Positions 1-64,000 of a stretch of DNA of 64,000 nt are shown piece after piece (the stretch's first letter is position 1; every line of letters begins with the position of its first letter). The stretch lies in assembly GCA_937625935.1 (NCBI GenBank), contig OW569363.1, positions 186,001 to 250,000 on the forward strand. Direction: 5' to 3'. Both the position numbers and the translations under genes were made by a program. This DNA comes from Tetramitus jugosus. Taxonomy: Eukaryota > Protista > Heterolobosea. Below the pieces are notes generated by a model. It was given only the letters and a program-made list of their open reading frames with translations. It ran no database searches and was not told the DNA's origin.

Positions 1-54
1 ATCCAAATCATCCAAACATCTGAAAAACACGGTAGAGGACAAATCATACCAATG

Positions 55-250
55 GAGAGAGAGAGAGAGAAAAAGAAACGTGTGTGTGTGAGCCAAAGTT
101 CAATTTCAACAATCAAAAAAGCAACAACAACAAGAGATTGCACATACTTTCGAAGCATTTGTGCACTCTTTGGTGGATATTCCATATTCATGTATTGTGA
201 GGCAACAGATTGATTGTTATTGTTGTTTGTTGTTGTTGTTGTTGTTGTTG
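55..250. repeat. Microsatellites (GA)n, (TG)n and (GTT)n
   Basis: (GA)n at about 55-69 and (TG)n at about 80-90 in a striatin intron; (GTT)n at about 213-250 encodes a poly-Thr/Asn tract. Confidence 0.8.
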
Positions 251-805
251 TGGCTGTAGCTACAGGAGGATTCGTTATCAATTGTTCAACACGATTGATC
301 AATTGTTCTCGTACAGATTCAATACTATTCGTATTATTACTATTGTCATCATTAGAGACATTCTTGATTTCATCTGCTAATGTGTTGAATTTCAATCTAT
401 TGTGTTTTGAGTTGTAGAAGAGTTGTTGTTAGAGTCCACAACGAGCCAATACAGAATTGAAAGACTATCATCATCATCAACAATGTGAATTCGTGAAAAA
501 ACATACCTCTCATTCTGCAGCACAAACTCCAGCATCTTGATACGCCTCAATAAATCAAACTGAATTTTTTCGTGAGATTTTCGAGAGCTCTCTAAAAAGT
601 GTATCGTACGCTTGTATTCCGTTCGTTCTAATTCCCATAATTGACGTTCAGACTCCATCTTTCTATACTCTCTCTGTAAAAAGTGAAGCACACTGGGAAA
701 GTCCAGTGATGAGGACATGGACGTTGCCGGTGAAGAAGATGGAGAGATTGTGTTCGATGTACCACTACCACTGTTGGTACTGCTGTTCTTTGTGGTACCA
801 CTCAT
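148..805 (-). CDS. STRN: Striatin family protein, 5' part (exons 805-507 and 396-148; gene continues left of the window)
   Basis: Striatin N-terminal caveolin/coiled-coil motif VLHFLQREY..ERQLWELERTE...DLLRRIKMLEFVLQNER. GTATGT donors at 506 and 147, TAG acceptor at 399-397; the spliced frame continues ERLKFNTL...QMLRK. Confidence 0.85.
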
Positions 806-1216
806 AATAATTGATCGAATCGAATCACGTGTGTGTTGTTGCTGTTAACGACAAAAAATTTGGGTTTGTGTTTTCGGTGGATTTTTGGTTGTTTGTTGGC
901 AAAAAGCTTTTTTTCAGTTGTCGGACAAATCGATTATTGATTTGAAACGCGAGGTTTGGCTTGGGGGGAGAATAGCTCTCTTGTTTTCTCTGGTGGTGGA
1001 TTGCTTGTGTCCAGATGGATGTTGTTGTACAACAAGCTTGTAGTTCACTCGAGTAATAAGTTATTGGGTTTTGTACGTCGGTGTTGTTGGATTCGGATCT
1101 CGAGACATCGAATTTCTTGATTAGCTTGGGCCTTGTTGAGCTTTGCTTCGTGCAATGAGAGTGGTGCCAGCCACTACACTAAATCGCAACGACGAGAATT
1201 GCCCAACTCAACTCGA

Positions 1217-1707
1217 CTAGCAATCCATGTAATTGGCAGCCAGCAACAACTCAATTGCTAATTCTCGATCTCCTTCCTTGGTGGGATCCAATTTCAACAA
1301 TGGCTCAAACGAAGACAAATAAACACCTCTCATCCTCCGTTCACACAAGTACTCACAAATGATTTCCAGAACGCGAGCAGAGATGTCAGGCAGTGGCACA
1401 CGATCAATGGGGCCAAACGGTCCGGATTCTATAAAGTGAGTGGGATAACAACAAACAAACATAAAAAATCAAAATTGTTTGAACAAAAGGGAGAGAGATG
1501 GAGATGAGATCGACAACAAATTCAACTCGCCAACAAATGATGTGTTCATAACATACCATCTGCTTGCATCATTTCCTTGAGCATTTTTGAGCCACTGGCT
1601 ACACGTTTGCTCACAATGAATTCTAAACCCTCATAACTGACTAACGTGATAAATTCGTTATCTTTGTACAGTTCATCTGGAGATACAATTTCTGCTGTCA
1701 AGTCCAT
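1217..1707 (-). CDS. ELOC: Elongin C (exons 1707-1557, 1428-1217)
   Basis: Spliced product MDLT...FITLVSYEGLEFIVSKRVASGSKML...ISARVLEIICEYL...ELLLAANYMDC: Skp1/BTB-like fold with the elongin C C-terminus. GTATGT...TAG intron 1556-1429. Confidence 0.9.
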
Positions 1708-1873
1708 AATTGATCTTAGCTGCTTTTCTCTCTCAAAAAGAACTCAAAAAAATTTGAGCACGGAGAAATGGCGGTGATCTTGGCGCCTCTTTCACTGGTG
1801 CGTTCACTACGAACTGAAGGGGAAAAGTTGACACTCCGATGAGAAAGTAACAGCATTCAAGTATCACTGGAAT

Positions 1874-4502
1874 ATGGAAGATGAATCCAATGGGCAGTAT
1901 TCTGCCATTCTATCTCATTTCGCTTATTTTCACTCTTCGATAAAAGACCCTAACTTAACTGAGTACCAGAGGAAGTTTGGAGTTTTATTGGCAACGACCG
2001 AGCGGTCATTCAGTCAGTTGCAACGCTTCATTGGGAGAATAACCGATCTCAATACTTCTATTCTCAGCGTTACGACTCAACTTCGCTCGGCTATCGCTAT
2101 CAGCCAAGAAGATTCAGTTAGTGTCAATGCTCTGAAGAAAGATATCGACAGAGTGTGGAAGCAAGTGGAGCAAAGCAGAAGCAGAGAAGAAGAAGCGAAA
2201 CAGAAGCTTGAAATATTGAATGAAAAGATTGAGGCCATTCAAAGTGATATTGATCATGGATGCCCAGGTAGTGACAGAAGTGCGGAGATTGAGAAAATGA
2301 AAGAGAAGAGGTGGGACCAATATTTTTGCAACACTGTTGTTCCATTTTTGAAACAATATTCTTACCTATGAACCTTTGTACTCTAGTGAATTCCTGCGAA
2401 AGAAATTAGACAGCCTCCAGCAAGTTCGAAACACTCTCATTCTAGAAACAAATCAACTCGAGGAGCAGATCGCTAAAATTCAGAAGAAACATTCAGTCAT
2501 GATAAAAGAGCTTCAATCTCTCACTGACAAGAAGAAGGATATGATGCAAGAACTATCAAACATTGCAAAGTCGAGAAGAGTTTCCGAAAATGATTTGAGC
2601 GAATTGAAGTTTCGGATAGATGAACTGGCAGAGGAAATAGCGAGTAAAGAACAAGAAATTGCTAACATGGATCGACACCTCAGAGATGAAGAAGCAGACA
2701 AGCAGAAAAAACGAAAGGAAGTCGAATTATTAATACGAGAGGAGATGAGAAGATCCGATATACGAGAATTAGAAATGAAAAATTTGAAGGAGCATATTAC
2801 TGAAAACGCAAAGTTAGAATCATACATCGAAAGTGTAATAATTTCTAAGAGTAAGGTGGATGAATCGATTAATGCAACAAAACAGGCAAAAGAGAAATGT
2901 CAGAAGACAATAGACAAGATAAATAAGCGCAAGAGAAGACGAGAAATGGTTGCGAGTGATTTGAAGTTGAAGCAGGAAAGGATCAACCACGAGATTCTCG
3001 ACTTCAAAGAAGAAATCAAAGAAATGGAAGAGCAGTTGGAGCGAGAAAGAGCATACGTTGAAAAGTCAAAGAAAGAAAAGAAAATACTAGATAAATCAAT
3101 ACGGATGGCCGGTCGAGATGTTGAGAGGTTAGCAAGCGAAGTTCTAGTCAGAAGAGGACATTTAAGGAATGTGGAGACTCTCTTAAAAGGATATTCCAAA
3201 TCAGCACAAAACAGAAGAAATGATCAGTATCGATTGGAGCAGGAGCGAGACAAGTATGACATAGCATGTGCTGAAGCTGAGAGGAGATTAGAGGATGCGA
3301 AAGAGGCAGTGTTGTCGAAGAAACAAGAGACAAATGATCTGCAGGAAAAAATTGTAAATGGACAGGAGAGACTGAAGCAGCAGCAAGCCTTGTTGGATCA
3401 AGTAACTCAAGAAAGAAATACTTATTCAAAAAACTTAATTGATGCTCAACGAGAGATAGAGACCATGAAAAGAGAATGGGAACATATGATTGATCAGATC
3501 CAAAAGTTTAAGAATGACATCAAACAGAAAGAAGTAGAAAAGATTGAAACAACAGAAGACCTGGCTAAACTATTGGATAAGAACCAAAAACTGAAGGACC
3601 ACGAGAAGAACCAAAAAGAAAGAATCAAAGAACTAGACATCGAAAATAGGAAACTTGAGCGCCAAATATCCAAACTTAATGCTATCATTCGCGAAGCAGA
3701 TACCGAAGTGAATAAGCAACAGAAAGAGTTTGAAGCGGTTGTGAATGATCGAGACATTTTGGGAGCTCAGTTAATTAAGAGGAATGATGAATTGGCTCAA
3801 TTGTACGAAAGGATCAAGAGTCAACAAAGCATTGTGGCAAAAGCTAGTGTACAATATGAACAAAAGATGAGAGACATTGAAGTTATCACAAATCGAATCA
3901 ATGAACTCACACAAAACAAAGCTAAGCTAGAATACAAAACAAGAGATCTAGAGTCCCTTCAATCGGAGGTCAACCTTCTCCAAAGAACATTAATCGAAGA
4001 GAAACAGAAGCTGAGAGCACTGGAGGATGAAAAGAACACTCCTCTGAATGTTCATCCATGGAGACGGATAGAAGGATCAGATCCTTGGTCCTACTCAATG
4101 GTTTCAAAGATTCAAGAACTACAAAAGTCTTTGATTGAAAAAACGGAGCAAGTCCTTCAGAAAGATCTCCTCATTCAACAAAAGGAGAAGCTCTATTTGG
4201 AACTTAGAAGAATGATCGCCCGTATGCCTGGAGTCGAAGCCAATGTACAATGGGAAAAGTACAGAAAGAGTTTGAACGGAAAGCAAGAACAATACGAAAA
4301 TTTGAAGAAACAAGTCAGAGACACTCGGATCAAAATACGTCAGTTCAAGGACAACAGACAAGACTTAATGTTGAAGTGGGAGGACGTTGGTGCTCAATAC
4401 CGTAAAACAATGAAAAGTCAATCCAGTAACCAAAAGGAATCCTATGAGCCACAATTTGACGAAGAATTGTACGCTCAGTATCAACCACAGGAAGGTGCTT
4501 AA
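1874..4502 (+). CDS. CFAP58: Cilia- and flagella-associated coiled-coil protein 58 (intron approx. 2311-2386; start uncertain)
   Basis: Long coiled coil with CFAP58-type motifs RDILGAQLIKRNDELAQLYE and PLNVHPWRRIEGSDP. Two consecutive ORFs are joinable by a GT...TAG intron. Confidence 0.85.
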
Positions 4503-4667
4503 ATGTCACTCAAGCTTATCCGTAAAGTATTTATTGATCTTTTTTGGCGGCGCTGCTGTCACTTTTTTGGATGTCATCCAGACAACAAAAAAATCTTGCG
4601 CCTCCACAAAAACCGAAGCAACTAACCATACATTGGCGCAACAAGCAACGAACAACACAATAATCGA

Positions 4668-6494
4668 ATGGTTCAAACAATAGAAAAGCAAAAATGCACC
4701 CTGGAAGACTTCTTTGCTGAAGATGATGACATACCAGACTTTTACATGTGCAATACATTCACCGACGTCATTTTCAAAGTTCCCGCCATGTTGAATGGTC
4801 GCATCTACGAAAAATCGGAAATTCTACATTGGATCAGAAAGGAAGGTAAGTCAGTCACACGTTCACTTTACAGCTCTTGACATGACGGAGTTTTATTATC
4901 ATGTCTGTTGTTGTCAAAAAGCTTTTTGACATTGACACTTGTTGTGCTATCTCTTCTCTATTGTATGGACGCATGTTTAGGTACTGATCCATTCACGAGA
5001 ATGGAAGCTGATGAAGAATATGTACAAACTGTGATGAAGTCTGCGATTGGACTTGATCAATTCATGCTCAAGAAGGTGAATCAAGTAAGTTGATGGATCA
5101 ATCATTCATGATGAATTTTCAGTGTTTTGTTTGTATTGCTACACGTGTGTATCAATGGACACTAACGTGAGCTCTTTTCTTTTGTGTAATGTTTTTTCTA
5201 GTTTTGCGCCAAGCTTAAGAAATATCTGACGACACACGCAACAGAGAGAGCTCCAACGTCAGATAACAAGACAACGGTACGATCGCTCATCTCCACTGTA
5301 GCTCTATTCTTGTGTTGCATCGTTAAGCCTTCCATTACACAAGAAAATGATCCAAATAACAATAGCAAGAGCAAGAGCAATAGCAGTGAAAATCATCTTT
5401 CCTCAGAGCTTCGAAAAGATCAAGAAATGGCAGTGTACAGTGAGGATCATTACGTGAGAGCAAGAAGCTTTTGTGCAACGGATGACAAGTTCTTGAGGCA
5501 CTTTGCGAAACAAGACTTGTTAATGTGTGTGATGAGTCATGCCAAGAACAATAGGATGGTGTTGGACAGTGTCGTTCGATTCTTGGACGATTTCTATCAG
5601 CACAATGCAGGTGACACTTCGAGTGATCATGTGATCTTCTCTTGGAACGACACGACCACACCAACAAGTCCCAATGCTGAGAACAATGACAGTAATAATA
5701 ATAATAATAATAGTAGTAGTAACAATGACAACAGTGCTGAGGTACAAGTCGAGATTGCAACGACAATGACGGATGATTTTTGTTCATTCTTGAGACACGT
5801 GGACCACCATCATCAGTCAGACAACAACAAAAGTAAGAGCAAGGGAAATAACAATTCAGTGTTGTTGTCATTGGTATCTGACGGATTGAGTGAGAGAGAT
5901 GAGGCTAGTGAAGACAGTGGAGATGTCAAGCGAGAAATGTTTGTCGTTCCTGATGGATTTCCACCCAACTTGCAATCTGTGTTTCTTGTTGCTCAGTACT
6001 TGATGCCATTCTTGAAGGGCAATATCGGAGGAGGTGCCATTGGCAATCAAAACAACTTTGACTTGTCCATCCTGTTTGCGGCCACCGAGGTGAACAAGAG
6101 AAACTATAAGGGAGCAGCATTTGGATTGGGCAAATGGAAGAGTGCTTCGTTGATTGTGACAAGAAAGTCCATCATGTTGTTCCATGAGGATCTACGAAAG
6201 GAGCTACAAAATATTCTCAAACGAACTGGCTGTACACTAAAAGACGTACAACAATTCTTGAACACAAAACAGGGATTGCTCTCGAAACCACTGGCAGAGC
6301 TCATGTTTGAAGATGGAATTTATTGTCGAGCGTACTCTGAGCCGAAGAAATCACAAATGTCAAGATATGGTCCCCTTAACTCTCGGGTTATACTCGGTGA
6401 CTCGAAGGGCAAAGAAAAATGGATCATCGAAACCAAGAAGGAAACAGCACGGGAACTCAGTCTTGTAGTCAGATTTTTATCTCTTGTCAGATAA
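4668..6494 (+). CDS. U-box domain protein, probable E3 ligase (exons 4668-4845, 4981-5084, 5202-6494)
   Basis: Spliced IPDFYMCNTFTDVIFKVPAMLNGRIYEKSEILHWIRKEGTDPFTR is a U-box. Two GTAAGT...TAG introns, ACTAAC branch site at 5161; exon 3 is in frame with the 5310-6494 ORF. Confidence 0.8.
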
Positions 6495-6595
6495 GAAAAG
6501 AGTTACAGATTTCTGATCAGCTAGGTTGGATATTTATTGTGATTTGTCAATCTTGGCAAAACACTTATTGTACATGTAAAAATACAACTGCCGTA

Positions 6596-6871
6596 TTACA
6601 GCAGATTCGTCGAATAATGATATGCTCTTTTCCTCTTAGGCTGGCTTGAGTCTTGTATCGAGGATCGAGAACCACTGAAGACATATTTTTCGCACTTTCC
6701 AGACTCCATCTTTGCACCAGACATGCCGTTGCATGAGTTCGGGTGCGATATCGTTTCTGCTGGGCTCCTAGATTGATGCAGGGTTGGGCCAAAGGTTGAG
6801 TGACATCGGATGAGACTCGACGACTTGACTGTGGAAACCCGAAGGTTGGAGGAAGTTAAAATTCTGATCAT
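6596..6871 (-). CDS. Small hypothetical protein, possible mitochondrial presequence
   Basis: ATG follows an A/C-rich leader typical of this genome; N-terminus MIRILTSSNLRVSTVKSSSLIRCHS is R/S-rich with no acidic residues. No recognisable domain. Confidence 0.35.
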   Translation of the reverse strand: MIRILTSSNLRVSTVKSSSLIRCHSTFGPTLHQSRSPAETISHPNSCNGMSGAKMESGKCEKYVFSGSRSSIQDSSQPKRKRAYHYSTNLL

Positions 6872-7119
6872 AGCTTGGTTGGTGTTTTCGTTTTCTGGTT
6901 GTTGTTTTTTGGTCCAGTCCATTTTCTGCCTCTGCTTTTATGCTAAATCGGAGTATCGAATTAATGTAGTTTGAGGAGCCGATTTGTCGACTTTTCGACG
7001 TATTTTTACGACCGCAGTTTGGTTTCGTGCGGCTTCGCGTTTTTGATTTGATTTTGCAAATCAAAGAGCAAATGATGAAACCTCAGGAAAATTGCAGGCT
7101 GCCTATCATAAGGCATCAA

Positions 7120-9717
7120 CTACTCACTAAACCACGATTCGAAATCTTCAACTAACACATCAGATCCCTTTCGTTGACTCTGGGAGGAATTGAATAGAGA
7201 TGTATCTTTTGCTTGATCTTTGCTTCTCATCGCAGACTTTTTTTGCGGTCGCTTCTTCGCATGTGCGATCGTGTGAGAATCGAAAACTTCGAACATGCGA
7301 AAGAACAAAAGAATTTCTTACCGTAGTTTGTGGAATTTGTAAAGATTGTTTTCTCTCCTCAAAAATTCGTGCTGATTCTTCAATCTTTTGTTTCATCTGT
7401 TCGACTGCACTCTCATATGTTCTCTCCAGTAGTTCTTTCTCTTTCTTTAATTCCTTATGGAGACTTGCTTTCAGTTCTCTCTTCTCTTTTTCAACACCAT
7501 TTCTCAACTCCACTTCAAAGAGAGACAGCTCTTTCTCGACACTATCTCTCTTTTTCACAATCAGGGAACTCGATTGTTGTTTAACTTCCAATAACTATCG
7601 AAAAAGTCAGTGAGTGCTCTATGACTAAAGTGTAAAGTTCAGATACCTACTCTTCGTTCTTCGTCTTTCTTCGCCAATAACAGAAGCTCTAAACTCTCAT
7701 TCTGTCTTCGCAACTGGTCTTTCAAATTGTCTAGTTTGGTCCTTTTCTGTCTGACATGCTCCAGTTCTCTCTCCTTATTGGAATGCAAGATTTCATCCAA
7801 GGATTTGCTCTCCTCAATCAACAAGCCTCTATTTTTCTATTGGAGAAACCTTTAAGTGAATTTGACTTAAAATAAGTGAGTAAGGTCAATGTACATACTT
7901 CAAGGTTCACGATACTATCAGTGATTTTTGTTTTCTCTCCAATACAGGCTGAGAGCTGCTTGTGAAGTTCTTCTTTTTTCGTTGCACATGATAGCTGTTC
8001 ATTTTCAAGTCTTGTCACTGTCTCCTTCATATCCGCTTGGATCTTCCTTAAACTTTTCTCCAATTGAAAATTTTCATTCTTTAGGTTGTTTAGAGCCTCC
8101 ATGTCACTTACCAAAGAATTTTGTGTGGATTCAATCTCTTTCAACTTTGAGTTCCTTTCCTTTTCGACATCTCTATTAGCTAGCTCTGTTTCTCGGGCAA
8201 TTGAAACAATGGAGTAGTGTTCCGACTGAAGCTCTGAGCACTTGTTCTTGAGTTGAGTGTTAACTTCGCTTAGGTTTGATAATTCATCTCTCAGGACAGA
8301 TTTCTTTGTCTCCCACTCTCGAACCTTCTCACTCTCCCTCAAAATAATAGCAACTTCCTCCTTCATATTCTCAATCACTTCATCAAAGGTGCTATTTTCT
8401 GAATTGGACTCTTGGGATATCCCGGCCATTATTGACTCACTCCTGGATACTGCATCCTGAACTGTATCGAAAGATATAGGACCCTCGAGAAGCTTACGAA
8501 TGTCATCCTATTGAATTTGAAACATCACAATGTTGTGAGCCAAAGTTGTTACACAAAGAAGTATAAGAAAGAACCTACCTCGTATCTTAACAGTTTTTCC
8601 TTTGAGTACCTCAGTCTGAGCGTCTCTTGGTCTATGCCCATCTGTTCATGCAAAATTTTCTCTACTTCGTCATGGATGTCTGAGCATTTTCTTTTCAGAG
8701 TCTCTATCTCAACTCTCTGGGACTCTACCTCTTTCATGGAAGAAGCTAGTTGTTCTGCAGTAGAATGCAATGTTCTGGAGCATTGATCTAGAAGTTCGGA
8801 TAGTGTTAGATAAGCATTGATAAAGAGTAACGAATTATCTGTTAGTTCTACTACTTACCAATATCCTTTGTTTGTTCCTCCTTTTTTCGTTGAGTTTCCT
8901 CGATAGAAGATTGAACTTCAGCCAACTCCCTCTCTATTTCCTTCTCCTTCCTCATTTCTAATGGTGTAGAAAGTTTTGAATTAAGAAATGAATGAATGAG
9001 CGATTCTGATGAAGAATCTAAAATCTATGAATGAATTCTTACCTTCATCTAACATTTTCTTCAGTTCGTCCCTTTGAGCTGTAGAAGAATGAATCAATTT
9101 CTCAAATACGGTGTATTGTCTTTGAATGTCACCTGTTTCGTTTGAGAATTGAGCTCTACTCTCCTTGGCTAGCTCTTGAACTTCAGAGACGTCTTTCAAT
9201 GCAAGTTCACACTCCGTAACCAGAGTCTCCGTTCGGGCATACACGGAGAGCAACTTGTGGACAGTGTCCTCTGCATTCACCTTGGCCCCATCCAAGGAAG
9301 CCAAAGTTTCCTGTAACTTCTCGTTTGACTTCTCAATAGATGAAACAACACTCAATAGAGCATTCAATTGCTCATTCTAGAGGGCAATAACGGATAAAGT
9401 TCAATTTTCAACAAAATTCCTTTTAGACAGAAGAAAGAGGAAGACTAGATACGAATACAACAACAAACCTTTGAATGCATGTTGGACTGCTTACTCTTGA
9501 AGTGACTCAACAGAGAGTTTGCTGAAGTGATTAAACGATCAAAGCTATGATTGCTTGTCAGAGGCCTCTTCGACTGACCTTTAGCTTTATTGTCTGTGGT
9601 GTGTGTGGTTGTTGCTCTGGTGGCAGCACCAATCACCTGTTGCTTTGGAGTGTGGTGTTGCATTGTTCTTGGTTGTGTAGCTTGTGAATCTCTGGCCTGA
9701 ATTGGTTGCTTGATCAT
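7120..9717 (-). CDS. Multi-exon (about 8 exons) long coiled-coil protein with basic C-terminal tail
   Basis: Successive E/K/L-rich heptad ORFs on the minus strand separated by GT-AG introns (e.g. 9468-9377; donors at 9042 and 7321). Ends ...DFESWFSE*. Start could be 9717 or 9663. Confidence 0.7.
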
Positions 9718-9853
9718 GACTCTTTGTATTGTAGCTTTGAAAATGAACTGTGAGCTTTTGCTTCGATTTTGTGCGTTGATACAAAATCAACGACCTCCCA
9801 TGAAAATTTCTCGCGACACCGTAGTTGAGTTGAGCTCAACAATAGACTGAAGT

Positions 9854-10054
9854 TCAATCTGAACTCTCTCCCTTTTCCTCCCTCGCCTGCCTGATCCGTT
9901 CATTCTCTGGCTTCACCCAAAACTGCCAATAGCCAATGGCTGCAAAAGAAGCTATCCAATACAATGAGTAAACGAATTCTGCTTTTCCAAATCGTTTCAC
10001 TCCAAACACCTTCTGATTCCATTTGTCCCTCGCTTCTCTCGAAAACCACACCAT
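9854..10054 (-). CDS. Small single-pass membrane protein (66 aa)
   Basis: MVWFSREARDKW... with one aromatic-rich TM helix (FVYSLYWIASFAAIGYWQFWV) and a charged C-terminus; architecture resembles small mitochondrial inner-membrane proteins. Confidence 0.55.
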   Translation of the reverse strand: MVWFSREARDKWNQKVFGVKRFGKAEFVYSLYWIASFAAIGYWQFWVKPENERIRQAREEKGESSD

Positions 10055-10169
10055 GATTCCAATCACCACACCTCGAACTTGTTTCTTGATTTTGACCCGA
10101 TCAAAAAAAAACTGGGATCAAATTCTTCTTCTTCCATCGCACAAACACAAAACTCAACACAAAAAGCAA

Positions 10170-11210
10170 ATGTTTGACTCTTCAAGCGCAACAACGGGAT
10201 CATTTCTAGTGGGAGTAGTTCACTGCACTGTTCTGTCATCCATCTATGTTGGAAGCTTATATCTATTCAAGGGAGCATTGTCTAGCTCAAGAAACGACCC
10301 ATCCATGATACGAATGAGAACACTGTGCGTCATCGCTGTGTGCATCATCTCGCTCGCATACACTGCATTATTTGATCGTTTTTGTGTTCCCTCAACCACC
10401 AGAAACTCCATAATGGAATTTTTACGTCGCATGGGACTGCACATGAACATTTTTAAGCATATAATGGCAATTGGTGTCGCACTGTTATTGAACTCCTTGT
10501 TGTTTATGGGTCCTATTGTTCACATGCTCTTGTCTGAGCAAGTACTAGTGAGTAATATGAATCACAACAGTGGTAGTGATGGTGGTAGTTTAATGGGTCG
10601 ATATTTGGGAGGATTTTCGTTTCGATACTCTCTCATTTTGGATGGTATAAAATCGCGCGTACAACCAACGATTCGCTTCTTGAAGCAATATCCGTCCATG
10701 CTCATCAGTGGTGATGTTCATTCGGTTGATTCAGATATGTTGTTGGACTTTAGGAATATCGTTGTGGGTCCTGTGAGTGAAGAGCTTGTCTTCAGAAGTT
10801 GCATGTACTTGCTCACACACTTTTGTGGAAGGTTAGCTCCCGCAACAACAATTACAGTGTCTTCACTGATTTTTGGTTTGGCTCATTGTCATCACATTGT
10901 AGACCATACGTTGCATGGGAAAATGACGATTATGCAGGCAGTGGCATCTGTGTTGGTTCAATTGACATATACAAGTTTATTCGCAGCCTACAATGGATAC
11001 ATCTTTATTAGAACGGGATCACTCTGGGCATCAATTGCAATGCACTCATATTGCAACTATTTAGGATTACCTGACTTTGGAGGTATGCTGTCACACCCAC
11101 AGCACAAGTTCAAATTTATGGCACTTTTGTCATCCGGATTGATCCTTTTCTTTGCATTTATCTCTCCGATGACAACTCAGTACGTTTTTAATTCCGTCTA
11201 CTACGAATAA
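10170..11210 (+). CDS. RCE1: CAAX prenyl protease 2
   Basis: Multi-TM protein with Abi/CPBP motifs GPVSEELVFR, FGLAHCHH and HSYCNYLGLP. Confidence 0.92.
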   Translation: MFDSSSATTGSFLVGVVHCTVLSSIYVGSLYLFKGALSSSRNDPSMIRMRTLCVIAVCIISLAYTALFDRFCVPSTTRNSIMEFLRRMGLHMNIFKHIMAIGVALLLNSLLFMGPIVHMLLSEQVLVSNMNHNSGSDGGSLMGRYLGGFSFRYSLILDGIKSRVQPTIRFLKQYPSMLISGDVHSVDSDMLLDFRNIVVGPVSEELVFRSCMYLLTHFCGRLAPATTITVSSLIFGLAHCHHIVDHTLHGKMTIMQAVASVLVQLTYTSLFAAYNGYIFIRTGSLWASIAMHSYCNYLGLPDFGGMLSHPQHKFKFMALLSSGLILFFAFISPMTTQYVFNSVYYE

Positions 11211-11709
11211 CAACAACAAAATTCTGGCTAGAATGGTGAAAAAGGAGAAGATTTGTAAAGAAGATTGATGGAAGTTACTGTTCCGTTGACTGTCATCCAT
11301 GTCACCGTAGATTCAGAGAATACAAAAACCAAAATTTCCAATCTGATCGGTAGAACGGAGAAAGATTCATTCATCCCTTTTACCGCAGGAGATACTTTTG
11401 ATAGGCGAGACGTCGGTTTGACAACACCATAAAAAGTCTAGAAAGATTACAAAGCGAATAAATGAGTGGGCGGTATTTGACATGTTCACTCGATTTACAG
11501 TGGGTCATAAAATTCCTACAGCAAGACCATGCCCATAAAGAGGGGACAGATTTTATTCTCTTTGGCGGTTGGAAGTGTGTGAATATGAGTTCCGCGGACT
11601 GGTTCCCCTCATGCTCACCATAAAACTGGTGGCAGTCTTGAGTCAACTCTCGAAGAAAAACAACAACAAACAAAACAAACCTACTTACAAGTCACTCAAC
11701 CTATTCAAA

Positions 11710-11988
11710 ATGGCAAAGCTTAACCAATCTGAAGTCAATGTTAACTGGATCCTCGTCCTCATCCTCGGTTTCTTCGGACCAATCGGTGCATTCATCAACT
11801 CCAAGATTTTGATGAAGATGGAAAACGCATGGTTGGGTTACACCATCTTTGCTTTCATCCCATTGCTCAACTTGTTGTGCTGGATCGATTTGGCTTTGAA
11901 GGCAAAGAAGTTGCAAGAAGAAGGCTCCATTGACGAATATGACCACGTCTTGGAATTCTTGGGTGGATTGCCATTGATGCACGAGTAA
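11710..11988 (+). CDS. Small two-TM membrane protein (92 aa), probably highly expressed
   Basis: ATG after an A/C-rich leader, strongly biased codons (ATC, AAG, TTC, GGT), two hydrophobic helices, downstream AATAAA at 12153. Confidence 0.7.
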   Translation: MAKLNQSEVNVNWILVLILGFFGPIGAFINSKILMKMENAWLGYTIFAFIPLLNLLCWIDLALKAKKLQEEGSIDEYDHVLEFLGGLPLMHE

Positions 11989-12301
11989 ATTATTCTCCAA
12001 GCCAATCGAAAGTAACTACCTTTTGGGCCTACTGCCAAGCCTTTCCAAGAGAGAATTTTCTTAGGAAAATGCCAAAACGGACTGGTAGCTCCCCTCTGAG
12101 GTACTATTTGGCTTTGTATTAGTACTGTTAGCACAGTAGTCGCTATACAAACAATAAAACAGCTTCATTCATAGCAGCAGTGATCATTTTGTATCGTACT
12201 TCCAACCTCCTCCTGAAAACGGCTTCGAACGCACGAGTTTGCCAAAAAACGGTTTTTTCATACACCACGAGTTTGGTAGTGAATTTTTGCGATGGCCATG
12301 A

Positions 12302-12530
12302 TTTTTTTTTCCATACAACATTTGTGGCAACTTTAAACTAGACAATTGACGGCGGATCGTTGTGCATGGTTACCTGAGCAGGCCACAACGTTTGATGCAA
12401 CGTTACCAAATCAGATGAAGCCAGATCTGTCTCTAACAATTGATTCCATAGGGTGCATAACCAACGGAACCATGAGTGTCTTCCATGCATGCCCATCGAG
12501 TTCTCCTTTTTGCACACCAAAAAATTCGTC
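12302..12530 (-). mobile_element. Probable decayed 3' fragment of a non-LTR retrotransposon upstream of tRNA-Gln
   Basis: Minus strand ends in an A9 tract (12310-12302). Frame-broken translations HAWKTLM and RQIWLHLIW*RC resemble the remnants at 25042-25089 and 32853-33017. No clean TSD found. Confidence 0.4.
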
Positions 12531-12559
12531 AAGGTTTTTACTATTTTTGATAATATGAC

Positions 12560-12630
12560 TCTCCTATGGTCTAGTGGTATGATAGCGGACTTTGAATCCG
12601 TTGACGGTGGTTCGATTCCACCTAGGAGAA
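12560..12630 (+). tRNA. tRNA-Gln (anticodon TTG)
   Basis: Acceptor TCTCCTA/TAGGAGA, anticodon arm GCGGA-CTTTGAA-TCCGT, T arm GGTGG-TTCGATT-CCACC, followed by CTTTT terminator. Confidence 0.93.
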
Positions 12631-12732
12631 CTTTTGCTTTGGTCGCAGCTTCGGAATATTGTTTGGTTTTTTCCACAAGAACAACAAAAAACAAGTTGCA
12701 ATCTACTAATCAAAATTATCCAAAATACTACC

Positions 12733-13236
12733 ATGCTCAGAAATTCCATCAAGTTGTTCCAAATCACCAACAGAAGAACCATCTTCAAGCAATCCACAAT
12801 TGTCAGGTATGCCAAATTCACGAATTCACAACATCAACAACCGCAACCAATGCACATGTGTATGTCTCTAACACTGACACTGGTCGATTTGACATGATTC
12901 CCATTTTTTTTTGTACACACACATGCACACACTACACACAGACACTATGCTGTTGATCACGCTGAACACGCTGCTCCAAGCAGTTACCTCAACAAGGAAG
13001 ATGTCAACGAGCGTATCATCAATGTGTTGAAGAAGCACGACAAGGTTGATGCAAGCAAAGTCACTGACAATTCTCACTTGGTTCAGGATCTAGGTCTCGA
13101 TTCATTGGACACTGCTGAGATTATCAGTGAAATTGAACAAGAATTTGTGATTGAGATTGCCAATGAAGAAGCTTTCAAGTTGCAATCCGTTCCTGAACTC
13201 GTCCAATATATTTCTAGCTCACCTGTTGCCAAGTAA
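12733..13236 (+). CDS. NDUFAB1: Mitochondrial acyl carrier protein (exons 12733-12806, 12942-13236)
   Basis: Presequence MLRNSIKLFQITNRR..., GTATGC...CAG intron, phosphopantetheine motif DLGLDSLD, EIEQEFVIEI. Confidence 0.93.
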
Positions 13237-13407
13237 AGTGAATGATATCAATCACTGTGTTGATCATCAAACATCTCTCTCTTTTGTGTGTGCAACTACA
13301 GTCAGTTGCTTTGAGGGGTTTTCCGGTTCCAACCTAACATAACATAACATAAATAAACAACCAGAAAAAAAAACAACATCCAAACACAAGCAAAAAAAGA
13401 CGTCATT

Positions 13408-14109
13408 ATGAACTTTGATCACAATAATAATAATAAGAACAACAACAATGACAACAATAGCAACAACCATTCAATTGACATTTATCGATACTTGATTGGC
13501 AATTGGAAACGTTGTCTCGAATTTCGTCAATTCGGTGGCCTATTCCAGCACTTGTTCACAACCAACACCATTGTCACTATTGAAGAATTTAATCGATTGC
13601 ATGAAACTACTGCTATGAACAATAACAACAACAATAATAATAATAATAGTAACAATCAAAATGATGGTAATGTACGTTATCTTCGATGGAAATTTGGAAA
13701 GACTGGAAATGGATATGAGATGGCTGTGAGACCAAGTGCCGGTGGTCACAAGAACGCAGCAACTACTAGTCATAGAGGTAATAATAATAATAATAATAGT
13801 GGTAGTGGTGGTAGTAGTAGTGGTAGTGGGATAGGTGGTGGATCACTATTGTCGGCATCTGCTGCTGCTTCATTGGATCGATACTCTGCACAAAAACAAA
13901 CCAAGTTTGAGTGGCAAGTGGCAGGAACGACGTGCGAAGGTTATTATTATCACGAGTCAAAAGTGGCCATTTTCAATTTTATTCTGAGTGTGAGTATTGT
14001 GACGGTGACGTATCGGATTATGGATGAGAATACGATGGCTGTGTCAATTGTGGAGATGGATGACAAGTATCAACCAACGATTCAATATGGAAACATGTAT
14101 CGGTTGTAG
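13408..14109 (+). CDS. Asn-rich hypothetical protein, probable beta-barrel core
   Basis: 233-aa ORF with poly-N/G/S inserts around beta-strand-like blocks (YLIGNWKR, TVTYRIMDENTMAVSIVE, IQYGNMYRL). Confidence 0.7.
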   Translation: MNFDHNNNNKNNNNDNNSNNHSIDIYRYLIGNWKRCLEFRQFGGLFQHLFTTNTIVTIEEFNRLHETTAMNNNNNNNNNNSNNQNDGNVRYLRWKFGKTGNGYEMAVRPSAGGHKNAATTSHRGNNNNNNSGSGGSSSGSGIGGGSLLSASAAASLDRYSAQKQTKFEWQVAGTTCEGYYYHESKVAIFNFILSVSIVTVTYRIMDENTMAVSIVEMDDKYQPTIQYGNMYRL

Positions 14110-14372
14110 ATTGGGAATGAGAAGAAGAAGGCGGCTTTTGTTGGCGTTGCTTTTTGTTTTTGAAGGAGTACTGTAAAGTTGTAAAATATTTGAATGAAAT
14201 TTATTATTGTTGGTGGTGCTTGGTATAATGATGATGGTTGTTTATAAGGGAGACTAAAGTCACTATGGTACAAAAAGTGCCCAGTCAAAACGTGTGTTCC
14301 AGAGGTTTCACATAAATAAAAGGGATGGATGTGTGGTCCTCGATTCAGAGATCGATGAGACGTGCAGCGATT

Positions 14373-15332
14373 TTAGAAGTATCGTTTCAATTGTTCCCAG
14401 AACACAAATGTGAGGACCGTGTGCGGAGCAAGTCTCATGTACTGCGAGAGACCTCCCTTGTAAATGCCTGTGATTCCCTCTGTTTTCAATGTTTTGACCA
14501 AGCAATCTGGAATACTGTTGTACTTTTTGAGTTCTCCAGGTCTCTGGACGTACAATCTCGTGGAAATGACATCAAACGGATGCATGACCAACACTGCAAA
14601 CACACCAGTCACCAAACTGGCCATTAAATGAATCGTAATTGCATCACCTGGTAATTTGGTTGCATTCATCAACGCCTGCTTTGTCGTGTCATACGTGGAC
14701 AATTGAACACTGGATCCCATGGCCACTCTCAACGCAGCAGCACTCACACCAGTGTACAATGACTTGATTCCTCCCGTTCTATAAATATCAGACAAGGCAT
14801 GAAACATGTTCCTATAGACGTATTGTTCACCCACAGCAATTGCATTCGATTGAATTTGCATCCGTGTCTTGATCATGAACAATGGAGATCCCACACTGGC
14901 ACCAATCACACCGGCCGTCGCACCACAAAACAATTTCTTTCCAAATTTCACAATCTGATGATCTTGCTCATTGGTCACCATCGAATTCAACACAGAGTAA
15001 CTACCGAGACGCATACCGTTCATCACAAATTGGTAGGCCATGGCTGGAAAGAGTCCTTTTTGGAGACCGTTGAGACCAAATCCCTCGTTTCGACTAATTT
15101 TGAGAAAAGCATCAGTCAAGCTCTTGTACGGCGTGTTCTCCTTGGTTGCCTGAGCGAGTTCACCTTGTACTTGGAATCGCGATTTGAGAACGTCCATTGG
15201 ATTGGTGAAGATGACGGCTGTCGTAGTTGCCACACCACCCAATAGAAAGTTTTTGGCTTGGCTCATCACGGCAGATGAGTTGTTGTTCGTGTTGGACGCC
15301 TGTGGTGTTGTTGCTGCAGCTGATTGAGACAT
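14373..15332 (-). CDS. OAC1: Mitochondrial carrier (SLC25), oxaloacetate carrier OAC1/SLC25A35-like
   Basis: Three PX[D/E]XX[K/R]XR-type repeats (PMDVLKSR, PLFMIKTR, PFDVISTR); LQKGLFPAMAYQFVMNGMRLG and MGSSVQLSTYD are typical of the OAC1 subfamily. Confidence 0.85.
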   Translation of the reverse strand: MSQSAAATTPQASNTNNNSSAVMSQAKNFLLGGVATTTAVIFTNPMDVLKSRFQVQGELAQATKENTPYKSLTDAFLKISRNEGFGLNGLQKGLFPAMAYQFVMNGMRLGSYSVLNSMVTNEQDHQIVKFGKKLFCGATAGVIGASVGSPLFMIKTRMQIQSNAIAVGEQYVYRNMFHALSDIYRTGGIKSLYTGVSAAALRVAMGSSVQLSTYDTTKQALMNATKLPGDAITIHLMASLVTGVFAVLVMHPFDVISTRLYVQRPGELKKYNSIPDCLVKTLKTEGITGIYKGGLSQYMRLAPHTVLTFVFWEQLKRYF

Positions 15333-15555
15333 TGTGTTTTTGTGATTTTTTGGGCGAAAGATAATGTGAAAAGAAAGTGAACTTTCTTTTTGTCCCCATC
15401 TTATTATGATTGATGACATGACTTTGAATTCCAACATAGAATACGGCAATTATTCTTTGCCCAAGCTGAGGAGCTCTTCAGGATGAACGACGCAAGCAAA
15501 TTTTTTAACTTTTTTGGATGAAAGAGCCGACTTTAAGGATTTAAGATAATATGAA

Positions 15556-15640
15556 GGACATATAGCTCAGCGGTAGAGCATGGGATTGCAAATAATGTAA
15601 TATCATCCTATGGTCGTGTGTTCGATTCACACTATGTCCT
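15556..15640 (+). tRNA. tRNA-Cys (anticodon GCA) with 13-nt intron 15592-15604
   Basis: Acceptor GGACATA/TATGTCC plus U73, D arm GCTC/GAGC, anticodon stem TGGGA/TCCTA, intron at the canonical 37/38 position, T arm GTGTG-TTCGATT-CACAC, T-run downstream. Confidence 0.93.
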
Positions 15641-15753
15641 GTTTTGCTTTTCCTCATTTTTACCGTCGAGTAATTTCTGGATGTTTTTCATCCCTCAAAA
15701 AACGTACTTCACCGCTTCCCGTAACATAAACAATCCAATCGACCCGACGAGAT

Positions 15754-18700
15754 ATGGCGTCACTACCTGATTACATGACCGAGGTGCTCCACACTGCCCT
15801 CAAAACTCAACTCAAAGCTGATATGGGCACCGCTCTACAACAAGTGGACATTGCAAAGCATCTTTACCCTCCGTATCATTCCAGTCCAACCATCACCAAT
15901 GAAGAAAAGGAATTTGCTAGATCAAAGGTCGTCAACAACAACCAGATCAGCGACAACAACAATAACAAGAACAGTAAGATGTTTCTTGTGCTAGAGTTGT
16001 TCGAAGCTGTTTTTCGAATCATCATCAATGAAGAAATGAAGACGACAGGGAGCCGATCGACTAGCAGTGATGAAAAATCGTCATTGTCATCGAGCAGTCG
16101 TTCACACAAGAATGAACTCCAGTTTGCTACTAATCCATTGCAGCTCGTTCGATGGATCACATGCAGTTTTCCATTGTTGTGGTACTCTGGTGCAGTGATC
16201 AAGAGCAATAGAGATTACCATCTTTGTCTCATGAATATGATTCGAATGTTTTGTCTCGTTTTCAAGTATCAAGAACAGTCCAAGCAAGCACTCTTCAGAG
16301 TCATGGTATCAGAGTTGCATGATATGATATGCGATTTGTTTCAAGTGTGGATGCTGATTCAACAGGAGAGAAGTAAGCATGGATCAGCAGCGAATCTACC
16401 TGTTATTTTCATTGATTTGATGCCGAAAACAATCAAGTTACTCGGTTCAGAGTCCTTGGAGATCCAAAAACTGAGAATTACATCTCTGAACCAAGTTTTT
16501 AGATATTTGAATGCAACGATTGACATTTTGTTCGCCCTATCATCATCACACAGTGAGATTATTCCGATTGTGAAGGGAAACGCACTTGAAAGCTCATTTT
16601 TAACAATTGATTTCAACTTGTATGAAACGCTGATACTAGTCATAAAGATGGGCCACTTGACGACAAAACAGGTCGCACTACGTTACTTGAATGAGCTTAT
16701 ACGTATTAACCGGCACTTTGTATGTCCTTCAGATTTAATGGTATCAAACATATTGGATGTCGTGTCACACGAGTTGATCGAACTTATTCTGTTTATTGAC
16801 AATGAGGAGATTGCAACGAATTCTTGGCCAATTTATAGAACGCAAAAATTTGATGATTGCTTCTGTCTGATGATAGAAAATTTGTCATCCCCCCAATTGT
16901 GTACAGACGATTCACTGAGGTTTGTGAATTCATTATCGTGGAATATTGCTCACTCACCATCCACGAAACTATGTAGTTTACTCGTTGAAATGCTATATAC
17001 GAGAGTGTTGATTGAGAAGAATCTGATTACGCTACGAGAAACTCATGATTTAATCATCAAGATATGTCAGAGAAGGTTAATGACTCACGATTTATTACAA
17101 TTTGTTCTGTTTGATTCAATTGCAGTACAGAGCGAAACAACGAGAAACGATGACTCTCCTGTTGAACCATCCACCAAAAAGTTTAAACCATCGACTGAGT
17201 TTACTCTCTTTGGTGTTGATATGGAAGCAACGAAGCAGGATATTCTGCCGTTGTTTGTTGCGATGGAAGATATTGTTTTGAATGCAAATACTGAGTGGAG
17301 AGATTGTGTTGTATTTTTGGAGGTATGCCTCTCTTTTCTAACTAGCCATCCCTACGAGAAGAATGTAGTGAATCCTGATGAGTGTAAAATAATGCGTCGT
17401 ATTGTAGATATTGTCTGTACCGAGAACAAAGATGCACTTCTATTGAACCTGGACTGTGTACTCTCGATGATTAATAACTATTTGAAAGGAATATCAGAAC
17501 CTGGAAGAACTGATTTTTTGGTGACACAGTGGCATAAGCATCTTGTCGGATATTTTACAAACTTGATTACAGCCGACCAATTTGAGGTAGAGACCGAAGA
17601 ATCGATAAGGTTTTATAGAGCAGCTGCCAACTTGATAGTTGCATGTTTTAAGTGTGATCCTTCTGACAATATTTTGGTTCAGTCAATCCAATATTTCGTG
17701 GGAGGCGCACTTATGCATCACAATAAGAAAATTAAGTTAATCGCTCTAGAGCTACTACCACGAGTAATACTGGCGAACCAGAAGTCCCAAGTTAGTGTAG
17801 ATATGAGTGTTGTGCAAGAAGTTAGTTCTATTGTACGAAATATATCACCCGCTACTACTGATGAGAGTTCTATTCAGATTCTAGTTGCAGTTGCCAAGGC
17901 ACTTGGTACGATCTCAGTTCATTTGAAAGATCTGAACAAAAATGTGGTTCATGATTTTATTGATTTGTGCTTTAGGCATTTATTTGTTGGCAAATTGGGC
18001 AACAAGCGCACTGTTCGTGCCTTTATTCAATCACTACCTGAGTTGTATCGGAATACCTCTTCTGATATTTGGCCATCATTCTCGTCAAACTTGAAGGCGG
18101 TGGTCCGCTTATTTACGTCAGTAGGTGATGAAGACTTGCGCCGAATGATCTTGGAATCTCGAATAATTGAGGATTTGTTGAGAGATGATTCAGGCTTATT
18201 TTTAGTACTTGTGTTCCCGAACAATGTAGCTGGCTTTGTGGCATCAATCCAGAGTGAGATGAAAGAGGCTCTAGAGAGTGACAACAAGGATCAATGCATA
18301 TATTTGATGAATATTCTCTCTCGAATTGCGATACCCTTGTCCCATAACGAGGTTCATATTAAGAAGCAATGCATATTCAGTATTTCTAATGCTTTGTGCT
18401 TAGGAGATATCAAGTTACAGGCCTATGCAGTTCAGTATCTTGAAGATATTAGACACAGCCTTCCCAAGAAAGAGATATCCACTGTCCTTCCAATAGGGGA
18501 TGAAATATTCGATGATTGGGTTCTTGAAATATTGAAACAAGTGGATTCCGGAAAGAGAAGTGATATCAAGAAGCGATTGAACAAAATATTTGGTATCGTA
18601 TCGCGTGTTTTATATGACAAATCATCCAGGGAATTTCTGAAATCTTCATTAGTAAGGGTTGTACCAAAGCTCGTGTTTCAAATGCGATCTATCGATATTC

Positions 18701-21700
18701 CTCAACTAGAGCTGATTGTGAGACATGATTCAAGCTCCAAACCTCTGTGGGAAGATTACTTTACTCATATCATGGTCTATCTGAGCATACATGAAACAGA
18801 AGCAAACTACGAAACATATTTAGGTGTTTATCCAGACTGGAAACAATCACTTTTATCAGATTCTACCAAAATTCTCACTGATCTTTCTCTGCGCATTCAT
18901 GGAGAGTCCGAAGAGAGAAGTGCGACAATCCTTTCTAATGCCTTTAATTTTGTGATCTCGCGACTAGCATTTGATGAACATGCACTCAAGATGCAGGTGT
19001 TTCTTCCGATACTAGAAACATCGGCTGAATGGATAAACAATGGGGCCACACTATCTCCATTGAATGCTGCCATTTGTATCAAAAGAATCATGACATTTAT
19101 GGGGCCTATTTGTAATTCATTCACTTCCAATTTGATGTCTCATCTAAAAAGTATCTTGGGATCGATCAAAAACACAGAGTCCGAGGAATACAATATTTGT
19201 CTGAAGGCAATAGCTGATGCCTGGTACACATTTCTCGTGCAACTAAATAACGAAAAGTTGAAAAGGGTCTTCCTTCAGGTGGTTGTTTATCTATTGCCAC
19301 TTGTGGAGCTTGAGAAGTCGATGCTTAATGTATTTTACCTCTTAATTCGCGATCGGAAAGAGTGCCTCAAGAATATGTTCGGTTCTCTACCTACATTGCC
19401 AAAAACTGACGAGTTTGAGCCTTTGAACAGTATTGTTAATGAAGATCAGCCTTTAGTAGATTTGCCCCAAGCTCTCAGACGAGATATCAAAAGAGCTATC
19501 GGAGGCATAAGATCAGAATCAGTAGAAGTTCAAAGAGCCTCGTTATCTGATCTGAAAGATACTATCAGCCAGCATCATCAAATTATTAGTCAATGGATAG
19601 TTAGTGATGAATCTATTCCCCATAACACTAAGAATCCAGTTCCAACAACACTAGATAGTTTGGAAATGACTACCAATGTTGATCTCATACGTCAATTGTA
19701 CTTTGAATTGATGAAGCTTTGCTCAACAACCAACAAGGAAAACGTAATTGATAGTTTAAGATGTTTTGGTCTTTTAGGTGCAATTGATCCATCTTTACTA
19801 AATTTGGGTCCGATGTTCCATGAGATTGAGAAAGAAAAAGATGACATCAACTTGGCGGTTACTCTGATCGAGAGTTTGAGTAAACTCTTGGATGGGGCAA
19901 ACAAGAAAGAAGCATCATTCTCAATCCAAGAGTTATTGAAGTTTTGTAAGAGTCAATCTGAATCTCATGGCTCTCGTCATTCAGATTATAATGGCTTCCC
20001 ATGGTTTAACAGGTTATCGATGAAAGAAGAGCTTATTCCTTTGACAAATTCTTCCTATTTTGCAAATCAAAGTCGAGCTTCCCGATCAGATTTACCTCCA
20101 AAAGGTCAACCTTTCAAACAGTGGGTTATCATCATGGCGAGATTCCTGACTAGCAAGGCCACCGGGAATAGAAAATTGATTTTTGATGCTATTCGTCCTG
20201 CCTTCAAGTTTGAAAGTTTTGGTCGAATTGTCAAGTACCTACTGCCTTATATGATGCATAATATTTTTATGAGTGGCAATGAAGCAGATATCAAACAAGT
20301 TGTGGACTGTATTACATTGATACTTGAGAAAAATCAGAAGCAATATCAAGAGCATCTTCAATTAATATTTTCTATCGTGGACCAACTAAGAGTTTGGTTG
20401 AGTGATGTGATTGTCAAGTCATCTTCAAATTCATCTGAACAAGTTCAAGAAATTCTTTTTGCTGCTCTCAATGCAGAAAGAATGATTAACGCGATTCCAA
20501 ATAGTGCTATGGCAAAAGCTGCTTTTATGACAAAATCATACGCCAGAAGTCTCATGTATTACGAAAATTTTATGCGAGGAGCTCTTGAAGAGTACTTAAG
20601 CACGAAGGTTGAAGACTCACAAGATGAAGATCATATTCACTCAAAGTATCTCCCCTTGCTCACAGCCGAAAAGATAAAGCTGATTCATGACTACTCGGCA
20701 GAGCCAGGCAAAAGCTCTCCTCTTCCATTCCTTCAAAGAATATATGGTCATTTAGATGACCTGGATTCTATTAAGGGCGTTTCAGCCTTGCGTACTACAT
20801 CTAGTCTAGAGGAACAGATTATTGACTATGAAACAAATTTTGAATGGAACGAAGCTCTTATGTGTTATGAAGTCGCTTTACAGGATGATCCAAATAACAT
20901 TGAATACCAACTAAATATGTTGAGATGCAACCGAAATCTGGGTCATCTTCAAACAATGTTGAGATCAATTGATGGAGCACTCGAAAGACTTCAGACGAAT
21001 CACAAAGAACTAAAAACATATGCTGTTCAATCTGCCTGGAGACTAGCAGAATGGAGTCTCGTTGAGGAGTACCTAAAGGATGCCAATGCGTCTGATTTCG
21101 AAGTTAATCTCGCTAAAGGTTTGATTGCATATTCTAAAAAAGATACGCAAGCATTTAATGCTTCAATTTTTAGTATGCGAGCATTGTTGGCTGAATCTTT
21201 TGCTCCTGCAGCATCTGAATCGTATGAATTAGTGTATCCTTTCCTTGTTCAAGCTCAAATGACAGTTGAATTGGAACAAAGCTATAATTTACATACAAAC
21301 AATCAAACTCGGCAGAGTGAATTAGCTGAAGAATGGAATCAAAGATTACATCTTATTGTTGATTCTATTCAATCAAGAGAGTCTCTACTCTCACTCAGAA
21401 GAGTATTGTACATGATAAACGGAATGGAAAAGGCGACTGGGCATAGTTGGTTAATGTATGGAAATCTTGCCAGAAAGAACAAAAATTTTACTCAAGCACA
21501 TAACGCAATGCTTCAAGCAAGACAATACTCTGAGCATCTCCCAGAATATCTATTGAATTATGCAAAATTGCTCTATGCCGAAGGAAAGGTGACGAATGCC
21601 TTGACAGTTCTAGAAAATGCTCCTCATGAATTCAAGAACATGGATCAAAGACTACTAGCAAAAATTGAACTACGCGCAGCTAATTGGAGTGAAGAGATTA

Positions 21701-23577
21701 GAACGAGAAGAACAGACGAGCTACAACATCAATATGAAATGGTTGTGAGCAAACAACGGCAATGGGAAGAAGGTTACTTCCACTTAGCCAAATTTTTAGA
21801 CTCCATCTTTATGACCAAAACAAAGGCAGACAGCATACCGGAGACAGTGTACTTGACTAGTATTCCTAGTATCCTAGAGAACTATGGCTACACACTTCAA
21901 TTTGGAGTGAAACATATTTATCATGCTCTTCCCAGATTTGTCAAATTGTTTTGTATTGCTGGAGATTGCCTTCCGAAAGACCAACTCAAAGAAATAGGAA
22001 AGGTTGTTCAAAGGTTCTTTAAACTACTGCATCCTGGAATATGGGCAAATGCAATCTCTCAATTTGTTTCGCGTATGGACCATTCCAACGAAGTCATTCA
22101 AATTCAAATCCGTTCAATCATAGCGGAGTTGTATCGTGCTTATCCAAAACATGTTTTATGGTTCTTAGCATCGCCCATGAATGTCTGCAAAAGATCTAAA
22201 GCAAGAACACTTGTTGAAGAGGCCTCTTCTAAAAACGCGACGCTCAAGAAGATTTTACAAAATTATGAAATTTATTTCCAAGGACTGATCGACATAGCAG
22301 GCGATACCAAGTCAACGGACATCTCTACAATGGCTGGTGCTCGCCAAATTAGGCAGGTTCGTGGGCTAACAAACGTTATGGTTCCTATATTAGAATGGCT
22401 CACTCCCGAAGTTCCTTCGTCGTCTGTTAAATCGGGCGATACAGCAGAGGAGACGCGCCAGTATACTAAAGACACCACAGATATCAGTACACTTGAAAAC
22501 CAATGCTTAGTGATGATGTCGAAGGCCAAACCAAAAAAGATTAGTTTCAGGGGAAATGATGGAAGAATATATTCTTTCCTAGCGAAAAAGGGAGATGATC
22601 TGCGGAGAGATAGCAGATTTATTGAAGTATCGAGATTAATTAACAAATTATTCCTCCGTAATCCAATAACAAGAAAGCGAAGACTTTACATACGAACATA
22701 TGCACCTGTTCCACTCAGGTCAGAGAAGGGCTCTGAGAGTGGGCTAGTGGAGTGGGTTGAGAATACTGAAGTACTCCGATCACTGATTGAGAAGATTGAG
22801 AAAGATACAGCACCTGCACCACACTTCTTCGAACCAAAGCGTCGATCAGATATATGCAAAGAACTCCATAATCTACCTTCGATTTTAATGGGGTCTGACG
22901 GTCGAAGCAAAACGCCTTCAGGTTTGAACAAATCAATCTTCTTCCGTCAAATCGTTGCTAAAGTGCCACGATTAATGCACAAATGGTTCCTATGGCGGTT
23001 TAAAGAACCAACTAGATGGCTAGAGGCCAGAAACAGTTATGTGAGAACATGTGCTGTGATGAGTATGGTAGGGTGGGTCATGGGACTTGGAGATAGGCAT
23101 TCTGAGAATATTTTGATCGACAACACGACTGGAGACTTACTGCATATCGATCTGAATATGATCTTTGAGATCGGTAGAAAACTAGCAGTTTCTGAAACTG
23201 TTCCGTTCCGGTGCACAACCAACATTATTGATGGTATGGGAGTTATGGGTTATGAAGGTGTTTTCAGATCGACAAGTGAAGTCACTATTCAACTACTCCG
23301 AGATAACAGAGAAATGATCATGAACGTCTTGGAAGCTTTCGTGCACGATAAGGATGGAGAAACAGACTCCAAAATTGCAGCCATCAATGCAAAGTTAAAA
23401 GGTGTAGAGGATCAAATTTTTGCAAGTCTCGAAGATATTGCCATTCATAAGAAGTCTGCACCCAAGCATGATGGTCAGATATTGTCCGTTCAAGGTAATG
23501 TGGACCAACTGATTAGACAAGCAACTGATCAAGATCGATTAGCTCATATGTATGCCTGGTGGATTCCATTCCTTTAA
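15754..23577 (+). CDS. ATR: ATR/Mec1 PIKK checkpoint kinase (intronless, 2607 aa)
   Basis: HEAT-like N-terminus, FAT region (YARSLMYYE), kinase motifs KPKKI, DDLRRDSR and GLGDRHSENIL, ETVPFR, FATC C-terminus QATDQDRLAHMYAWWIPFL. Confidence 0.93.
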   Translation: MASLPDYMTEVLHTALKTQLKADMGTALQQVDIAKHLYPPYHSSPTITNEEKEFARSKVVNNNQISDNNNNKNSKMFLVLELFEAVFRIIINEEMKTTGSRSTSSDEKSSLSSSSRSHKNELQFATNPLQLVRWITCSFPLLWYSGAVIKSNRDYHLCLMNMIRMFCLVFKYQEQSKQALFRVMVSELHDMICDLFQVWMLIQQERSKHGSAANLPVIFIDLMPKTIKLLGSESLEIQKLRITSLNQVFRYLNATIDILFALSSSHSEIIPIVKGNALESSFLTIDFNLYETLILVIKMGHLTTKQVALRYLNELIRINRHFVCPSDLMVSNILDVVSHELIELILFIDNEEIATNSWPIYRTQKFDDCFCLMIENLSSPQLCTDDSLRFVNSLSWNIAHSPSTKLCSLLVEMLYTRVLIEKNLITLRETHDLIIKICQRRLMTHDLLQFVLFDSIAVQSETTRNDDSPVEPSTKKFKPSTEFTLFGVDMEATKQDILPLFVAMEDIVLNANTEWRDCVVFLEVCLSFLTSHPYEKNVVNPDECKIMRRIVDIVCTENKDALLLNLDCVLSMINNYLKGISEPGRTDFLVTQWHKHLVGYFTNLITADQFEVETEESIRFYRAAANLIVACFKCDPSDNILVQSIQYFVGGALMHHNKKIKLIALELLPRVILANQKSQVSVDMSVVQEVSSIVRNISPATTDESSIQILVAVAKALGTISVHLKDLNKNVVHDFIDLCFRHLFVGKLGNKRTVRAFIQSLPELYRNTSSDIWPSFSSNLKAVVRLFTSVGDEDLRRMILESRIIEDLLRDDSGLFLVLVFPNNVAGFVASIQSEMKEALESDNKDQCIYLMNILSRIAIPLSHNEVHIKKQCIFSISNALCLGDIKLQAYAVQYLEDIRHSLPKKEISTVLPIGDEIFDDWVLEILKQVDSGKRSDIKKRLNKIFGIVSRVLYDKSSREFLKSSLVRVVPKLVFQMRSIDIPQLELIVRHDSSSKPLWEDYFTHIMVYLSIHETEANYETYLGVYPDWKQSLLSDSTKILTDLSLRIHGESEERSATILSNAFNFVISRLAFDEHALKMQVFLPILETSAEWINNGATLSPLNAAICIKRIMTFMGPICNSFTSNLMSHLKSILGSIKNTESEEYNICLKAIADAWYTFLVQLNNEKLKRVFLQVVVYLLPLVELEKSMLNVFYLLIRDRKECLKNMFGSLPTLPKTDEFEPLNSIVNEDQPLVDLPQALRRDIKRAIGGIRSESVEVQRASLSDLKDTISQHHQIISQWIVSDESIPHNTKNPVPTTLDSLEMTTNVDLIRQLYFELMKLCSTTNKENVIDSLRCFGLLGAIDPSLLNLGPMFHEIEKEKDDINLAVTLIESLSKLLDGANKKEASFSIQELLKFCKSQSESHGSRHSDYNGFPWFNRLSMKEELIPLTNSSYFANQSRASRSDLPPKGQPFKQWVIIMARFLTSKATGNRKLIFDAIRPAFKFESFGRIVKYLLPYMMHNIFMSGNEADIKQVVDCITLILEKNQKQYQEHLQLIFSIVDQLRVWLSDVIVKSSSNSSEQVQEILFAALNAERMINAIPNSAMAKAAFMTKSYARSLMYYENFMRGALEEYLSTKVEDSQDEDHIHSKYLPLLTAEKIKLIHDYSAEPGKSSPLPFLQRIYGHLDDLDSIKGVSALRTTSSLEEQIIDYETNFEWNEALMCYEVALQDDPNNIEYQLNMLRCNRNLGHLQTMLRSIDGALERLQTNHKELKTYAVQSAWRLAEWSLVEEYLKDANASDFEVNLAKGLIAYSKKDTQAFNASIFSMRALLAESFAPAASESYELVYPFLVQAQMTVELEQSYNLHTNNQTRQSELAEEWNQRLHLIVDSIQSRESLLSLRRVLYMINGMEKATGHSWLMYGNLARKNKNFTQAHNAMLQARQYSEHLPEYLLNYAKLLYAEGKVTNALTVLENAPHEFKNMDQRLLAKIELRAANWSEEIRTRRTDELQHQYEMVVSKQRQWEEGYFHLAKFLDSIFMTKTKADSIPETVYLTSIPSILENYGYTLQFGVKHIYHALPRFVKLFCIAGDCLPKDQLKEIGKVVQRFFKLLHPGIWANAISQFVSRMDHSNEVIQIQIRSIIAELYRAYPKHVLWFLASPMNVCKRSKARTLVEEASSKNATLKKILQNYEIYFQGLIDIAGDTKSTDISTMAGARQIRQVRGLTNVMVPILEWLTPEVPSSSVKSGDTAEETRQYTKDTTDISTLENQCLVMMSKAKPKKISFRGNDGRIYSFLAKKGDDLRRDSRFIEVSRLINKLFLRNPITRKRRLYIRTYAPVPLRSEKGSESGLVEWVENTEVLRSLIEKIEKDTAPAPHFFEPKRRSDICKELHNLPSILMGSDGRSKTPSGLNKSIFFRQIVAKVPRLMHKWFLWRFKEPTRWLEARNSYVRTCAVMSMVGWVMGLGDRHSENILIDNTTGDLLHIDLNMIFEIGRKLAVSETVPFRCTTNIIDGMGVMGYEGVFRSTSEVTIQLLRDNREMIMNVLEAFVHDKDGETDSKIAAINAKLKGVEDQIFASLEDIAIHKKSAPKHDGQILSVQGNVDQLIRQATDQDRLAHMYAWWIPFL

Positions 23578-23703
23578 TTACACTCGTTTCAACATACTAG
23601 CATCTTTTAGTAAACATAAAGCTCAGTAAACGCTGCCAATTTTGGTTGGAAATAGTAACTCCATATGTATTTGTTGGATGGAAAGTGACTACAAACCAGC
23701 AAA

Positions 23704-23823
23704 AGCCTACATTACTGAGGGTTCTCGAGTAGTCTCCTATCTCAATACTAACTCAGCCAGATGGTGCTTAACTTCTCTATTCGAAATGGGAAGAGGTGGT
23801 TCCACCATTGTATGAACGTAGAC
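23704..23823 (-). rRNA. 5S rRNA gene (single dispersed copy)
   Basis: Reverse complement GTCTACGTTCATAC...CCCATTTCGAATAGAGAAGTTAAGC...TTAGTA...GGAGAC...GAACC...TGTAGGC TTTT: about 120 nt, terminal helix GTCTAC/GTAGGC, box A AGTTAAGC, oligo-T terminator. Confidence 0.92.
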
Positions 23824-23846
23824 ACTATCTAATAGTAATAGAGCTA

Positions 23847-24839
23847 TTTACGCGTTTTTGGCCGCTTTGGTGACCGCATCTATGACTTTGTTGAGTTGTT
23901 CAACAAAGAGAGGAGGATTGTTCAACAGCACTGCTACACCCAAGCGCAGTGTTGATTGCACAAGAAAGGTGGTCGTCCATGGCATGAAGAACATGTCAGT
24001 GGACGACATCAAGAAGCTACTGGGACAGAAGGTTGCCAGTGTGCTCAAGAAGCGTGACACTGCTTTCGTGGTCATGGGTGATGAAACCTATGCACAAGCA
24101 GTGCTCAGCGGAGAGAACAAGGTAAAGGCCACGGTCACTCGATACGTCGAGAGACCACATGATCCTCTCAAGGCTGTCAACAAGAGGTTGACAAAGATGT
24201 ACGAGGAGCTGCTGACGGTGGTCGACGCACTGCGTCGACAGGTCACAGAACTCACCAAGGATTTGACAAAGACAAAGGGCCAAGAGAGCAACAAACCGGT
24301 TCCGATACCGGTACTGGAAGTTGCACAAAGAACTGCTCCTGATCTAATGGAGGCAGAAGAACAAAGGAGTGCAACACCACTGCCAACAGTGCCTGTTGTA
24401 CTGCTCAGCGCTGAAAATCGGCAAATCCTGGAGCAAGTGAATGCCACTTCTCCAGTGTTTGCAAGAGCGAAGAAGGAAATTGCTGCATTGGCACTAGCCA
24501 GTGCACGCAAAAGGTATGGTTTGACTGAGGACGAACCAGTCATTGTGGATGTGGATGATGACTCCGAAAAGGAGATTCAGAGTCCACAACTCAATGACAA
24601 CAAGAAGAGGAGTGCTAGGATCACACTGGGTGATCTGAGGAGCAACAAGGCCCAAGACAAGAAAAAAACAACAGATGGCTCTGTGTCCATCGACGGTCCT
24701 ACTACAAGGTTACGCTCTTTGATGAAGGGCATCAACCAAAACACTCACAAAACAAGTCAATAAATGAGCAATCGTGTGCTTGCGCATGGAACAAAAAAAA
24801 ACAAAAAAAACAAAAAAAAAATTTTACGCGTTTTTGGCC
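23847..24839 (+). mobile_element. Retroposed non-LTR-type element (body 23864-24822) with 17-bp TSD and poly(A)-like tail
   Basis: Identical direct repeat TTTACGCGTTTTTGGCC at 23847-23863 and 24823-24839. Tail (CA8-10)x3 at 24791-24821 lies directly before the second copy; AATAAA overlaps the ORF stop. Confidence 0.88.
23882..24763 (+). CDS. Element-encoded ORF1-like protein: RRM-like domain, coiled coil, disordered basic tail
   Basis: KVVVHGM-SVDDIKKLLG-VASVLKK-DTAFVVM-DETYAQAVL fits the RRM beta-alpha-beta-beta-alpha pattern, followed by heptads LTKMYEELLTVVDALRRQVTELTKDL. The frame is open from the 5' junction, so it may be 5'-truncated. Confidence 0.65.
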   Translation: MTLLSCSTKRGGLFNSTATPKRSVDCTRKVVVHGMKNMSVDDIKKLLGQKVASVLKKRDTAFVVMGDETYAQAVLSGENKVKATVTRYVERPHDPLKAVNKRLTKMYEELLTVVDALRRQVTELTKDLTKTKGQESNKPVPIPVLEVAQRTAPDLMEAEEQRSATPLPTVPVVLLSAENRQILEQVNATSPVFARAKKEIAALALASARKRYGLTEDEPVIVDVDDDSEKEIQSPQLNDNKKRSARITLGDLRSNKAQDKKKTTDGSVSIDGPTTRLRSLMKGINQNTHKTSQ

Positions 24840-25130
24840 AGTTGGTGCTTCACGGGATGAAGAAGTAGCTGAAAAGAAAGTTACAATATTCGTGAACAGT
24901 GTGAAACGGAGATGTCTCACGACCTCCAGTCTTGAAGACACAAGTGTTAAAACATACAATTTCACGTCACAGGACAACACCTCAAAGATATTTGAGTCCA
25001 GAACTCTTCTGTCAGAGAGACTTCAAACTCTCCATTCACTTTTTGTAAAACAAGTTCTGTACTCTCTCATTTGATCTCGTTGGTTGTTCCAGAATGGGAA
25101 CATGGCAATTTTTCTCAGGTTAAATTGGAA
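24840..25130 (+). mobile_element. Possible older decayed LINE ORF2 3' remnant immediately behind the young element
   Basis: Translation FVKQVLYSLI*SRWLF (25042-25089) aligns without gaps to FECLVVYTLVSNKWLV downstream of the zf-RVT remnant at 32970-33017. Confidence 0.4.
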
Positions 25131-25153
25131 CTGTCCTTGAATACGATGAACGT

Positions 25154-27858
25154 TTACAGTTTATTCAAACAATTCTCAACCTCAATAAAACTAGGACGAT
25201 TTTCAGGCAACGTATCCCAACACTTCTGAATGATGAGCTTTGCTTGATGGTACAGAGAAACACTTTCATCGGACAATTCGGTTTGCTCTGGAAAATCTGG
25301 ACGTTCTCCATCTGTAATTGCATTTACAATGGCAACAGGATAAATTAAATCAGGAAACACTTTTCTGTTGGTGAGCAATTCATAGGCAATCATTCCAAAA
25401 CTAAACACGTCCCCGGCCATATCAGCTTGCACAGTCTTGGTAGAAACAGAGAACTTCTCAGGAGCCATGTACTTAAAGTTACTTCGCAATCTTTGAGTTC
25501 TCCTGCCAACTGTTTTGTTTCGAATCCGCGAAAAGCCAAAGTTTGTAATCTTGACACAATTATTCGAATCACACAAGATAGAATCAGGTTGTAAGTCGCG
25601 ATGCGTAATTGCTGGTTCACGGGTATGCAAGTGATTCATAGCTGTTGCAATTTGTTTGAGTAGTTGTAACCTTTGACCAAAATCCAGATGCTCCACTGCT
25701 AAAAGTCTTTCAATCGTTCCCTTTCCTGCATACTCTGCAAATAAACACAACCGATCTCTCTCAAAACACATTCCCTTAAACTGTAAAATGTTTGAATGGT
25801 GCAAAGATGTTATGATTGAAACCTCGTTCAAAAACTCAGCAAACTCTCCATCTGTCATTGTGTGCTCCTCCAACTCCTTCATAAAGATCCGATTTGTCTT
25901 GTTTTCTAGTTTGTTGTGCACATCAACAATGTATGCCATACCCAACCCATCAAATCCTAACTTCTCAACAATGCTTACATCAGAATAGGCGATAACTCTC
26001 ATGTTAGGAATGATAGAAACTTGTTGTAATCTCTCCATGAAACGTATCTGCTCATAATCCTGACTCGTTTCAAGCACAGCATCAGATTCTAACTCTTCAC
26101 TCAAATCCACAGTGTCTGGCACGACTCTTGGCTCAGTAGAACCCAAATTCTTTAATACTTGTATCCATTTATCTCTCAGAGCATCCGAATCCAAACCAAA
26201 CAAGAGTTTCTCACTCTCGGTAGTCAATTTGAAGAACTCTCCCTTCGCACCCTTTGTAGCTGTCGTGGGAGTGACAAAAAACGAACCAGGAGTAAGCAAG
26301 TACTTTTGCTTCACACTCCATGGATCCTTGATGTTCTTGCAAATATACAAGTAATGATAATCAGTCAGATAAAAATATTCTGTTTGCCAGCTACTGCCAT
26401 TGTTGATCGATCGTCTCATTTGTCCCTCCATGAGAGATCTACCTCTAAACAACACATATGCCTCTGCCTCTATCTCCTGAGCTTTTGAAAGTTTCTTGGA
26501 TACTTTTTGGATGGATACAATGGGATCTGGCTTTCGACTGAGTCCTGACAATAAACGACTAAATATTGCTTTAGGACCGGATAGTTTAACTCCTTTCTGT
26601 GGTAATGACTTTGCCCGCTCAACGGGCCTATTTTCACTCAATTCAACAAATTTAATCACATCGGACATCGAAGGGCGCTTACTTGGGCTGTCGTGCAGCA
26701 TTTTCAGCAGCATTGTTTTGGATCTGTTTGATAAACCAGTTTCTTTGATCCTGTTTTTCACAATATCCAAATAATTAGCGGCAAGAAACACTTCACCAAT
26801 ACTGGTACATAACGTAGCCAAACTAAAGAAGATGACACCCACAGAAAATACTTCACTCCTCTCTGTTACTCTAATCTCAAATTGATTATTCTTCAAGTTC
26901 TTTCGTAATTCAGGAGCAATGTAAGCTAACCCGAGTCAATACCCATTTCGGCAAACCACCCAAACAACACGTTAAGTCAGCTGATACAATTCATGCTCAA
27001 TCAATACGATCATAAATATACTCATATATCTTCAAACATACCATTCTTTAACAACGTTTGCTTCCTGTCCTGATAATACTGTGCATTCACATTGTTCGCA
27101 CAATTACCAGAATCTAAAACAAACTCGGAATAGGACCAATTCGATGCATAGACTCGCTCCATGGAAATCTCTCCCAGTGCATGAACAAAACCATAGGAAT
27201 GCAAATGATGGAGCGCACTAGAAATCATCTTCAACACATCCAACAGCTGCACCTCTTCGAACCAATCGGGTTGTTCTGCCTTTGTAGCTCTCGAAGTTAC
27301 AAACTCACTCAACGAATCAGGATATCTCTGCTTCAACACAAATATACTATTCCTATCGATATAGACCTGATGTATGGGCACGAGAAAATCATGAACAAAT
27401 TCTTGCAGACCCAAGAACATCTCTGAACAAGCAATGGCATCATTTTCACTCTTGAATGTTAGTTTTCTGGCATTGAATCGCTTGTTTGTTTCCTTGTTCG
27501 ATACGAGCCACATGGATTCATTGTGAGGGTGCGTTGTCTGTGTTGTTTTTGTGCTATTCTTGCGATTGTTGTTGGCCGAAGGAGTGCTCGCAAGACTGTG
27601 AAGAACAATGCACTCTGAAAAAGAGTCAACGGCCACCACAGGATGAATGGTGTTGATACTATTGTTGTTGTGTGGTGATTGTTGTGCAGCGACTGCAGCG
27701 TTAGAACTTTGACGAAAGACAAAGTTGGAAGTGTCACCGACAGAGTCAGAACGACGGTTCATGCTCTCATCTTCACTTGCTTCCGTAAGGTTGGTCTTTT
27801 CAAGTTTTTTAATCAGAGTAAAATCCTTTTCAAACGAAGATTGCTTGATGATGTCCAT
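25154..27858 (-). CDS. Tandem (pseudo)kinase - PH - TKL-type (pseudo)kinase protein (exons 27858-27042, 26925-25154)
   Basis: GTATGT...TAG intron restores KNAYIAPEL. PH domain (WQTEYFYLT...LRDKWIQVL). C-terminal TKL fold with HRDLQPDS, NFG, YMAPE, DVFSFG and CW..PENRPSF. Confidence 0.85.
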
Positions 27859-28109
27859 GCTTCTTCAACTCGTTGCAAAGAATGATGGTGTGCTTTCTTG
27901 TTCTTCTGTGTGGTGGAACAAAAGGGCCTCAATGATTTCAAGAGCGCCACTGGGGGTGTGAAGTCCATCAAGTGTCACCACGAATTTCTCCGGGTGTTTC
28001 AACAAACATCAAAATATTGGTCCGGAATGATGATAGGAAGAGAGTTTATTTGGTTCAATTATGATGATTATTCTCATCACCAACGAGAACATTCGAATGA
28101 CGACAAAAG

Positions 28110-28215
28110 CACCAGTTGAGGCACTTCGAAACGAAGGTTTATGGCCCATTCTTTCAACCTTAAATCTTAAACTGTTCGAGTCATAAGCCCTCACTTCGAA
28201 GCGCCACAAGTAGTG
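28110..28215 (-). ncRNA. Candidate pre-miRNA-like hairpin
   Basis: Ungapped 26-bp stem 28120-28145/28180-28205 (minus strand: 4 G-U pairs, 2 mismatches) plus a basal stem, in a non-coding gap of about 830 bp. Confidence 0.4.
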
Positions 28216-28689
28216 TCAATCTAGCACTCGTATGATTCTGTTGCGTGTGGTGTTTGCGAATTTCAGACGTTCCTCGATTTTGTTTTGAGTAGTGGTTGAC
28301 CGCCAAACTCTTCGGGAAAATCACAAAATTGGAATTTCGCGACCTATCCCAACACGAAGTGCGCTGCCATAAGCAGGTTTCAAGGTATATCCTCAAATTC
28401 TCCACGATCATTGACCAAGCATCATGATAACAACAAAATTCATAAAAAAAAAGTCATGTATTGCGTAACCAACGTGATTCACTGACTTCTCACTCGCTCA
28501 CGATCTGGGAGGGTTACTCAATAAAGAATCCAACTCGACGAGTAATTTTCCTTAATGACGTCACATTGTTCGTGTGGGCCTATTCTCCGTAATTTTATCG
28601 GGGTTTTTTTGTGTGTGAAGAGAAAAAAAGAAGCCGCTGCCAGCAACACGCAGAACAAACAACAAACCAACAAACGGAACAACAAAACA

Positions 28690-31600
28690 ATGACTCCCTT
28701 TGGTGATGATGAGGGTAGCAGTGAAGCTCACAATTTTATTCAAATGAATTACACCGCCTCTGCTTCTGTTGCTGGTGATGTTGCAAGACAATCCAACTAT
28801 CATGGTACTTCATCCATCTATGGCTCTCAAGCACTCAGAGATTCTACCAGGGAAAAATTGGGCATTGTTGATTTTTATAGAAACAAGACTTTGTTGTGCA
28901 CGGGTTGCACCGGTTTTTTGGGTAAGGTTCTCGTTGAAAAGCTCTTGAGGTCATTGCCAGAGATTCGTAGAGCTTACATCTTGGTTCGACCAAAGAAGAC
29001 TGGAACAGTGAAGGAGAGAATGACTGAAGAAATTTTGAGATCACCCATTATGGATCTACTGGTGAAGCAGTATGGTGGTGATAGAGAGGCGTTTGAGAGA
29101 TTTGCATTGAGCAAGTTGGTTGCTGTTCCTGGAGATGTCGCCACAGAGGATTTTATTCATTTACCGGAGGAGGAGAAGAATGTTTTGCGCAATGAAATTC
29201 AAGTCGTGATTCATAGTGCTGCGACAGTGGGATTTTCAGAGAGATTGGATGATTCGATTAAGTTGAATGTATATGGATCGTTGCGCGCAATGGAGTTTGC
29301 AAGATCATGTCCAAACATTTGTGTCTTCTCTCAGATTTCAACTGCTTACGTGAACGGTAACATGAAGTCTGGTAGTAGAGTTATGGAGAAGCAATATCCA
29401 CTCAAATTGCCTGGCAATGAGGACCCTGATGATTTTTGTAAGCGTGTTTTGCAAATGAACCCAGCTGAGATTGAAAAAACAACTCAGAAATGTCTGAGTC
29501 ACTTCAAATATCCAAACACATATACCTTTACAAAGAGACTGGCTGAAACTCTCATTACAAAGCGAAGAGGCACATTACCTATTGCAATTATCAGACCAAC
29601 AATTGTCGGTGCGGCAATGAAGGAACCATTCCCAGGATGGGTCGACACAATTTCTGCTGGAGGTTCAGTGTACTTGTTTGTTGGATTGGGAGTTCTCACT
29701 CTGATTCATGGTGATGTCAACAAGGTTTCTGACCAAGTACCTGTTGATTTGGTCGCGAATGCTATGATTGTTTGTACTGCTGATGTCGGTTCATCAAAGA
29801 TGAATGATGTTTGTAGAACATATCACATTGGTACAAGTGTGCCAAGGCCTGGTCGATGGAAGGACACAGTAGAGGGTATCATGAAATATTGGAATTCTCA
29901 TCAACCAACAAAAGCCATTGGTCCTGCTTCTTTCCAAATGATCAATAGTGAATTTTTCTATAATACTCAATTCTTCATGAGATATACGTGGTTGGCCAGA
30001 GTGTATGGAATTGTTGCATCAGCACTTCAAAATAAGAAACACTTGAAGATTGCAAGAGGTCTACAGAAGCTAGAGGACAGAGCCAATATGTTCTCCTCTA
30101 CATTTAAGCACTTTACTTCCAATGAATGGTTCTTTGAGACTGCTAACCTAGAATTGGCATTCTCTCAGTTGCCAGATGATGAAAAGAAGACATTTACTCT
30201 TGATTTCTCTGAGTTGGATTGGAGTACATATTTTGAGTATTTCTGTTACGGACTCCACAAGTTCATCTTGAAGGAGGACCCTGAGCCACCTACAAGACTC
30301 GATGTTTTGCGAAAGAACAAGGCTGATTTCCTCTCGGATCTCACCTTTAGTTTTTCTGCTGCAGGTGAGTTCAACAACAGATGGAGCAGAGAGGATTTGA
30401 AGAATATTGTTCTATCATCGAGTCGTGTTCAACTTGAGATTCAAAAGGAAGCTGAAAGAAAGTCCTTGCCTTACAGGGAGGTTGAGGAGCGTGCACAGTC
30501 GATTATGGAACTTATGTTTGCAAACCCAAAGTCATCAACCGTTCGATTCCTTACATGGGTTTTGCGAAAGATTTGGAGACAAATGTATGCCGCAATTATT
30601 GTCGATTCTCAGGAGTTAGGAAAGATTAAGGACTTGCTCAAGAGTGAATCGGCAGGCTCGGTTGTGTTCATTCCAACGCACAGAAGTTATATTGACTTTT
30701 TGATTTTGTCATATATCTTCTTTGCTTACTCTTTGCCAGTACCTCATGTTGCTGCTGGAGAGGACTTTTTGAACATGTTCCTTGTGAGAGACATGTTCCG
30801 TCACTCAGGTGCGTTCTTCTTGAGACGACAGTTTGGAGATGATAGTCTTTATCGATCTATCTTTACAGAGTATGTCCAACAACTGTTGGTTGATGGATGT
30901 CCGGTTGAATTCTTTGTCGAGGGTACAAGAAGCAGAAATGGAAAGACTTTGCAGCCTAAACTCGGCTTGTTGAACATTATTGCTGAATCATATTTGGAAA
31001 AGAAGGTACCAAATATCACAATTGTACCTGTCAACATCTCCTATGAGCGAATTTTGGAGGGTGAGTCCTATTCTTCCGAACTTCTTGGTGAACCAAAGAC
31101 AAGAGAATCCTTGAGTGGTTTGATTAAGGCACGAGATGTTCTTCGTAATCGCTATGGCGACATTCAGGTAAAGGTTGCAAATCCAATTTCTTTGAAAGAC
31201 TACGTTGCTCAAGCAACAGATGAGATTAGAAATGAAGATGATGGACAGCATTTTGATCCATTTGCAGATACAGGATCCAAGCATAAGCTTATCAGAAAGT
31301 TGGCTTACTCTATCACTCATGAATTGAATCAAGCAGCTGTTATCATGCCTACCAGTTTAGTCGCCACCATCTTACTATCATTTAGGGATGGAATTAGTTT
31401 GGAAGAATTAATCTTGAAGACTACATGGTTGAAGCAACAAATTGTATTGAGAGATGGACGTATCAATTGGGAAGAACAGCAAAGTTCTTCTGCTGTTGTT
31501 GATCGTGCATTGTCTCTTCTCAACAATTTGGTTGTTAAGCGAAGACATATGATCGAACCAGCTATTGAGGCCAAGGCGGATTATAAGAAGACAATTCAAT

Positions 31601-32370
31601 TGAGTTGTTACAGAAATCAATTGATTCACTTATTCGTGAGTGAATCATATGTATCATGTGCGATCGAATCCTTTGGATCCATGAGACATGAGGGTATCAG
31701 CAGAAAAGATTTAATTCAGACTGCCAAGTATATTGCCTCCCTATTCTCGATTGAATTCACGAATAGAATTAATCCAGACCTTCCAGAAGATTTCGATGCC
31801 ATCATCGACACCATGATTGACAGACAAATTATACAGTCAAGAATGGACGAGGATGATCATAAGGAGTTGATTTATGTCCACCAATCAGGTAATAATGAAA
31901 TGCACGCCTTCTTGTGCTCTCTATTGTGGCCATTTGTTGAAAGTTATTGGGCAACAAGCTTCGGTTTGCTTTCTCTGTTGTTCACAGGCACTGAATCAGA
32001 GCATGATAAGAATGGTGTCAAAGAAACCGTTCTATTGCAACGAATTCAATGGTTGGCTGAGAAATTGTACTTTGATGGAAAGATTTACTATTATGAATCA
32101 TGTTCAATGGACACGATCAAGAATGCTGTCTCCACATTCCTCTCCTGGAAGATCTTAAAGCGAGTGAAGAAGGACGAGGAAGTTGGAAAGGGTAAGAAGG
32201 CAACAACTGTTCGAGAGGCTTATCTACAATTGGTTACTCCATACACCGAGATGGACAAGATGTTTGATGTTGTGGAGCAAATTCAGAAAGTGAGAAGAGT
32301 CGCCCTCCACCACAACAAGCCAACGGAGAGAGGGCTATTGCCTGGCATGCACCTCTTATCAAGATTATAA
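28690..32370 (+). CDS. Bifunctional fatty acyl-CoA reductase / DHAP(glycerol-3-P) acyltransferase (FARAT-type), peroxisomal
   Basis: FAR motifs TGCTGFLGKV, PNTYTFTK and IIRPTIV with sterile domain; PlsB/GNPAT motifs PTHRSYIDF, GAFFLRR and FFVEGTRSRNGK; C-terminal PTS1 SRL. Confidence 0.93.
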   Translation: MTPFGDDEGSSEAHNFIQMNYTASASVAGDVARQSNYHGTSSIYGSQALRDSTREKLGIVDFYRNKTLLCTGCTGFLGKVLVEKLLRSLPEIRRAYILVRPKKTGTVKERMTEEILRSPIMDLLVKQYGGDREAFERFALSKLVAVPGDVATEDFIHLPEEEKNVLRNEIQVVIHSAATVGFSERLDDSIKLNVYGSLRAMEFARSCPNICVFSQISTAYVNGNMKSGSRVMEKQYPLKLPGNEDPDDFCKRVLQMNPAEIEKTTQKCLSHFKYPNTYTFTKRLAETLITKRRGTLPIAIIRPTIVGAAMKEPFPGWVDTISAGGSVYLFVGLGVLTLIHGDVNKVSDQVPVDLVANAMIVCTADVGSSKMNDVCRTYHIGTSVPRPGRWKDTVEGIMKYWNSHQPTKAIGPASFQMINSEFFYNTQFFMRYTWLARVYGIVASALQNKKHLKIARGLQKLEDRANMFSSTFKHFTSNEWFFETANLELAFSQLPDDEKKTFTLDFSELDWSTYFEYFCYGLHKFILKEDPEPPTRLDVLRKNKADFLSDLTFSFSAAGEFNNRWSREDLKNIVLSSSRVQLEIQKEAERKSLPYREVEERAQSIMELMFANPKSSTVRFLTWVLRKIWRQMYAAIIVDSQELGKIKDLLKSESAGSVVFIPTHRSYIDFLILSYIFFAYSLPVPHVAAGEDFLNMFLVRDMFRHSGAFFLRRQFGDDSLYRSIFTEYVQQLLVDGCPVEFFVEGTRSRNGKTLQPKLGLLNIIAESYLEKKVPNITIVPVNISYERILEGESYSSELLGEPKTRESLSGLIKARDVLRNRYGDIQVKVANPISLKDYVAQATDEIRNEDDGQHFDPFADTGSKHKLIRKLAYSITHELNQAAVIMPTSLVATILLSFRDGISLEELILKTTWLKQQIVLRDGRINWEEQQSSSAVVDRALSLLNNLVVKRRHMIEPAIEAKADYKKTIQLSCYRNQLIHLFVSESYVSCAIESFGSMRHEGISRKDLIQTAKYIASLFSIEFTNRINPDLPEDFDAIIDTMIDRQIIQSRMDEDDHKELIYVHQSGNNEMHAFLCSLLWPFVESYWATSFGLLSLLFTGTESEHDKNGVKETVLLQRIQWLAEKLYFDGKIYYYESCSMDTIKNAVSTFLSWKILKRVKKDEEVGKGKKATTVREAYLQLVTPYTEMDKMFDVVEQIQKVRRVALHHNKPTERGLLPGMHLLSRL

Positions 32371-32479
32371 TAACACCACAACTAAAAAAATTTCTTTGAA
32401 AGACTTGTCACTTTGTCTGTCCTTTTACCACAGGAATTGGAGGAAAGTGCCCACCACGATGTTGCAGGAGAAACAAAAC

Positions 32480-32552
32480 TGGAGCCACAGGGAATCGAAC
32501 CCTGGACCTCATGCATGCAAAGCACGCGCTCTACCAACTGAGCCATGACCCC
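32480..32552 (-). tRNA. tRNA-Ala (anticodon TGC)
   Basis: GGGGTCA...TGGCTCCA with the G3-U70 identity pair, anticodon arm CGTGC-TTTGCAT-GCATG, T loop TTCGATT, downstream TTTT. Confidence 0.95.
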
Positions 32553-32574
32553 TGATATTCTTGATCCCATCTTT

Positions 32575-33030
32575 GATTTACTGCACGGATTCAAGCATTG
32601 GGAGAAAAAAGTGTTCGTGCCTACCTGAACTGCTGGGCAAACCATGCAAGATAAGGAGTGGAACAACTTTCTCAAGTGCACTTTTGGCCTCGAAAGAAAG
32701 GAAATGTGGTTCTATCATCATTTTAAGTGGAACTCTCCACACAAGAACTGGCCTTCGAATGCTGGATAATTCACTGATAGAGCACTTGCACACACTGTTG
32801 CAAAGCTCCAGAAACCATAGTGCATCTGCTTGTGGAGTGCCAGTTCTATCTGCAGGCATGAAACAATCTCATTTCGGATCAAAACAAAATGTTTTATCTT
32901 TCTTTGTTTCTTTTATTGAAAGCCAAGTAAGTAGGCATATGAGCTTGTTGTCTGGCGACACCCACACATTTTGAGTGTCTAGTAGTGTACACATTAGTTT
33001 CGAACAAATGGTTGGTTGTTCTTCACTTCT
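32575..33030 (+). mobile_element. Decayed non-LTR retrotransposon ORF2 C-terminal fragment (zf-RVT)
   Basis: CTHCCKAPETIVHLLVECQFYLQA* (32787-32861; stop at the conserved Trp position) is the CxxC...ETxxHLLxxC zinc knuckle of L1/Tx1-type RTs. It is preceded in another frame by W-rich KEWNNF...FYHHFKWNSP. Multiple stops and a frameshift. Confidence 0.75.
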
Positions 33031-33058
33031 CATCTGAATAAAAAACTACATAAGCTTT

Positions 33059-33736
33059 TTAAACAATACCAGTGATTGGCTTTGGCTTCTCCCGTCGTAT
33101 GAATCCAACGAGATACAAAATAGCAGCAGCCACAAATCCAAAAGCGCCCAACACAGTCTGTGGACTAAAGCACAAATACACACTCAAACAAACACACAAA
33201 ATACACTGTATCAAGTAGTTTGCAAAGATTGTCAACGGCCAACAAATCCACTTTGGCCACCCCCTTGGCTCCAAATTTGCCTCTACGGAATCCTCCATTT
33301 TCTCCTGCGTGTTAAAGTCGGAAATAAAATGCCAAATATAGATCAAAACACTGACGCAGATGGCGTAGATGCCGGGTCCTAGGTACTTGAGTCTCTGTGT
33401 CATGGCCAAATCGATCACACCCAACAAGAACAGAATATACATGTTTGCAGTGACAATGTGTCGAGCAAACGGAGCAAACTGCAGTCCATCAGTCACTGAT
33501 TTCTTTGGTGGTGGCTTGTATTTGCTACCACTTCGTTGTCTTCCACCACCTCCGCCTCCAGTGCCTCCAGTGCCTCCACCACCACCACCGCCTCTGCCTC
33601 CAGTCTTTTCAGTCGTTGCTGATGTTTGGTCATTGAGTTCAATGGTGTAGGATGTGATGGTGGGTGGAGGAAGAACACCATTGAGAGATGAAGGTGGAGA
33701 TGTTGTTGATGATGTTGTTGTCGTAGTGGTGGACAT
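33059..33736 (-). CDS. p22phox (cytochrome b558 alpha chain)-like membrane protein
   Basis: Four TM helices. GIYAICVSV and NYLIQCILCVCLSV...TVLGAFGFVAAAILYLVGFIRRE parallel CYBA GAYSIVAGV and NYYVRAVLHLLLSV...[24 protein letters not shown]/G-rich N-terminal extension. Confidence 0.7.
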   Translation of the reverse strand: MSTTTTTTSSTTSPPSSLNGVLPPPTITSYTIELNDQTSATTEKTGGRGGGGGGGTGGTGGGGGGRQRSGSKYKPPPKKSVTDGLQFAPFARHIVTANMYILFLLGVIDLAMTQRLKYLGPGIYAICVSVLIYIWHFISDFNTQEKMEDSVEANLEPRGWPKWICWPLTIFANYLIQCILCVCLSVYLCFSPQTVLGAFGFVAAAILYLVGFIRREKPKPITGIV

Positions 33737-33964
33737 TGTTATATTGTTGTTTTATTCTCTTCGGATGTTTGATTGTTTTTTTGCAATGGAAGATGATGAT
33801 TTGTTTTGGGAGACACGACATGACATGGGACGCGAATCAATTGTCTGAATCTCCGACATGGGTGCATGAATTGGGCGAATGGGAGGTGCGATTATGGTGG
33901 TCATGAGTTCTGGTTGGTGAGAATGGAATGCAGGATCTACTTTACAAAATCATGATTTGAACTC

Positions 33965-34079
33965 GAGGAAAGATGGCAAGAGGACTGTGTTGAAGAAATG
34001 GAATACCTTGGGGTGAACCGATTAAGGTTCATTGTTGATTTTCCAGCTCTTTAACACAGTCTTCTCATCATCTTACCTC
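33965..34079. ncRNA. Candidate pre-miRNA-like hairpin
   Basis: Ungapped 39-bp stem 33965-34003/34041-34079 (5 mismatches counting G-U as paired) plus inner TGAACC/GGTTCA stem, in a non-coding gap of about 1 kb. Confidence 0.45.
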
Positions 34080-34796
34080 TCTTGAAGATGGTGGAAGTAA
34101 TCTCTTGGGCCTCAGTGATCTTTGAATCATCTTGTCCTTGTTTCCTACGTTGAGCTCCTCATTGTTGTGATGATCGTCGGTGGACAACAACTTGAATTCA
34201 TGGAATACCTGTTTGATTTCAACAAAAGTGTGTGAGTGGGTTTGTTTGGAGCTAACACCAAACAGAAAAGAAATAAGATTCTTCTGAAAAATCAGTACGA
34301 TGGTGGATGAATGCCCTTGCCATGAGTTGAGCCCTTTTGCGGCAATTGAAACACAAAAACAGATTCCGGACACTAAATCAATGAACACTGGTCCTTTTAT
34401 CCGGAAAGCGAGCGCCCAAATAGTAAAGATTTACAGTCTCGAAGAAGAATAAAAATCCACAATCGGTGAGTCGCGCCTTTGTCTGATGAACGGTGCTCCG
34501 CGCGGTACATCAGCAAAGGAACACGCAGTCGAAGGAGTCCAATAAACCCACGAAATTTTTTTATTGTGTTTTGATTCTTTGTTGTTGGTTGATTGTTGTG
34601 AGTTACTTGTATCGGCTATGGCCAGTGTGTGAGGAATTCTAAATGAACAAGCATTTAGACCCAAGGGGTGTCGGAACCCTCCATTCCAAACGACTTGACT
34701 AATTTCAAACAGCCATGCAAGAGTCCATTCACCATAATGGGTTATGAGATGGATACAGACAACGTCACATAGAATAAAACAATTTGCGCCTAATCA

Positions 34797-35990
34797 TTAA
34801 TAATATGCCTTCAATTGTCGAATCTCTATGAAAGCTGGATCTCCGTTGGAACCATCATTCGCAGCTTCAATGCGCATGTACCTACTGCGCACTGGTGGGA
34901 ATGTGAACACTGTAGGGTTGACTACTGTCGTATCTGATTGTGAAGTACCAATGGAAACGTTGGACATGGGTACGATACGGGTCCAATTTGTGCTATCGAT
35001 AGATGCATTAATGTTGTTCTGCAATAAATCCATATTGGTCGTCTGATCATAATAGGACACGGCTATATGGGTCACTTGTCCGTCAGATCTCATAGGAAAC
35101 ACGTACACAGTTGAGAATTGATAAGTTTTACCCATATCAATCACAAGTCTACCGATTGATATTCCAGGATTGTTATTCACCCAAACACTACCAGTTGCTG
35201 TGTTTGAACGATAGGACTCAAAGGGATTATCAATGGAGTCACCACTACCACCACCAGTGTTGGTTGAAGGAGGGGTTTGGCTAATGAGACAACCATTGTT
35301 GGACCAGCTGCTCTCCACTGTTCCATTCATTGTTCCTGCATTGTACACTGTGGCACCATTGAGGCCATCGATATAAATGACCTTTGCTGTGCCTCCTGTT
35401 TGTACCTCATTCAGAATATTGAGACCCATGTCTTGTTGCTCATCCAGATATCCATCCTTGGCCAAGGGTGAACCATTCTGGTCCAATAAAGCAATACCAT
35501 AGTAGCGCGCCTCATCCAGGACTAGTTTACGCTTCTGTGCATCCAATGGCAGTACCGTAAATCCGTTTCTCAACTGATCCAATATGTAAGCAAAGGCTTT
35601 TCCGTTCCTATCGATAAAATATCGGCCTTCCTCATCCGGTCTCACCAAAAAAGCACCACTAAACATCATATACAGCAGAGAATGGTTTGGAGCACCTCTC
35701 AATGTATCCAGTGATGTGCTATAGTGAACACCTCCGACATTAAGTCGAATGATCGAGGAAAACAACACCAAATCGGATTGCTTTTCACTCAGCAGTTGCT
35801 CCACTTTTTGATTCTCAAATAGTTCTCTCTTTTGTCGCAGCTCTTGCCTCTGTTGGTTCACAGCTTCTCTCTGATGGGAAAGTTGTCTTTGCAGATGTTC
35901 ATGCACCAGGATTTCCAAATGACCTGAGATGGTTTCTTCAATATTGGACAGAGAAGAATCGATGGCTGTTTTCAATGTTTCACTTATCAT
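34797..35990 (-). CDS. KCTD-type BTB/POZ protein with C-terminal F5/8-type C (galactose-binding-like) domain
   Basis: IRLNVGGVHYSTSLDTL...YFIDRNGKAFAYILDQLR...EARYYGI. C-terminus LVIDMGKTYQF...FPPVRSRYMRIEA...IEIRQLKAY. Confidence 0.85.
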   Translation of the reverse strand: MISETLKTAIDSSLSNIEETISGHLEILVHEHLQRQLSHQREAVNQQRQELRQKRELFENQKVEQLLSEKQSDLVLFSSIIRLNVGGVHYSTSLDTLRGAPNHSLLYMMFSGAFLVRPDEEGRYFIDRNGKAFAYILDQLRNGFTVLPLDAQKRKLVLDEARYYGIALLDQNGSPLAKDGYLDEQQDMGLNILNEVQTGGTAKVIYIDGLNGATVYNAGTMNGTVESSWSNNGCLISQTPPSTNTGGGSGDSIDNPFESYRSNTATGSVWVNNNPGISIGRLVIDMGKTYQFSTVYVFPMRSDGQVTHIAVSYYDQTTNMDLLQNNINASIDSTNWTRIVPMSNVSIGTSQSDTTVVNPTVFTFPPVRSRYMRIEAANDGSNGDPAFIEIRQLKAYY

Positions 35991-36149
35991 TGGTCAAATG
36001 AATTGTTTTTTGTGTGTTTGTTTGGGTTGTTTTGCGAGCTGGTTTTTGGCAAGTTCGCATCAGAGTTCGCACACAAGAATGATCTTTCTGCTTATTCTTG
36101 CTGGGCCAGAACTCAATTTATGATGGTTATTATTGTTTATTATTTACTA

Positions 36150-37508
36150 TTACTGAGGGTAGATGTTGAAGTTGTTGACTGAGCAAACTCCTAAGTTTGT
36201 TGGTTGTCGTACAGCAGCATTGGGTGCTAACCGGTAGTCATCTGTTGGTATCATCGCTGGAGATTGGTACCAGATTTGTGGAGGTGGTTGGAGAATCGTA
36301 TTGCTAGGTATGAATGGGCTTTCTCCACACCTCATTGGAGTGGCTATGGTATCACACGAGGGAACAAGGTTACTCATGGTGGTGTACTCTTGTTCAGATG
36401 ATACAGAGTGCACGGTTAGTACAGATGCTTGGCGATGAGATGGTGGTAGGTTGGCTTGTGGAACGCAGCAAGGTTGTTGAACCATGTTATCGAACAATGT
36501 ATCAAAGTTCCTTGAAGACACAGATGAGGACGACGCGGTGGATGCGGGACCAGACTGCGATACACTTCCGTAGCTACATTGCACCTCGTCCGGTGCACTG
36601 TACTTGAAGCGCTTGTACTCTGGTTCGTACCCTCTCTGCTCGTACTGCATCCTCGAGGGATCTTCCTCTTCATTTTCCTGATCATCGTCAAAGTCATTTG
36701 ACCATTCTTCTTCTCCGAGCGAGTCTTCTTCACTGTAATTGGTACAGTCACTGTCTGTTGTTGACATACATGTGGACATCATTGGGTTCATAGGATTCAT
36801 CATAGGTCCAGTAAAAGATGGTTGCATAATCTCATTCGAGTAGGCATTAGAAGCCATGTTGGGAGACAGAAACAGAACGGGACCAATGATCATTGGTTGT
36901 TGCATGATCCGATTGGTGGATGCGAGAGATCTCTTCATCTTGAATGACTTTCGTTTCTCTCGACGAATGGCTCTCTTCTTCTTCATGAGCAGGAAACGGT
37001 CCTGTTTCTGAGCTTGAACCTGCTCATTCTGTTTCTCTTCGTCCTCGCTGTAGTCCACAAAGCTCTTGAAGCTCTGGTACTGGAGCAGAATGAGCATACT
37101 ACTTGCACATGAATCGTCAGGACATTCAATCTTGTATTTGTTCATGCATTCCGGAAGAGGCTGAATGAGTTCCGGGTCAATGGCCTTGATTTGGTTGTCC
37201 AGGACCTTTTGGAACTCGAGTCTCTCTTGCATTTTGATAATTTCTTCTTCATCATCCTCGAGCTTTAATTTTCTGGGCTTTCTTGGTCTACTGTTGCCGT
37301 GGTGTTTCCTAGTTTGAGAGGCTGGTTTTTCATTAGTGTCTCCTAACTTCTTATTTACATTGTGTGCACGACTCTCGTCTGAGTTGATGGTATGAAGTTG
37401 ATTGTAGATGTCCATGAATGGATTGAAATCTTCTTGTTGGGGCGGTTCTTCAGAACTCCTAATTGATGTGGGCATTGTGTCAATTTTGGCTTGTTTTGGT
37501 TCAGTCAT
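36150..37508 (-). CDS. Hypothetical, largely disordered, probably nuclear protein
   Basis: 452-aa ORF with basic clusters (KKKRAIRREKRKSFK), an acidic tract and P/Q/M-rich regions. No recognisable domain. Confidence 0.7.
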   Translation of the reverse strand: MTEPKQAKIDTMPTSIRSSEEPPQQEDFNPFMDIYNQLHTINSDESRAHNVNKKLGDTNEKPASQTRKHHGNSRPRKPRKLKLEDDEEEIIKMQERLEFQKVLDNQIKAIDPELIQPLPECMNKYKIECPDDSCASSMLILLQYQSFKSFVDYSEDEEKQNEQVQAQKQDRFLLMKKKRAIRREKRKSFKMKRSLASTNRIMQQPMIIGPVLFLSPNMASNAYSNEIMQPSFTGPMMNPMNPMMSTCMSTTDSDCTNYSEEDSLGEEEWSNDFDDDQENEEEDPSRMQYEQRGYEPEYKRFKYSAPDEVQCSYGSVSQSGPASTASSSSVSSRNFDTLFDNMVQQPCCVPQANLPPSHRQASVLTVHSVSSEQEYTTMSNLVPSCDTIATPMRCGESPFIPSNTILQPPPQIWYQSPAMIPTDDYRLAPNAAVRQPTNLGVCSVNNFNIYPQ

Positions 37509-38024
37509 CCCTTGTTGCAGAGGAATGGGGAATGTCCGTTTAATTTTTACTCTCTGACCAGGTTGTTGTTCAGTCTCCTTTTCTTTTCGTTTGTTATTAT
37601 TAAATTGTGGTACTGGAGAGTTGTATGAATGTTGTATTGCGGTTTTATAGGAACATATTGATTGATTAGTATACCATGGTCGAGCTATTTTGAGGTGGAT
37701 CTACAAAAGGATAAGATCTGGATATGGAGATCTTGTCCTTCGATCTTGATAAAAACGCGTTCAGATCAAGGTATTTTAGGCGATGAACTGCCAAAAGCAG
37801 GTCAATCCACTGGACGCATCTCTTCGGATCTTTCTATTTCTTTAAGAGGCACGGGTGTTGACTGTATTTTAGGAGTGGAGCATTTCATTGATAAACACAC
37901 CAAAAAAATAAGTGTTGTAACAGTCGTAATTCCTTGTTTTAGGTTACGTCCGAACTTTGCTGATCCACAGCTCTAATAAAAATATCTAATTCATATTCTG
38001 TGCGAGTACACACGTGTACATTCT

Positions 38025-39072
38025 TTACAGGTTTACTCGCTCTGCACGATATGCATCTATCTTTGGATTTACAATACCAGGCCAGCTTTCAATAAGTCTT
38101 AGCTCACCACCACCTTGTTGTGCAGTGTACTGTAGAACATGTTGTACACTAGCAACTGCCCTCTCTAGTTGTTGTGCAAATGGAATATCGTTTCTCATAT
38201 TGGCCAACAACAAGCTTGCAATTAAATCACCTGTTCCCGTAAAGAATGCATTCAATCTAGGGAAGTGAATCTTAATCACCTCTCTCGACTCTTTTTCTTC
38301 GCTTGTTGAACTATACTTGGAAGCATAGAGTGTCAAGCTGGTGAGATCACTCGACGGGATGCTGGTCAATATAACAGTCTTTGGTCCCATGGCATGCAAC
38401 TTATCCAACAGTTCAATCACATTGGCACGCCCGCTCAAAATATCCTCCAACTTTGTATCAGTCAACAAACTTGCTTCAAAATGATTGGGTGTGATGATGT
38501 CAGCTCTGGGCACCAACACAGTCTTGTAAGCTTCAACGAGCTCTTGTGGAACATAGAGTTTCCCATTGTCACCCAACACTGGATCACACATGTACAATAA
38601 ATCCTTGTTTTGTTGCTTGAGTTCATCCACAACGTTTGCAATCCCGTGAAGAAACGTAATATCACCAATGTAACCAGTCAACAAGTGCGTGTATTGCTTG
38701 GTCAGGTTGTTCAATTTCAAGCCTGAAATTTATGGTACACGTTTTCAAAACAAATGATGAGCGCTCTTAGATCTAAAATGTCATTTCACAACAACAGCAC
38801 AAAATTGCACAAAATTCAAAGTTTACAAAGATCAAAAGGAAAATTATTTTTGTCGAGTTCATACCTTCAAACAAATCCCTGAGATCATTTTCTTTCAATT
38901 TCTGACCTCTGACATGCGCATATTGCGTGTGATTCGAGAATTGAACACTGTTGATTGCGTCGACTTCATAGTGATGAAGCTGTAGGGGAAATACAGCCGC
39001 ACTGTTGCCTACATGACCATGAACGACGTGTGATTGAATAGATAGGACGTGACCAGTGAGTGGAGATGTCAT
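38025..39072 (-). CDS. PDXK: Pyridoxal kinase (exons 39072-38865, 38722-38025)
   Basis: [51 protein letters not shown]; GTATGA...CAG intron. Confidence 0.95.
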
Positions 39073-39306
39073 TTTGTGGGTGTAGTGACTGCTAATCAAT
39101 CAAATTGAACTTGTTTGCTGTGTTTGTTTGGTGCACTTTGTTTTCCCTCGATCAGGAGATTTTTTTGACGTCAAAAGTGTTCTGGTCTGAATCGGTGCAA
39201 CCTGGAAACCAAATCTCTTCCTGCATTTTCGCGCATGATTTTTTATTACATTCATAAGTAAGGTCAAGGGGAGCCATAGACATTGCGACAACATGGTAGA
39301 TATTTT

Positions 39307-40572
39307 CTATTGAGGTGGTTTGAGTGCTTCAGTCGTTTCGTTGGTTTCGGTGGTTTCCATTTCATGAAGTTCCATTTTCATTGATGAAGGACCAACTGCT
39401 TGCTTCTTTTCTAGCTCAGCAACCTTTGACTCAACTTTCGCTATCCGATAGAGAGCTTCATCCAAGGTCGAAAACATTTTCTTATAATATTCAGACTGTA
39501 TGGTCAACATTTGTTCAAATCGTGTCATCATTTGATTCGCAAATTGATGGAACTGATAGGATAATTGAGAAGCAGGTAGCGACACTCCTTCTGTGCCCTG
39601 ATTACAGTTCTGCTGTTGTTGTTGAGTGCCCTGATTGGCTGAAGCGTCTTGTTCACTGGTGTTTACGGGCAATGAAGTATCAAGTTGAGCCATTTTCATC
39701 CTCTTTTGTGGAATATCAATGGCAGCAACTGGTGGTCTAGATCTCTTTGAAGTTAAGCTCGAACTATGGGGATGAGTTCGAGGATGAGAATGATGGTGAG
39801 CGGTCGTTGTGATCCTTGGTGACATTGTGTTCGCGGAGGAAGGAGAAATGCTGTTTTCGCTGCCAGTTGTGCTACTACGGTTGCCCTTGTTTCCACTATC
39901 CACATACGACCGTGTGTGTGTTTGAGGTGACGATGGTGGCAATGGAGAATAGGCAGAGTGTGTCGTGGAGGCAGTTGTCAGTGGAGACTGTTGCCTTTGA
40001 CCAACTCGCTTCTTTGCTGGCATGCTGTGACTGTTGTGACCACCATGATGATAGCTCAACGATTTATCAGGAGTAGCCACTGCAGCAGCAGGGCCAAAGC
40101 TACTCGTGCTCACTGGAGTTTGTTCAGAACTCGTGCGTATGGCGGCAAAATGATCATCTACAGCGCGGGCAGCTTGCGATGGAAAGCGCAATAATAATTC
40201 GGAGGGATTGGGTATAATGGAGTCACTTGATGATGTTCGGAGCGACGATGACGGTAATAATGAGACGTTTGTTGTGGGAGGAGTTGTTGTTGCTACATTC
40301 GTACGATGATGGTTGTTACTGTACACGGGATGAGGGTTGTTACTGCCAGAAATATCATGTTGAGTCGCACTTCCATTCTCGGACAAAACAGGCAGAGGAA
40401 AAGAGTTCAACAAGGCAGCGAAAGTTGTTGGGATATTGACTACGGCTGCTGCTGTTGCTGTGGAAGAAGAACCACCATTGTTGTTCCTTTCAGTTGTTGG
40501 GAGATCGATGCCATTGCTCTGGCCTCGAGGAAATGAGTCCTGCTGGCCATTGGTTGTCGAGTAATTTTCCAT
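39307..40572 (-). CDS. Low-complexity S/T/H-rich protein with C-terminal coiled coil
   Basis: 421-aa ORF; NLS-like KRSRP...KRMK; heptads LDEALYRIAKVESKVAELEKK. Confidence 0.7.
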   Translation of the reverse strand: MENYSTTNGQQDSFPRGQSNGIDLPTTERNNNGGSSSTATAAAVVNIPTTFAALLNSFPLPVLSENGSATQHDISGSNNPHPVYSNNHHRTNVATTTPPTTNVSLLPSSSLRTSSSDSIIPNPSELLLRFPSQAARAVDDHFAAIRTSSEQTPVSTSSFGPAAAVATPDKSLSYHHGGHNSHSMPAKKRVGQRQQSPLTTASTTHSAYSPLPPSSPQTHTRSYVDSGNKGNRSSTTGSENSISPSSANTMSPRITTTAHHHSHPRTHPHSSSLTSKRSRPPVAAIDIPQKRMKMAQLDTSLPVNTSEQDASANQGTQQQQQNCNQGTEGVSLPASQLSYQFHQFANQMMTRFEQMLTIQSEYYKKMFSTLDEALYRIAKVESKVAELEKKQAVGPSSMKMELHEMETTETNETTEALKPPQ

Positions 40573-40876
40573 TGAATGGCGTTTGTTGTTTGTGTGTGGA
40601 AAATGGATGTCGTGTGTTTTGTGTCGCGAAGCTCCTCAAGCTTTTGATCCGACGAGAGATCTCCGCTTTGCTTAACTTTGCTTGGTCACATCTCACAGAA
40701 GTTGTAACAACATTGTGCAATCGAGTGCAACGAGGACAATCGAGAACTGTTCATCGATGGGATAAGAACCACAACCAGAAAACCAAAGCTCCACAACCGA
40801 TTTGGCCAATCGGAACAACAAAAAAACAGCGAAACCTTCAAAAACAACAATAAAAATCATTGTCGCGCTTCAAACA

Positions 40877-43402
40877 ATGCTCAAGAAGCACAGCAATTGC
40901 GTTCAAAGGCTATCACTGATTGCCTCATCAAGGCAACCAGTATCATCCATGAGCCTCATGATCTCATCTTCATTATCATCATCACCAACATGCATTCCTC
41001 CACAATCATCATCATCATTTTTCACTTCATCTTCAAAGCTACATGGCTCCAAATTTGTTCAAACACGATTGTTCTCTGTTAATCTTGGTCAACAACAACA
41101 ACAGCAGCAAAAGATTCAGAATGAACCATCGTTTTCTTCTCTATTGGAACAGAGAGAAAAATTGTGGGAGGAGGAAAAGCTGAGACAAGAACAGGCAAAC
41201 AAGCTCACAAACGATAGCGGATCCATTGTCCAATCAAAAATTACATTGGTTCAACCATTGGACCAAAAAACAACAACAACAACAACAGCAGCTGCATCAG
41301 TCGCATCACCAGTATCAGTATCACGAGAAGGTACAATTTGTTGTGATGATGGTGATGATCACAGACACAAGAACAATGTAACTACCATGGAAAAGCAAGT
41401 GGAAGCAGAGATGAGTCCATCTACTACTCCAATGGACATTTGTAACAAGTTTTTATCGAGAAATTTTGCAAAGGATGTCGTGTCATGCAGAATCAATGGG
41501 AGAGACATGTGGGATGTGCATAGACCTCTGGGCCACATGATCAAATCAATTGAAAAATTAGAGTTTTTTACGTTTGAGCAATTGGAGGGCATGGAAGTGT
41601 TTTGGCACTCGTCTGCGCACTTGTTGGGATGTGCACTTGAATCAGAGTTTGAAAATAGTGGTTTGAGATTGTGTGATGGACCTGCGTTGATCAATAGAGC
41701 AGGAACCGGTTCGCAACAATTGATCTCTGGTGGATTCTTCTATGAATCCTATTTGGAGAATGATGCAAAGATTTCGTCAGAGGATTTTGCCAAATTGGAG
41801 CGCAAGATGAACAAGTTTATGAGTGAGAAGCATCCGTTTGAAAGATTAGAAGTATCGAGAGATTTCGCAAAGAAAATCTTTCAATATAATCGATTCAAGC
41901 TGGATATTATCAAGTTGATACCCAAGGATCAAACCATTACTCTGTACAAGTGTGGTAGTTTGATTGATTTGTGTAGAGGGCCTCATGTTCCACATACTGG
42001 ATTCATCAAGGCATTCAAACTGAACAAAACCTCTGGTGCGTATTGGGGAGGATTGGATTCGAACCCCATCTTGCAAAGAGTGTACGGTATTTCTTTCCCT
42101 AATGCTACTATGCTAAAGGAATGGGAAACCAGAATCGAGGAAGCTGCAAAGAGAGATCATCGCTTGATTGGAAGAAACCAGGACTTGTTCGTTTTCCATG
42201 AGTGGAGTCCAGGTTCTCCATTCTTTTTGCCACATGGAACTCGTCTCTTCAATCGATTTTTGCAATTCTTGAGAAAGCAATACGAGTTGCGAGGATATCA
42301 TGAAGTTGTATCACCTCAAATGTTTAACAAGGAACTGTGGGAAACCTCTGGTCACTGGGAACATTACAAAGAGGACATGTACACAATTGGAGAGCACGAA
42401 CAAGAACATCATCACAGCTGTGCTCATCATGTGCATAGCCATCATGAAGTCATGGGTCTAAAGCCTATGAACTGTCCTGGCCACTGTTTAATGTTTGGAA
42501 CAAAAGCTCGATCCTACAGAGATTTGCCTACCAGATGGGCTGATTTTAGTCCCTTGCATAGAAATGAAGCCAAGGGGAGCTTAACAGGCTTGACAAGAGT
42601 TCGTAGGTTCCATCAAGATGATGCTCATATATTCTGTACGGCCGATCAAGTTCAAGAGGAAATTAGACAATGTCTTGACTTTGTGAAATATGTCTACTCT
42701 ATCTTCGACTTTAAGTTATTATTCAAGTTGTCTACACGCCCTGAAAAGTTTGTGGGATCAATCGACTTGTGGGACAATGCCGAAGAATCATTGAAACAGT
42801 GTCTGAACAACTTGGGAGAGAGATGGGTAGTGAATGAGGGTGATGGTGCATTCTATGGACCAAAGATTGATATCTCAATTGAAGATTCACTGCAGAGACA
42901 ACATCAGTGCGCTACTATCCAACTAGACTTCCAACTACCTCAAAGATTTAATCTAAAATATCAGGCACAGGATGGAACAATGCAAACACCTGTTATCATT
43001 CACAGAGCCATCTTGGGAAGTATTGAGAGATTTATGGCACTATTGACAGAGCATATCGCAGGTAAATGGCCATTTTGGCTCAGTCCAAGACAATGTGTCA
43101 TTGTACCAGTTTCAGAGAAATTTGCGACGTATGCGAAACAAGTCGAGGAAGCAATACACGCAGGATCCAACCAGAGCCAAACAACACGATATTATGTCGA
43201 TGTTGACGAATCAGAGAAGACTCTCAAGAAGAAGATTCGAGATGCCCAGCTCTCACAATACAACTATATTCTCGTTGTCGGAGAACAGGAAATGAACGAG
43301 CAAACAGTGAATGTGAGAGCCAGAGATGGCACTACAATTGGTTCCATGACCATACCAAATCTACTGGAACGTTTCAACAAACACGTGACAAAGTTTGAGT
43401 AA
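40877..43402 (+). CDS. TARS: Threonyl-tRNA synthetase with mitochondrial-type N-terminal presequence
   Basis: FWHSSAHLLG, DLCRGPH, RDHRLIG, KPMNCPGHC, RVRRFHQDDAHIFC, GAFYGPKID, IHRAILGS; R/S-rich N-terminus. Confidence 0.95.
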   Translation: MLKKHSNCVQRLSLIASSRQPVSSMSLMISSSLSSSPTCIPPQSSSSFFTSSSKLHGSKFVQTRLFSVNLGQQQQQQQKIQNEPSFSSLLEQREKLWEEEKLRQEQANKLTNDSGSIVQSKITLVQPLDQKTTTTTTAAASVASPVSVSREGTICCDDGDDHRHKNNVTTMEKQVEAEMSPSTTPMDICNKFLSRNFAKDVVSCRINGRDMWDVHRPLGHMIKSIEKLEFFTFEQLEGMEVFWHSSAHLLGCALESEFENSGLRLCDGPALINRAGTGSQQLISGGFFYESYLENDAKISSEDFAKLERKMNKFMSEKHPFERLEVSRDFAKKIFQYNRFKLDIIKLIPKDQTITLYKCGSLIDLCRGPHVPHTGFIKAFKLNKTSGAYWGGLDSNPILQRVYGISFPNATMLKEWETRIEEAAKRDHRLIGRNQDLFVFHEWSPGSPFFLPHGTRLFNRFLQFLRKQYELRGYHEVVSPQMFNKELWETSGHWEHYKEDMYTIGEHEQEHHHSCAHHVHSHHEVMGLKPMNCPGHCLMFGTKARSYRDLPTRWADFSPLHRNEAKGSLTGLTRVRRFHQDDAHIFCTADQVQEEIRQCLDFVKYVYSIFDFKLLFKLSTRPEKFVGSIDLWDNAEESLKQCLNNLGERWVVNEGDGAFYGPKIDISIEDSLQRQHQCATIQLDFQLPQRFNLKYQAQDGTMQTPVIIHRAILGSIERFMALLTEHIAGKWPFWLSPRQCVIVPVSEKFATYAKQVEEAIHAGSNQSQTTRYYVDVDESEKTLKKKIRDAQLSQYNYILVVGEQEMNEQTVNVRARDGTTIGSMTIPNLLERFNKHVTKFE

Positions 43403-43777
43403 ATGACGAGTGGCAAGCAATTATTCGTTGTATTCTGTGTGCATATTTTATTTTCTCCGACAATATTTCCCCATTCAACAAAAACCGCGATGTTGACTTC
43501 AACATTGTAAAGATTCAACAATAATTTTGACGCGTTCACACAAAACAAGCTTTTACACACAAAATTCTTCATTTCGCTTCGTTTTTTGTGAAAGAAACAC
43601 ACAAAACGAGAAGAGAGACTTTGTACCACCCAAAAATCGAAGAGTAATTTGTTGCATTTTTTTTTCACCCACTAAAAAGACCAACAAACAACAACAAGAC
43701 GAAGAGACAAACAATCACTTTTCAAACAACAAACAAACCAATTCATCAAACAACAATAACAACAACAAAACATAACA

Positions 43778-44884
43778 ATGGGTTTTGAAGGAAGAGGAGG
43801 CGGAAGAGGCGGAGGCCGTGGAGGCTTTGGCGGTGACCGTGGTGGCCGTGGAGGCGGATTCGGTGGTCGCGGAGGTGGTCGTGGAGGCGGATTCGGTGGT
43901 CGCGGAGGTGGTCGTGGAGGCGGCTTTGGTGCACCAGCTAGAGGCGGTGGCCGTGGTGGCTTTGGCGGTGGAGACCGTGGTGGTGGCCGTGGAGGAGGCT
44001 TTGGTGGTCGCGGTGGCGGCAGAGGTGGCTTTGGTGGAGACCGTGGTGGCCGTGGAGGTGGCTTTGGCGGTGGCCGTGGTGGCGCAAGAGGAGGAGCCCG
44101 TGGTGGTGGCAGAGGTGCACCAAGAGGCAGAGGTGCTCCAGGTGGAAGAGGTGGCCGTGGTGGTGGCGCAAGAGGAGGAGCAAAGGTGACTGTGATTCCA
44201 CATAGACATGAAGGTGTCTTTATCTCAGAGGGTAAGGATCAATCTCTGCTCACAAAGAATATGGTTCCAGGAGAGTCTGTCTATGGTGAAAAGAGAATAA
44301 CCGTTGATGTCGATGGTGGTGATAAAATTGAATACAGAGTGTGGAATCCTTTCAGAAGTAAGTTGGGTGCTGGTATCCTCGGTGGTTTGGAAAACATTTA
44401 TATCAAGCCTGGCACAAAACTGTTATATCTAGGAGCTGCCTCCGGAACAACTGTTTCTCACTGCTCTGACCTCGTTGGTCCAGAAGGTCTTGTCTATGCT
44501 GTCGAATTCTCTGAGAGATCTGGCAGAGATTTGATTGAAATGGCAAAGAAGCGTACAAATGTCATTCCTATCCTCGAAGATGCTCGTCATCCACTCAGAT
44601 ATAGAATGTTGGTCGATATGGTTGACACTGTGTTTGCTGATGTGGCTCAGCCTGACCAAGCCAGAATTGTTGCCTATAACTCTCAATTCTTCTTGAAGCC
44701 TGGTGGTCACTTTGTCATCTCCATCAAGGCCAGCTGTATTGATTCCACTGTCCAGGCAGAAGTTGTGTTTGCCAAGGAAGTTGAAACCCTGCAAAATGAA
44801 GGATTTACACCAGAAGAACAATTGACCCTAGAACCTTACGAAAGAGATCACGCCATTGTCGTGGGAACATACCGAGCACAGTAA
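43778..44884 (+). CDS. FBL: Fibrillarin (rRNA 2'-O-methyltransferase)
   Basis: Long RGG/GAR domain, [44 protein letters not shown]. Confidence 0.98.
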
Positions 44885-45003
44885 ATTTATTTTTTTTACA
44901 ATCCCCAGAGTGTGATCGTTTGTGTTTTTTTGACGATGTGTTTGTCATGCAAACAAGTGGATCAAAAAAACCAAGTCACACACGATATTGTTTTTGTTTG
45001 AAG

Positions 45004-45225
45004 ATGGATGATTACTATGCAGGAAAGGATCGTTATGTCATTGTACAGAACGCATCACCATCCACCATGTTTACTGGACCGTATCGTCAATGTCCATCAC
45101 AAGCCCTACACTATGCCAACTGTGTCAGAGAGAATATGAGAGGCATACGGCGGAACACTTGTCAGAATGAAATGATGCAACTCATGACCTGCATCAAGCA
45201 AAAGAAAGCAGCTGCAAGAAAGTAG
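45004..45225 (+). CDS. Twin CX9C protein, NDUFAF8-like
   Basis: CPSQALHYANC...CQNEMMQLMTC: twin CX9C with the spacing and the Y..C pattern of NDUFAF8. Confidence 0.7.
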   Translation: MDDYYAGKDRYVIVQNASPSTMFTGPYRQCPSQALHYANCVRENMRGIRRNTCQNEMMQLMTCIKQKKAAARK

Positions 45226-45320
45226 CTAAACCACCAACAGAGTAAAATATGTGTTGCTTGTTGAAAAGAAATTCTTGACGTGCATTTATTGCTTTACAAC
45301 CACACAAAATACAATAATGT

Positions 45321-46130
45321 TCATGCAGTGTGAACTGAAGATGAACCACTGGCAGGAACTACGATTCTTAAGCTCTGCGGCAGTGTACTCACATCCACAC
45401 CAATTGCTTCCAATCTCGAAAGCACATCATGTGCTGACTCACCATAAATCTCTGCTACACAATGATAGCCAGTGTAAGCAGCATCCATGAGTGCCATCAC
45501 ATCATCTCTCGTGCTAATCGTTCCAAACACAAGCAAGTGAGCTCCATGTCTCAACAATGCACTCAGAATCGATCTTCTGCTCAGTGTTGGATGAGTTGTT
45601 AGCTTATACACACCCTCACTCTGCACGTTGACACTGCCGCTCGGAGCAATTGAATAAACAAGCGCGCTTCTCTCTACAGCGGCATCACACAACCGATTGA
45701 TAAATTGTCGGCGAATATCAGCGCGCGTAGAGGCCACCAATAAAACTCCTGCTTGAAGCGACTCTGCCGATGCGGAATGGGATGTCAAATAAGTAACGAG
45801 TGACCGTTGGGTCTGACCTGTGACCAATGGGGAGAATTGAACCAGAACATCACTACCACCTGTAGCAGCTTTTGTGCGATCAATAATTTGAGGATGGATT
45901 AGATCACGAATATGAATGCTTTTTTGGCGCTTTGGTTTTTGATTTTGAGATCTATGAGCTTGTTTGTTGATATCAACAGTTGTTTCTGAGTGACTACTGA
46001 GAGAAGAAGCAACTGCTGCACTCATGTGTTGTAATCGAACCACATTGGGAGACAAGTGATTCAATAAGGTATTTGCTCTGCGATGCCAAACTTGCTGTTT
46101 TTGATTGTTGTCTTCTTCATGTTGTTGCAT
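45321..46130 (-). CDS. Degenerate GspE/PilB (T2SS/T4P secretion ATPase)-like protein with PTS2-like N-terminus
   Basis: LSALLRHGAHLLVFGTISTRDDVMALMDAAYTGYHCVAEIYGESAHDVLSRLEAIGVD aligns with the LRAxLRQDPDxIxxGEIRD...AxxTGHLVxxTLH...RLxxxGV block of PilB/GspE. Walker A is replaced by GVLLVASTRADIR. Confidence 0.7.
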   Translation of the reverse strand: MQQHEEDNNQKQQVWHRRANTLLNHLSPNVVRLQHMSAAVASSLSSHSETTVDINKQAHRSQNQKPKRQKSIHIRDLIHPQIIDRTKAATGGSDVLVQFSPLVTGQTQRSLVTYLTSHSASAESLQAGVLLVASTRADIRRQFINRLCDAAVERSALVYSIAPSGSVNVQSEGVYKLTTHPTLSRRSILSALLRHGAHLLVFGTISTRDDVMALMDAAYTGYHCVAEIYGESAHDVLSRLEAIGVDVSTLPQSLRIVVPASGSSSVHTA

Positions 46131-46315
46131 GTTGTTGTTGCTGCAGATGATGCATTATAGAAATGAAGATCCAATATATATCCGCGGAATGATGAGGTCA
46201 GCAGATGTTCTTGAAGTTTTTTTTCTCTCTGTGGGGGTGGAGTTTTTGATTGTGTGGGATTTTGATTTTGCACACTTCAACAAATATTCACAACTGCAGC
46301 AGCTCACCCAAACTC

Positions 46316-48280
46316 ATGCTGAGAATTTTCCCACAACAACAAACATCGTCAAGGTCAAGACAACATCTTTGCTACGCGCATCGTCTCCAACAGCAACAGC
46401 AACCTCTCCTCATCATCAACAACCATAAGCTATTGCTCTCCTCTTCTTTATTTTTGAGACAAGAAGCTTCATTCCTTATCAAACAACGTTCGACAACAAC
46501 AACAAGAACCAATCACCACCTCTTTCCACAAACCACAAAATTCACCAACATCGTCCATAAAATGTCGACATCAACAACTGCAACGACTACTCCTCCATCC
46601 ACAAAATCAGGCCAATTTGACCGTGTGGAAAATCCAATTGTTCCCAACGGTTATCAAATGATCTCTGAGGGCACTGCACATCAAATTCACGTGCAACAAG
46701 GTGAAGTCTTCTACAACAAGGTTCAAGTCATCAACAGAGACTTGTCCACACTTGTGATTCAAGTGTTTGATCAAGTCAGAAGAAGAGAGCACGAACAAGC
46801 TCAAGAGCAAAAGAGACAAAAGATGATTCAGAGACTACAAAATCAACAACAACAGCAACAACAACAACAACAACAAAATGGTTCAGAACAACAAGTGCAA
46901 CAACAGTCTGCTGAAATTGAAAACATCAAGATTTTAGAGGCATTGAGTGCTACTGGTTTGCGGGCGATTCGTTACTGGAAAGAAATACCGAACATTGATC
47001 ACATTATTGCCAATGATTTGTTGCCTGATGCAGTGGAAGCCATTCGCAGAAATGTTCAATTCAATCAAGTGGACGAAAATTGTGTGAGACCAAATTTGGC
47101 CGACGCTACAGAGTTCATGTACACTCACAGAAAACCAGAGTTGCAGTATCATGTCGTTGATTTGGATCCTTATGGTGGTGCTGATATCTTTATTGATGGA
47201 GCTGTTCAATCCGTAAAGGATGGTGGATTGTTGTGTGTCACTTGCACGGATATGGCTGTTTTGGCGGGAAATCAAGCCGGTACATGCTTTGCAAAGTATG
47301 GTGCTTATCCATTGCCGTTGAAGAGTTGTCATGAACAGGCATTGCGCATCTTGTTGGCAGCAATTCAAACCAGTGCAAGCAAGTACAAGAGATATGTGGA
47401 GCCATTGGTTTGCTTTAGCATTGATTTTTATGTGAGAGTATTTGTGCGTATTCATGTCTCACCTGCCAAGGTCAAGAAGATTCATGCCAATTATGGCAAT
47501 GTGATCATGTGCATGGGTTGTGATGCTTTCCATTTTGAACCAGTAGGAAAGGTGTATGACGAGTCAAACAATGACAAGAGCTTTAAGAAATCTGCATCAC
47601 CTCACTTTACTACCGTAGGTTCAGAGTGCGCAGAATGTGGCGGTAGGCACAAGATTGGTGGTCCAATTTGGAGTGCTCCTATCCATAACGTTGAATTTTT
47701 GGATCAATGTTTGGCTCACTTGGAGCAAAACAAGGAACGATTTAACACTGTTAAGAGAATGACTGGCTTGTTGACTGCAGCCAAGAAGGAAATCCCTGAT
47801 GCGCCACTGTTCCATGACTACAATCACATTTGTTCCAAGATTAAGTGCTCATCCCCACCAGTCAATTTGGTTCGTTCTGCAATTTTGAATGCAGGTTACA
47901 GAGTTTCTCAAACTCATTGCAAAGCAAATGGTATCAAGACTGATGCGCCAATTAAATTAGTTTATGACATTTTCAGAGAGTGGGTCAAGACTCATCCAAG
48001 CAGAATAGCTGGCACGGATACTCCTGGCGGTAGAATCTTGGCAAAGGAAGTTTCAACACCTGTGAACTTTGAGCTTAGACCTGAAGCTGTTCTTGACTCC
48101 AGACACACAAAGATTCCAATCTTCTTGCCTAACCCTGAAGAGAACTGGGGACCTGGAAGAAGAGCAAAGGGCGCAAAGAAGAGAGATCGCGATGCAGACG
48201 TAGATATGGAAGAAGTTACAGCAGCACCAGACTCCCTGGATGAAACACCTGCAAACAAACAAGCAAAGGTTGAGGAATAA
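46316..48280 (+). CDS. TRM1: tRNA (guanine26-N2,N2)-dimethyltransferase; alternative start at 46562
   Basis: VFYNKVQVINRDLS, ILEALSATGLRAIRY, DLDPYG, LCVTCTD, SIDFYVRVF, CxxC pairs, NPEENWGP. Confidence 0.96.
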   Translation: MLRIFPQQQTSSRSRQHLCYAHRLQQQQQPLLIINNHKLLLSSSLFLRQEASFLIKQRSTTTTRTNHHLFPQTTKFTNIVHKMSTSTTATTTPPSTKSGQFDRVENPIVPNGYQMISEGTAHQIHVQQGEVFYNKVQVINRDLSTLVIQVFDQVRRREHEQAQEQKRQKMIQRLQNQQQQQQQQQQQNGSEQQVQQQSAEIENIKILEALSATGLRAIRYWKEIPNIDHIIANDLLPDAVEAIRRNVQFNQVDENCVRPNLADATEFMYTHRKPELQYHVVDLDPYGGADIFIDGAVQSVKDGGLLCVTCTDMAVLAGNQAGTCFAKYGAYPLPLKSCHEQALRILLAAIQTSASKYKRYVEPLVCFSIDFYVRVFVRIHVSPAKVKKIHANYGNVIMCMGCDAFHFEPVGKVYDESNNDKSFKKSASPHFTTVGSECAECGGRHKIGGPIWSAPIHNVEFLDQCLAHLEQNKERFNTVKRMTGLLTAAKKEIPDAPLFHDYNHICSKIKCSSPPVNLVRSAILNAGYRVSQTHCKANGIKTDAPIKLVYDIFREWVKTHPSRIAGTDTPGGRILAKEVSTPVNFELRPEAVLDSRHTKIPIFLPNPEENWGPGRRAKGAKKRDRDADVDMEEVTAAPDSLDETPANKQAKVEE

Positions 48281-48329
48281 AGCAGAGACATATAGATCAT
48301 TAATTTATTCGATTTGGATCATTGATTTC

Positions 48330-48920
48330 TCATTTGGTTTTATCTTCGGGGCTATCCTCCCTTTTCCATTCTTTTCTCTTCTGCTTGTCAGCTTCTATCT
48401 GGTTTCTCACACGTTCCAACTCTTTTTGTTTCTGGTGCTTCTCCTTTTGTTTCTCTGCAATTTCCTTCAAATTTTGTTCCTTCTTGAATCGTTCTTTTTC
48501 TTCAAATGAATCTCCCTTGAGACGATGCGAGGCCACTTCCATGTTTCCCTTGGTTTTTGCATCCTGGATCGTTCCTTCCTCTCTGACCAGCACATTGCTC
48601 TTTCTTGCACTGACGATTGCAATGGATCCGCTTGGAATCAAACCTCCCACATCCCTTAATTTTGTCGTAGCAAATTGATCATGCGAGTAAATAATCTTTG
48701 GGAAGACAACAGTGTGGATCTCAAATGATCCTTCCTTGTGATAGATGGCACCCCCAGATTTCTTATCTACACCGAGTTCCATGGCCTTTTTTATGACATA
48801 TTTTGCCACTGTGGTCAGAGTCATACCAGCCTTAAACTTTGCCTTGACCAAAGTACCGTCGTGTAGTCTGATCCCTAGGAGACATTCTTGATCGTCAGCT
48901 ATCGTAGTTGTTGAGGACAT
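48330..48920 (-). CDS. UBX-domain protein with C-terminal charged coiled coil
   Basis: CLLGIRLHDGTLVKAKF...FPKIIY...LRDVGGLIPSGSIAI (UBX) followed by ERVRNQIEADKQKRKE. Confidence 0.75.
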   Translation of the reverse strand: MSSTTTIADDQECLLGIRLHDGTLVKAKFKAGMTLTTVAKYVIKKAMELGVDKKSGGAIYHKEGSFEIHTVVFPKIIYSHDQFATTKLRDVGGLIPSGSIAIVSARKSNVLVREEGTIQDAKTKGNMEVASHRLKGDSFEEKERFKKEQNLKEIAEKQKEKHQKQKELERVRNQIEADKQKRKEWKREDSPEDKTK

Positions 48921-49316
48921 TTTCAGTTGTGTGCTTGTTTTATTCGGAGCTCTTTTTTCGAGTTCGTCTCGTTGAATAATTTTGAAGGAAACCGTGGAAT
49001 TGAACGTTTCCGGAGCTTGAGAAAGCTACTGCAACTACAGCCACAAATTGAACAACGAGTGACCCAAGATTTGAAGGAATGGGCCAGGAAGGGAACTTTG
49101 GAACCTGAATGGATCCGTTGTTCATCTCAGAGATCAAGTGTCAGAGTCTGGGAAACAAAATAGGACAACGGAGCAGCGGTTCACCACTACACTCCGTTTT
49201 GTTTCCCAGCCGGGATCCACAAAAAAAAGCAGCAGCACTCTCAAAATTCACCAACACCTTTGAACAACGGAAAGCTGCAGCTTCTCCCACAACACCATCA
49301 ACGAAAAAAAAAACTC

Positions 49317-52300
49317 ATGGGATCAACGAGCAGCACAATCGCAGGTGCCGATGAAGATATCAACCGACTCCGCACATTTGATTCTCTCGTCATTCAGACC
49401 TCTTCAACTACGACTACCACTACGACGATGACGACTGCTACATCCACAAACAACGATCACAACAACAGCAATCACAACACTCAAACACCACCACTCGCAA
49501 CAACTCCTCTCAAAAATAATCGGGAAACACCGGAGAATTATTTTGCCGACAATGGCTACAACAGTTGTTCGAGTGACGCAATGGACGAAGACACACAATC
49601 AGTTCAATCATTGACTCATATGGAGTTTGATTTGATGGCAAACAAGGTGAGTTTATCACTGTCTCGCGTCTTATCAGGTCACGATTTTTCATCACCTCTC
49701 TCTCAAGCAGTCATGATGAATGATCATGTGAGTAGTAGCAGTAGTGGTAGTGTTGTTGTTGATAGTATGGGTGGTCAAGTATCAGAAGATGAGAAGGAAC
49801 AACAACCCACTTTCAACAGCAGAGACAGAAAACGAAGAAATGCATATCATGTGAAAAAACAACAACACGAACAACAAAAGAAATTGAATTCGATGATGAT
49901 GACAAATATGAAAACAACAGAAGTGACAAGTGTAACAACGGCAGGTGAGTTGGTGCAGCCTTCTCATCATCATCATCATCAAGCATTTTCAATTCTAGAG
50001 TATTTGTTGAGTGATTTTGAGTTGGTCATGTTGAATGTTGCATCGTTTTTGGATTGTAGGGAACTATGTTATTTTTCAAGGTTTGTTTTTATTATTGCAA
50101 TAATGTTGTTGTTGTTGTTGTTGTTGATAGTGGAGATGGTTTGGTGGTTATTAACCATGGAATGTGCTTGTGTTGTTTGGTTTCATGTAGAGTGTGTAAA
50201 TTATTTAGGAAATTGGAGGTGGATAACAAGGTGTATCTGTGGCAGAATTTGTTTCGGTCTCACAAGGTGAACATGATATGCTTGAGTACCAATCCGTTTC
50301 ATGCACTAAAGAGCTTTGAGGAGTCAAGGAGGTTTCGATTGGAGCAGAGTCGGAAATTGAGGTTCACTTGTTCGCCACCGCATTCGCCAGTGGATGATCC
50401 GTTAAGAGAGCTTTCTGCTGTGATTGGGGATTGGAAGGAAGCTTGTTTAAAATATGGTAAGTGGATGATAATTGATCATGATGGCGATAATGATAATGGT
50501 GATGATACTAACAATGGAATTATCTCGTGTGCATGTTTATTTAATCTTGTTAGTGTTTGTGAAGCGAAAGATTATATCTGAGACTCATGAGCGTGAATTG
50601 TTGCGAAATTTGTCGAATCAATATAAAATTCAAAAGCAGGATCAAAACGGTGATATCAAGACACAAACCGAGAGCCGCAAGCGATTTAGTGATGAAGTGA
50701 GAGAGTCACGGCGCACATCGATGAAAATTTTGCAATCGTTTCAGGATTCAGATGAAGAGGATGATGACTTTGGTGTTGATTGGGATTCAGATGATGATCA
50801 AGATCACAAAGGCAATAACATCAATAGTTCGCCAACAATGTCTCCTAGTCCTAAGGATATTAGTACGACCAATAACAATGCAAATAACAACAGTGGAAAC
50901 AAATTATCCCTGAGTATTCAAATGGCAAACAAAATATCACCTCGGGTTGACGGTGTGAATGATTCAGAGCTGCCGAATGAAGCTTCTGCATCCAAAACAT
51001 TGGCATCTTCATCCCCATTGGCCTCCAGTTTCTTTAATCGGATGGGCAGTATGATGGGTTCGAGAAGGAAATCCTTTGATTCACCCAATGTAGAACACGA
51101 AGTCGTTCATAACGAAAGTATGGAACTAGAAGATTTTGGGGGTGCTCATATAAACGAACGAGGATCATCGAGCAGTGAAGATTCAAGTACGTGGGAATCA
51201 GACTCTGACGACGATACAGACACTGTCATCATTTTGCCAACACCAGTTAAACAACCAGTTGATCGGAGTATGAGCATATCTGCGATTACGCTGGATTTTG
51301 ATACGGATCTTCCACTGGAGGGAACTCTTTACTCGAGCGATGCTTCAGATGGAGTGCCTTCAACGACGAAAACGAATGCGAGCGGGAACAAATCGAGTCT
51401 GTTACAAAAATTTAACGATGATGATGATGACAGTGACGATGATTTTTTACCAAACGATACAGGAATTAATTTCGATAGCGATGACTCGTGGAATTTGAGT
51501 GATAAGGATGAAAAGGAGGAAGCGGTTGCTCCTGCTAAGGTACCGATCGTCAATTCAAAAAATAGACTTGCGGCTTTTTGTGACGACGACGATACCGATG
51601 CAAGTGATGATTTTGGAGAGATAAAGGATGCTGATGAGTCTGATATTGGAGAGGGTGGTGCTTTTGGAGAATCGTTTGTAAAGCAAGAAGTCATAGAGCA
51701 GGAAACTTTGACGGTTGATGATCTAATAACCTGTCTAACGAATGAAACGAGAATGAAGGAGACCTATCTTAGTCTATCGAATGCTCAAACACAAAAATTC
51801 CACAGCCAATTATTTTCTCTTGGACAAAAAACGAAAATGGACGAGCATTTATCGGTCATGAGTGATACAATGCCAGAGGTTACAATGGAGCCAAGTGACT
51901 GGCCAACAACTCTTGCTTTCTACAATGAAAAGAAGGGTCATGGAGTGAAGGTAAAGATAATATTTTTAGAGGCTGTCCAAACACCTAATCCGGCCAAGTT
52001 TTGCCATCCATTGGTCACACAATTTGGATCAACCCTCGAACAATTTGACAACTTGTATCCTGCTCTTATTATCGGGCCCTGGTTGCTCCACTGGAATCCT
52101 AGTCACTCACTTGTTGTTCCGCGGAAAATGACATCGAATTTAATGAAGGTGCAAGCTCGTATTCATAAGATTGCAGAAATGTTCTCCTACAACTTAGACA
52201 ATGTAGTAGAAGTTGTTGGACCTGAGATTGTAAAGTGGAACACTAGCGTCATACATAATCTACAGTCCTCGAATGGAATACATTTCATTGATCGCATTAT

Positions 52301-52739
52301 GACCGTACTCGGACTAGGCGATGTCCTCAAGAGAAACAGAATAGGAAACACCTTGTATAACTACATTGAATTAGCGAGAGAAAAGGGAAGAGCAGGTCTG
52401 ACGTTCGATGTCAATGCAGCTGATGACTGTTACTCCTTCCTGCGGACGAGTCCTTCCGAACGCTTTATCAGACAATTTACGACGCACCAGGAACTGGATC
52501 AATTCACTCGTCAATTGATTGAACACGATCCTAGCTACACAGTTGTTCGCTGTGAAGATTATTCGCTGCTTCTTATGTTCGACTTAGCATTCTGGTGCAA
52601 ACATCAGCTGTTTCCAGATCATCCTCAATACAAGCCACTCCGAAAAGATATTCTCAGGATGAGTGAAGAAGAAAGAAAGAGTGTTACTTGCTCCACTACT
52701 CTTCTTTGTCCATGTGGTTGTCCTCCATCCATCACATAA
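49317..52739 (+). CDS. F-box protein with acidic linker and C-terminal globular domain (exons 49317-50080, 50191-50456, 50554-52739)
   Basis: Spliced F-box LVMLNVASFLDCRELCYFSRVCKLFRKL...LWQNLF. Introns GTTTGT...TAG and GTAAGT...TAG (TACTAAC branch). MGSTSS myristoylation-like start. Confidence 0.8.
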
Positions 52740-52994
52740 ACTTTTTAGTAAAACAAGTTTATGTTTTTATGTCAAACTCTGCGCTTTTCGTACCTTTCGC
52801 TCACGCTAAGCTGTAAATCAAGTTGTAATTGTGTTTACTGTATTGGGAGTTGATTTGGTTGTTTCCAAAGAGCTAAATGTCAGGGCAAGAATGATGAGAC
52901 AAATAAATATTCAATATTCTTTCATTCCTTCTCAGAAGTGCAATGGTATGATTTTCAAGGAAAGCAGTGGGACTTTATTATTAATCGTCTTGCT

Positions 52995-53819
52995 TTAACA
53001 GAATCTGTCTCCATTGAATGCAGATGGAAGGTCCTTTGCCTTGATGAGTTTGATTCCTCTCGATGCCATGTCTGCCTCGGCAGCTGAAATTGTAGAAGGA
53101 GAAATACCAACAGTAGCATCTTCGATAACAAAGGTCTTGTAACCATAGGATGACTTGGAATCAGAAGCAGAGAAGTAAACGCAGTAGTCCAATGCAATAC
53201 CAACGAGGTAAACCTCATCAATGTCGTGTGCAATCAAGATGTTGTTCAAAATAGTCTCATGGAAGTGACCATTGTCAAAGAATGCAGAGTAGGAGTCAAG
53301 GTCGCACTTGAAACCCTTCTGGACAACGACGTCAGTACTCTTCTTGACCAATGAGCCAACAAACTCAGCATCAGTAGTGTTTTGGACACAGTGATCTGGC
53401 CACAAGGTTTGACTCAAAGTAACAGTTTGAGCACCAGTGCAATCAACACCATAGTTGGCCTTTGGAGCCAAATTTGGAGTGATACACAAGTCTCCATTCG
53501 CATTGTACACGAGGTCTCTTGAGGAGAACACTGGATACCCGACATGAGAAGAAGCAAAGGAAGCATGGTTTGGACAATGCCAGTCTTGAGTTCTAACAAC
53601 AAGATCAAAGTGTTGTTCATATCTGTTTCTGATTCTGTTGATGGTTGGAACGATGCCCAATCCACCAGAGACTGCCAATGAACCACCTTCGACGAAACAG
53701 TTTTGAACATCAATCATCAATAGGGCTCTCTTTGGAGAGATACGTTTGGCTTGGGTCAGAGAGCTGGTAAAGCAGACGAGAGCGAGCAATAGAGCTACAA
53801 CAGTAGTTTTGTACATCAT
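52995..53819 (-). CDS. PNC1: Nicotinamidase/pyrazinamidase with signal peptide
   Basis: ALLMIDVQNCF..GGSLAV, TQDWH, LWPDHCVQ, KG...DSYSAFFDN, GIALDYCV; hydrophobic N-terminal signal VVALLLALVCFTSSLTQA. Confidence 0.92.
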   Translation of the reverse strand: MMYKTTVVALLLALVCFTSSLTQAKRISPKRALLMIDVQNCFVEGGSLAVSGGLGIVPTINRIRNRYEQHFDLVVRTQDWHCPNHASFASSHVGYPVFSSRDLVYNANGDLCITPNLAPKANYGVDCTGAQTVTLSQTLWPDHCVQNTTDAEFVGSLVKKSTDVVVQKGFKCDLDSYSAFFDNGHFHETILNNILIAHDIDEVYLVGIALDYCVYFSASDSKSSYGYKTFVIEDATVGISPSTISAAEADMASRGIKLIKAKDLPSAFNGDRFC

Positions 53820-54544
53820 GGCTTGAATATGAATACGAAGGTAATATCAGAGAGTAAGGTTCACTAGGCTACAGGTTGTAGTTTTGGAGTACTATAGTTA
53901 ATATATATTAGTTTTGTTGTTGTGAGAGACTGGAATAACAACTTTAGATTTCCAATTTATAGGCACCATGACATCTCAAGATTTGTCCAGGAAGGTGAAG
54001 TTTCGCGACTTTGAAATCATCAACTGCTCAACAATGCGCGACCTGTCATGTACAAATCTGTCATTGGTTTACTCAGTTTGGTTCAGATTCATGAAATCAA
54101 AGATTTGGATATTGTGCCGTATTAGATGAAAACGTCAACCTCACAAAGATAGCATTCAAGTGATTTTACCATTTTAACAGAAGATATGCGAATGGTTGGT
54201 GACATTGGAGAAGAGTCGGTTGCATATGGGTCGTTGACTTGAAACAGAAGATCGGCGGCTGGTAACAGAATAGTATGTGAACAAAACGAACGTGCTTTAT
54301 TCATTTTCAATTAAACGATTTAGCGACTCAATCTTAAGTTGCTCACTGATACAATTTAGGAATGCATTTGTTGCCAAAGTTCACTCCGGAGTGAAGTCAA
54401 CACCAGTACGGGAAGAAGCCACGTGGTCCCGGAAATTTCTGGCAAGATTGCTCCTTTTGCTCTTTTCACAAAAAAACAACGAAAGCTATTTCCATCTTCC
54501 TGCTGAAAAAACAACAAAACAAATCACCAATTCAAAAAGCAGCA

Positions 54545-56363
54545 ATGAATCTGATGACAAAACAACGACCACAGAATCGTTCTCTTTCATCGCTGGCCAT
54601 CATCATGGCGTCGTTGATCATGATGTTTGCCATTGTTGTTGTTGTGACGGCAACAAACAACAACAACATGGATAATGTGGAGAGTGGTACTATGACGAGC
54701 ATGGATGAGGACTATTTGGCACCTTCAACCACTGACAAATCAAACACATTTTTCCTCGATCACTTCAATGAAGATCCATTCTCTCATCACAGATGGATCG
54801 CTAGCAAAGATCCAAAGTACAATGGTATGTTTGTTGTTTACTGTTGTTTAATTTTGTTCGTCTTGTCAGTCTGCTGAGTGAGTAACATGTCAATTTAAAT
54901 GATCAAATGAATCCTGGACAGGCGAGTGGGAATGGGCTGGTGAACCTGGAACTGTCACTGGTTTCACATTGGACAAGGGTCTGTTGTTGACTGAGCCTGC
55001 CAAGCACTATGCAATTGCTCACAAGTTTTCAAAGCCATTGGTTCGCAAGTCAGGAAGTGATCTCGTTGTTCAATATGAGGTAAAGTTTGAGAAGGAGATG
55101 GAATGTGGTGGTGCTTATCTGAAAATGTTGAAAGACAGTGAGCATTTTGATGTTTCACGTGTCAACAATGACTCTCCCTATGTCATCATGTTTGGCCCTG
55201 ATTTCTGTGGTGCAACAAACAAGGTGCACTTTATCTTTAGACACCAGAATCCAATCAGTGGTGAATGGGAAGAGAAGCACATGAAGGATGCTCCTAGAAT
55301 CAAGAATGATCAATTGTCCCATGTCTATACATTGATTGTTCGTAATGATGAATCATTTGAAGTTTTGATTGATTTGGTTTCGGTAAAGAATGGCAGTTTG
55401 TTGGCTGATTTTGAACCACCAGTCAATCCACCAAAGGAGATTGATGATCCAGAGGATGTGAAGCCTGCTGACTGGGTTGATGAGGCCTATATTGATGATC
55501 CTGAGGCAGTGAAGCCCGACGATTGGGATGAAGAAGCACCAGAGGAGATTGTGGACGAAAAGGACACGAAGCCTGAGGGATGGTACGATGACGAAGCAGA
55601 GATTATTGCCGATCCAGAAGCAACAAAGCCAGAAGATTGGGATGATGAAGAAGATGGTGACTGGGTCGCTCCTTCCATCAAGAATCCAAAGTGCGAACAA
55701 GTTGGGTGTGGAAAGTGGGAACCGCGAATGATCAAGAATCCATCATACAAGGGCAAGTGGTATGCTCCAAAGATTAACAATCCAGCCTACAAGGGCGAAT
55801 GGAAACCAAGACAAATTCCAAATCCAAACTATTTTGAAGACAACACACCTAGCAAGTTTGCTGCCATTGGTGCCATTGCACTCGAGTTGTGGACCATGCA
55901 AGGAAACATTCTATTCGACAATTTCTTGATCGCATTTGACGAAGAAGTTGCCAAATCGTATGCTCAGGCTACATGGGCCGGAAAGTACGAAAAACAGAAG
56001 GCAAACCTACCAAAAGTCGACAAGAACGCATCTCAAACAGGATTCGAATGGTTAGACGGTCTATGGGAGCAAGCACAGGCCCTCTATGAAGAGTATCCAC
56101 TCATTTTGATTGGTGTCTCTCTGTTCTCTGTTCTCCTCACGATTCCAGCCTTCTTCCTGTGTCTCCGATCAGCTGGCAACAACAAGCCAACGATCCTCAA
56201 ACAACAGATTGTAGAGGACGATGAGGACGAGAAGGATGAGAATGAAGCAGCCTCCTCAGACGAGTCTGAGAAAGAAGAAGAAAAGACGTCTTCCTCTCCA
56301 TCCAATTCCTCCGCACCAGTCCTTCAAAAACGTGCAAAGAAGGCTTCCAGAAAGGCCGAATAA
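54545..56363 (+). CDS. CANX: Calnexin (exons 54545-54824, 54922-56363)
   Basis: Signal peptide, VVQYEVK...[18 protein letters not shown]-domain repeats ([12 protein letters not shown]; GxWxPxxIxNPxY), TM helix, acidic/basic cytosolic tail. Confidence 0.96.
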
Positions 56364-56487
56364 ATTCACACGCGGAATGAATGCTTCGCACAAAAAAAAT
56401 TCTGCGCTTCGAAATTTGATCAAAACACACATAGAAAACAACACAAAAAACAAGACAATCATCAATCATCACACATACCATCCACTC

Positions 56488-59400
56488 ATGTCATCAACGA
56501 ACAAAAGAGGATTCAACGCATTGAAGCGTGCCAATCTAGGTACTGGTTATTCACTCGATGATGAAATGAATGAATTCTTCATGGAACAAGAAGAACAATC
56601 TCTGTTTTATGATCAAGCACAAAGCATGAACACAAATCAATCAACTTCTTCGTCGTCATCAGAAGCGCCATCATCTACCAGGAGAGTCATCACAGGCGCA
56701 GGAACATCCATGCCCAAAAAAATGTCCAAATTCAAACAACGTCAACAACTCTCTCAAAATCAACAAGAACAGCAGCATCAAAAACAACAACCAGAGCGTC
56801 CGTCTGTCCCTGTCTTGAAACCCATTGTCGAACGAGATGTGAGTCGTGAGTCGAGTTTGGTGAGACCTCCCTCGCCCAAGCACAACTCATTTCCTCTGTT
56901 TCCGAAAATGAACATGTTTGAATTTGCAAAATCATCTTCTGCTTCCAGTAACCTGGATCAACAACAAAATACCAGAACGGTGAATCGGTTGTTGAACAGT
57001 GATCAGGAAGTGGGTTATTTGGATGATATTGATAGAGAGTCATCTAGAATGTTGTCTGAAATGTCAGACAAGGAAATCAATGAAGAGAGAGACAATATCA
57101 TGAGGAGTTATGATCCTGCAATGATTGAAATGTTGAAACGATTGGGAAAGCAAAGATTAATGCAAAAGAAGAATAGTGCACAATCTACTTCAACCACAAC
57201 AGAAACATCTTCCGCTTCCTCTTCTGTTACTCGAGCTCCAGTACGAGAGGCAGCACGTACAAAAACAACAACAACGACAACAAGCAAACAAATTCAATCG
57301 GATGATGACCAAGCAAGTACAACTTCACTCGATGTCAACTCTATTTTCAAGCAATACGAGAAGCAATTAAAGGAGAAATCAGTGAAGAATCTCCTTGGTA
57401 AGAGTATGAGAGAATTTGATAGTGACAAGTTTGAGAAGGACAAGTTGGAATGGACCAATGATATCGAAGAACAAGAGAGTGAAAATAATAGTCAAGCAAG
57501 CGATGACAAAGTGGATCCCATTGCAAAAATTAGATTTGGATTTAAGGGTGAACCGATTGTGAGTCAAATATCAAATGAAGAATACGCAAATAATGTGCAA
57601 TTGTTCCATCATGGAAGGGATCCGACCAAACCTGGATATACTCTGCCAGAGATATTGCTGTTGATGCGATCCAAGGTACCAATGCAAAGAGTAATCAATA
57701 TGGGTCTGATGAGTCATATCATCGAGCATGCAATTCATATGAACGATCAGATGATGAAGGATCTTTACAATTATCTTCAAAAAGTTCAACTTCCATCACT
57801 GCTCATGTTGTATGGTTTTGAATTGTTTGGTGGAAATGTTATTAGTGGTAATATCAATGTGCTGACATCTAGTGTAGAATTACTTGCCAGATTTATGAAA
57901 CTCTCCCTATATTGTAAATATGTCTATCTAGTTAATGAACAATCTGTACATGATAATGGCGAGTTTGTGCCATTGAAGTACAGTGATGAGTTAGTTTGCA
58001 ACAGTACCGATTTTGCCGAGAGATCCAAGTGGGATATCATTTATACGCTCGTCTATCCAAATTTGAAAGCTGATACTCAGTCGAATGAAGAACCGAATAT
58101 TGAAGAGAATGGCGTTGGTTTATTTGATATTATTTTGCAAGTTTTGCGATCTATTGGCATATCTGATCTTTTGGTACACTCCAATCTGATTGGTGATGTG
58201 ATTGATATTTTGTTCTATGTCACGTTGCATTCCGCCAAGGTCACTTATCCTCTGCTCCACTCTCAAATCTATTTCCATCATATTACTCAACGCCTCTTCT
58301 CATTGTTGTTTACAGAGTTTGAAAAGGGAGACGCAGTAGATGCCTCTCCGGTCTATCCTCTGCGCATCAAGTATTTCACATTATTGACTTCTGCAGCACG
58401 ATACGGAGGTCCAAATAGTCTAACGGGCTTGAATAACATGCTTCCCTATATTCGCAAAGAATTATATATTTTGGAAGGATTATTGCCATCGAATTCTATT
58501 ATCGAAGAGCATTTGGATCAATGTGTTCAAATACTTCGTTTACTTGTTATTCTCCAATTTTATAACGAAGATGGAACCGTACAGCATTTTATTGATGAAA
58601 ACTTTGGAATGTTTACAAAGTGTGTCTCTGGTTGCCTAAAAATCATCATTGATCAATCTGCTCCAGAGAATAGCTTAAAACTCTGCTCGCAACTCAACGT
58701 CTTAATCTTCCAATTATTTAGCATGTATTCTGAAAGCAGGATGAGAAAGCAAATTGATGACAAGGATGAAAGCTCGATAGAACACTACCGAAACTTTGTT
58801 GAAGTAGATTGCATGGCCATTCTTTCTTTAATCCAGCAACATTATTCAGCCAGAAATGAATTGCTGCAACAATCATATGCCGCTATTATACACTTCTGCT
58901 CTACCTTTTTCGATTGCTTTATTTTGACGAATGAGCATAGACATGATGTAGTGACTAGTTGTGTTCGCATGGACAAATTCACCGAGAAAGTGCTATTGCC
59001 TCACATGAACAAGTTTAACGACAAGAGTAACCTGTTTTCAGATGCTATTCAGAATTTGAACGATGGTGGTATTCATCTCCTAAATGGATTAGTGAAGCTG
59101 GTTCTGACCTCTGGAAAGGTGTTGAACAAGGTGTACACCGCATGCATGAACAACACCATCATCTATGATAGTCTATCAAAATTGTATGAGCAAATCGTCA
59201 TTGCTATGCAGAGAAATGTCGAACAACGAGCTCCAAATGAAAATCGAAACAAATTATTTGCTATGAGGAAACAGTACACACCAGTCATTCTCAACATGCT
59301 TAGATTGAACCGTAGATTATCAGAAAATACTCGATTCCTTTCCACTCATCAGGAAGTTGTGTTGAGCATTTATTGCATGCAGTTTTTGAGACTCAAGTTA

Positions 59401-60606
59401 TTCAAAAAGGACTATTCTCGAGTTTCCTTCCTCTTGAATGAGTTTATCACACCAATGGATCAATCAAAGACCTTATTGCATCACCTAAAAGCACTGCTAT
59501 CATCCTTCTCATACCTGGATGATCAGCTCAAGAATCAATTGAACATGGAAGTCAAACTTATCTGTGACGATGAACAAGATTCATTGGACAAGGATTGTAT
59601 ATTTGATGATGTGGGTTGGATATTCTGTGCTATTGATAAGTTCTATTTGTCGGATAGAGGTTTCGACGACAATGAAGCTGATCTTTCAGAGGATATCCTA
59701 TTCGTGGCTGAGAATTTAAGACTTATCAACTACTTAAGTTCAATGGAAACAATCGAGAACAAATCATTGCTCTTTGAAATCGTACCAAGAATCATTTTGT
59801 TCGCGAATATGCTCAAGGTATTCATGAGCAACCATAGTGAGAAATTTTACTTCGATCAGACAATTTCATCTGCATTGAGTGAATGGCTTCAGATTTACCA
59901 CAAACAGATTCCATCTTACGCTCTCTATGGTCGATTGACGAATATTCCAGGTCAAGAACAACAATTCACTAGTTTGGTAGAAAACTTGTTGACCACGTTC
60001 ATGCATACGTCATATCATAATCAAGCATTCTCAGAATACTTGAGCATATTCTTCATTTACACGAATGATTGGTCCAGCAAGTACAGAAAGCTTGTACTTT
60101 CCGAATTCAACGGCCACATGCTCCAGAAATTAACCTTCTTCGCTCCCAAGCCTCAAGGCCTTGTTACTGTCCTGGCACAAAATCAAATCGAGAAGGATGA
60201 TATTGTATTGAAGATGTTGCTCGATCGCATCATTCTCTATCCAAGTTCCGAGCGCTCTGCCGCCAGAGTTTACACTATATGGCACGCGAACCAATATTTG
60301 TTCGGAGAACAGTTGAACGAGAATGGAATGCTTGGATTTTTGCAAATGAATTTGTTTGAAGACATTCTCCTCATGCTCAATCCCTCAGCAACTCTCGCCG
60401 TCGAATTTATGAAGGAGTTGCTTTCGTTCGAGTATGAACGATCTGAAAAGGACCATTCATCTGTTTCTCGCATCTCCATGTCATTCAAGAAAACCCTTTG
60501 GCACAATTACGTTCAACACAGCCAGTCAGAGCGCAAGGATCACGTACTGCAGCATTTAACCTCAGCACCCCTCCATCAACAGATCCAATCCTTGCTGGAA
60601 CAATAA
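56488..60606 (+). CDS. RPAP1: RNA polymerase II-associated protein 1 (RPAP1/Rba50)
   Basis: IDRESSRMLSEMSDKEINEERDNIMRSYDPAMIEMLKR (RPAP1_N) and RFGFKG...LFHHGRDPTKPGYTLPEILLLMRSKVPMQR (RPAP1_C), followed by a helical-repeat region. Confidence 0.88.
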   Translation: MSSTNKRGFNALKRANLGTGYSLDDEMNEFFMEQEEQSLFYDQAQSMNTNQSTSSSSSEAPSSTRRVITGAGTSMPKKMSKFKQRQQLSQNQQEQQHQKQQPERPSVPVLKPIVERDVSRESSLVRPPSPKHNSFPLFPKMNMFEFAKSSSASSNLDQQQNTRTVNRLLNSDQEVGYLDDIDRESSRMLSEMSDKEINEERDNIMRSYDPAMIEMLKRLGKQRLMQKKNSAQSTSTTTETSSASSSVTRAPVREAARTKTTTTTTSKQIQSDDDQASTTSLDVNSIFKQYEKQLKEKSVKNLLGKSMREFDSDKFEKDKLEWTNDIEEQESENNSQASDDKVDPIAKIRFGFKGEPIVSQISNEEYANNVQLFHHGRDPTKPGYTLPEILLLMRSKVPMQRVINMGLMSHIIEHAIHMNDQMMKDLYNYLQKVQLPSLLMLYGFELFGGNVISGNINVLTSSVELLARFMKLSLYCKYVYLVNEQSVHDNGEFVPLKYSDELVCNSTDFAERSKWDIIYTLVYPNLKADTQSNEEPNIEENGVGLFDIILQVLRSIGISDLLVHSNLIGDVIDILFYVTLHSAKVTYPLLHSQIYFHHITQRLFSLLFTEFEKGDAVDASPVYPLRIKYFTLLTSAARYGGPNSLTGLNNMLPYIRKELYILEGLLPSNSIIEEHLDQCVQILRLLVILQFYNEDGTVQHFIDENFGMFTKCVSGCLKIIIDQSAPENSLKLCSQLNVLIFQLFSMYSESRMRKQIDDKDESSIEHYRNFVEVDCMAILSLIQQHYSARNELLQQSYAAIIHFCSTFFDCFILTNEHRHDVVTSCVRMDKFTEKVLLPHMNKFNDKSNLFSDAIQNLNDGGIHLLNGLVKLVLTSGKVLNKVYTACMNNTIIYDSLSKLYEQIVIAMQRNVEQRAPNENRNKLFAMRKQYTPVILNMLRLNRRLSENTRFLSTHQEVVLSIYCMQFLRLKLFKKDYSRVSFLLNEFITPMDQSKTLLHHLKALLSSFSYLDDQLKNQLNMEVKLICDDEQDSLDKDCIFDDVGWIFCAIDKFYLSDRGFDDNEADLSEDILFVAENLRLINYLSSMETIENKSLLFEIVPRIILFANMLKVFMSNHSEKFYFDQTISSALSEWLQIYHKQIPSYALYGRLTNIPGQEQQFTSLVENLLTTFMHTSYHNQAFSEYLSIFFIYTNDWSSKYRKLVLSEFNGHMLQKLTFFAPKPQGLVTVLAQNQIEKDDIVLKMLLDRIILYPSSERSAARVYTIWHANQYLFGEQLNENGMLGFLQMNLFEDILLMLNPSATLAVEFMKELLSFEYERSEKDHSSVSRISMSFKKTLWHNYVQHSQSERKDHVLQHLTSAPLHQQIQSLLEQ

Positions 60607-60649
60607 AAGTTTTCACCGCCAAAAAAACGCAACGCAAATTTGATCGAAC

Positions 60650-61630
60650 ATGAGCAGAGCCCATCGATTTCGCAAGGGCGACAATGTGCTGTGTCATCAC
60701 CTGTCTTCTCTCTATGAAGCCAAAGTTGAGCAATCAAAATTCGAGAATCACGTGATGCACTATCAACTGAGCTTCCCAGCTCTGTCGACAACAGAGTGGG
60801 TTGATGGTGATTTGGTCGTCAAAGACAACAAGGAAAACAGAGAGCTAAAGGCAAAATTGGAGAAGGAGAACAAAAGTTCAACAACAACAACAGCAGACAC
60901 AACGACCAATGGTGATCGAGGTGGTGAGAAACAAGGAGAAGAAGAACAGGAAGGAGCTGCTGAAGAGGAGGACGAACAAGAGGAAGAAGAAGATTCAAAA
61001 ACAAGTCGGTCAACAAAGAGAACATACAAGCGAAAGAGAACCAGAGAATCATTGTCTGCAGATTCCTCTTCTGCCAATAAGAAGAAGAAACAACGAACGA
61101 GGAGACAATCCAGAGACGAGGAGAGTGAGAGTGAAGAGGAAGATTCGATTGAGCGTTTGGATAGGAGACCTGCAAAACTGCAAATTGAATTGAGCGAACA
61201 GTTCAGACGTGTGCTCAAAGAAGACTGCGAACAGTGTACCCAGACTCAAAAACCACCGTACAAGCTACCATTTTCAGAGTCAATTGAGGATATTGTGGAT
61301 GAATACTTGCAGGAGCGACGAGTTGACGAGAAAGAAGACAGCAACGAGTTCCAGTTGGCAAAAACAGTTTTGACTGGCGCAAAGAATTACTTTAATGCAC
61401 TTGCAAGGAGAGCACTATTGTATCCATGTGAAAAGAAACAGTATGACACCTATTTCAAGACTGGATCGAGAATTCCTTGTGCTGTGTACGGTATGACTCA
61501 TCTGTTGCGCCTGTATGTGAAGTTGCCCATATATTTGACTCGAACAGAGATTGGCGAAGCAGGTTCACAAGTTATCCAGGAGCAAACTGGCTTGTTTCTG
61601 ACCTGGTTGTCTGCACGAAAAGCCCTCTGA
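60650..61630 (+). CDS. EAF3: MRG15/Eaf3 family chromo-barrel plus MRG domain protein
   Basis: FRKGDNVLCHH..LYEAKV (tudor-knot) and MRG motifs YFNALARRALLYPCEKKQY, VYGMTHLLRLYVKLP. Confidence 0.9.
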   Translation: MSRAHRFRKGDNVLCHHLSSLYEAKVEQSKFENHVMHYQLSFPALSTTEWVDGDLVVKDNKENRELKAKLEKENKSSTTTTADTTTNGDRGGEKQGEEEQEGAAEEEDEQEEEEDSKTSRSTKRTYKRKRTRESLSADSSSANKKKKQRTRRQSRDEESESEEEDSIERLDRRPAKLQIELSEQFRRVLKEDCEQCTQTQKPPYKLPFSESIEDIVDEYLQERRVDEKEDSNEFQLAKTVLTGAKNYFNALARRALLYPCEKKQYDTYFKTGSRIPCAVYGMTHLLRLYVKLPIYLTRTEIGEAGSQVIQEQTGLFLTWLSARKAL

Positions 61631-61833
61631 ATCTGAAAGTCGGAGATCTTATTCTTTTTTTTACAACATATTCGTGTTTACAAAAAAAACAAACAATTTG
61701 AACCTTCAGCCAAAAAAAACGGACATTAATCGCGAAAAAAAATTCACAATCCGTGTCCTCTTCAGAAAAAACAAAATCACTTGCTCCTCCCTTTTTTTTC
61801 ATCCCCTGTATTACATACAACAATCTATATATT

Positions 61834-64000
61834 ATGTCCTCTAAAAAATCAAAATTTGTGGATGAAGGTGCTGAAGTTTCCGATGATGAGCGTGCCACTT
61901 TTGATGATGAAGACTCAGAGACTGACGAACATGTACCAAACACTTACGAAGTGGACGATGGTTTTATTGTGGGAGACGATGAGGAAGATGAAGAGGATCA
62001 AAGAAGATCGGGTCATCGTGACTCTCACAAGAGAAGAAGAAGTGAGAGCAGACATGAAGATAGTGATGATGACGACGACGATGATGTCTCATCCAAGAAG
62101 AAGAGAAAAAAGCACAGATTAAAGCGTTTAAAAAAGAAGAACAAGTTGGAGAAGGAATTGGAAGATTTGCATAGAACTTCTGATGATGAACAAGCAGTTC
62201 CATTGAGTGACGATGAAGTTCATGTGTCCAATGCCGATGAACTCAGAAACACATTGTTTTCGGCTGAGGATGAAGGGGAGATGGCCTATGATGAGGAAGA
62301 TCATAACTCTCATCGATACGCAAAACAAAACAGAGGTTTCAGAGAGGATGACGAGGATGAAATGAGAGGATTCATTGTTGGTCGTTCCAAGCGCACAGAG
62401 GAATATGATAATGGTGATCCATTTGGATATGGTCAAGATTATTATGAAGAGGAGGCTGCAACTACGGTCGACGCCAGAGAAACACTACAAAAGATATTTG
62501 GTCCTGACGAGATTGCCGAACAATTCATGACCGAAGAAGATGAAATTATCAGAAACGAAGATATACCGGAACGTTATCAGTTGTCGAAGACTGTGAGAAC
62601 TGTGACAGAGGTTGAGATTGCTGATGAAGCCAATTGGATTTATGCGCAGGTTTTTGAGTTTATGGAGTCTGGAGCACTTTTTGACAGTGGATTCACAAAC
62701 GAGAACAACTACCAGAGTGGATGGGGTCAAGATATGTCGTCTTCCGAACAGGGCAATTGGGGTAGAGATGCTCCCACTGATACAGGCAATTGGGGCAGAG
62801 ATGTTCCTTCTGATACAGGCAACTGGGGTCGAGATGCACCATCGGATCAAGGTAGCTGGGGTCAAGAGATGTCTTCCAATCAGGGAAGCTGGGGCCAAGA
62901 ACTTCCACAGTACGATGGTATGGATGATGTTGATATGAATGGTAGCACGAGCAACTTGTTAAAGGAGAAGATTATTGCGGAAATAACTCAGGTTTTACAT
63001 TTCATTCTCATCAATCGATACGATATACCCTATATTGCACAATATAAAAAGGAGTATGTGGCCACGAACTTGAAATATGACGACTTGTGGACCATTTACG
63101 AGTATGATGAGAAGTGGTCAAGTTTGCAGTCAAAGAAGCAGTTGATACGTGATTTGTACAAAGAGTCACAAATGAGTGGCATCGATTTTTACCAAACTCT
63201 GGTCAATCAGTCCACCAATATCGAAGATGTAGAAGATTTAATTTCTCACTTCCAATTGAATGCTGGACCAAGCTCCAACACCAAAGACTCCACAGAAAGA
63301 AAAAAGAGAAGATCATCCAGAAGAGATCCATATACCGTCGCCAAACAAAGCAAGGCAAGTGGTATCACTCAACATTTTGGTCTTACTCCAATGCAATATT
63401 CTGAAAATATCAGCTTGAACTTCCAAATGCACAAGAAGAATGATCACCCTACAACAGCAGAAGTGTTAGCACAGGAGTACGTCTCCTCTCTTCATCCAAC
63501 TGGTGAAGCTGTGTTAAAGATTGCCAGGCATATTCTGGCGAGAGAGATAGCTGCTGAGCCTTATGTTCGATATGTTGTGAGACAAGCATACAAAATTTAC
63601 GCACAAATGTCTCTGACTCTAACACCAAAGGGAGAAGCCTCCTCTATTATCCGTCTTCGTGATTACAAGAATGTTCACAAGACGAGCTTCAGTAGTTATT
63701 CCAGATCATCTGATTTGATTCAATTGATGCATATATTCCGGGACGAGAGAGATGGACTCGTGCAAATCACCATCGACATACCTGACGAACGTTTGAATGA
63801 AGTTTTGAAACATGAGGATTTATATTTTTCAAGAGATGCTTCCTCGTCTCAATCATGGAACGATCAGCGCTTGCTCATTATTCAAGAAGTGAAGAAACTG
63901 TTGGCTCCTTCCATGGAAAACTTTTTGAGAAGTCATTATGCTAAGAAGGGAAAGACAGTTATCGGTCGAGCTTGCAAGCAATCATTAGAACAAATCCTGC
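61834..64000 (+). CDS. SPT6: Transcription elongation factor SPT6 (3'-partial; absent from the ORF track because there is no stop in the window)
   Basis: Acidic N-terminus (DDGFIV, RLKRLKK), IFGPDEIAEQFMTEEDEIIRNEDIPERYQL, EANWIY, DIPYIAQYKKEY, LAREIAAEPYVR. Confidence 0.93.
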   Translation, partial: MSSKKSKFVDEGAEVSDDERATFDDEDSETDEHVPNTYEVDDGFIVGDDEEDEEDQRRSGHRDSHKRRRSESRHEDSDDDDDDDVSSKKKRKKHRLKRLKKKNKLEKELEDLHRTSDDEQAVPLSDDEVHVSNADELRNTLFSAEDEGEMAYDEEDHNSHRYAKQNRGFREDDEDEMRGFIVGRSKRTEEYDNGDPFGYGQDYYEEEAATTVDARETLQKIFGPDEIAEQFMTEEDEIIRNEDIPERYQLSKTVRTVTEVEIADEANWIYAQVFEFMESGALFDSGFTNENNYQSGWGQDMSSSEQGNWGRDAPTDTGNWGRDVPSDTGNWGRDAPSDQGSWGQEMSSNQGSWGQELPQYDGMDDVDMNGSTSNLLKEKIIAEITQVLHFILINRYDIPYIAQYKKEYVATNLKYDDLWTIYEYDEKWSSLQSKKQLIRDLYKESQMSGIDFYQTLVNQSTNIEDVEDLISHFQLNAGPSSNTKDSTERKKRRSSRRDPYTVAKQSKASGITQHFGLTPMQYSENISLNFQMHKKNDHPTTAEVLAQEYVSSLHPTGEAVLKIARHILAREIAAEPYVRYVVRQAYKIYAQMSLTLTPKGEASSIIRLRDYKNVHKTSFSSYSRSSDLIQLMHIFRDERDGLVQITIDIPDERLNEVLKHEDLYFSRDASSSQSWNDQRLLIIQEVKKLLAPSMENFLRSHYAKKGKTVIGRACKQSLEQIL
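62719..62898 (+). repeat. 33-bp coding tandem repeat encoding six WG motifs inside SPT6
   Basis: TGG codons at 62722, 62758, 62791, 62824, 62857 and 62890; unit approx. GNWGRDAPSDT. Confidence 0.9.

What the first reader, a model, noticed from the sequence alone, without database searches (positions are those of the whole stretch)
12302..33030. Candidate Pol III gene-targeted non-LTR retrotransposon system (TRE5-like) in a heterolobosean-type genome
Seen: three of the four Pol III genes in the window (tRNA-Gln, 5S rRNA, tRNA-Ala) have retroelement-like sequence starting about 25-40 bp upstream, always on the opposite strand (5' end facing 5' end). I saw none elsewhere in 64 kb. The remnants share a peptide motif: FECLVVYTLVSNKWLV (32970, in frame 44 codons after the zf-RVT Cys), FVKQVLYSLI*SRWLF (25042) and C*RQIWLHLIW*RCI (12438-12394). 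Established: Dictyostelium TRE5 LINEs and yeast Ty1/Ty3 integrate just upstream of Pol III genes through contacts with Pol III machinery (TFIIIB for TRE5 and Ty3), a safe-harbour strategy in compact genomes. Inference: this is an independent, possibly undescribed case of position- and orientation-specific targeting in another eukaryotic lineage.
Basis: partly seen in the sequence, partly recalled or inferred. Interest (0 to 1): 0.92.

Follow-up and report, generated by a model that had tools for sequence, protein, structure and literature searches.

The report
LINEs aimed upstream of tRNA/5S genes
This small amoeboflagellate genome carries jumping genes (LINEs, plus a short version that keeps only their first gene) that insert about 40-45 bases upstream of tRNA and 5S rRNA genes, always head-to-head. 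This is the geometry known from Dictyostelium TRE5 elements, here in what looks like an unrelated branch of eukaryotes.

Summary
The core observation holds. The window has four Pol III genes, and three carry LINE-derived inserts just upstream on the opposite strand. No other LINE sequence was found in the 64 kb.

- **5S gene:** the insert is a 5'-truncated copy of a 1.3-kb, poly(A)-tailed family that encodes ORF1 only. It has a perfect 17-bp target-site duplication.
- **Genome-wide:** this family has at least 40 copies. Of 29 other copies, 18 start 38-51 bp (13 of the 15 at tRNA genes: 42-46 bp) from a tRNA or 5S 5' end, always head-to-head. Nine more sit behind another element's poly(A) tail, as stacked insertions.
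- **Full-length elements:** ~5-kb LINEs (ORF1; ORF2 with endonuclease, RT and a CCHC motif) use the same site.
- **Nick position:** the inferred first nick lies about 28 nt from the mature tRNA 5' end and about 23 nt from 5S +1. This fits a tether to TFIIIB or Pol III, which is inferred and not shown.
- **ORF1:** the protein models as two RRM domains plus a coiled coil. The ORF1-only family evolves under purifying selection (dN/dS 0.26).

The "shared peptide motif" is not a peptide. Most of the tRNA-Gln remnant is a host isochorismatase-gene fragment joined to a LINE 3' end, a chimeric retro-insert.

The best named host match is Naegleria gruberi (64%, one gene). No paper describing this was found. 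This scan had already found the system on other DNA of this genome (s1-547744, s1-550847).

The parts
12560..12631 (+). tRNA-Gln(UUG), the target gene
   Evidence: ARAGORN and Rfam
12302..12310 (-). poly(A) tail (A9) of the old insert upstream of tRNA-Gln
   Evidence: Read directly from the sequence
12311..12344 (-). LINE 3' terminus (...GCCACAAATGTTGTATGG)
   Evidence: Together with the adjoining A-run (12302-12344) it is 88-94% identical to the 3' ends of about 13 LINE copies, including the intact C10 element
12375..12496 (-). Sense fragment (CDS nt 342-458) of an isochorismatase-like host gene. It forms the 5' part of a chimeric retro-insert.
   Evidence: 89% identical to the gene at L044:1035-1958(-). 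A paralog lies in the window at 52995-53819 (Pfam Isochorismatase)..
15555..15641 (+). Intron-containing tRNA with no insertion upstream. ARAGORN calls it Ala(UGC). The canonical register and U73 suggest Cys(GCA).
   Evidence: The stretch to the divergent carrier gene holds no repeat match.
23704..23823 (-). 5S rRNA gene, the target gene
   Evidence: Rfam RF00001, 100.4 bits
23847..23863 (.). Left copy of the target-site duplication, TTTACGCGTTTTTGGCC
   Evidence: Identical 17-mer on both sides of the insert. It starts 23 nt from the 5S 5' end.
23864..24821 (+). 5'-truncated copy of the 1.3-kb ORF1-only element. It lacks about 265 nt at the 5' end, has a 78-bp deletion at 24748/24749 and a 12-nt deletion at the 3' terminus, and carries an A-rich tail at 24793-24821.
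   Evidence: 90-98% identical to at least 40 genomic copies. 93% protein identity to the intact 382-aa ORF1. Reads from other copies continue with the missing 78 bp at 24748.
24823..24839 (.). Right copy of the target-site duplication
24840..25095 (+). Older, degenerate LINE tail (end of ORF2 plus 3' UTR) pushed outward by the newer insertion. The 3' boundary is approximate.
   Evidence: 24842-24928 is 79-85% identical to at least 20 copies of the ORF2 C-terminal end
32480..32552 (-). tRNA-Ala(UGC), the target gene
32597..33020 (+). Old 5'-truncated LINE fragment covering the ORF2 C-terminal region and 3' UTR. It has frameshifts, stop codons and an internal deletion. The CCHC motif lies at 32787-32840. 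The boundaries are approximate.
   Evidence: DNA match at 32646-32840. Protein match to ORF2 residues 1116-1180. The 3' terminus resembles LINE ends at about 32980-33015.

Best explanation
The genome holds a group of endonuclease-type LINEs. They are about 5 kb long. ORF1 encodes two RRM-like domains plus a coiled coil. ORF2 encodes an AP-endonuclease, a reverse transcriptase and a CCHC motif. The ORF1 stop and ORF2 start overlap as ATGA. There is also an abundant 1.3-kb derivative that keeps only ORF1.

All of them integrate by target-primed reverse transcription at one fixed place upstream of Pol III-transcribed genes. The first nick falls about 28 nt upstream of the mature tRNA 5' end and about 23 nt upstream of 5S +1. 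The second nick falls 12-17 bp further out. The element's 5' end therefore faces the gene at 42-46 bp (tRNA) or 38-40 bp (5S).

Inferred, not shown:
- The pre-integration complex is tethered to TFIIIB or the Pol III initiation complex, probably through ORF1p as in TRE5-A. This is the only component that tRNA and 5S promoters share at that position.
- The ORF1-only element supplies its own ORF1p in cis and borrows ORF2p. ORF2p would recognise a 3'-terminal hairpin and UUGUAU(GG/U)-A(n) end that all families share.

Repeated hits at the same site make stacks. The window shows one recent insertion and three old ones, including a template-switch chimera with a host mRNA fragment.
For: Shown:
- **Copy number and ends.** The short element has at least 40 copies at 90-98% identity. 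TSDs and poly(A) tails are readable in nearly every copy.
- **Association with Pol III genes.** A tRNA (Asn, Arg, Thr, Asp, Val, Lys, Met, Gln, Gly) or 5S gene lies head-to-head at a fixed distance in 18 of 29 non-window copies, and 9 more are stacked behind another element's poly(A).
- **Tight geometry**, with p about 1e-54.
- **Independent coordinate test.** 19 of 23 element-gene pairs are upstream and head-to-head.
- **An intact LINE.** On C10 it sits 43 bp from tRNA-Ser with a 12-bp TSD and carries RVT_1, APE and zf-RVT.
- **Likely active copies.** 15 RT hits lie in open frames of at least 1100 aa.
- **ORF1.** ORF1 of the short element is homologous to LINE ORF1 (E 2e-36). It is intact in 22 of 30 copies. 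dN/dS is 0.26. The model shows tandem RRMs plus a helix.
- **Shared 3' end** across at least 4 UTR families.
- **Independent assembly.** A metagenome contig shows a 97% ORF1 copy about 44 bp from a tRNA.

Precedent for each inferred step comes from TRE5-A and TRE5-A.2 (PMC3159450; PMC5911963).
Against: - No binding or integration experiment exists, and the TFIIIB tether rests on geometry and analogy.
- The host's TFIIIB genes could not be fetched, so no complex was modelled.
- The parent LINE with the same UTRs as the ORF1-only family was not identified.
The lower bound is about 20%; in the window it is 3 of 4.
- No empty-site allele was seen in the reads, so recent mobility is inferred only from intact TSDs, intact ORFs and high identity.
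Confidence: 0.85

Rival explanations
1. The endonuclease itself recognises a DNA sequence that lies upstream of Pol III genes, with no protein tether.
For: There is a weak T-rich/A preference at the inferred nick: T at -4 to -1 and A at position 0.
Against: TSDs and their flanks are otherwise unrelated among 17 sites. The site keeps a fixed distance from two promoter types, tRNA and 5S. The 5-nt offset between them fits measurement from the transcription start, not from a shared motif. The A at position 0 is partly an artefact of the ambiguity between poly(A) and the TSD.
Confidence: 0.08
2. The elements share ancestry with dictyostelid TRE5, through old inheritance or horizontal transfer, so the targeting did not evolve independently.
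For: The geometry is the same, including the shorter distance at 5S: TRE5 uses 40-54 bp at tRNA and 37-41 bp at 5S. Both have two ORFs, APE-RT-CCHC, and an ORF1-only trans-mobilised derivative.
Against: Outside a small group of unnamed near relatives, the closest RTs are animal LINEs at 34% identity or less. None of the 20 best representatives looked up is dictyostelid. The host groups with Naegleria, not with Amoebozoa. No TRE5 sequence was available here for a tree.
Confidence: 0.15
3. Insertions are random, and only copies in harmless places next to Pol III genes survive selection.
For: The genome is gene-dense, so selection against genic insertions must be strong.
Against: Selection cannot produce a window of about 5 bp, a single orientation, and the same picture in the youngest copies (98-99% identity, perfect TSDs)..
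Confidence: 0.02
4. The tRNA or 5S gene is part of the repeat, as a composite element or a segmental duplication.
For: None beyond the physical adjacency.
Against: The neighbours are at least 12 different tRNA species and 5S. The homology between copies starts only after the TSD, and the TSDs flank the element alone.
Confidence: 0.01

Closest known systems
TRE5-A / TRE5-B / TRE5-C (Dictyostelium discoideum, L1-clade LINEs)
   Same: They insert 40-54 bp upstream of tRNA genes and 37-41 bp upstream of 5S, head-to-head. They have two ORFs with APE-RT-zinc finger. The 3' end is structured and essential. They form stacks at tRNA genes.
   Different: The host is a Naegleria-like amoeboflagellate, not an amoebozoan. 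ORF2 has no close dictyostelid relative among the best database hits. The 5' UTR is only about 30 nt, with no A/B/C modules. ORF1p has two RRM-like domains plus a coiled coil. An ORF1p-TFIIIB contact has not been tested here.
TRE5-A.2 (non-autonomous AB-ORF1-BC derivative)
   Same: It keeps ORF1 and both ends and lacks ORF2. It is abundant and uses the same target site. Conservation of the ORF1 sequence fits a cis requirement.
   Different: Here the derivative is a diverged family of its own: ORF1 is 33-77% identical to the LINE ORF1s seen. No parent with matching UTRs was found, and trans-mobilisation is inferred.
NLTR-B (Polysphondylium pallidum)
   Same: [quoted passage not shown]
   Different: It is a single-ORF element in a dictyostelid.
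HAL1 (half-L1) elements of mammals
   Same: ORF1-only non-autonomous LINE derivatives that depend on ORF2p from autonomous elements (from general knowledge, not checked in a paper here).
   Different: They have no target specificity, and their ORF1 architecture differs (coiled coil-RRM-CTD).
Ty3 (yeast LTR retrotransposon)
   Same: It uses TFIIIB-bound Pol III start sites as a safe harbour.
   Different: It integrates through an integrase at the start site itself and is an LTR element.

Membership tests
TRE5-type Pol III-upstream-targeting LINE (functional class) | Insertion in a narrow window about 40-54 bp upstream of the mature tRNA coding sequence | tested here: met
   The element's first nt lies 42-46 bp from the tRNA 5' end in 13 of 15 direct cases and 43 bp for the intact C10 LINE.
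TRE5-type Pol III-upstream-targeting LINE (functional class) | 5S rRNA genes are also targeted, at a slightly shorter distance (37-41 bp) | tested here: met
   38, 39 and 40 bp at three 5S genes (L019, L003, window). Further 5S-adjacent copies appear.
TRE5-type Pol III-upstream-targeting LINE (functional class) | Fixed orientation, with the element's 5' end facing the gene's 5' end | tested here: met
   All adjacent cases. 19 of 23 coordinate pairs, with the exceptions explained by other nearby Pol III genes.
TRE5-type Pol III-upstream-targeting LINE (functional class) | Hallmarks of target-primed reverse transcription: poly(A) tail, variable 5' truncation, target-site duplication | tested here: met
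TRE5-type Pol III-upstream-targeting LINE (functional class) | ORF1 protein binds TFIIIB subunits, and targeting needs a functional B-box / TFIIIC | not testable with these tools
   This needs two-hybrid, pull-down or TRE-trap type assays.
TRE clade of dictyostelid LINEs (phylogenetic membership) | The RT groups with TRE5/TRE3 in a tree | tested here: inconclusive
   No TRE sequence was available. The nearest named RTs are animal LINEs at 34% identity or less, and none of the 20 best looked up is dictyostelid.
L1-clade LINE | AP-endonuclease, RT and a C-terminal CX2CX8HX4C motif in ORF2 | tested here: met
   RVT_1 1.5e-27. Exo_endo_phos and Exo_endo_phos_2 weak. zf-RVT 1.5e-4, below the cut-off. 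The motif reads CVHCGSAPETITHLLVEC.
L1-clade LINE | ORF1p of the L1 type (Transposase_22: coiled coil, RRM, CTD) | tested here: not met
   No Pfam Transposase_22 hit. The model has RRM-RRM-coiled coil in a different order.
ORF1-only non-autonomous LINE derivative (TRE5-A.2 / HAL1 type) | Encodes ORF1 only, the ORF is kept intact under selection, and the 3' end is shared with autonomous elements | tested here: met
   The 382-aa ORF is intact in 22 of 30 copies. dN/dS is 0.26. It carries the terminal hairpin and TTGTATGG-A(n) end as in the LINEs. Dependence on ORF2p in trans was not tested.

The most novel reading that the evidence does not exclude
TRE5-type targeting (first nick about 23 nt upstream of the Pol III start site, head-to-head, at both tRNA and 5S genes) arose independently in a heterolobosean (Discoba). 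It would use a structurally different ORF1p, with two RRMs plus a coiled coil, as the adaptor to TFIIIB. An ORF1-only parasite of the system also arose in parallel, mirroring TRE5-A.2. With a 5' UTR of only about 30 nt, the elements may also rely on the open chromatin of the Pol III upstream region for their own transcription.
Probability: 0.55. Interest if true: 0.8.

Novelty: new variant of a known kind. Interest (0 to 1): 0.7.

Why it matters
In the papers searched, Pol III-gene targeting by LINEs is documented only in dictyostelid amoebae. A second system with the same geometry in a distant lineage would show that the TFIIIB-bound region upstream of Pol III genes is a repeatedly discovered safe harbour in compact genomes.

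It would also give an independent pair of proteins (ORF1p and TFIIIB) for working out how a target-primed retrotransposon is steered. That question bears on programmable LINE-based insertion. The abundant, still-coding ORF1-only family offers a natural test of ORF1 cis preference.

Tried and rejected
- **More genome sequence.** No full census or RT tree of the genome's own families was possible.
- **Empty-site allele.** Reads from four runs showed no joint skipping 23864-24822, because contigs break at the repeat. This says nothing either way.
- **3' end structure.** RNAalifold on thirteen 3' ends gave no consensus structure because MAFFT misaligned the variable loops. The hairpin CAAC(C)-loop-(G)GTTG was read by eye only, with one compensatory C-G to U-A change in L015.
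- **Host identity.** The Atlas search with calreticulin gave no useful taxa. The mitochondrial carrier gave Acanthamoeba and fungi at about 46% and no Naegleria, so it was uninformative.
- **Related LINE contigs.** L058-L060 from other assemblies are too short to reach a tRNA. One contig had no DNA on file.
- **TSDs of the old remnants.** None could be found for the Gln and Ala remnants.
Rejected.
Full report
**Observation.** ARAGORN and Rfam agree on four Pol III genes in the window:
- tRNA-Gln(UUG) at 12560-12631(+)
- an intron-containing tRNA at 15555-15641(+)
- 5S rRNA at 23704-23823(-)
- tRNA-Ala(UGC) at 32480-32552(-)

The window is gene-dense and about 41% G+C.

**The 5S locus.** Directly upstream of the 5S gene, on the opposite strand, lies an insert at 23864-24821. 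It carries a long ORF, ends in an A-rich tail (24793-24821), and is flanked by a perfect 17-bp direct repeat, TTTACGCGTTTTTGGCC, at 23847-23863 and 24823-24839. That is the signature of target-primed reverse transcription.

A search of the window's own 26.35-Mb assembly found at least 40 further copies at 90-98% identity. Aligning 29 of them with 1.5-kb flanks gives these features:
- The full element is about 1.3 kb.
- It begins (A)nACGCAGAAAAAAACGGAATCACATG.
- It encodes one 382-aa ORF, intact in 22 of 30 copies.
- It ends ...GGTTGTATGGAAC(A)n.

The window copy is dead. It lacks about 265 nt at the 5' end, including the start codon. It also has a 78-bp deletion at 24748/24749 and a 12-nt deletion at the 3' terminus. 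Reads from other copies continue with the missing 78 bp at exactly that point.

**Targeting, shown from the copies.**
- In 18 of the 29 non-window copies, a tRNA (Asn, Arg, Thr, Asp, Val, Lys, Met, Gln, Gly) or a 5S gene sits at a fixed distance on the opposite strand.
- In 9 more, the element is preceded at once by another element's poly(A) tail, a stack. A tRNA is visible beyond that element wherever the flank reaches it (L002, L009, L025, L029).
- TSDs of 12-17 bp are readable in nearly every copy.
- At tRNA genes the TSD starts 26-30 nt from the mature 5' end, and the element's first base lies 42-46 bp away. At the three 5S genes the figures are 21-24 nt and 38-40 bp.
- Even if the genome held 2000 Pol III genes, 18 of 29 insertions in a 10-bp oriented window has p about 1e-54.

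An independent test used only coordinates from capped genome searches: 74 RT hits, 41 short-element hits, 51 other LINE pieces, 53 nuclear tRNAs and 47 5S genes. Of 23 element-gene pairs within 6 kb, 19 were in the single configuration "upstream of the gene, head-to-head" (p about 1e-8). Two of the four exceptions are accounted for by another Pol III gene that holds the canonical position; the other two were not examined.

An environmental metagenome contig (L061) carries a 97% ORF1 copy that starts about 44 bp from the 5' end of a tRNA, head-to-head.

**The autonomous elements.** The assembly has at least 74 RVT_1 matches, 15 of them in open frames of at least 1100 aa. One complete element was read (C10; L057 plus L047):
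- tRNA-Ser(CGA), then 43 bp that include a 12-bp TSD (CATGCGCTTTGC)
- an element of about 5 kb with ORF1 (345 aa from its ATG) and ORF2 (1299-aa open frame)
- a poly(A) tail followed by the second TSD copy
- after that, an older truncated LINE

ORF2 has RVT_1 (1.5e-27), weak AP-endonuclease matches and a zf-RVT-like CX2CX8HX4C motif. The ORF1 stop and ORF2 start overlap as ATGA.

At least four families with different 3' UTRs all end AATAAA...(G)CAAC(C)-loop-(G)GTTGTAT(GG/T)-A(n). The short stem is kept despite loops of 3 to about 25 nt, with one compensatory change (read by eye, since RNAalifold gave nothing). The short element shares this terminus.

**ORF1.**
- The short element's ORF is homologous to LINE ORF1: 33% identity over 196 aa, E 2e-36. 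Other ORF1 variants in the loci are 45-91% identical.
- Among 22 intact copies, dN/dS is 0.26, so the protein has been under purifying selection while the family spread.
- An AlphaFold model built from a shallow 9-sequence alignment has pLDDT 75-87 over residues 30-175. It shows two beta-alpha-beta-beta-alpha-beta units followed by a helix at 181-218 and a disordered tail.
- Foldseek matches tandem-RRM proteins (DND1, nucleolin, HuD, Sxl) and the RRM-RRM-coiled-coil proteins NONO and SFPQ, with E down to 4e-6.
- Pfam finds no L1 ORF1 domain.
- A related LINE on another metagenome contig has a homologous ORF1 (23% identity, E 2e-21).

**The other two window remnants.**

*Upstream of tRNA-Ala.* 32646-32840 matches at least 20 LINE copies at 70-90% identity (80-90% for the ten best). 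It also matches ORF2 residues 1116-1180 at 62-67% protein identity, with frameshifts and stop codons. The CCHC motif lies at 32787-32840. Homology begins about 45 bp from the tRNA. A decayed LINE terminus is recognisable near 32980-33015.

*Upstream of tRNA-Gln.* Only 12311-12344 plus A9 (12302-12310) is LINE sequence, on the minus strand. Together with the A-run (12302-12344) it is 88-94% identical to LINE 3' ends. It is 89% identical to a gene on contig 46, and a paralog lies in the window at 52995-53819.

Read on the minus strand, the layout is: tRNA 5' end, 63 nt, host-mRNA fragment, 30 nt, LINE 3' end, poly(A). It is best read as a chimeric retro-insert made by template switching. That reading is an inference. 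Neither old remnant keeps a recognisable TSD.

*Elsewhere in the window.* The older piece behind the 5S insert (24842-24928) is the end of ORF2. No other LINE sequence was found in the window. The fourth Pol III gene has no insert upstream. It shares a short divergent intergenic region with a mitochondrial-carrier gene.

**Mechanism.**

Shown: poly(A), TSDs, 5' truncation, fixed distance and fixed orientation.

Inferred from the TSD positions: the priming nick is on the strand that carries the gene's sense sequence. It lies about 28 nt before the mature tRNA end and about 23 nt before 5S +1. The second nick lies 12-17 bp further upstream.

tRNA genes and 5S genes use different internal promoters and assembly factors. 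They share TFIIIB and Pol III at this upstream position. The 5-nt offset between them is what a short tRNA leader would give. The complex is therefore most likely positioned by TFIIIB or Pol III rather than by DNA sequence. The sites share only a weak T/A preference.

By analogy with TRE5-A, ORF1p is the likeliest adaptor. In that system:
- ORF1p binds TFIIIB subunits.
- ORF1p acts preferentially in cis.
- The 3' C-module is essential.
- The ORF1-only TRE5-A.2 is mobilised in trans (PMC3159450).

None of this was tested here.

**Host and novelty.**
- The window encodes a CFAP58 flagellar protein, so the host is not a dictyostelid.
- Its threonyl-tRNA synthetase best matches Naegleria gruberi among named proteins: 64%, against 53-58% for oomycetes, plants, Acrasis, Willaertia and Amoebozoa. 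It shares the TGS-less architecture of the heterolobosean entries. This is one gene, so the host assignment is moderate evidence.
- ORF2's only close relatives are unnamed: 47-48% identity on a 3-kb contig of assembly GCA_037189345.1, plus metagenome fragments. The next named hits are arthropod and fish LINEs at 34% identity or less. None of the 20 best representatives looked up is dictyostelid.
- Reviews list Pol III-targeted LINEs only from dictyostelids and note their absence from other amoebozoans (PMC5006619; PMC5911963).
- Searches for Naegleria or Heterolobosea combined with tRNA-targeting LINEs found nothing. A 2026 survey of heterolobosean transposons does not mention tRNA. Repbase could not be searched.

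This scan had already reported the same system from other parts of this genome (s1-547744, s1-550847). My tests agree with those reports. They add the ORF1-only family, the 5S/tRNA offset, the ORF1p fold, the shared 3' terminus and the chimeric insert.

**Reads.** In DNA metagenomes that hold this organism or a near relative, the element region is about 30-240 times deeper than its flanks, consistent with tens to hundreds of copies. Element contigs also occur in a soil metatranscriptome, which is weak evidence of transcription.

**Limits.**
- There is therefore no complete census, no tree of the genome's LINE families and no TFIIIB sequences.

Noticed in passing
window 15555-15641: ARAGORN calls this intron-containing tRNA Ala(UGC), and calls a 94%-identical copy in L041 Leu(CAA). 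In the canonical register (start at 15556, U8-A9, D-arm GCTC...GAGC) the anticodon reads GCA and the discriminator is U, which fits tRNA-Cys with a 13-14-nt intron.
   Followed up: partly
whole assembly: 5S rRNA genes are dispersed as single copies. At least 47 near-identical copies lie on more than 25 contigs, not in tandem arrays. This gives the elements many extra targets.
   Followed up: no
contigs C54 and C56: Two contigs carry tRNAs at identical coordinates with identical scores. They are probably the same (organellar?) sequence assembled twice.
   Followed up: no
L005:2872-3819, L022:2795-3745, L027:2604-3554, L009:241-1089: A second ORF1 family (45-50% identical to the 382-aa ORF1, ending ...KKRMNPVA) recurs in several stacks. 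It may be another ORF1-only lineage or the ORF1 of a different LINE family.
   Followed up: partly
L057:2599-2602: The ORF1 stop and ORF2 start overlap as ATGA in the intact LINE, which suggests termination-reinitiation coupling.
   Followed up: partly
L036 (C18:366050-369248) and C20:343501-343740: Pol III genes themselves cluster: tRNA-Met lies next to 5S, and tRNA-Gln lies tail-to-tail with 5S. This explains some apparent exceptions in the orientation test.
   Followed up: partly
window 2376-4499: The ORF has a CFAP58 central coiled-coil domain (flagellar protein), showing that the host builds flagella.
   Followed up: no
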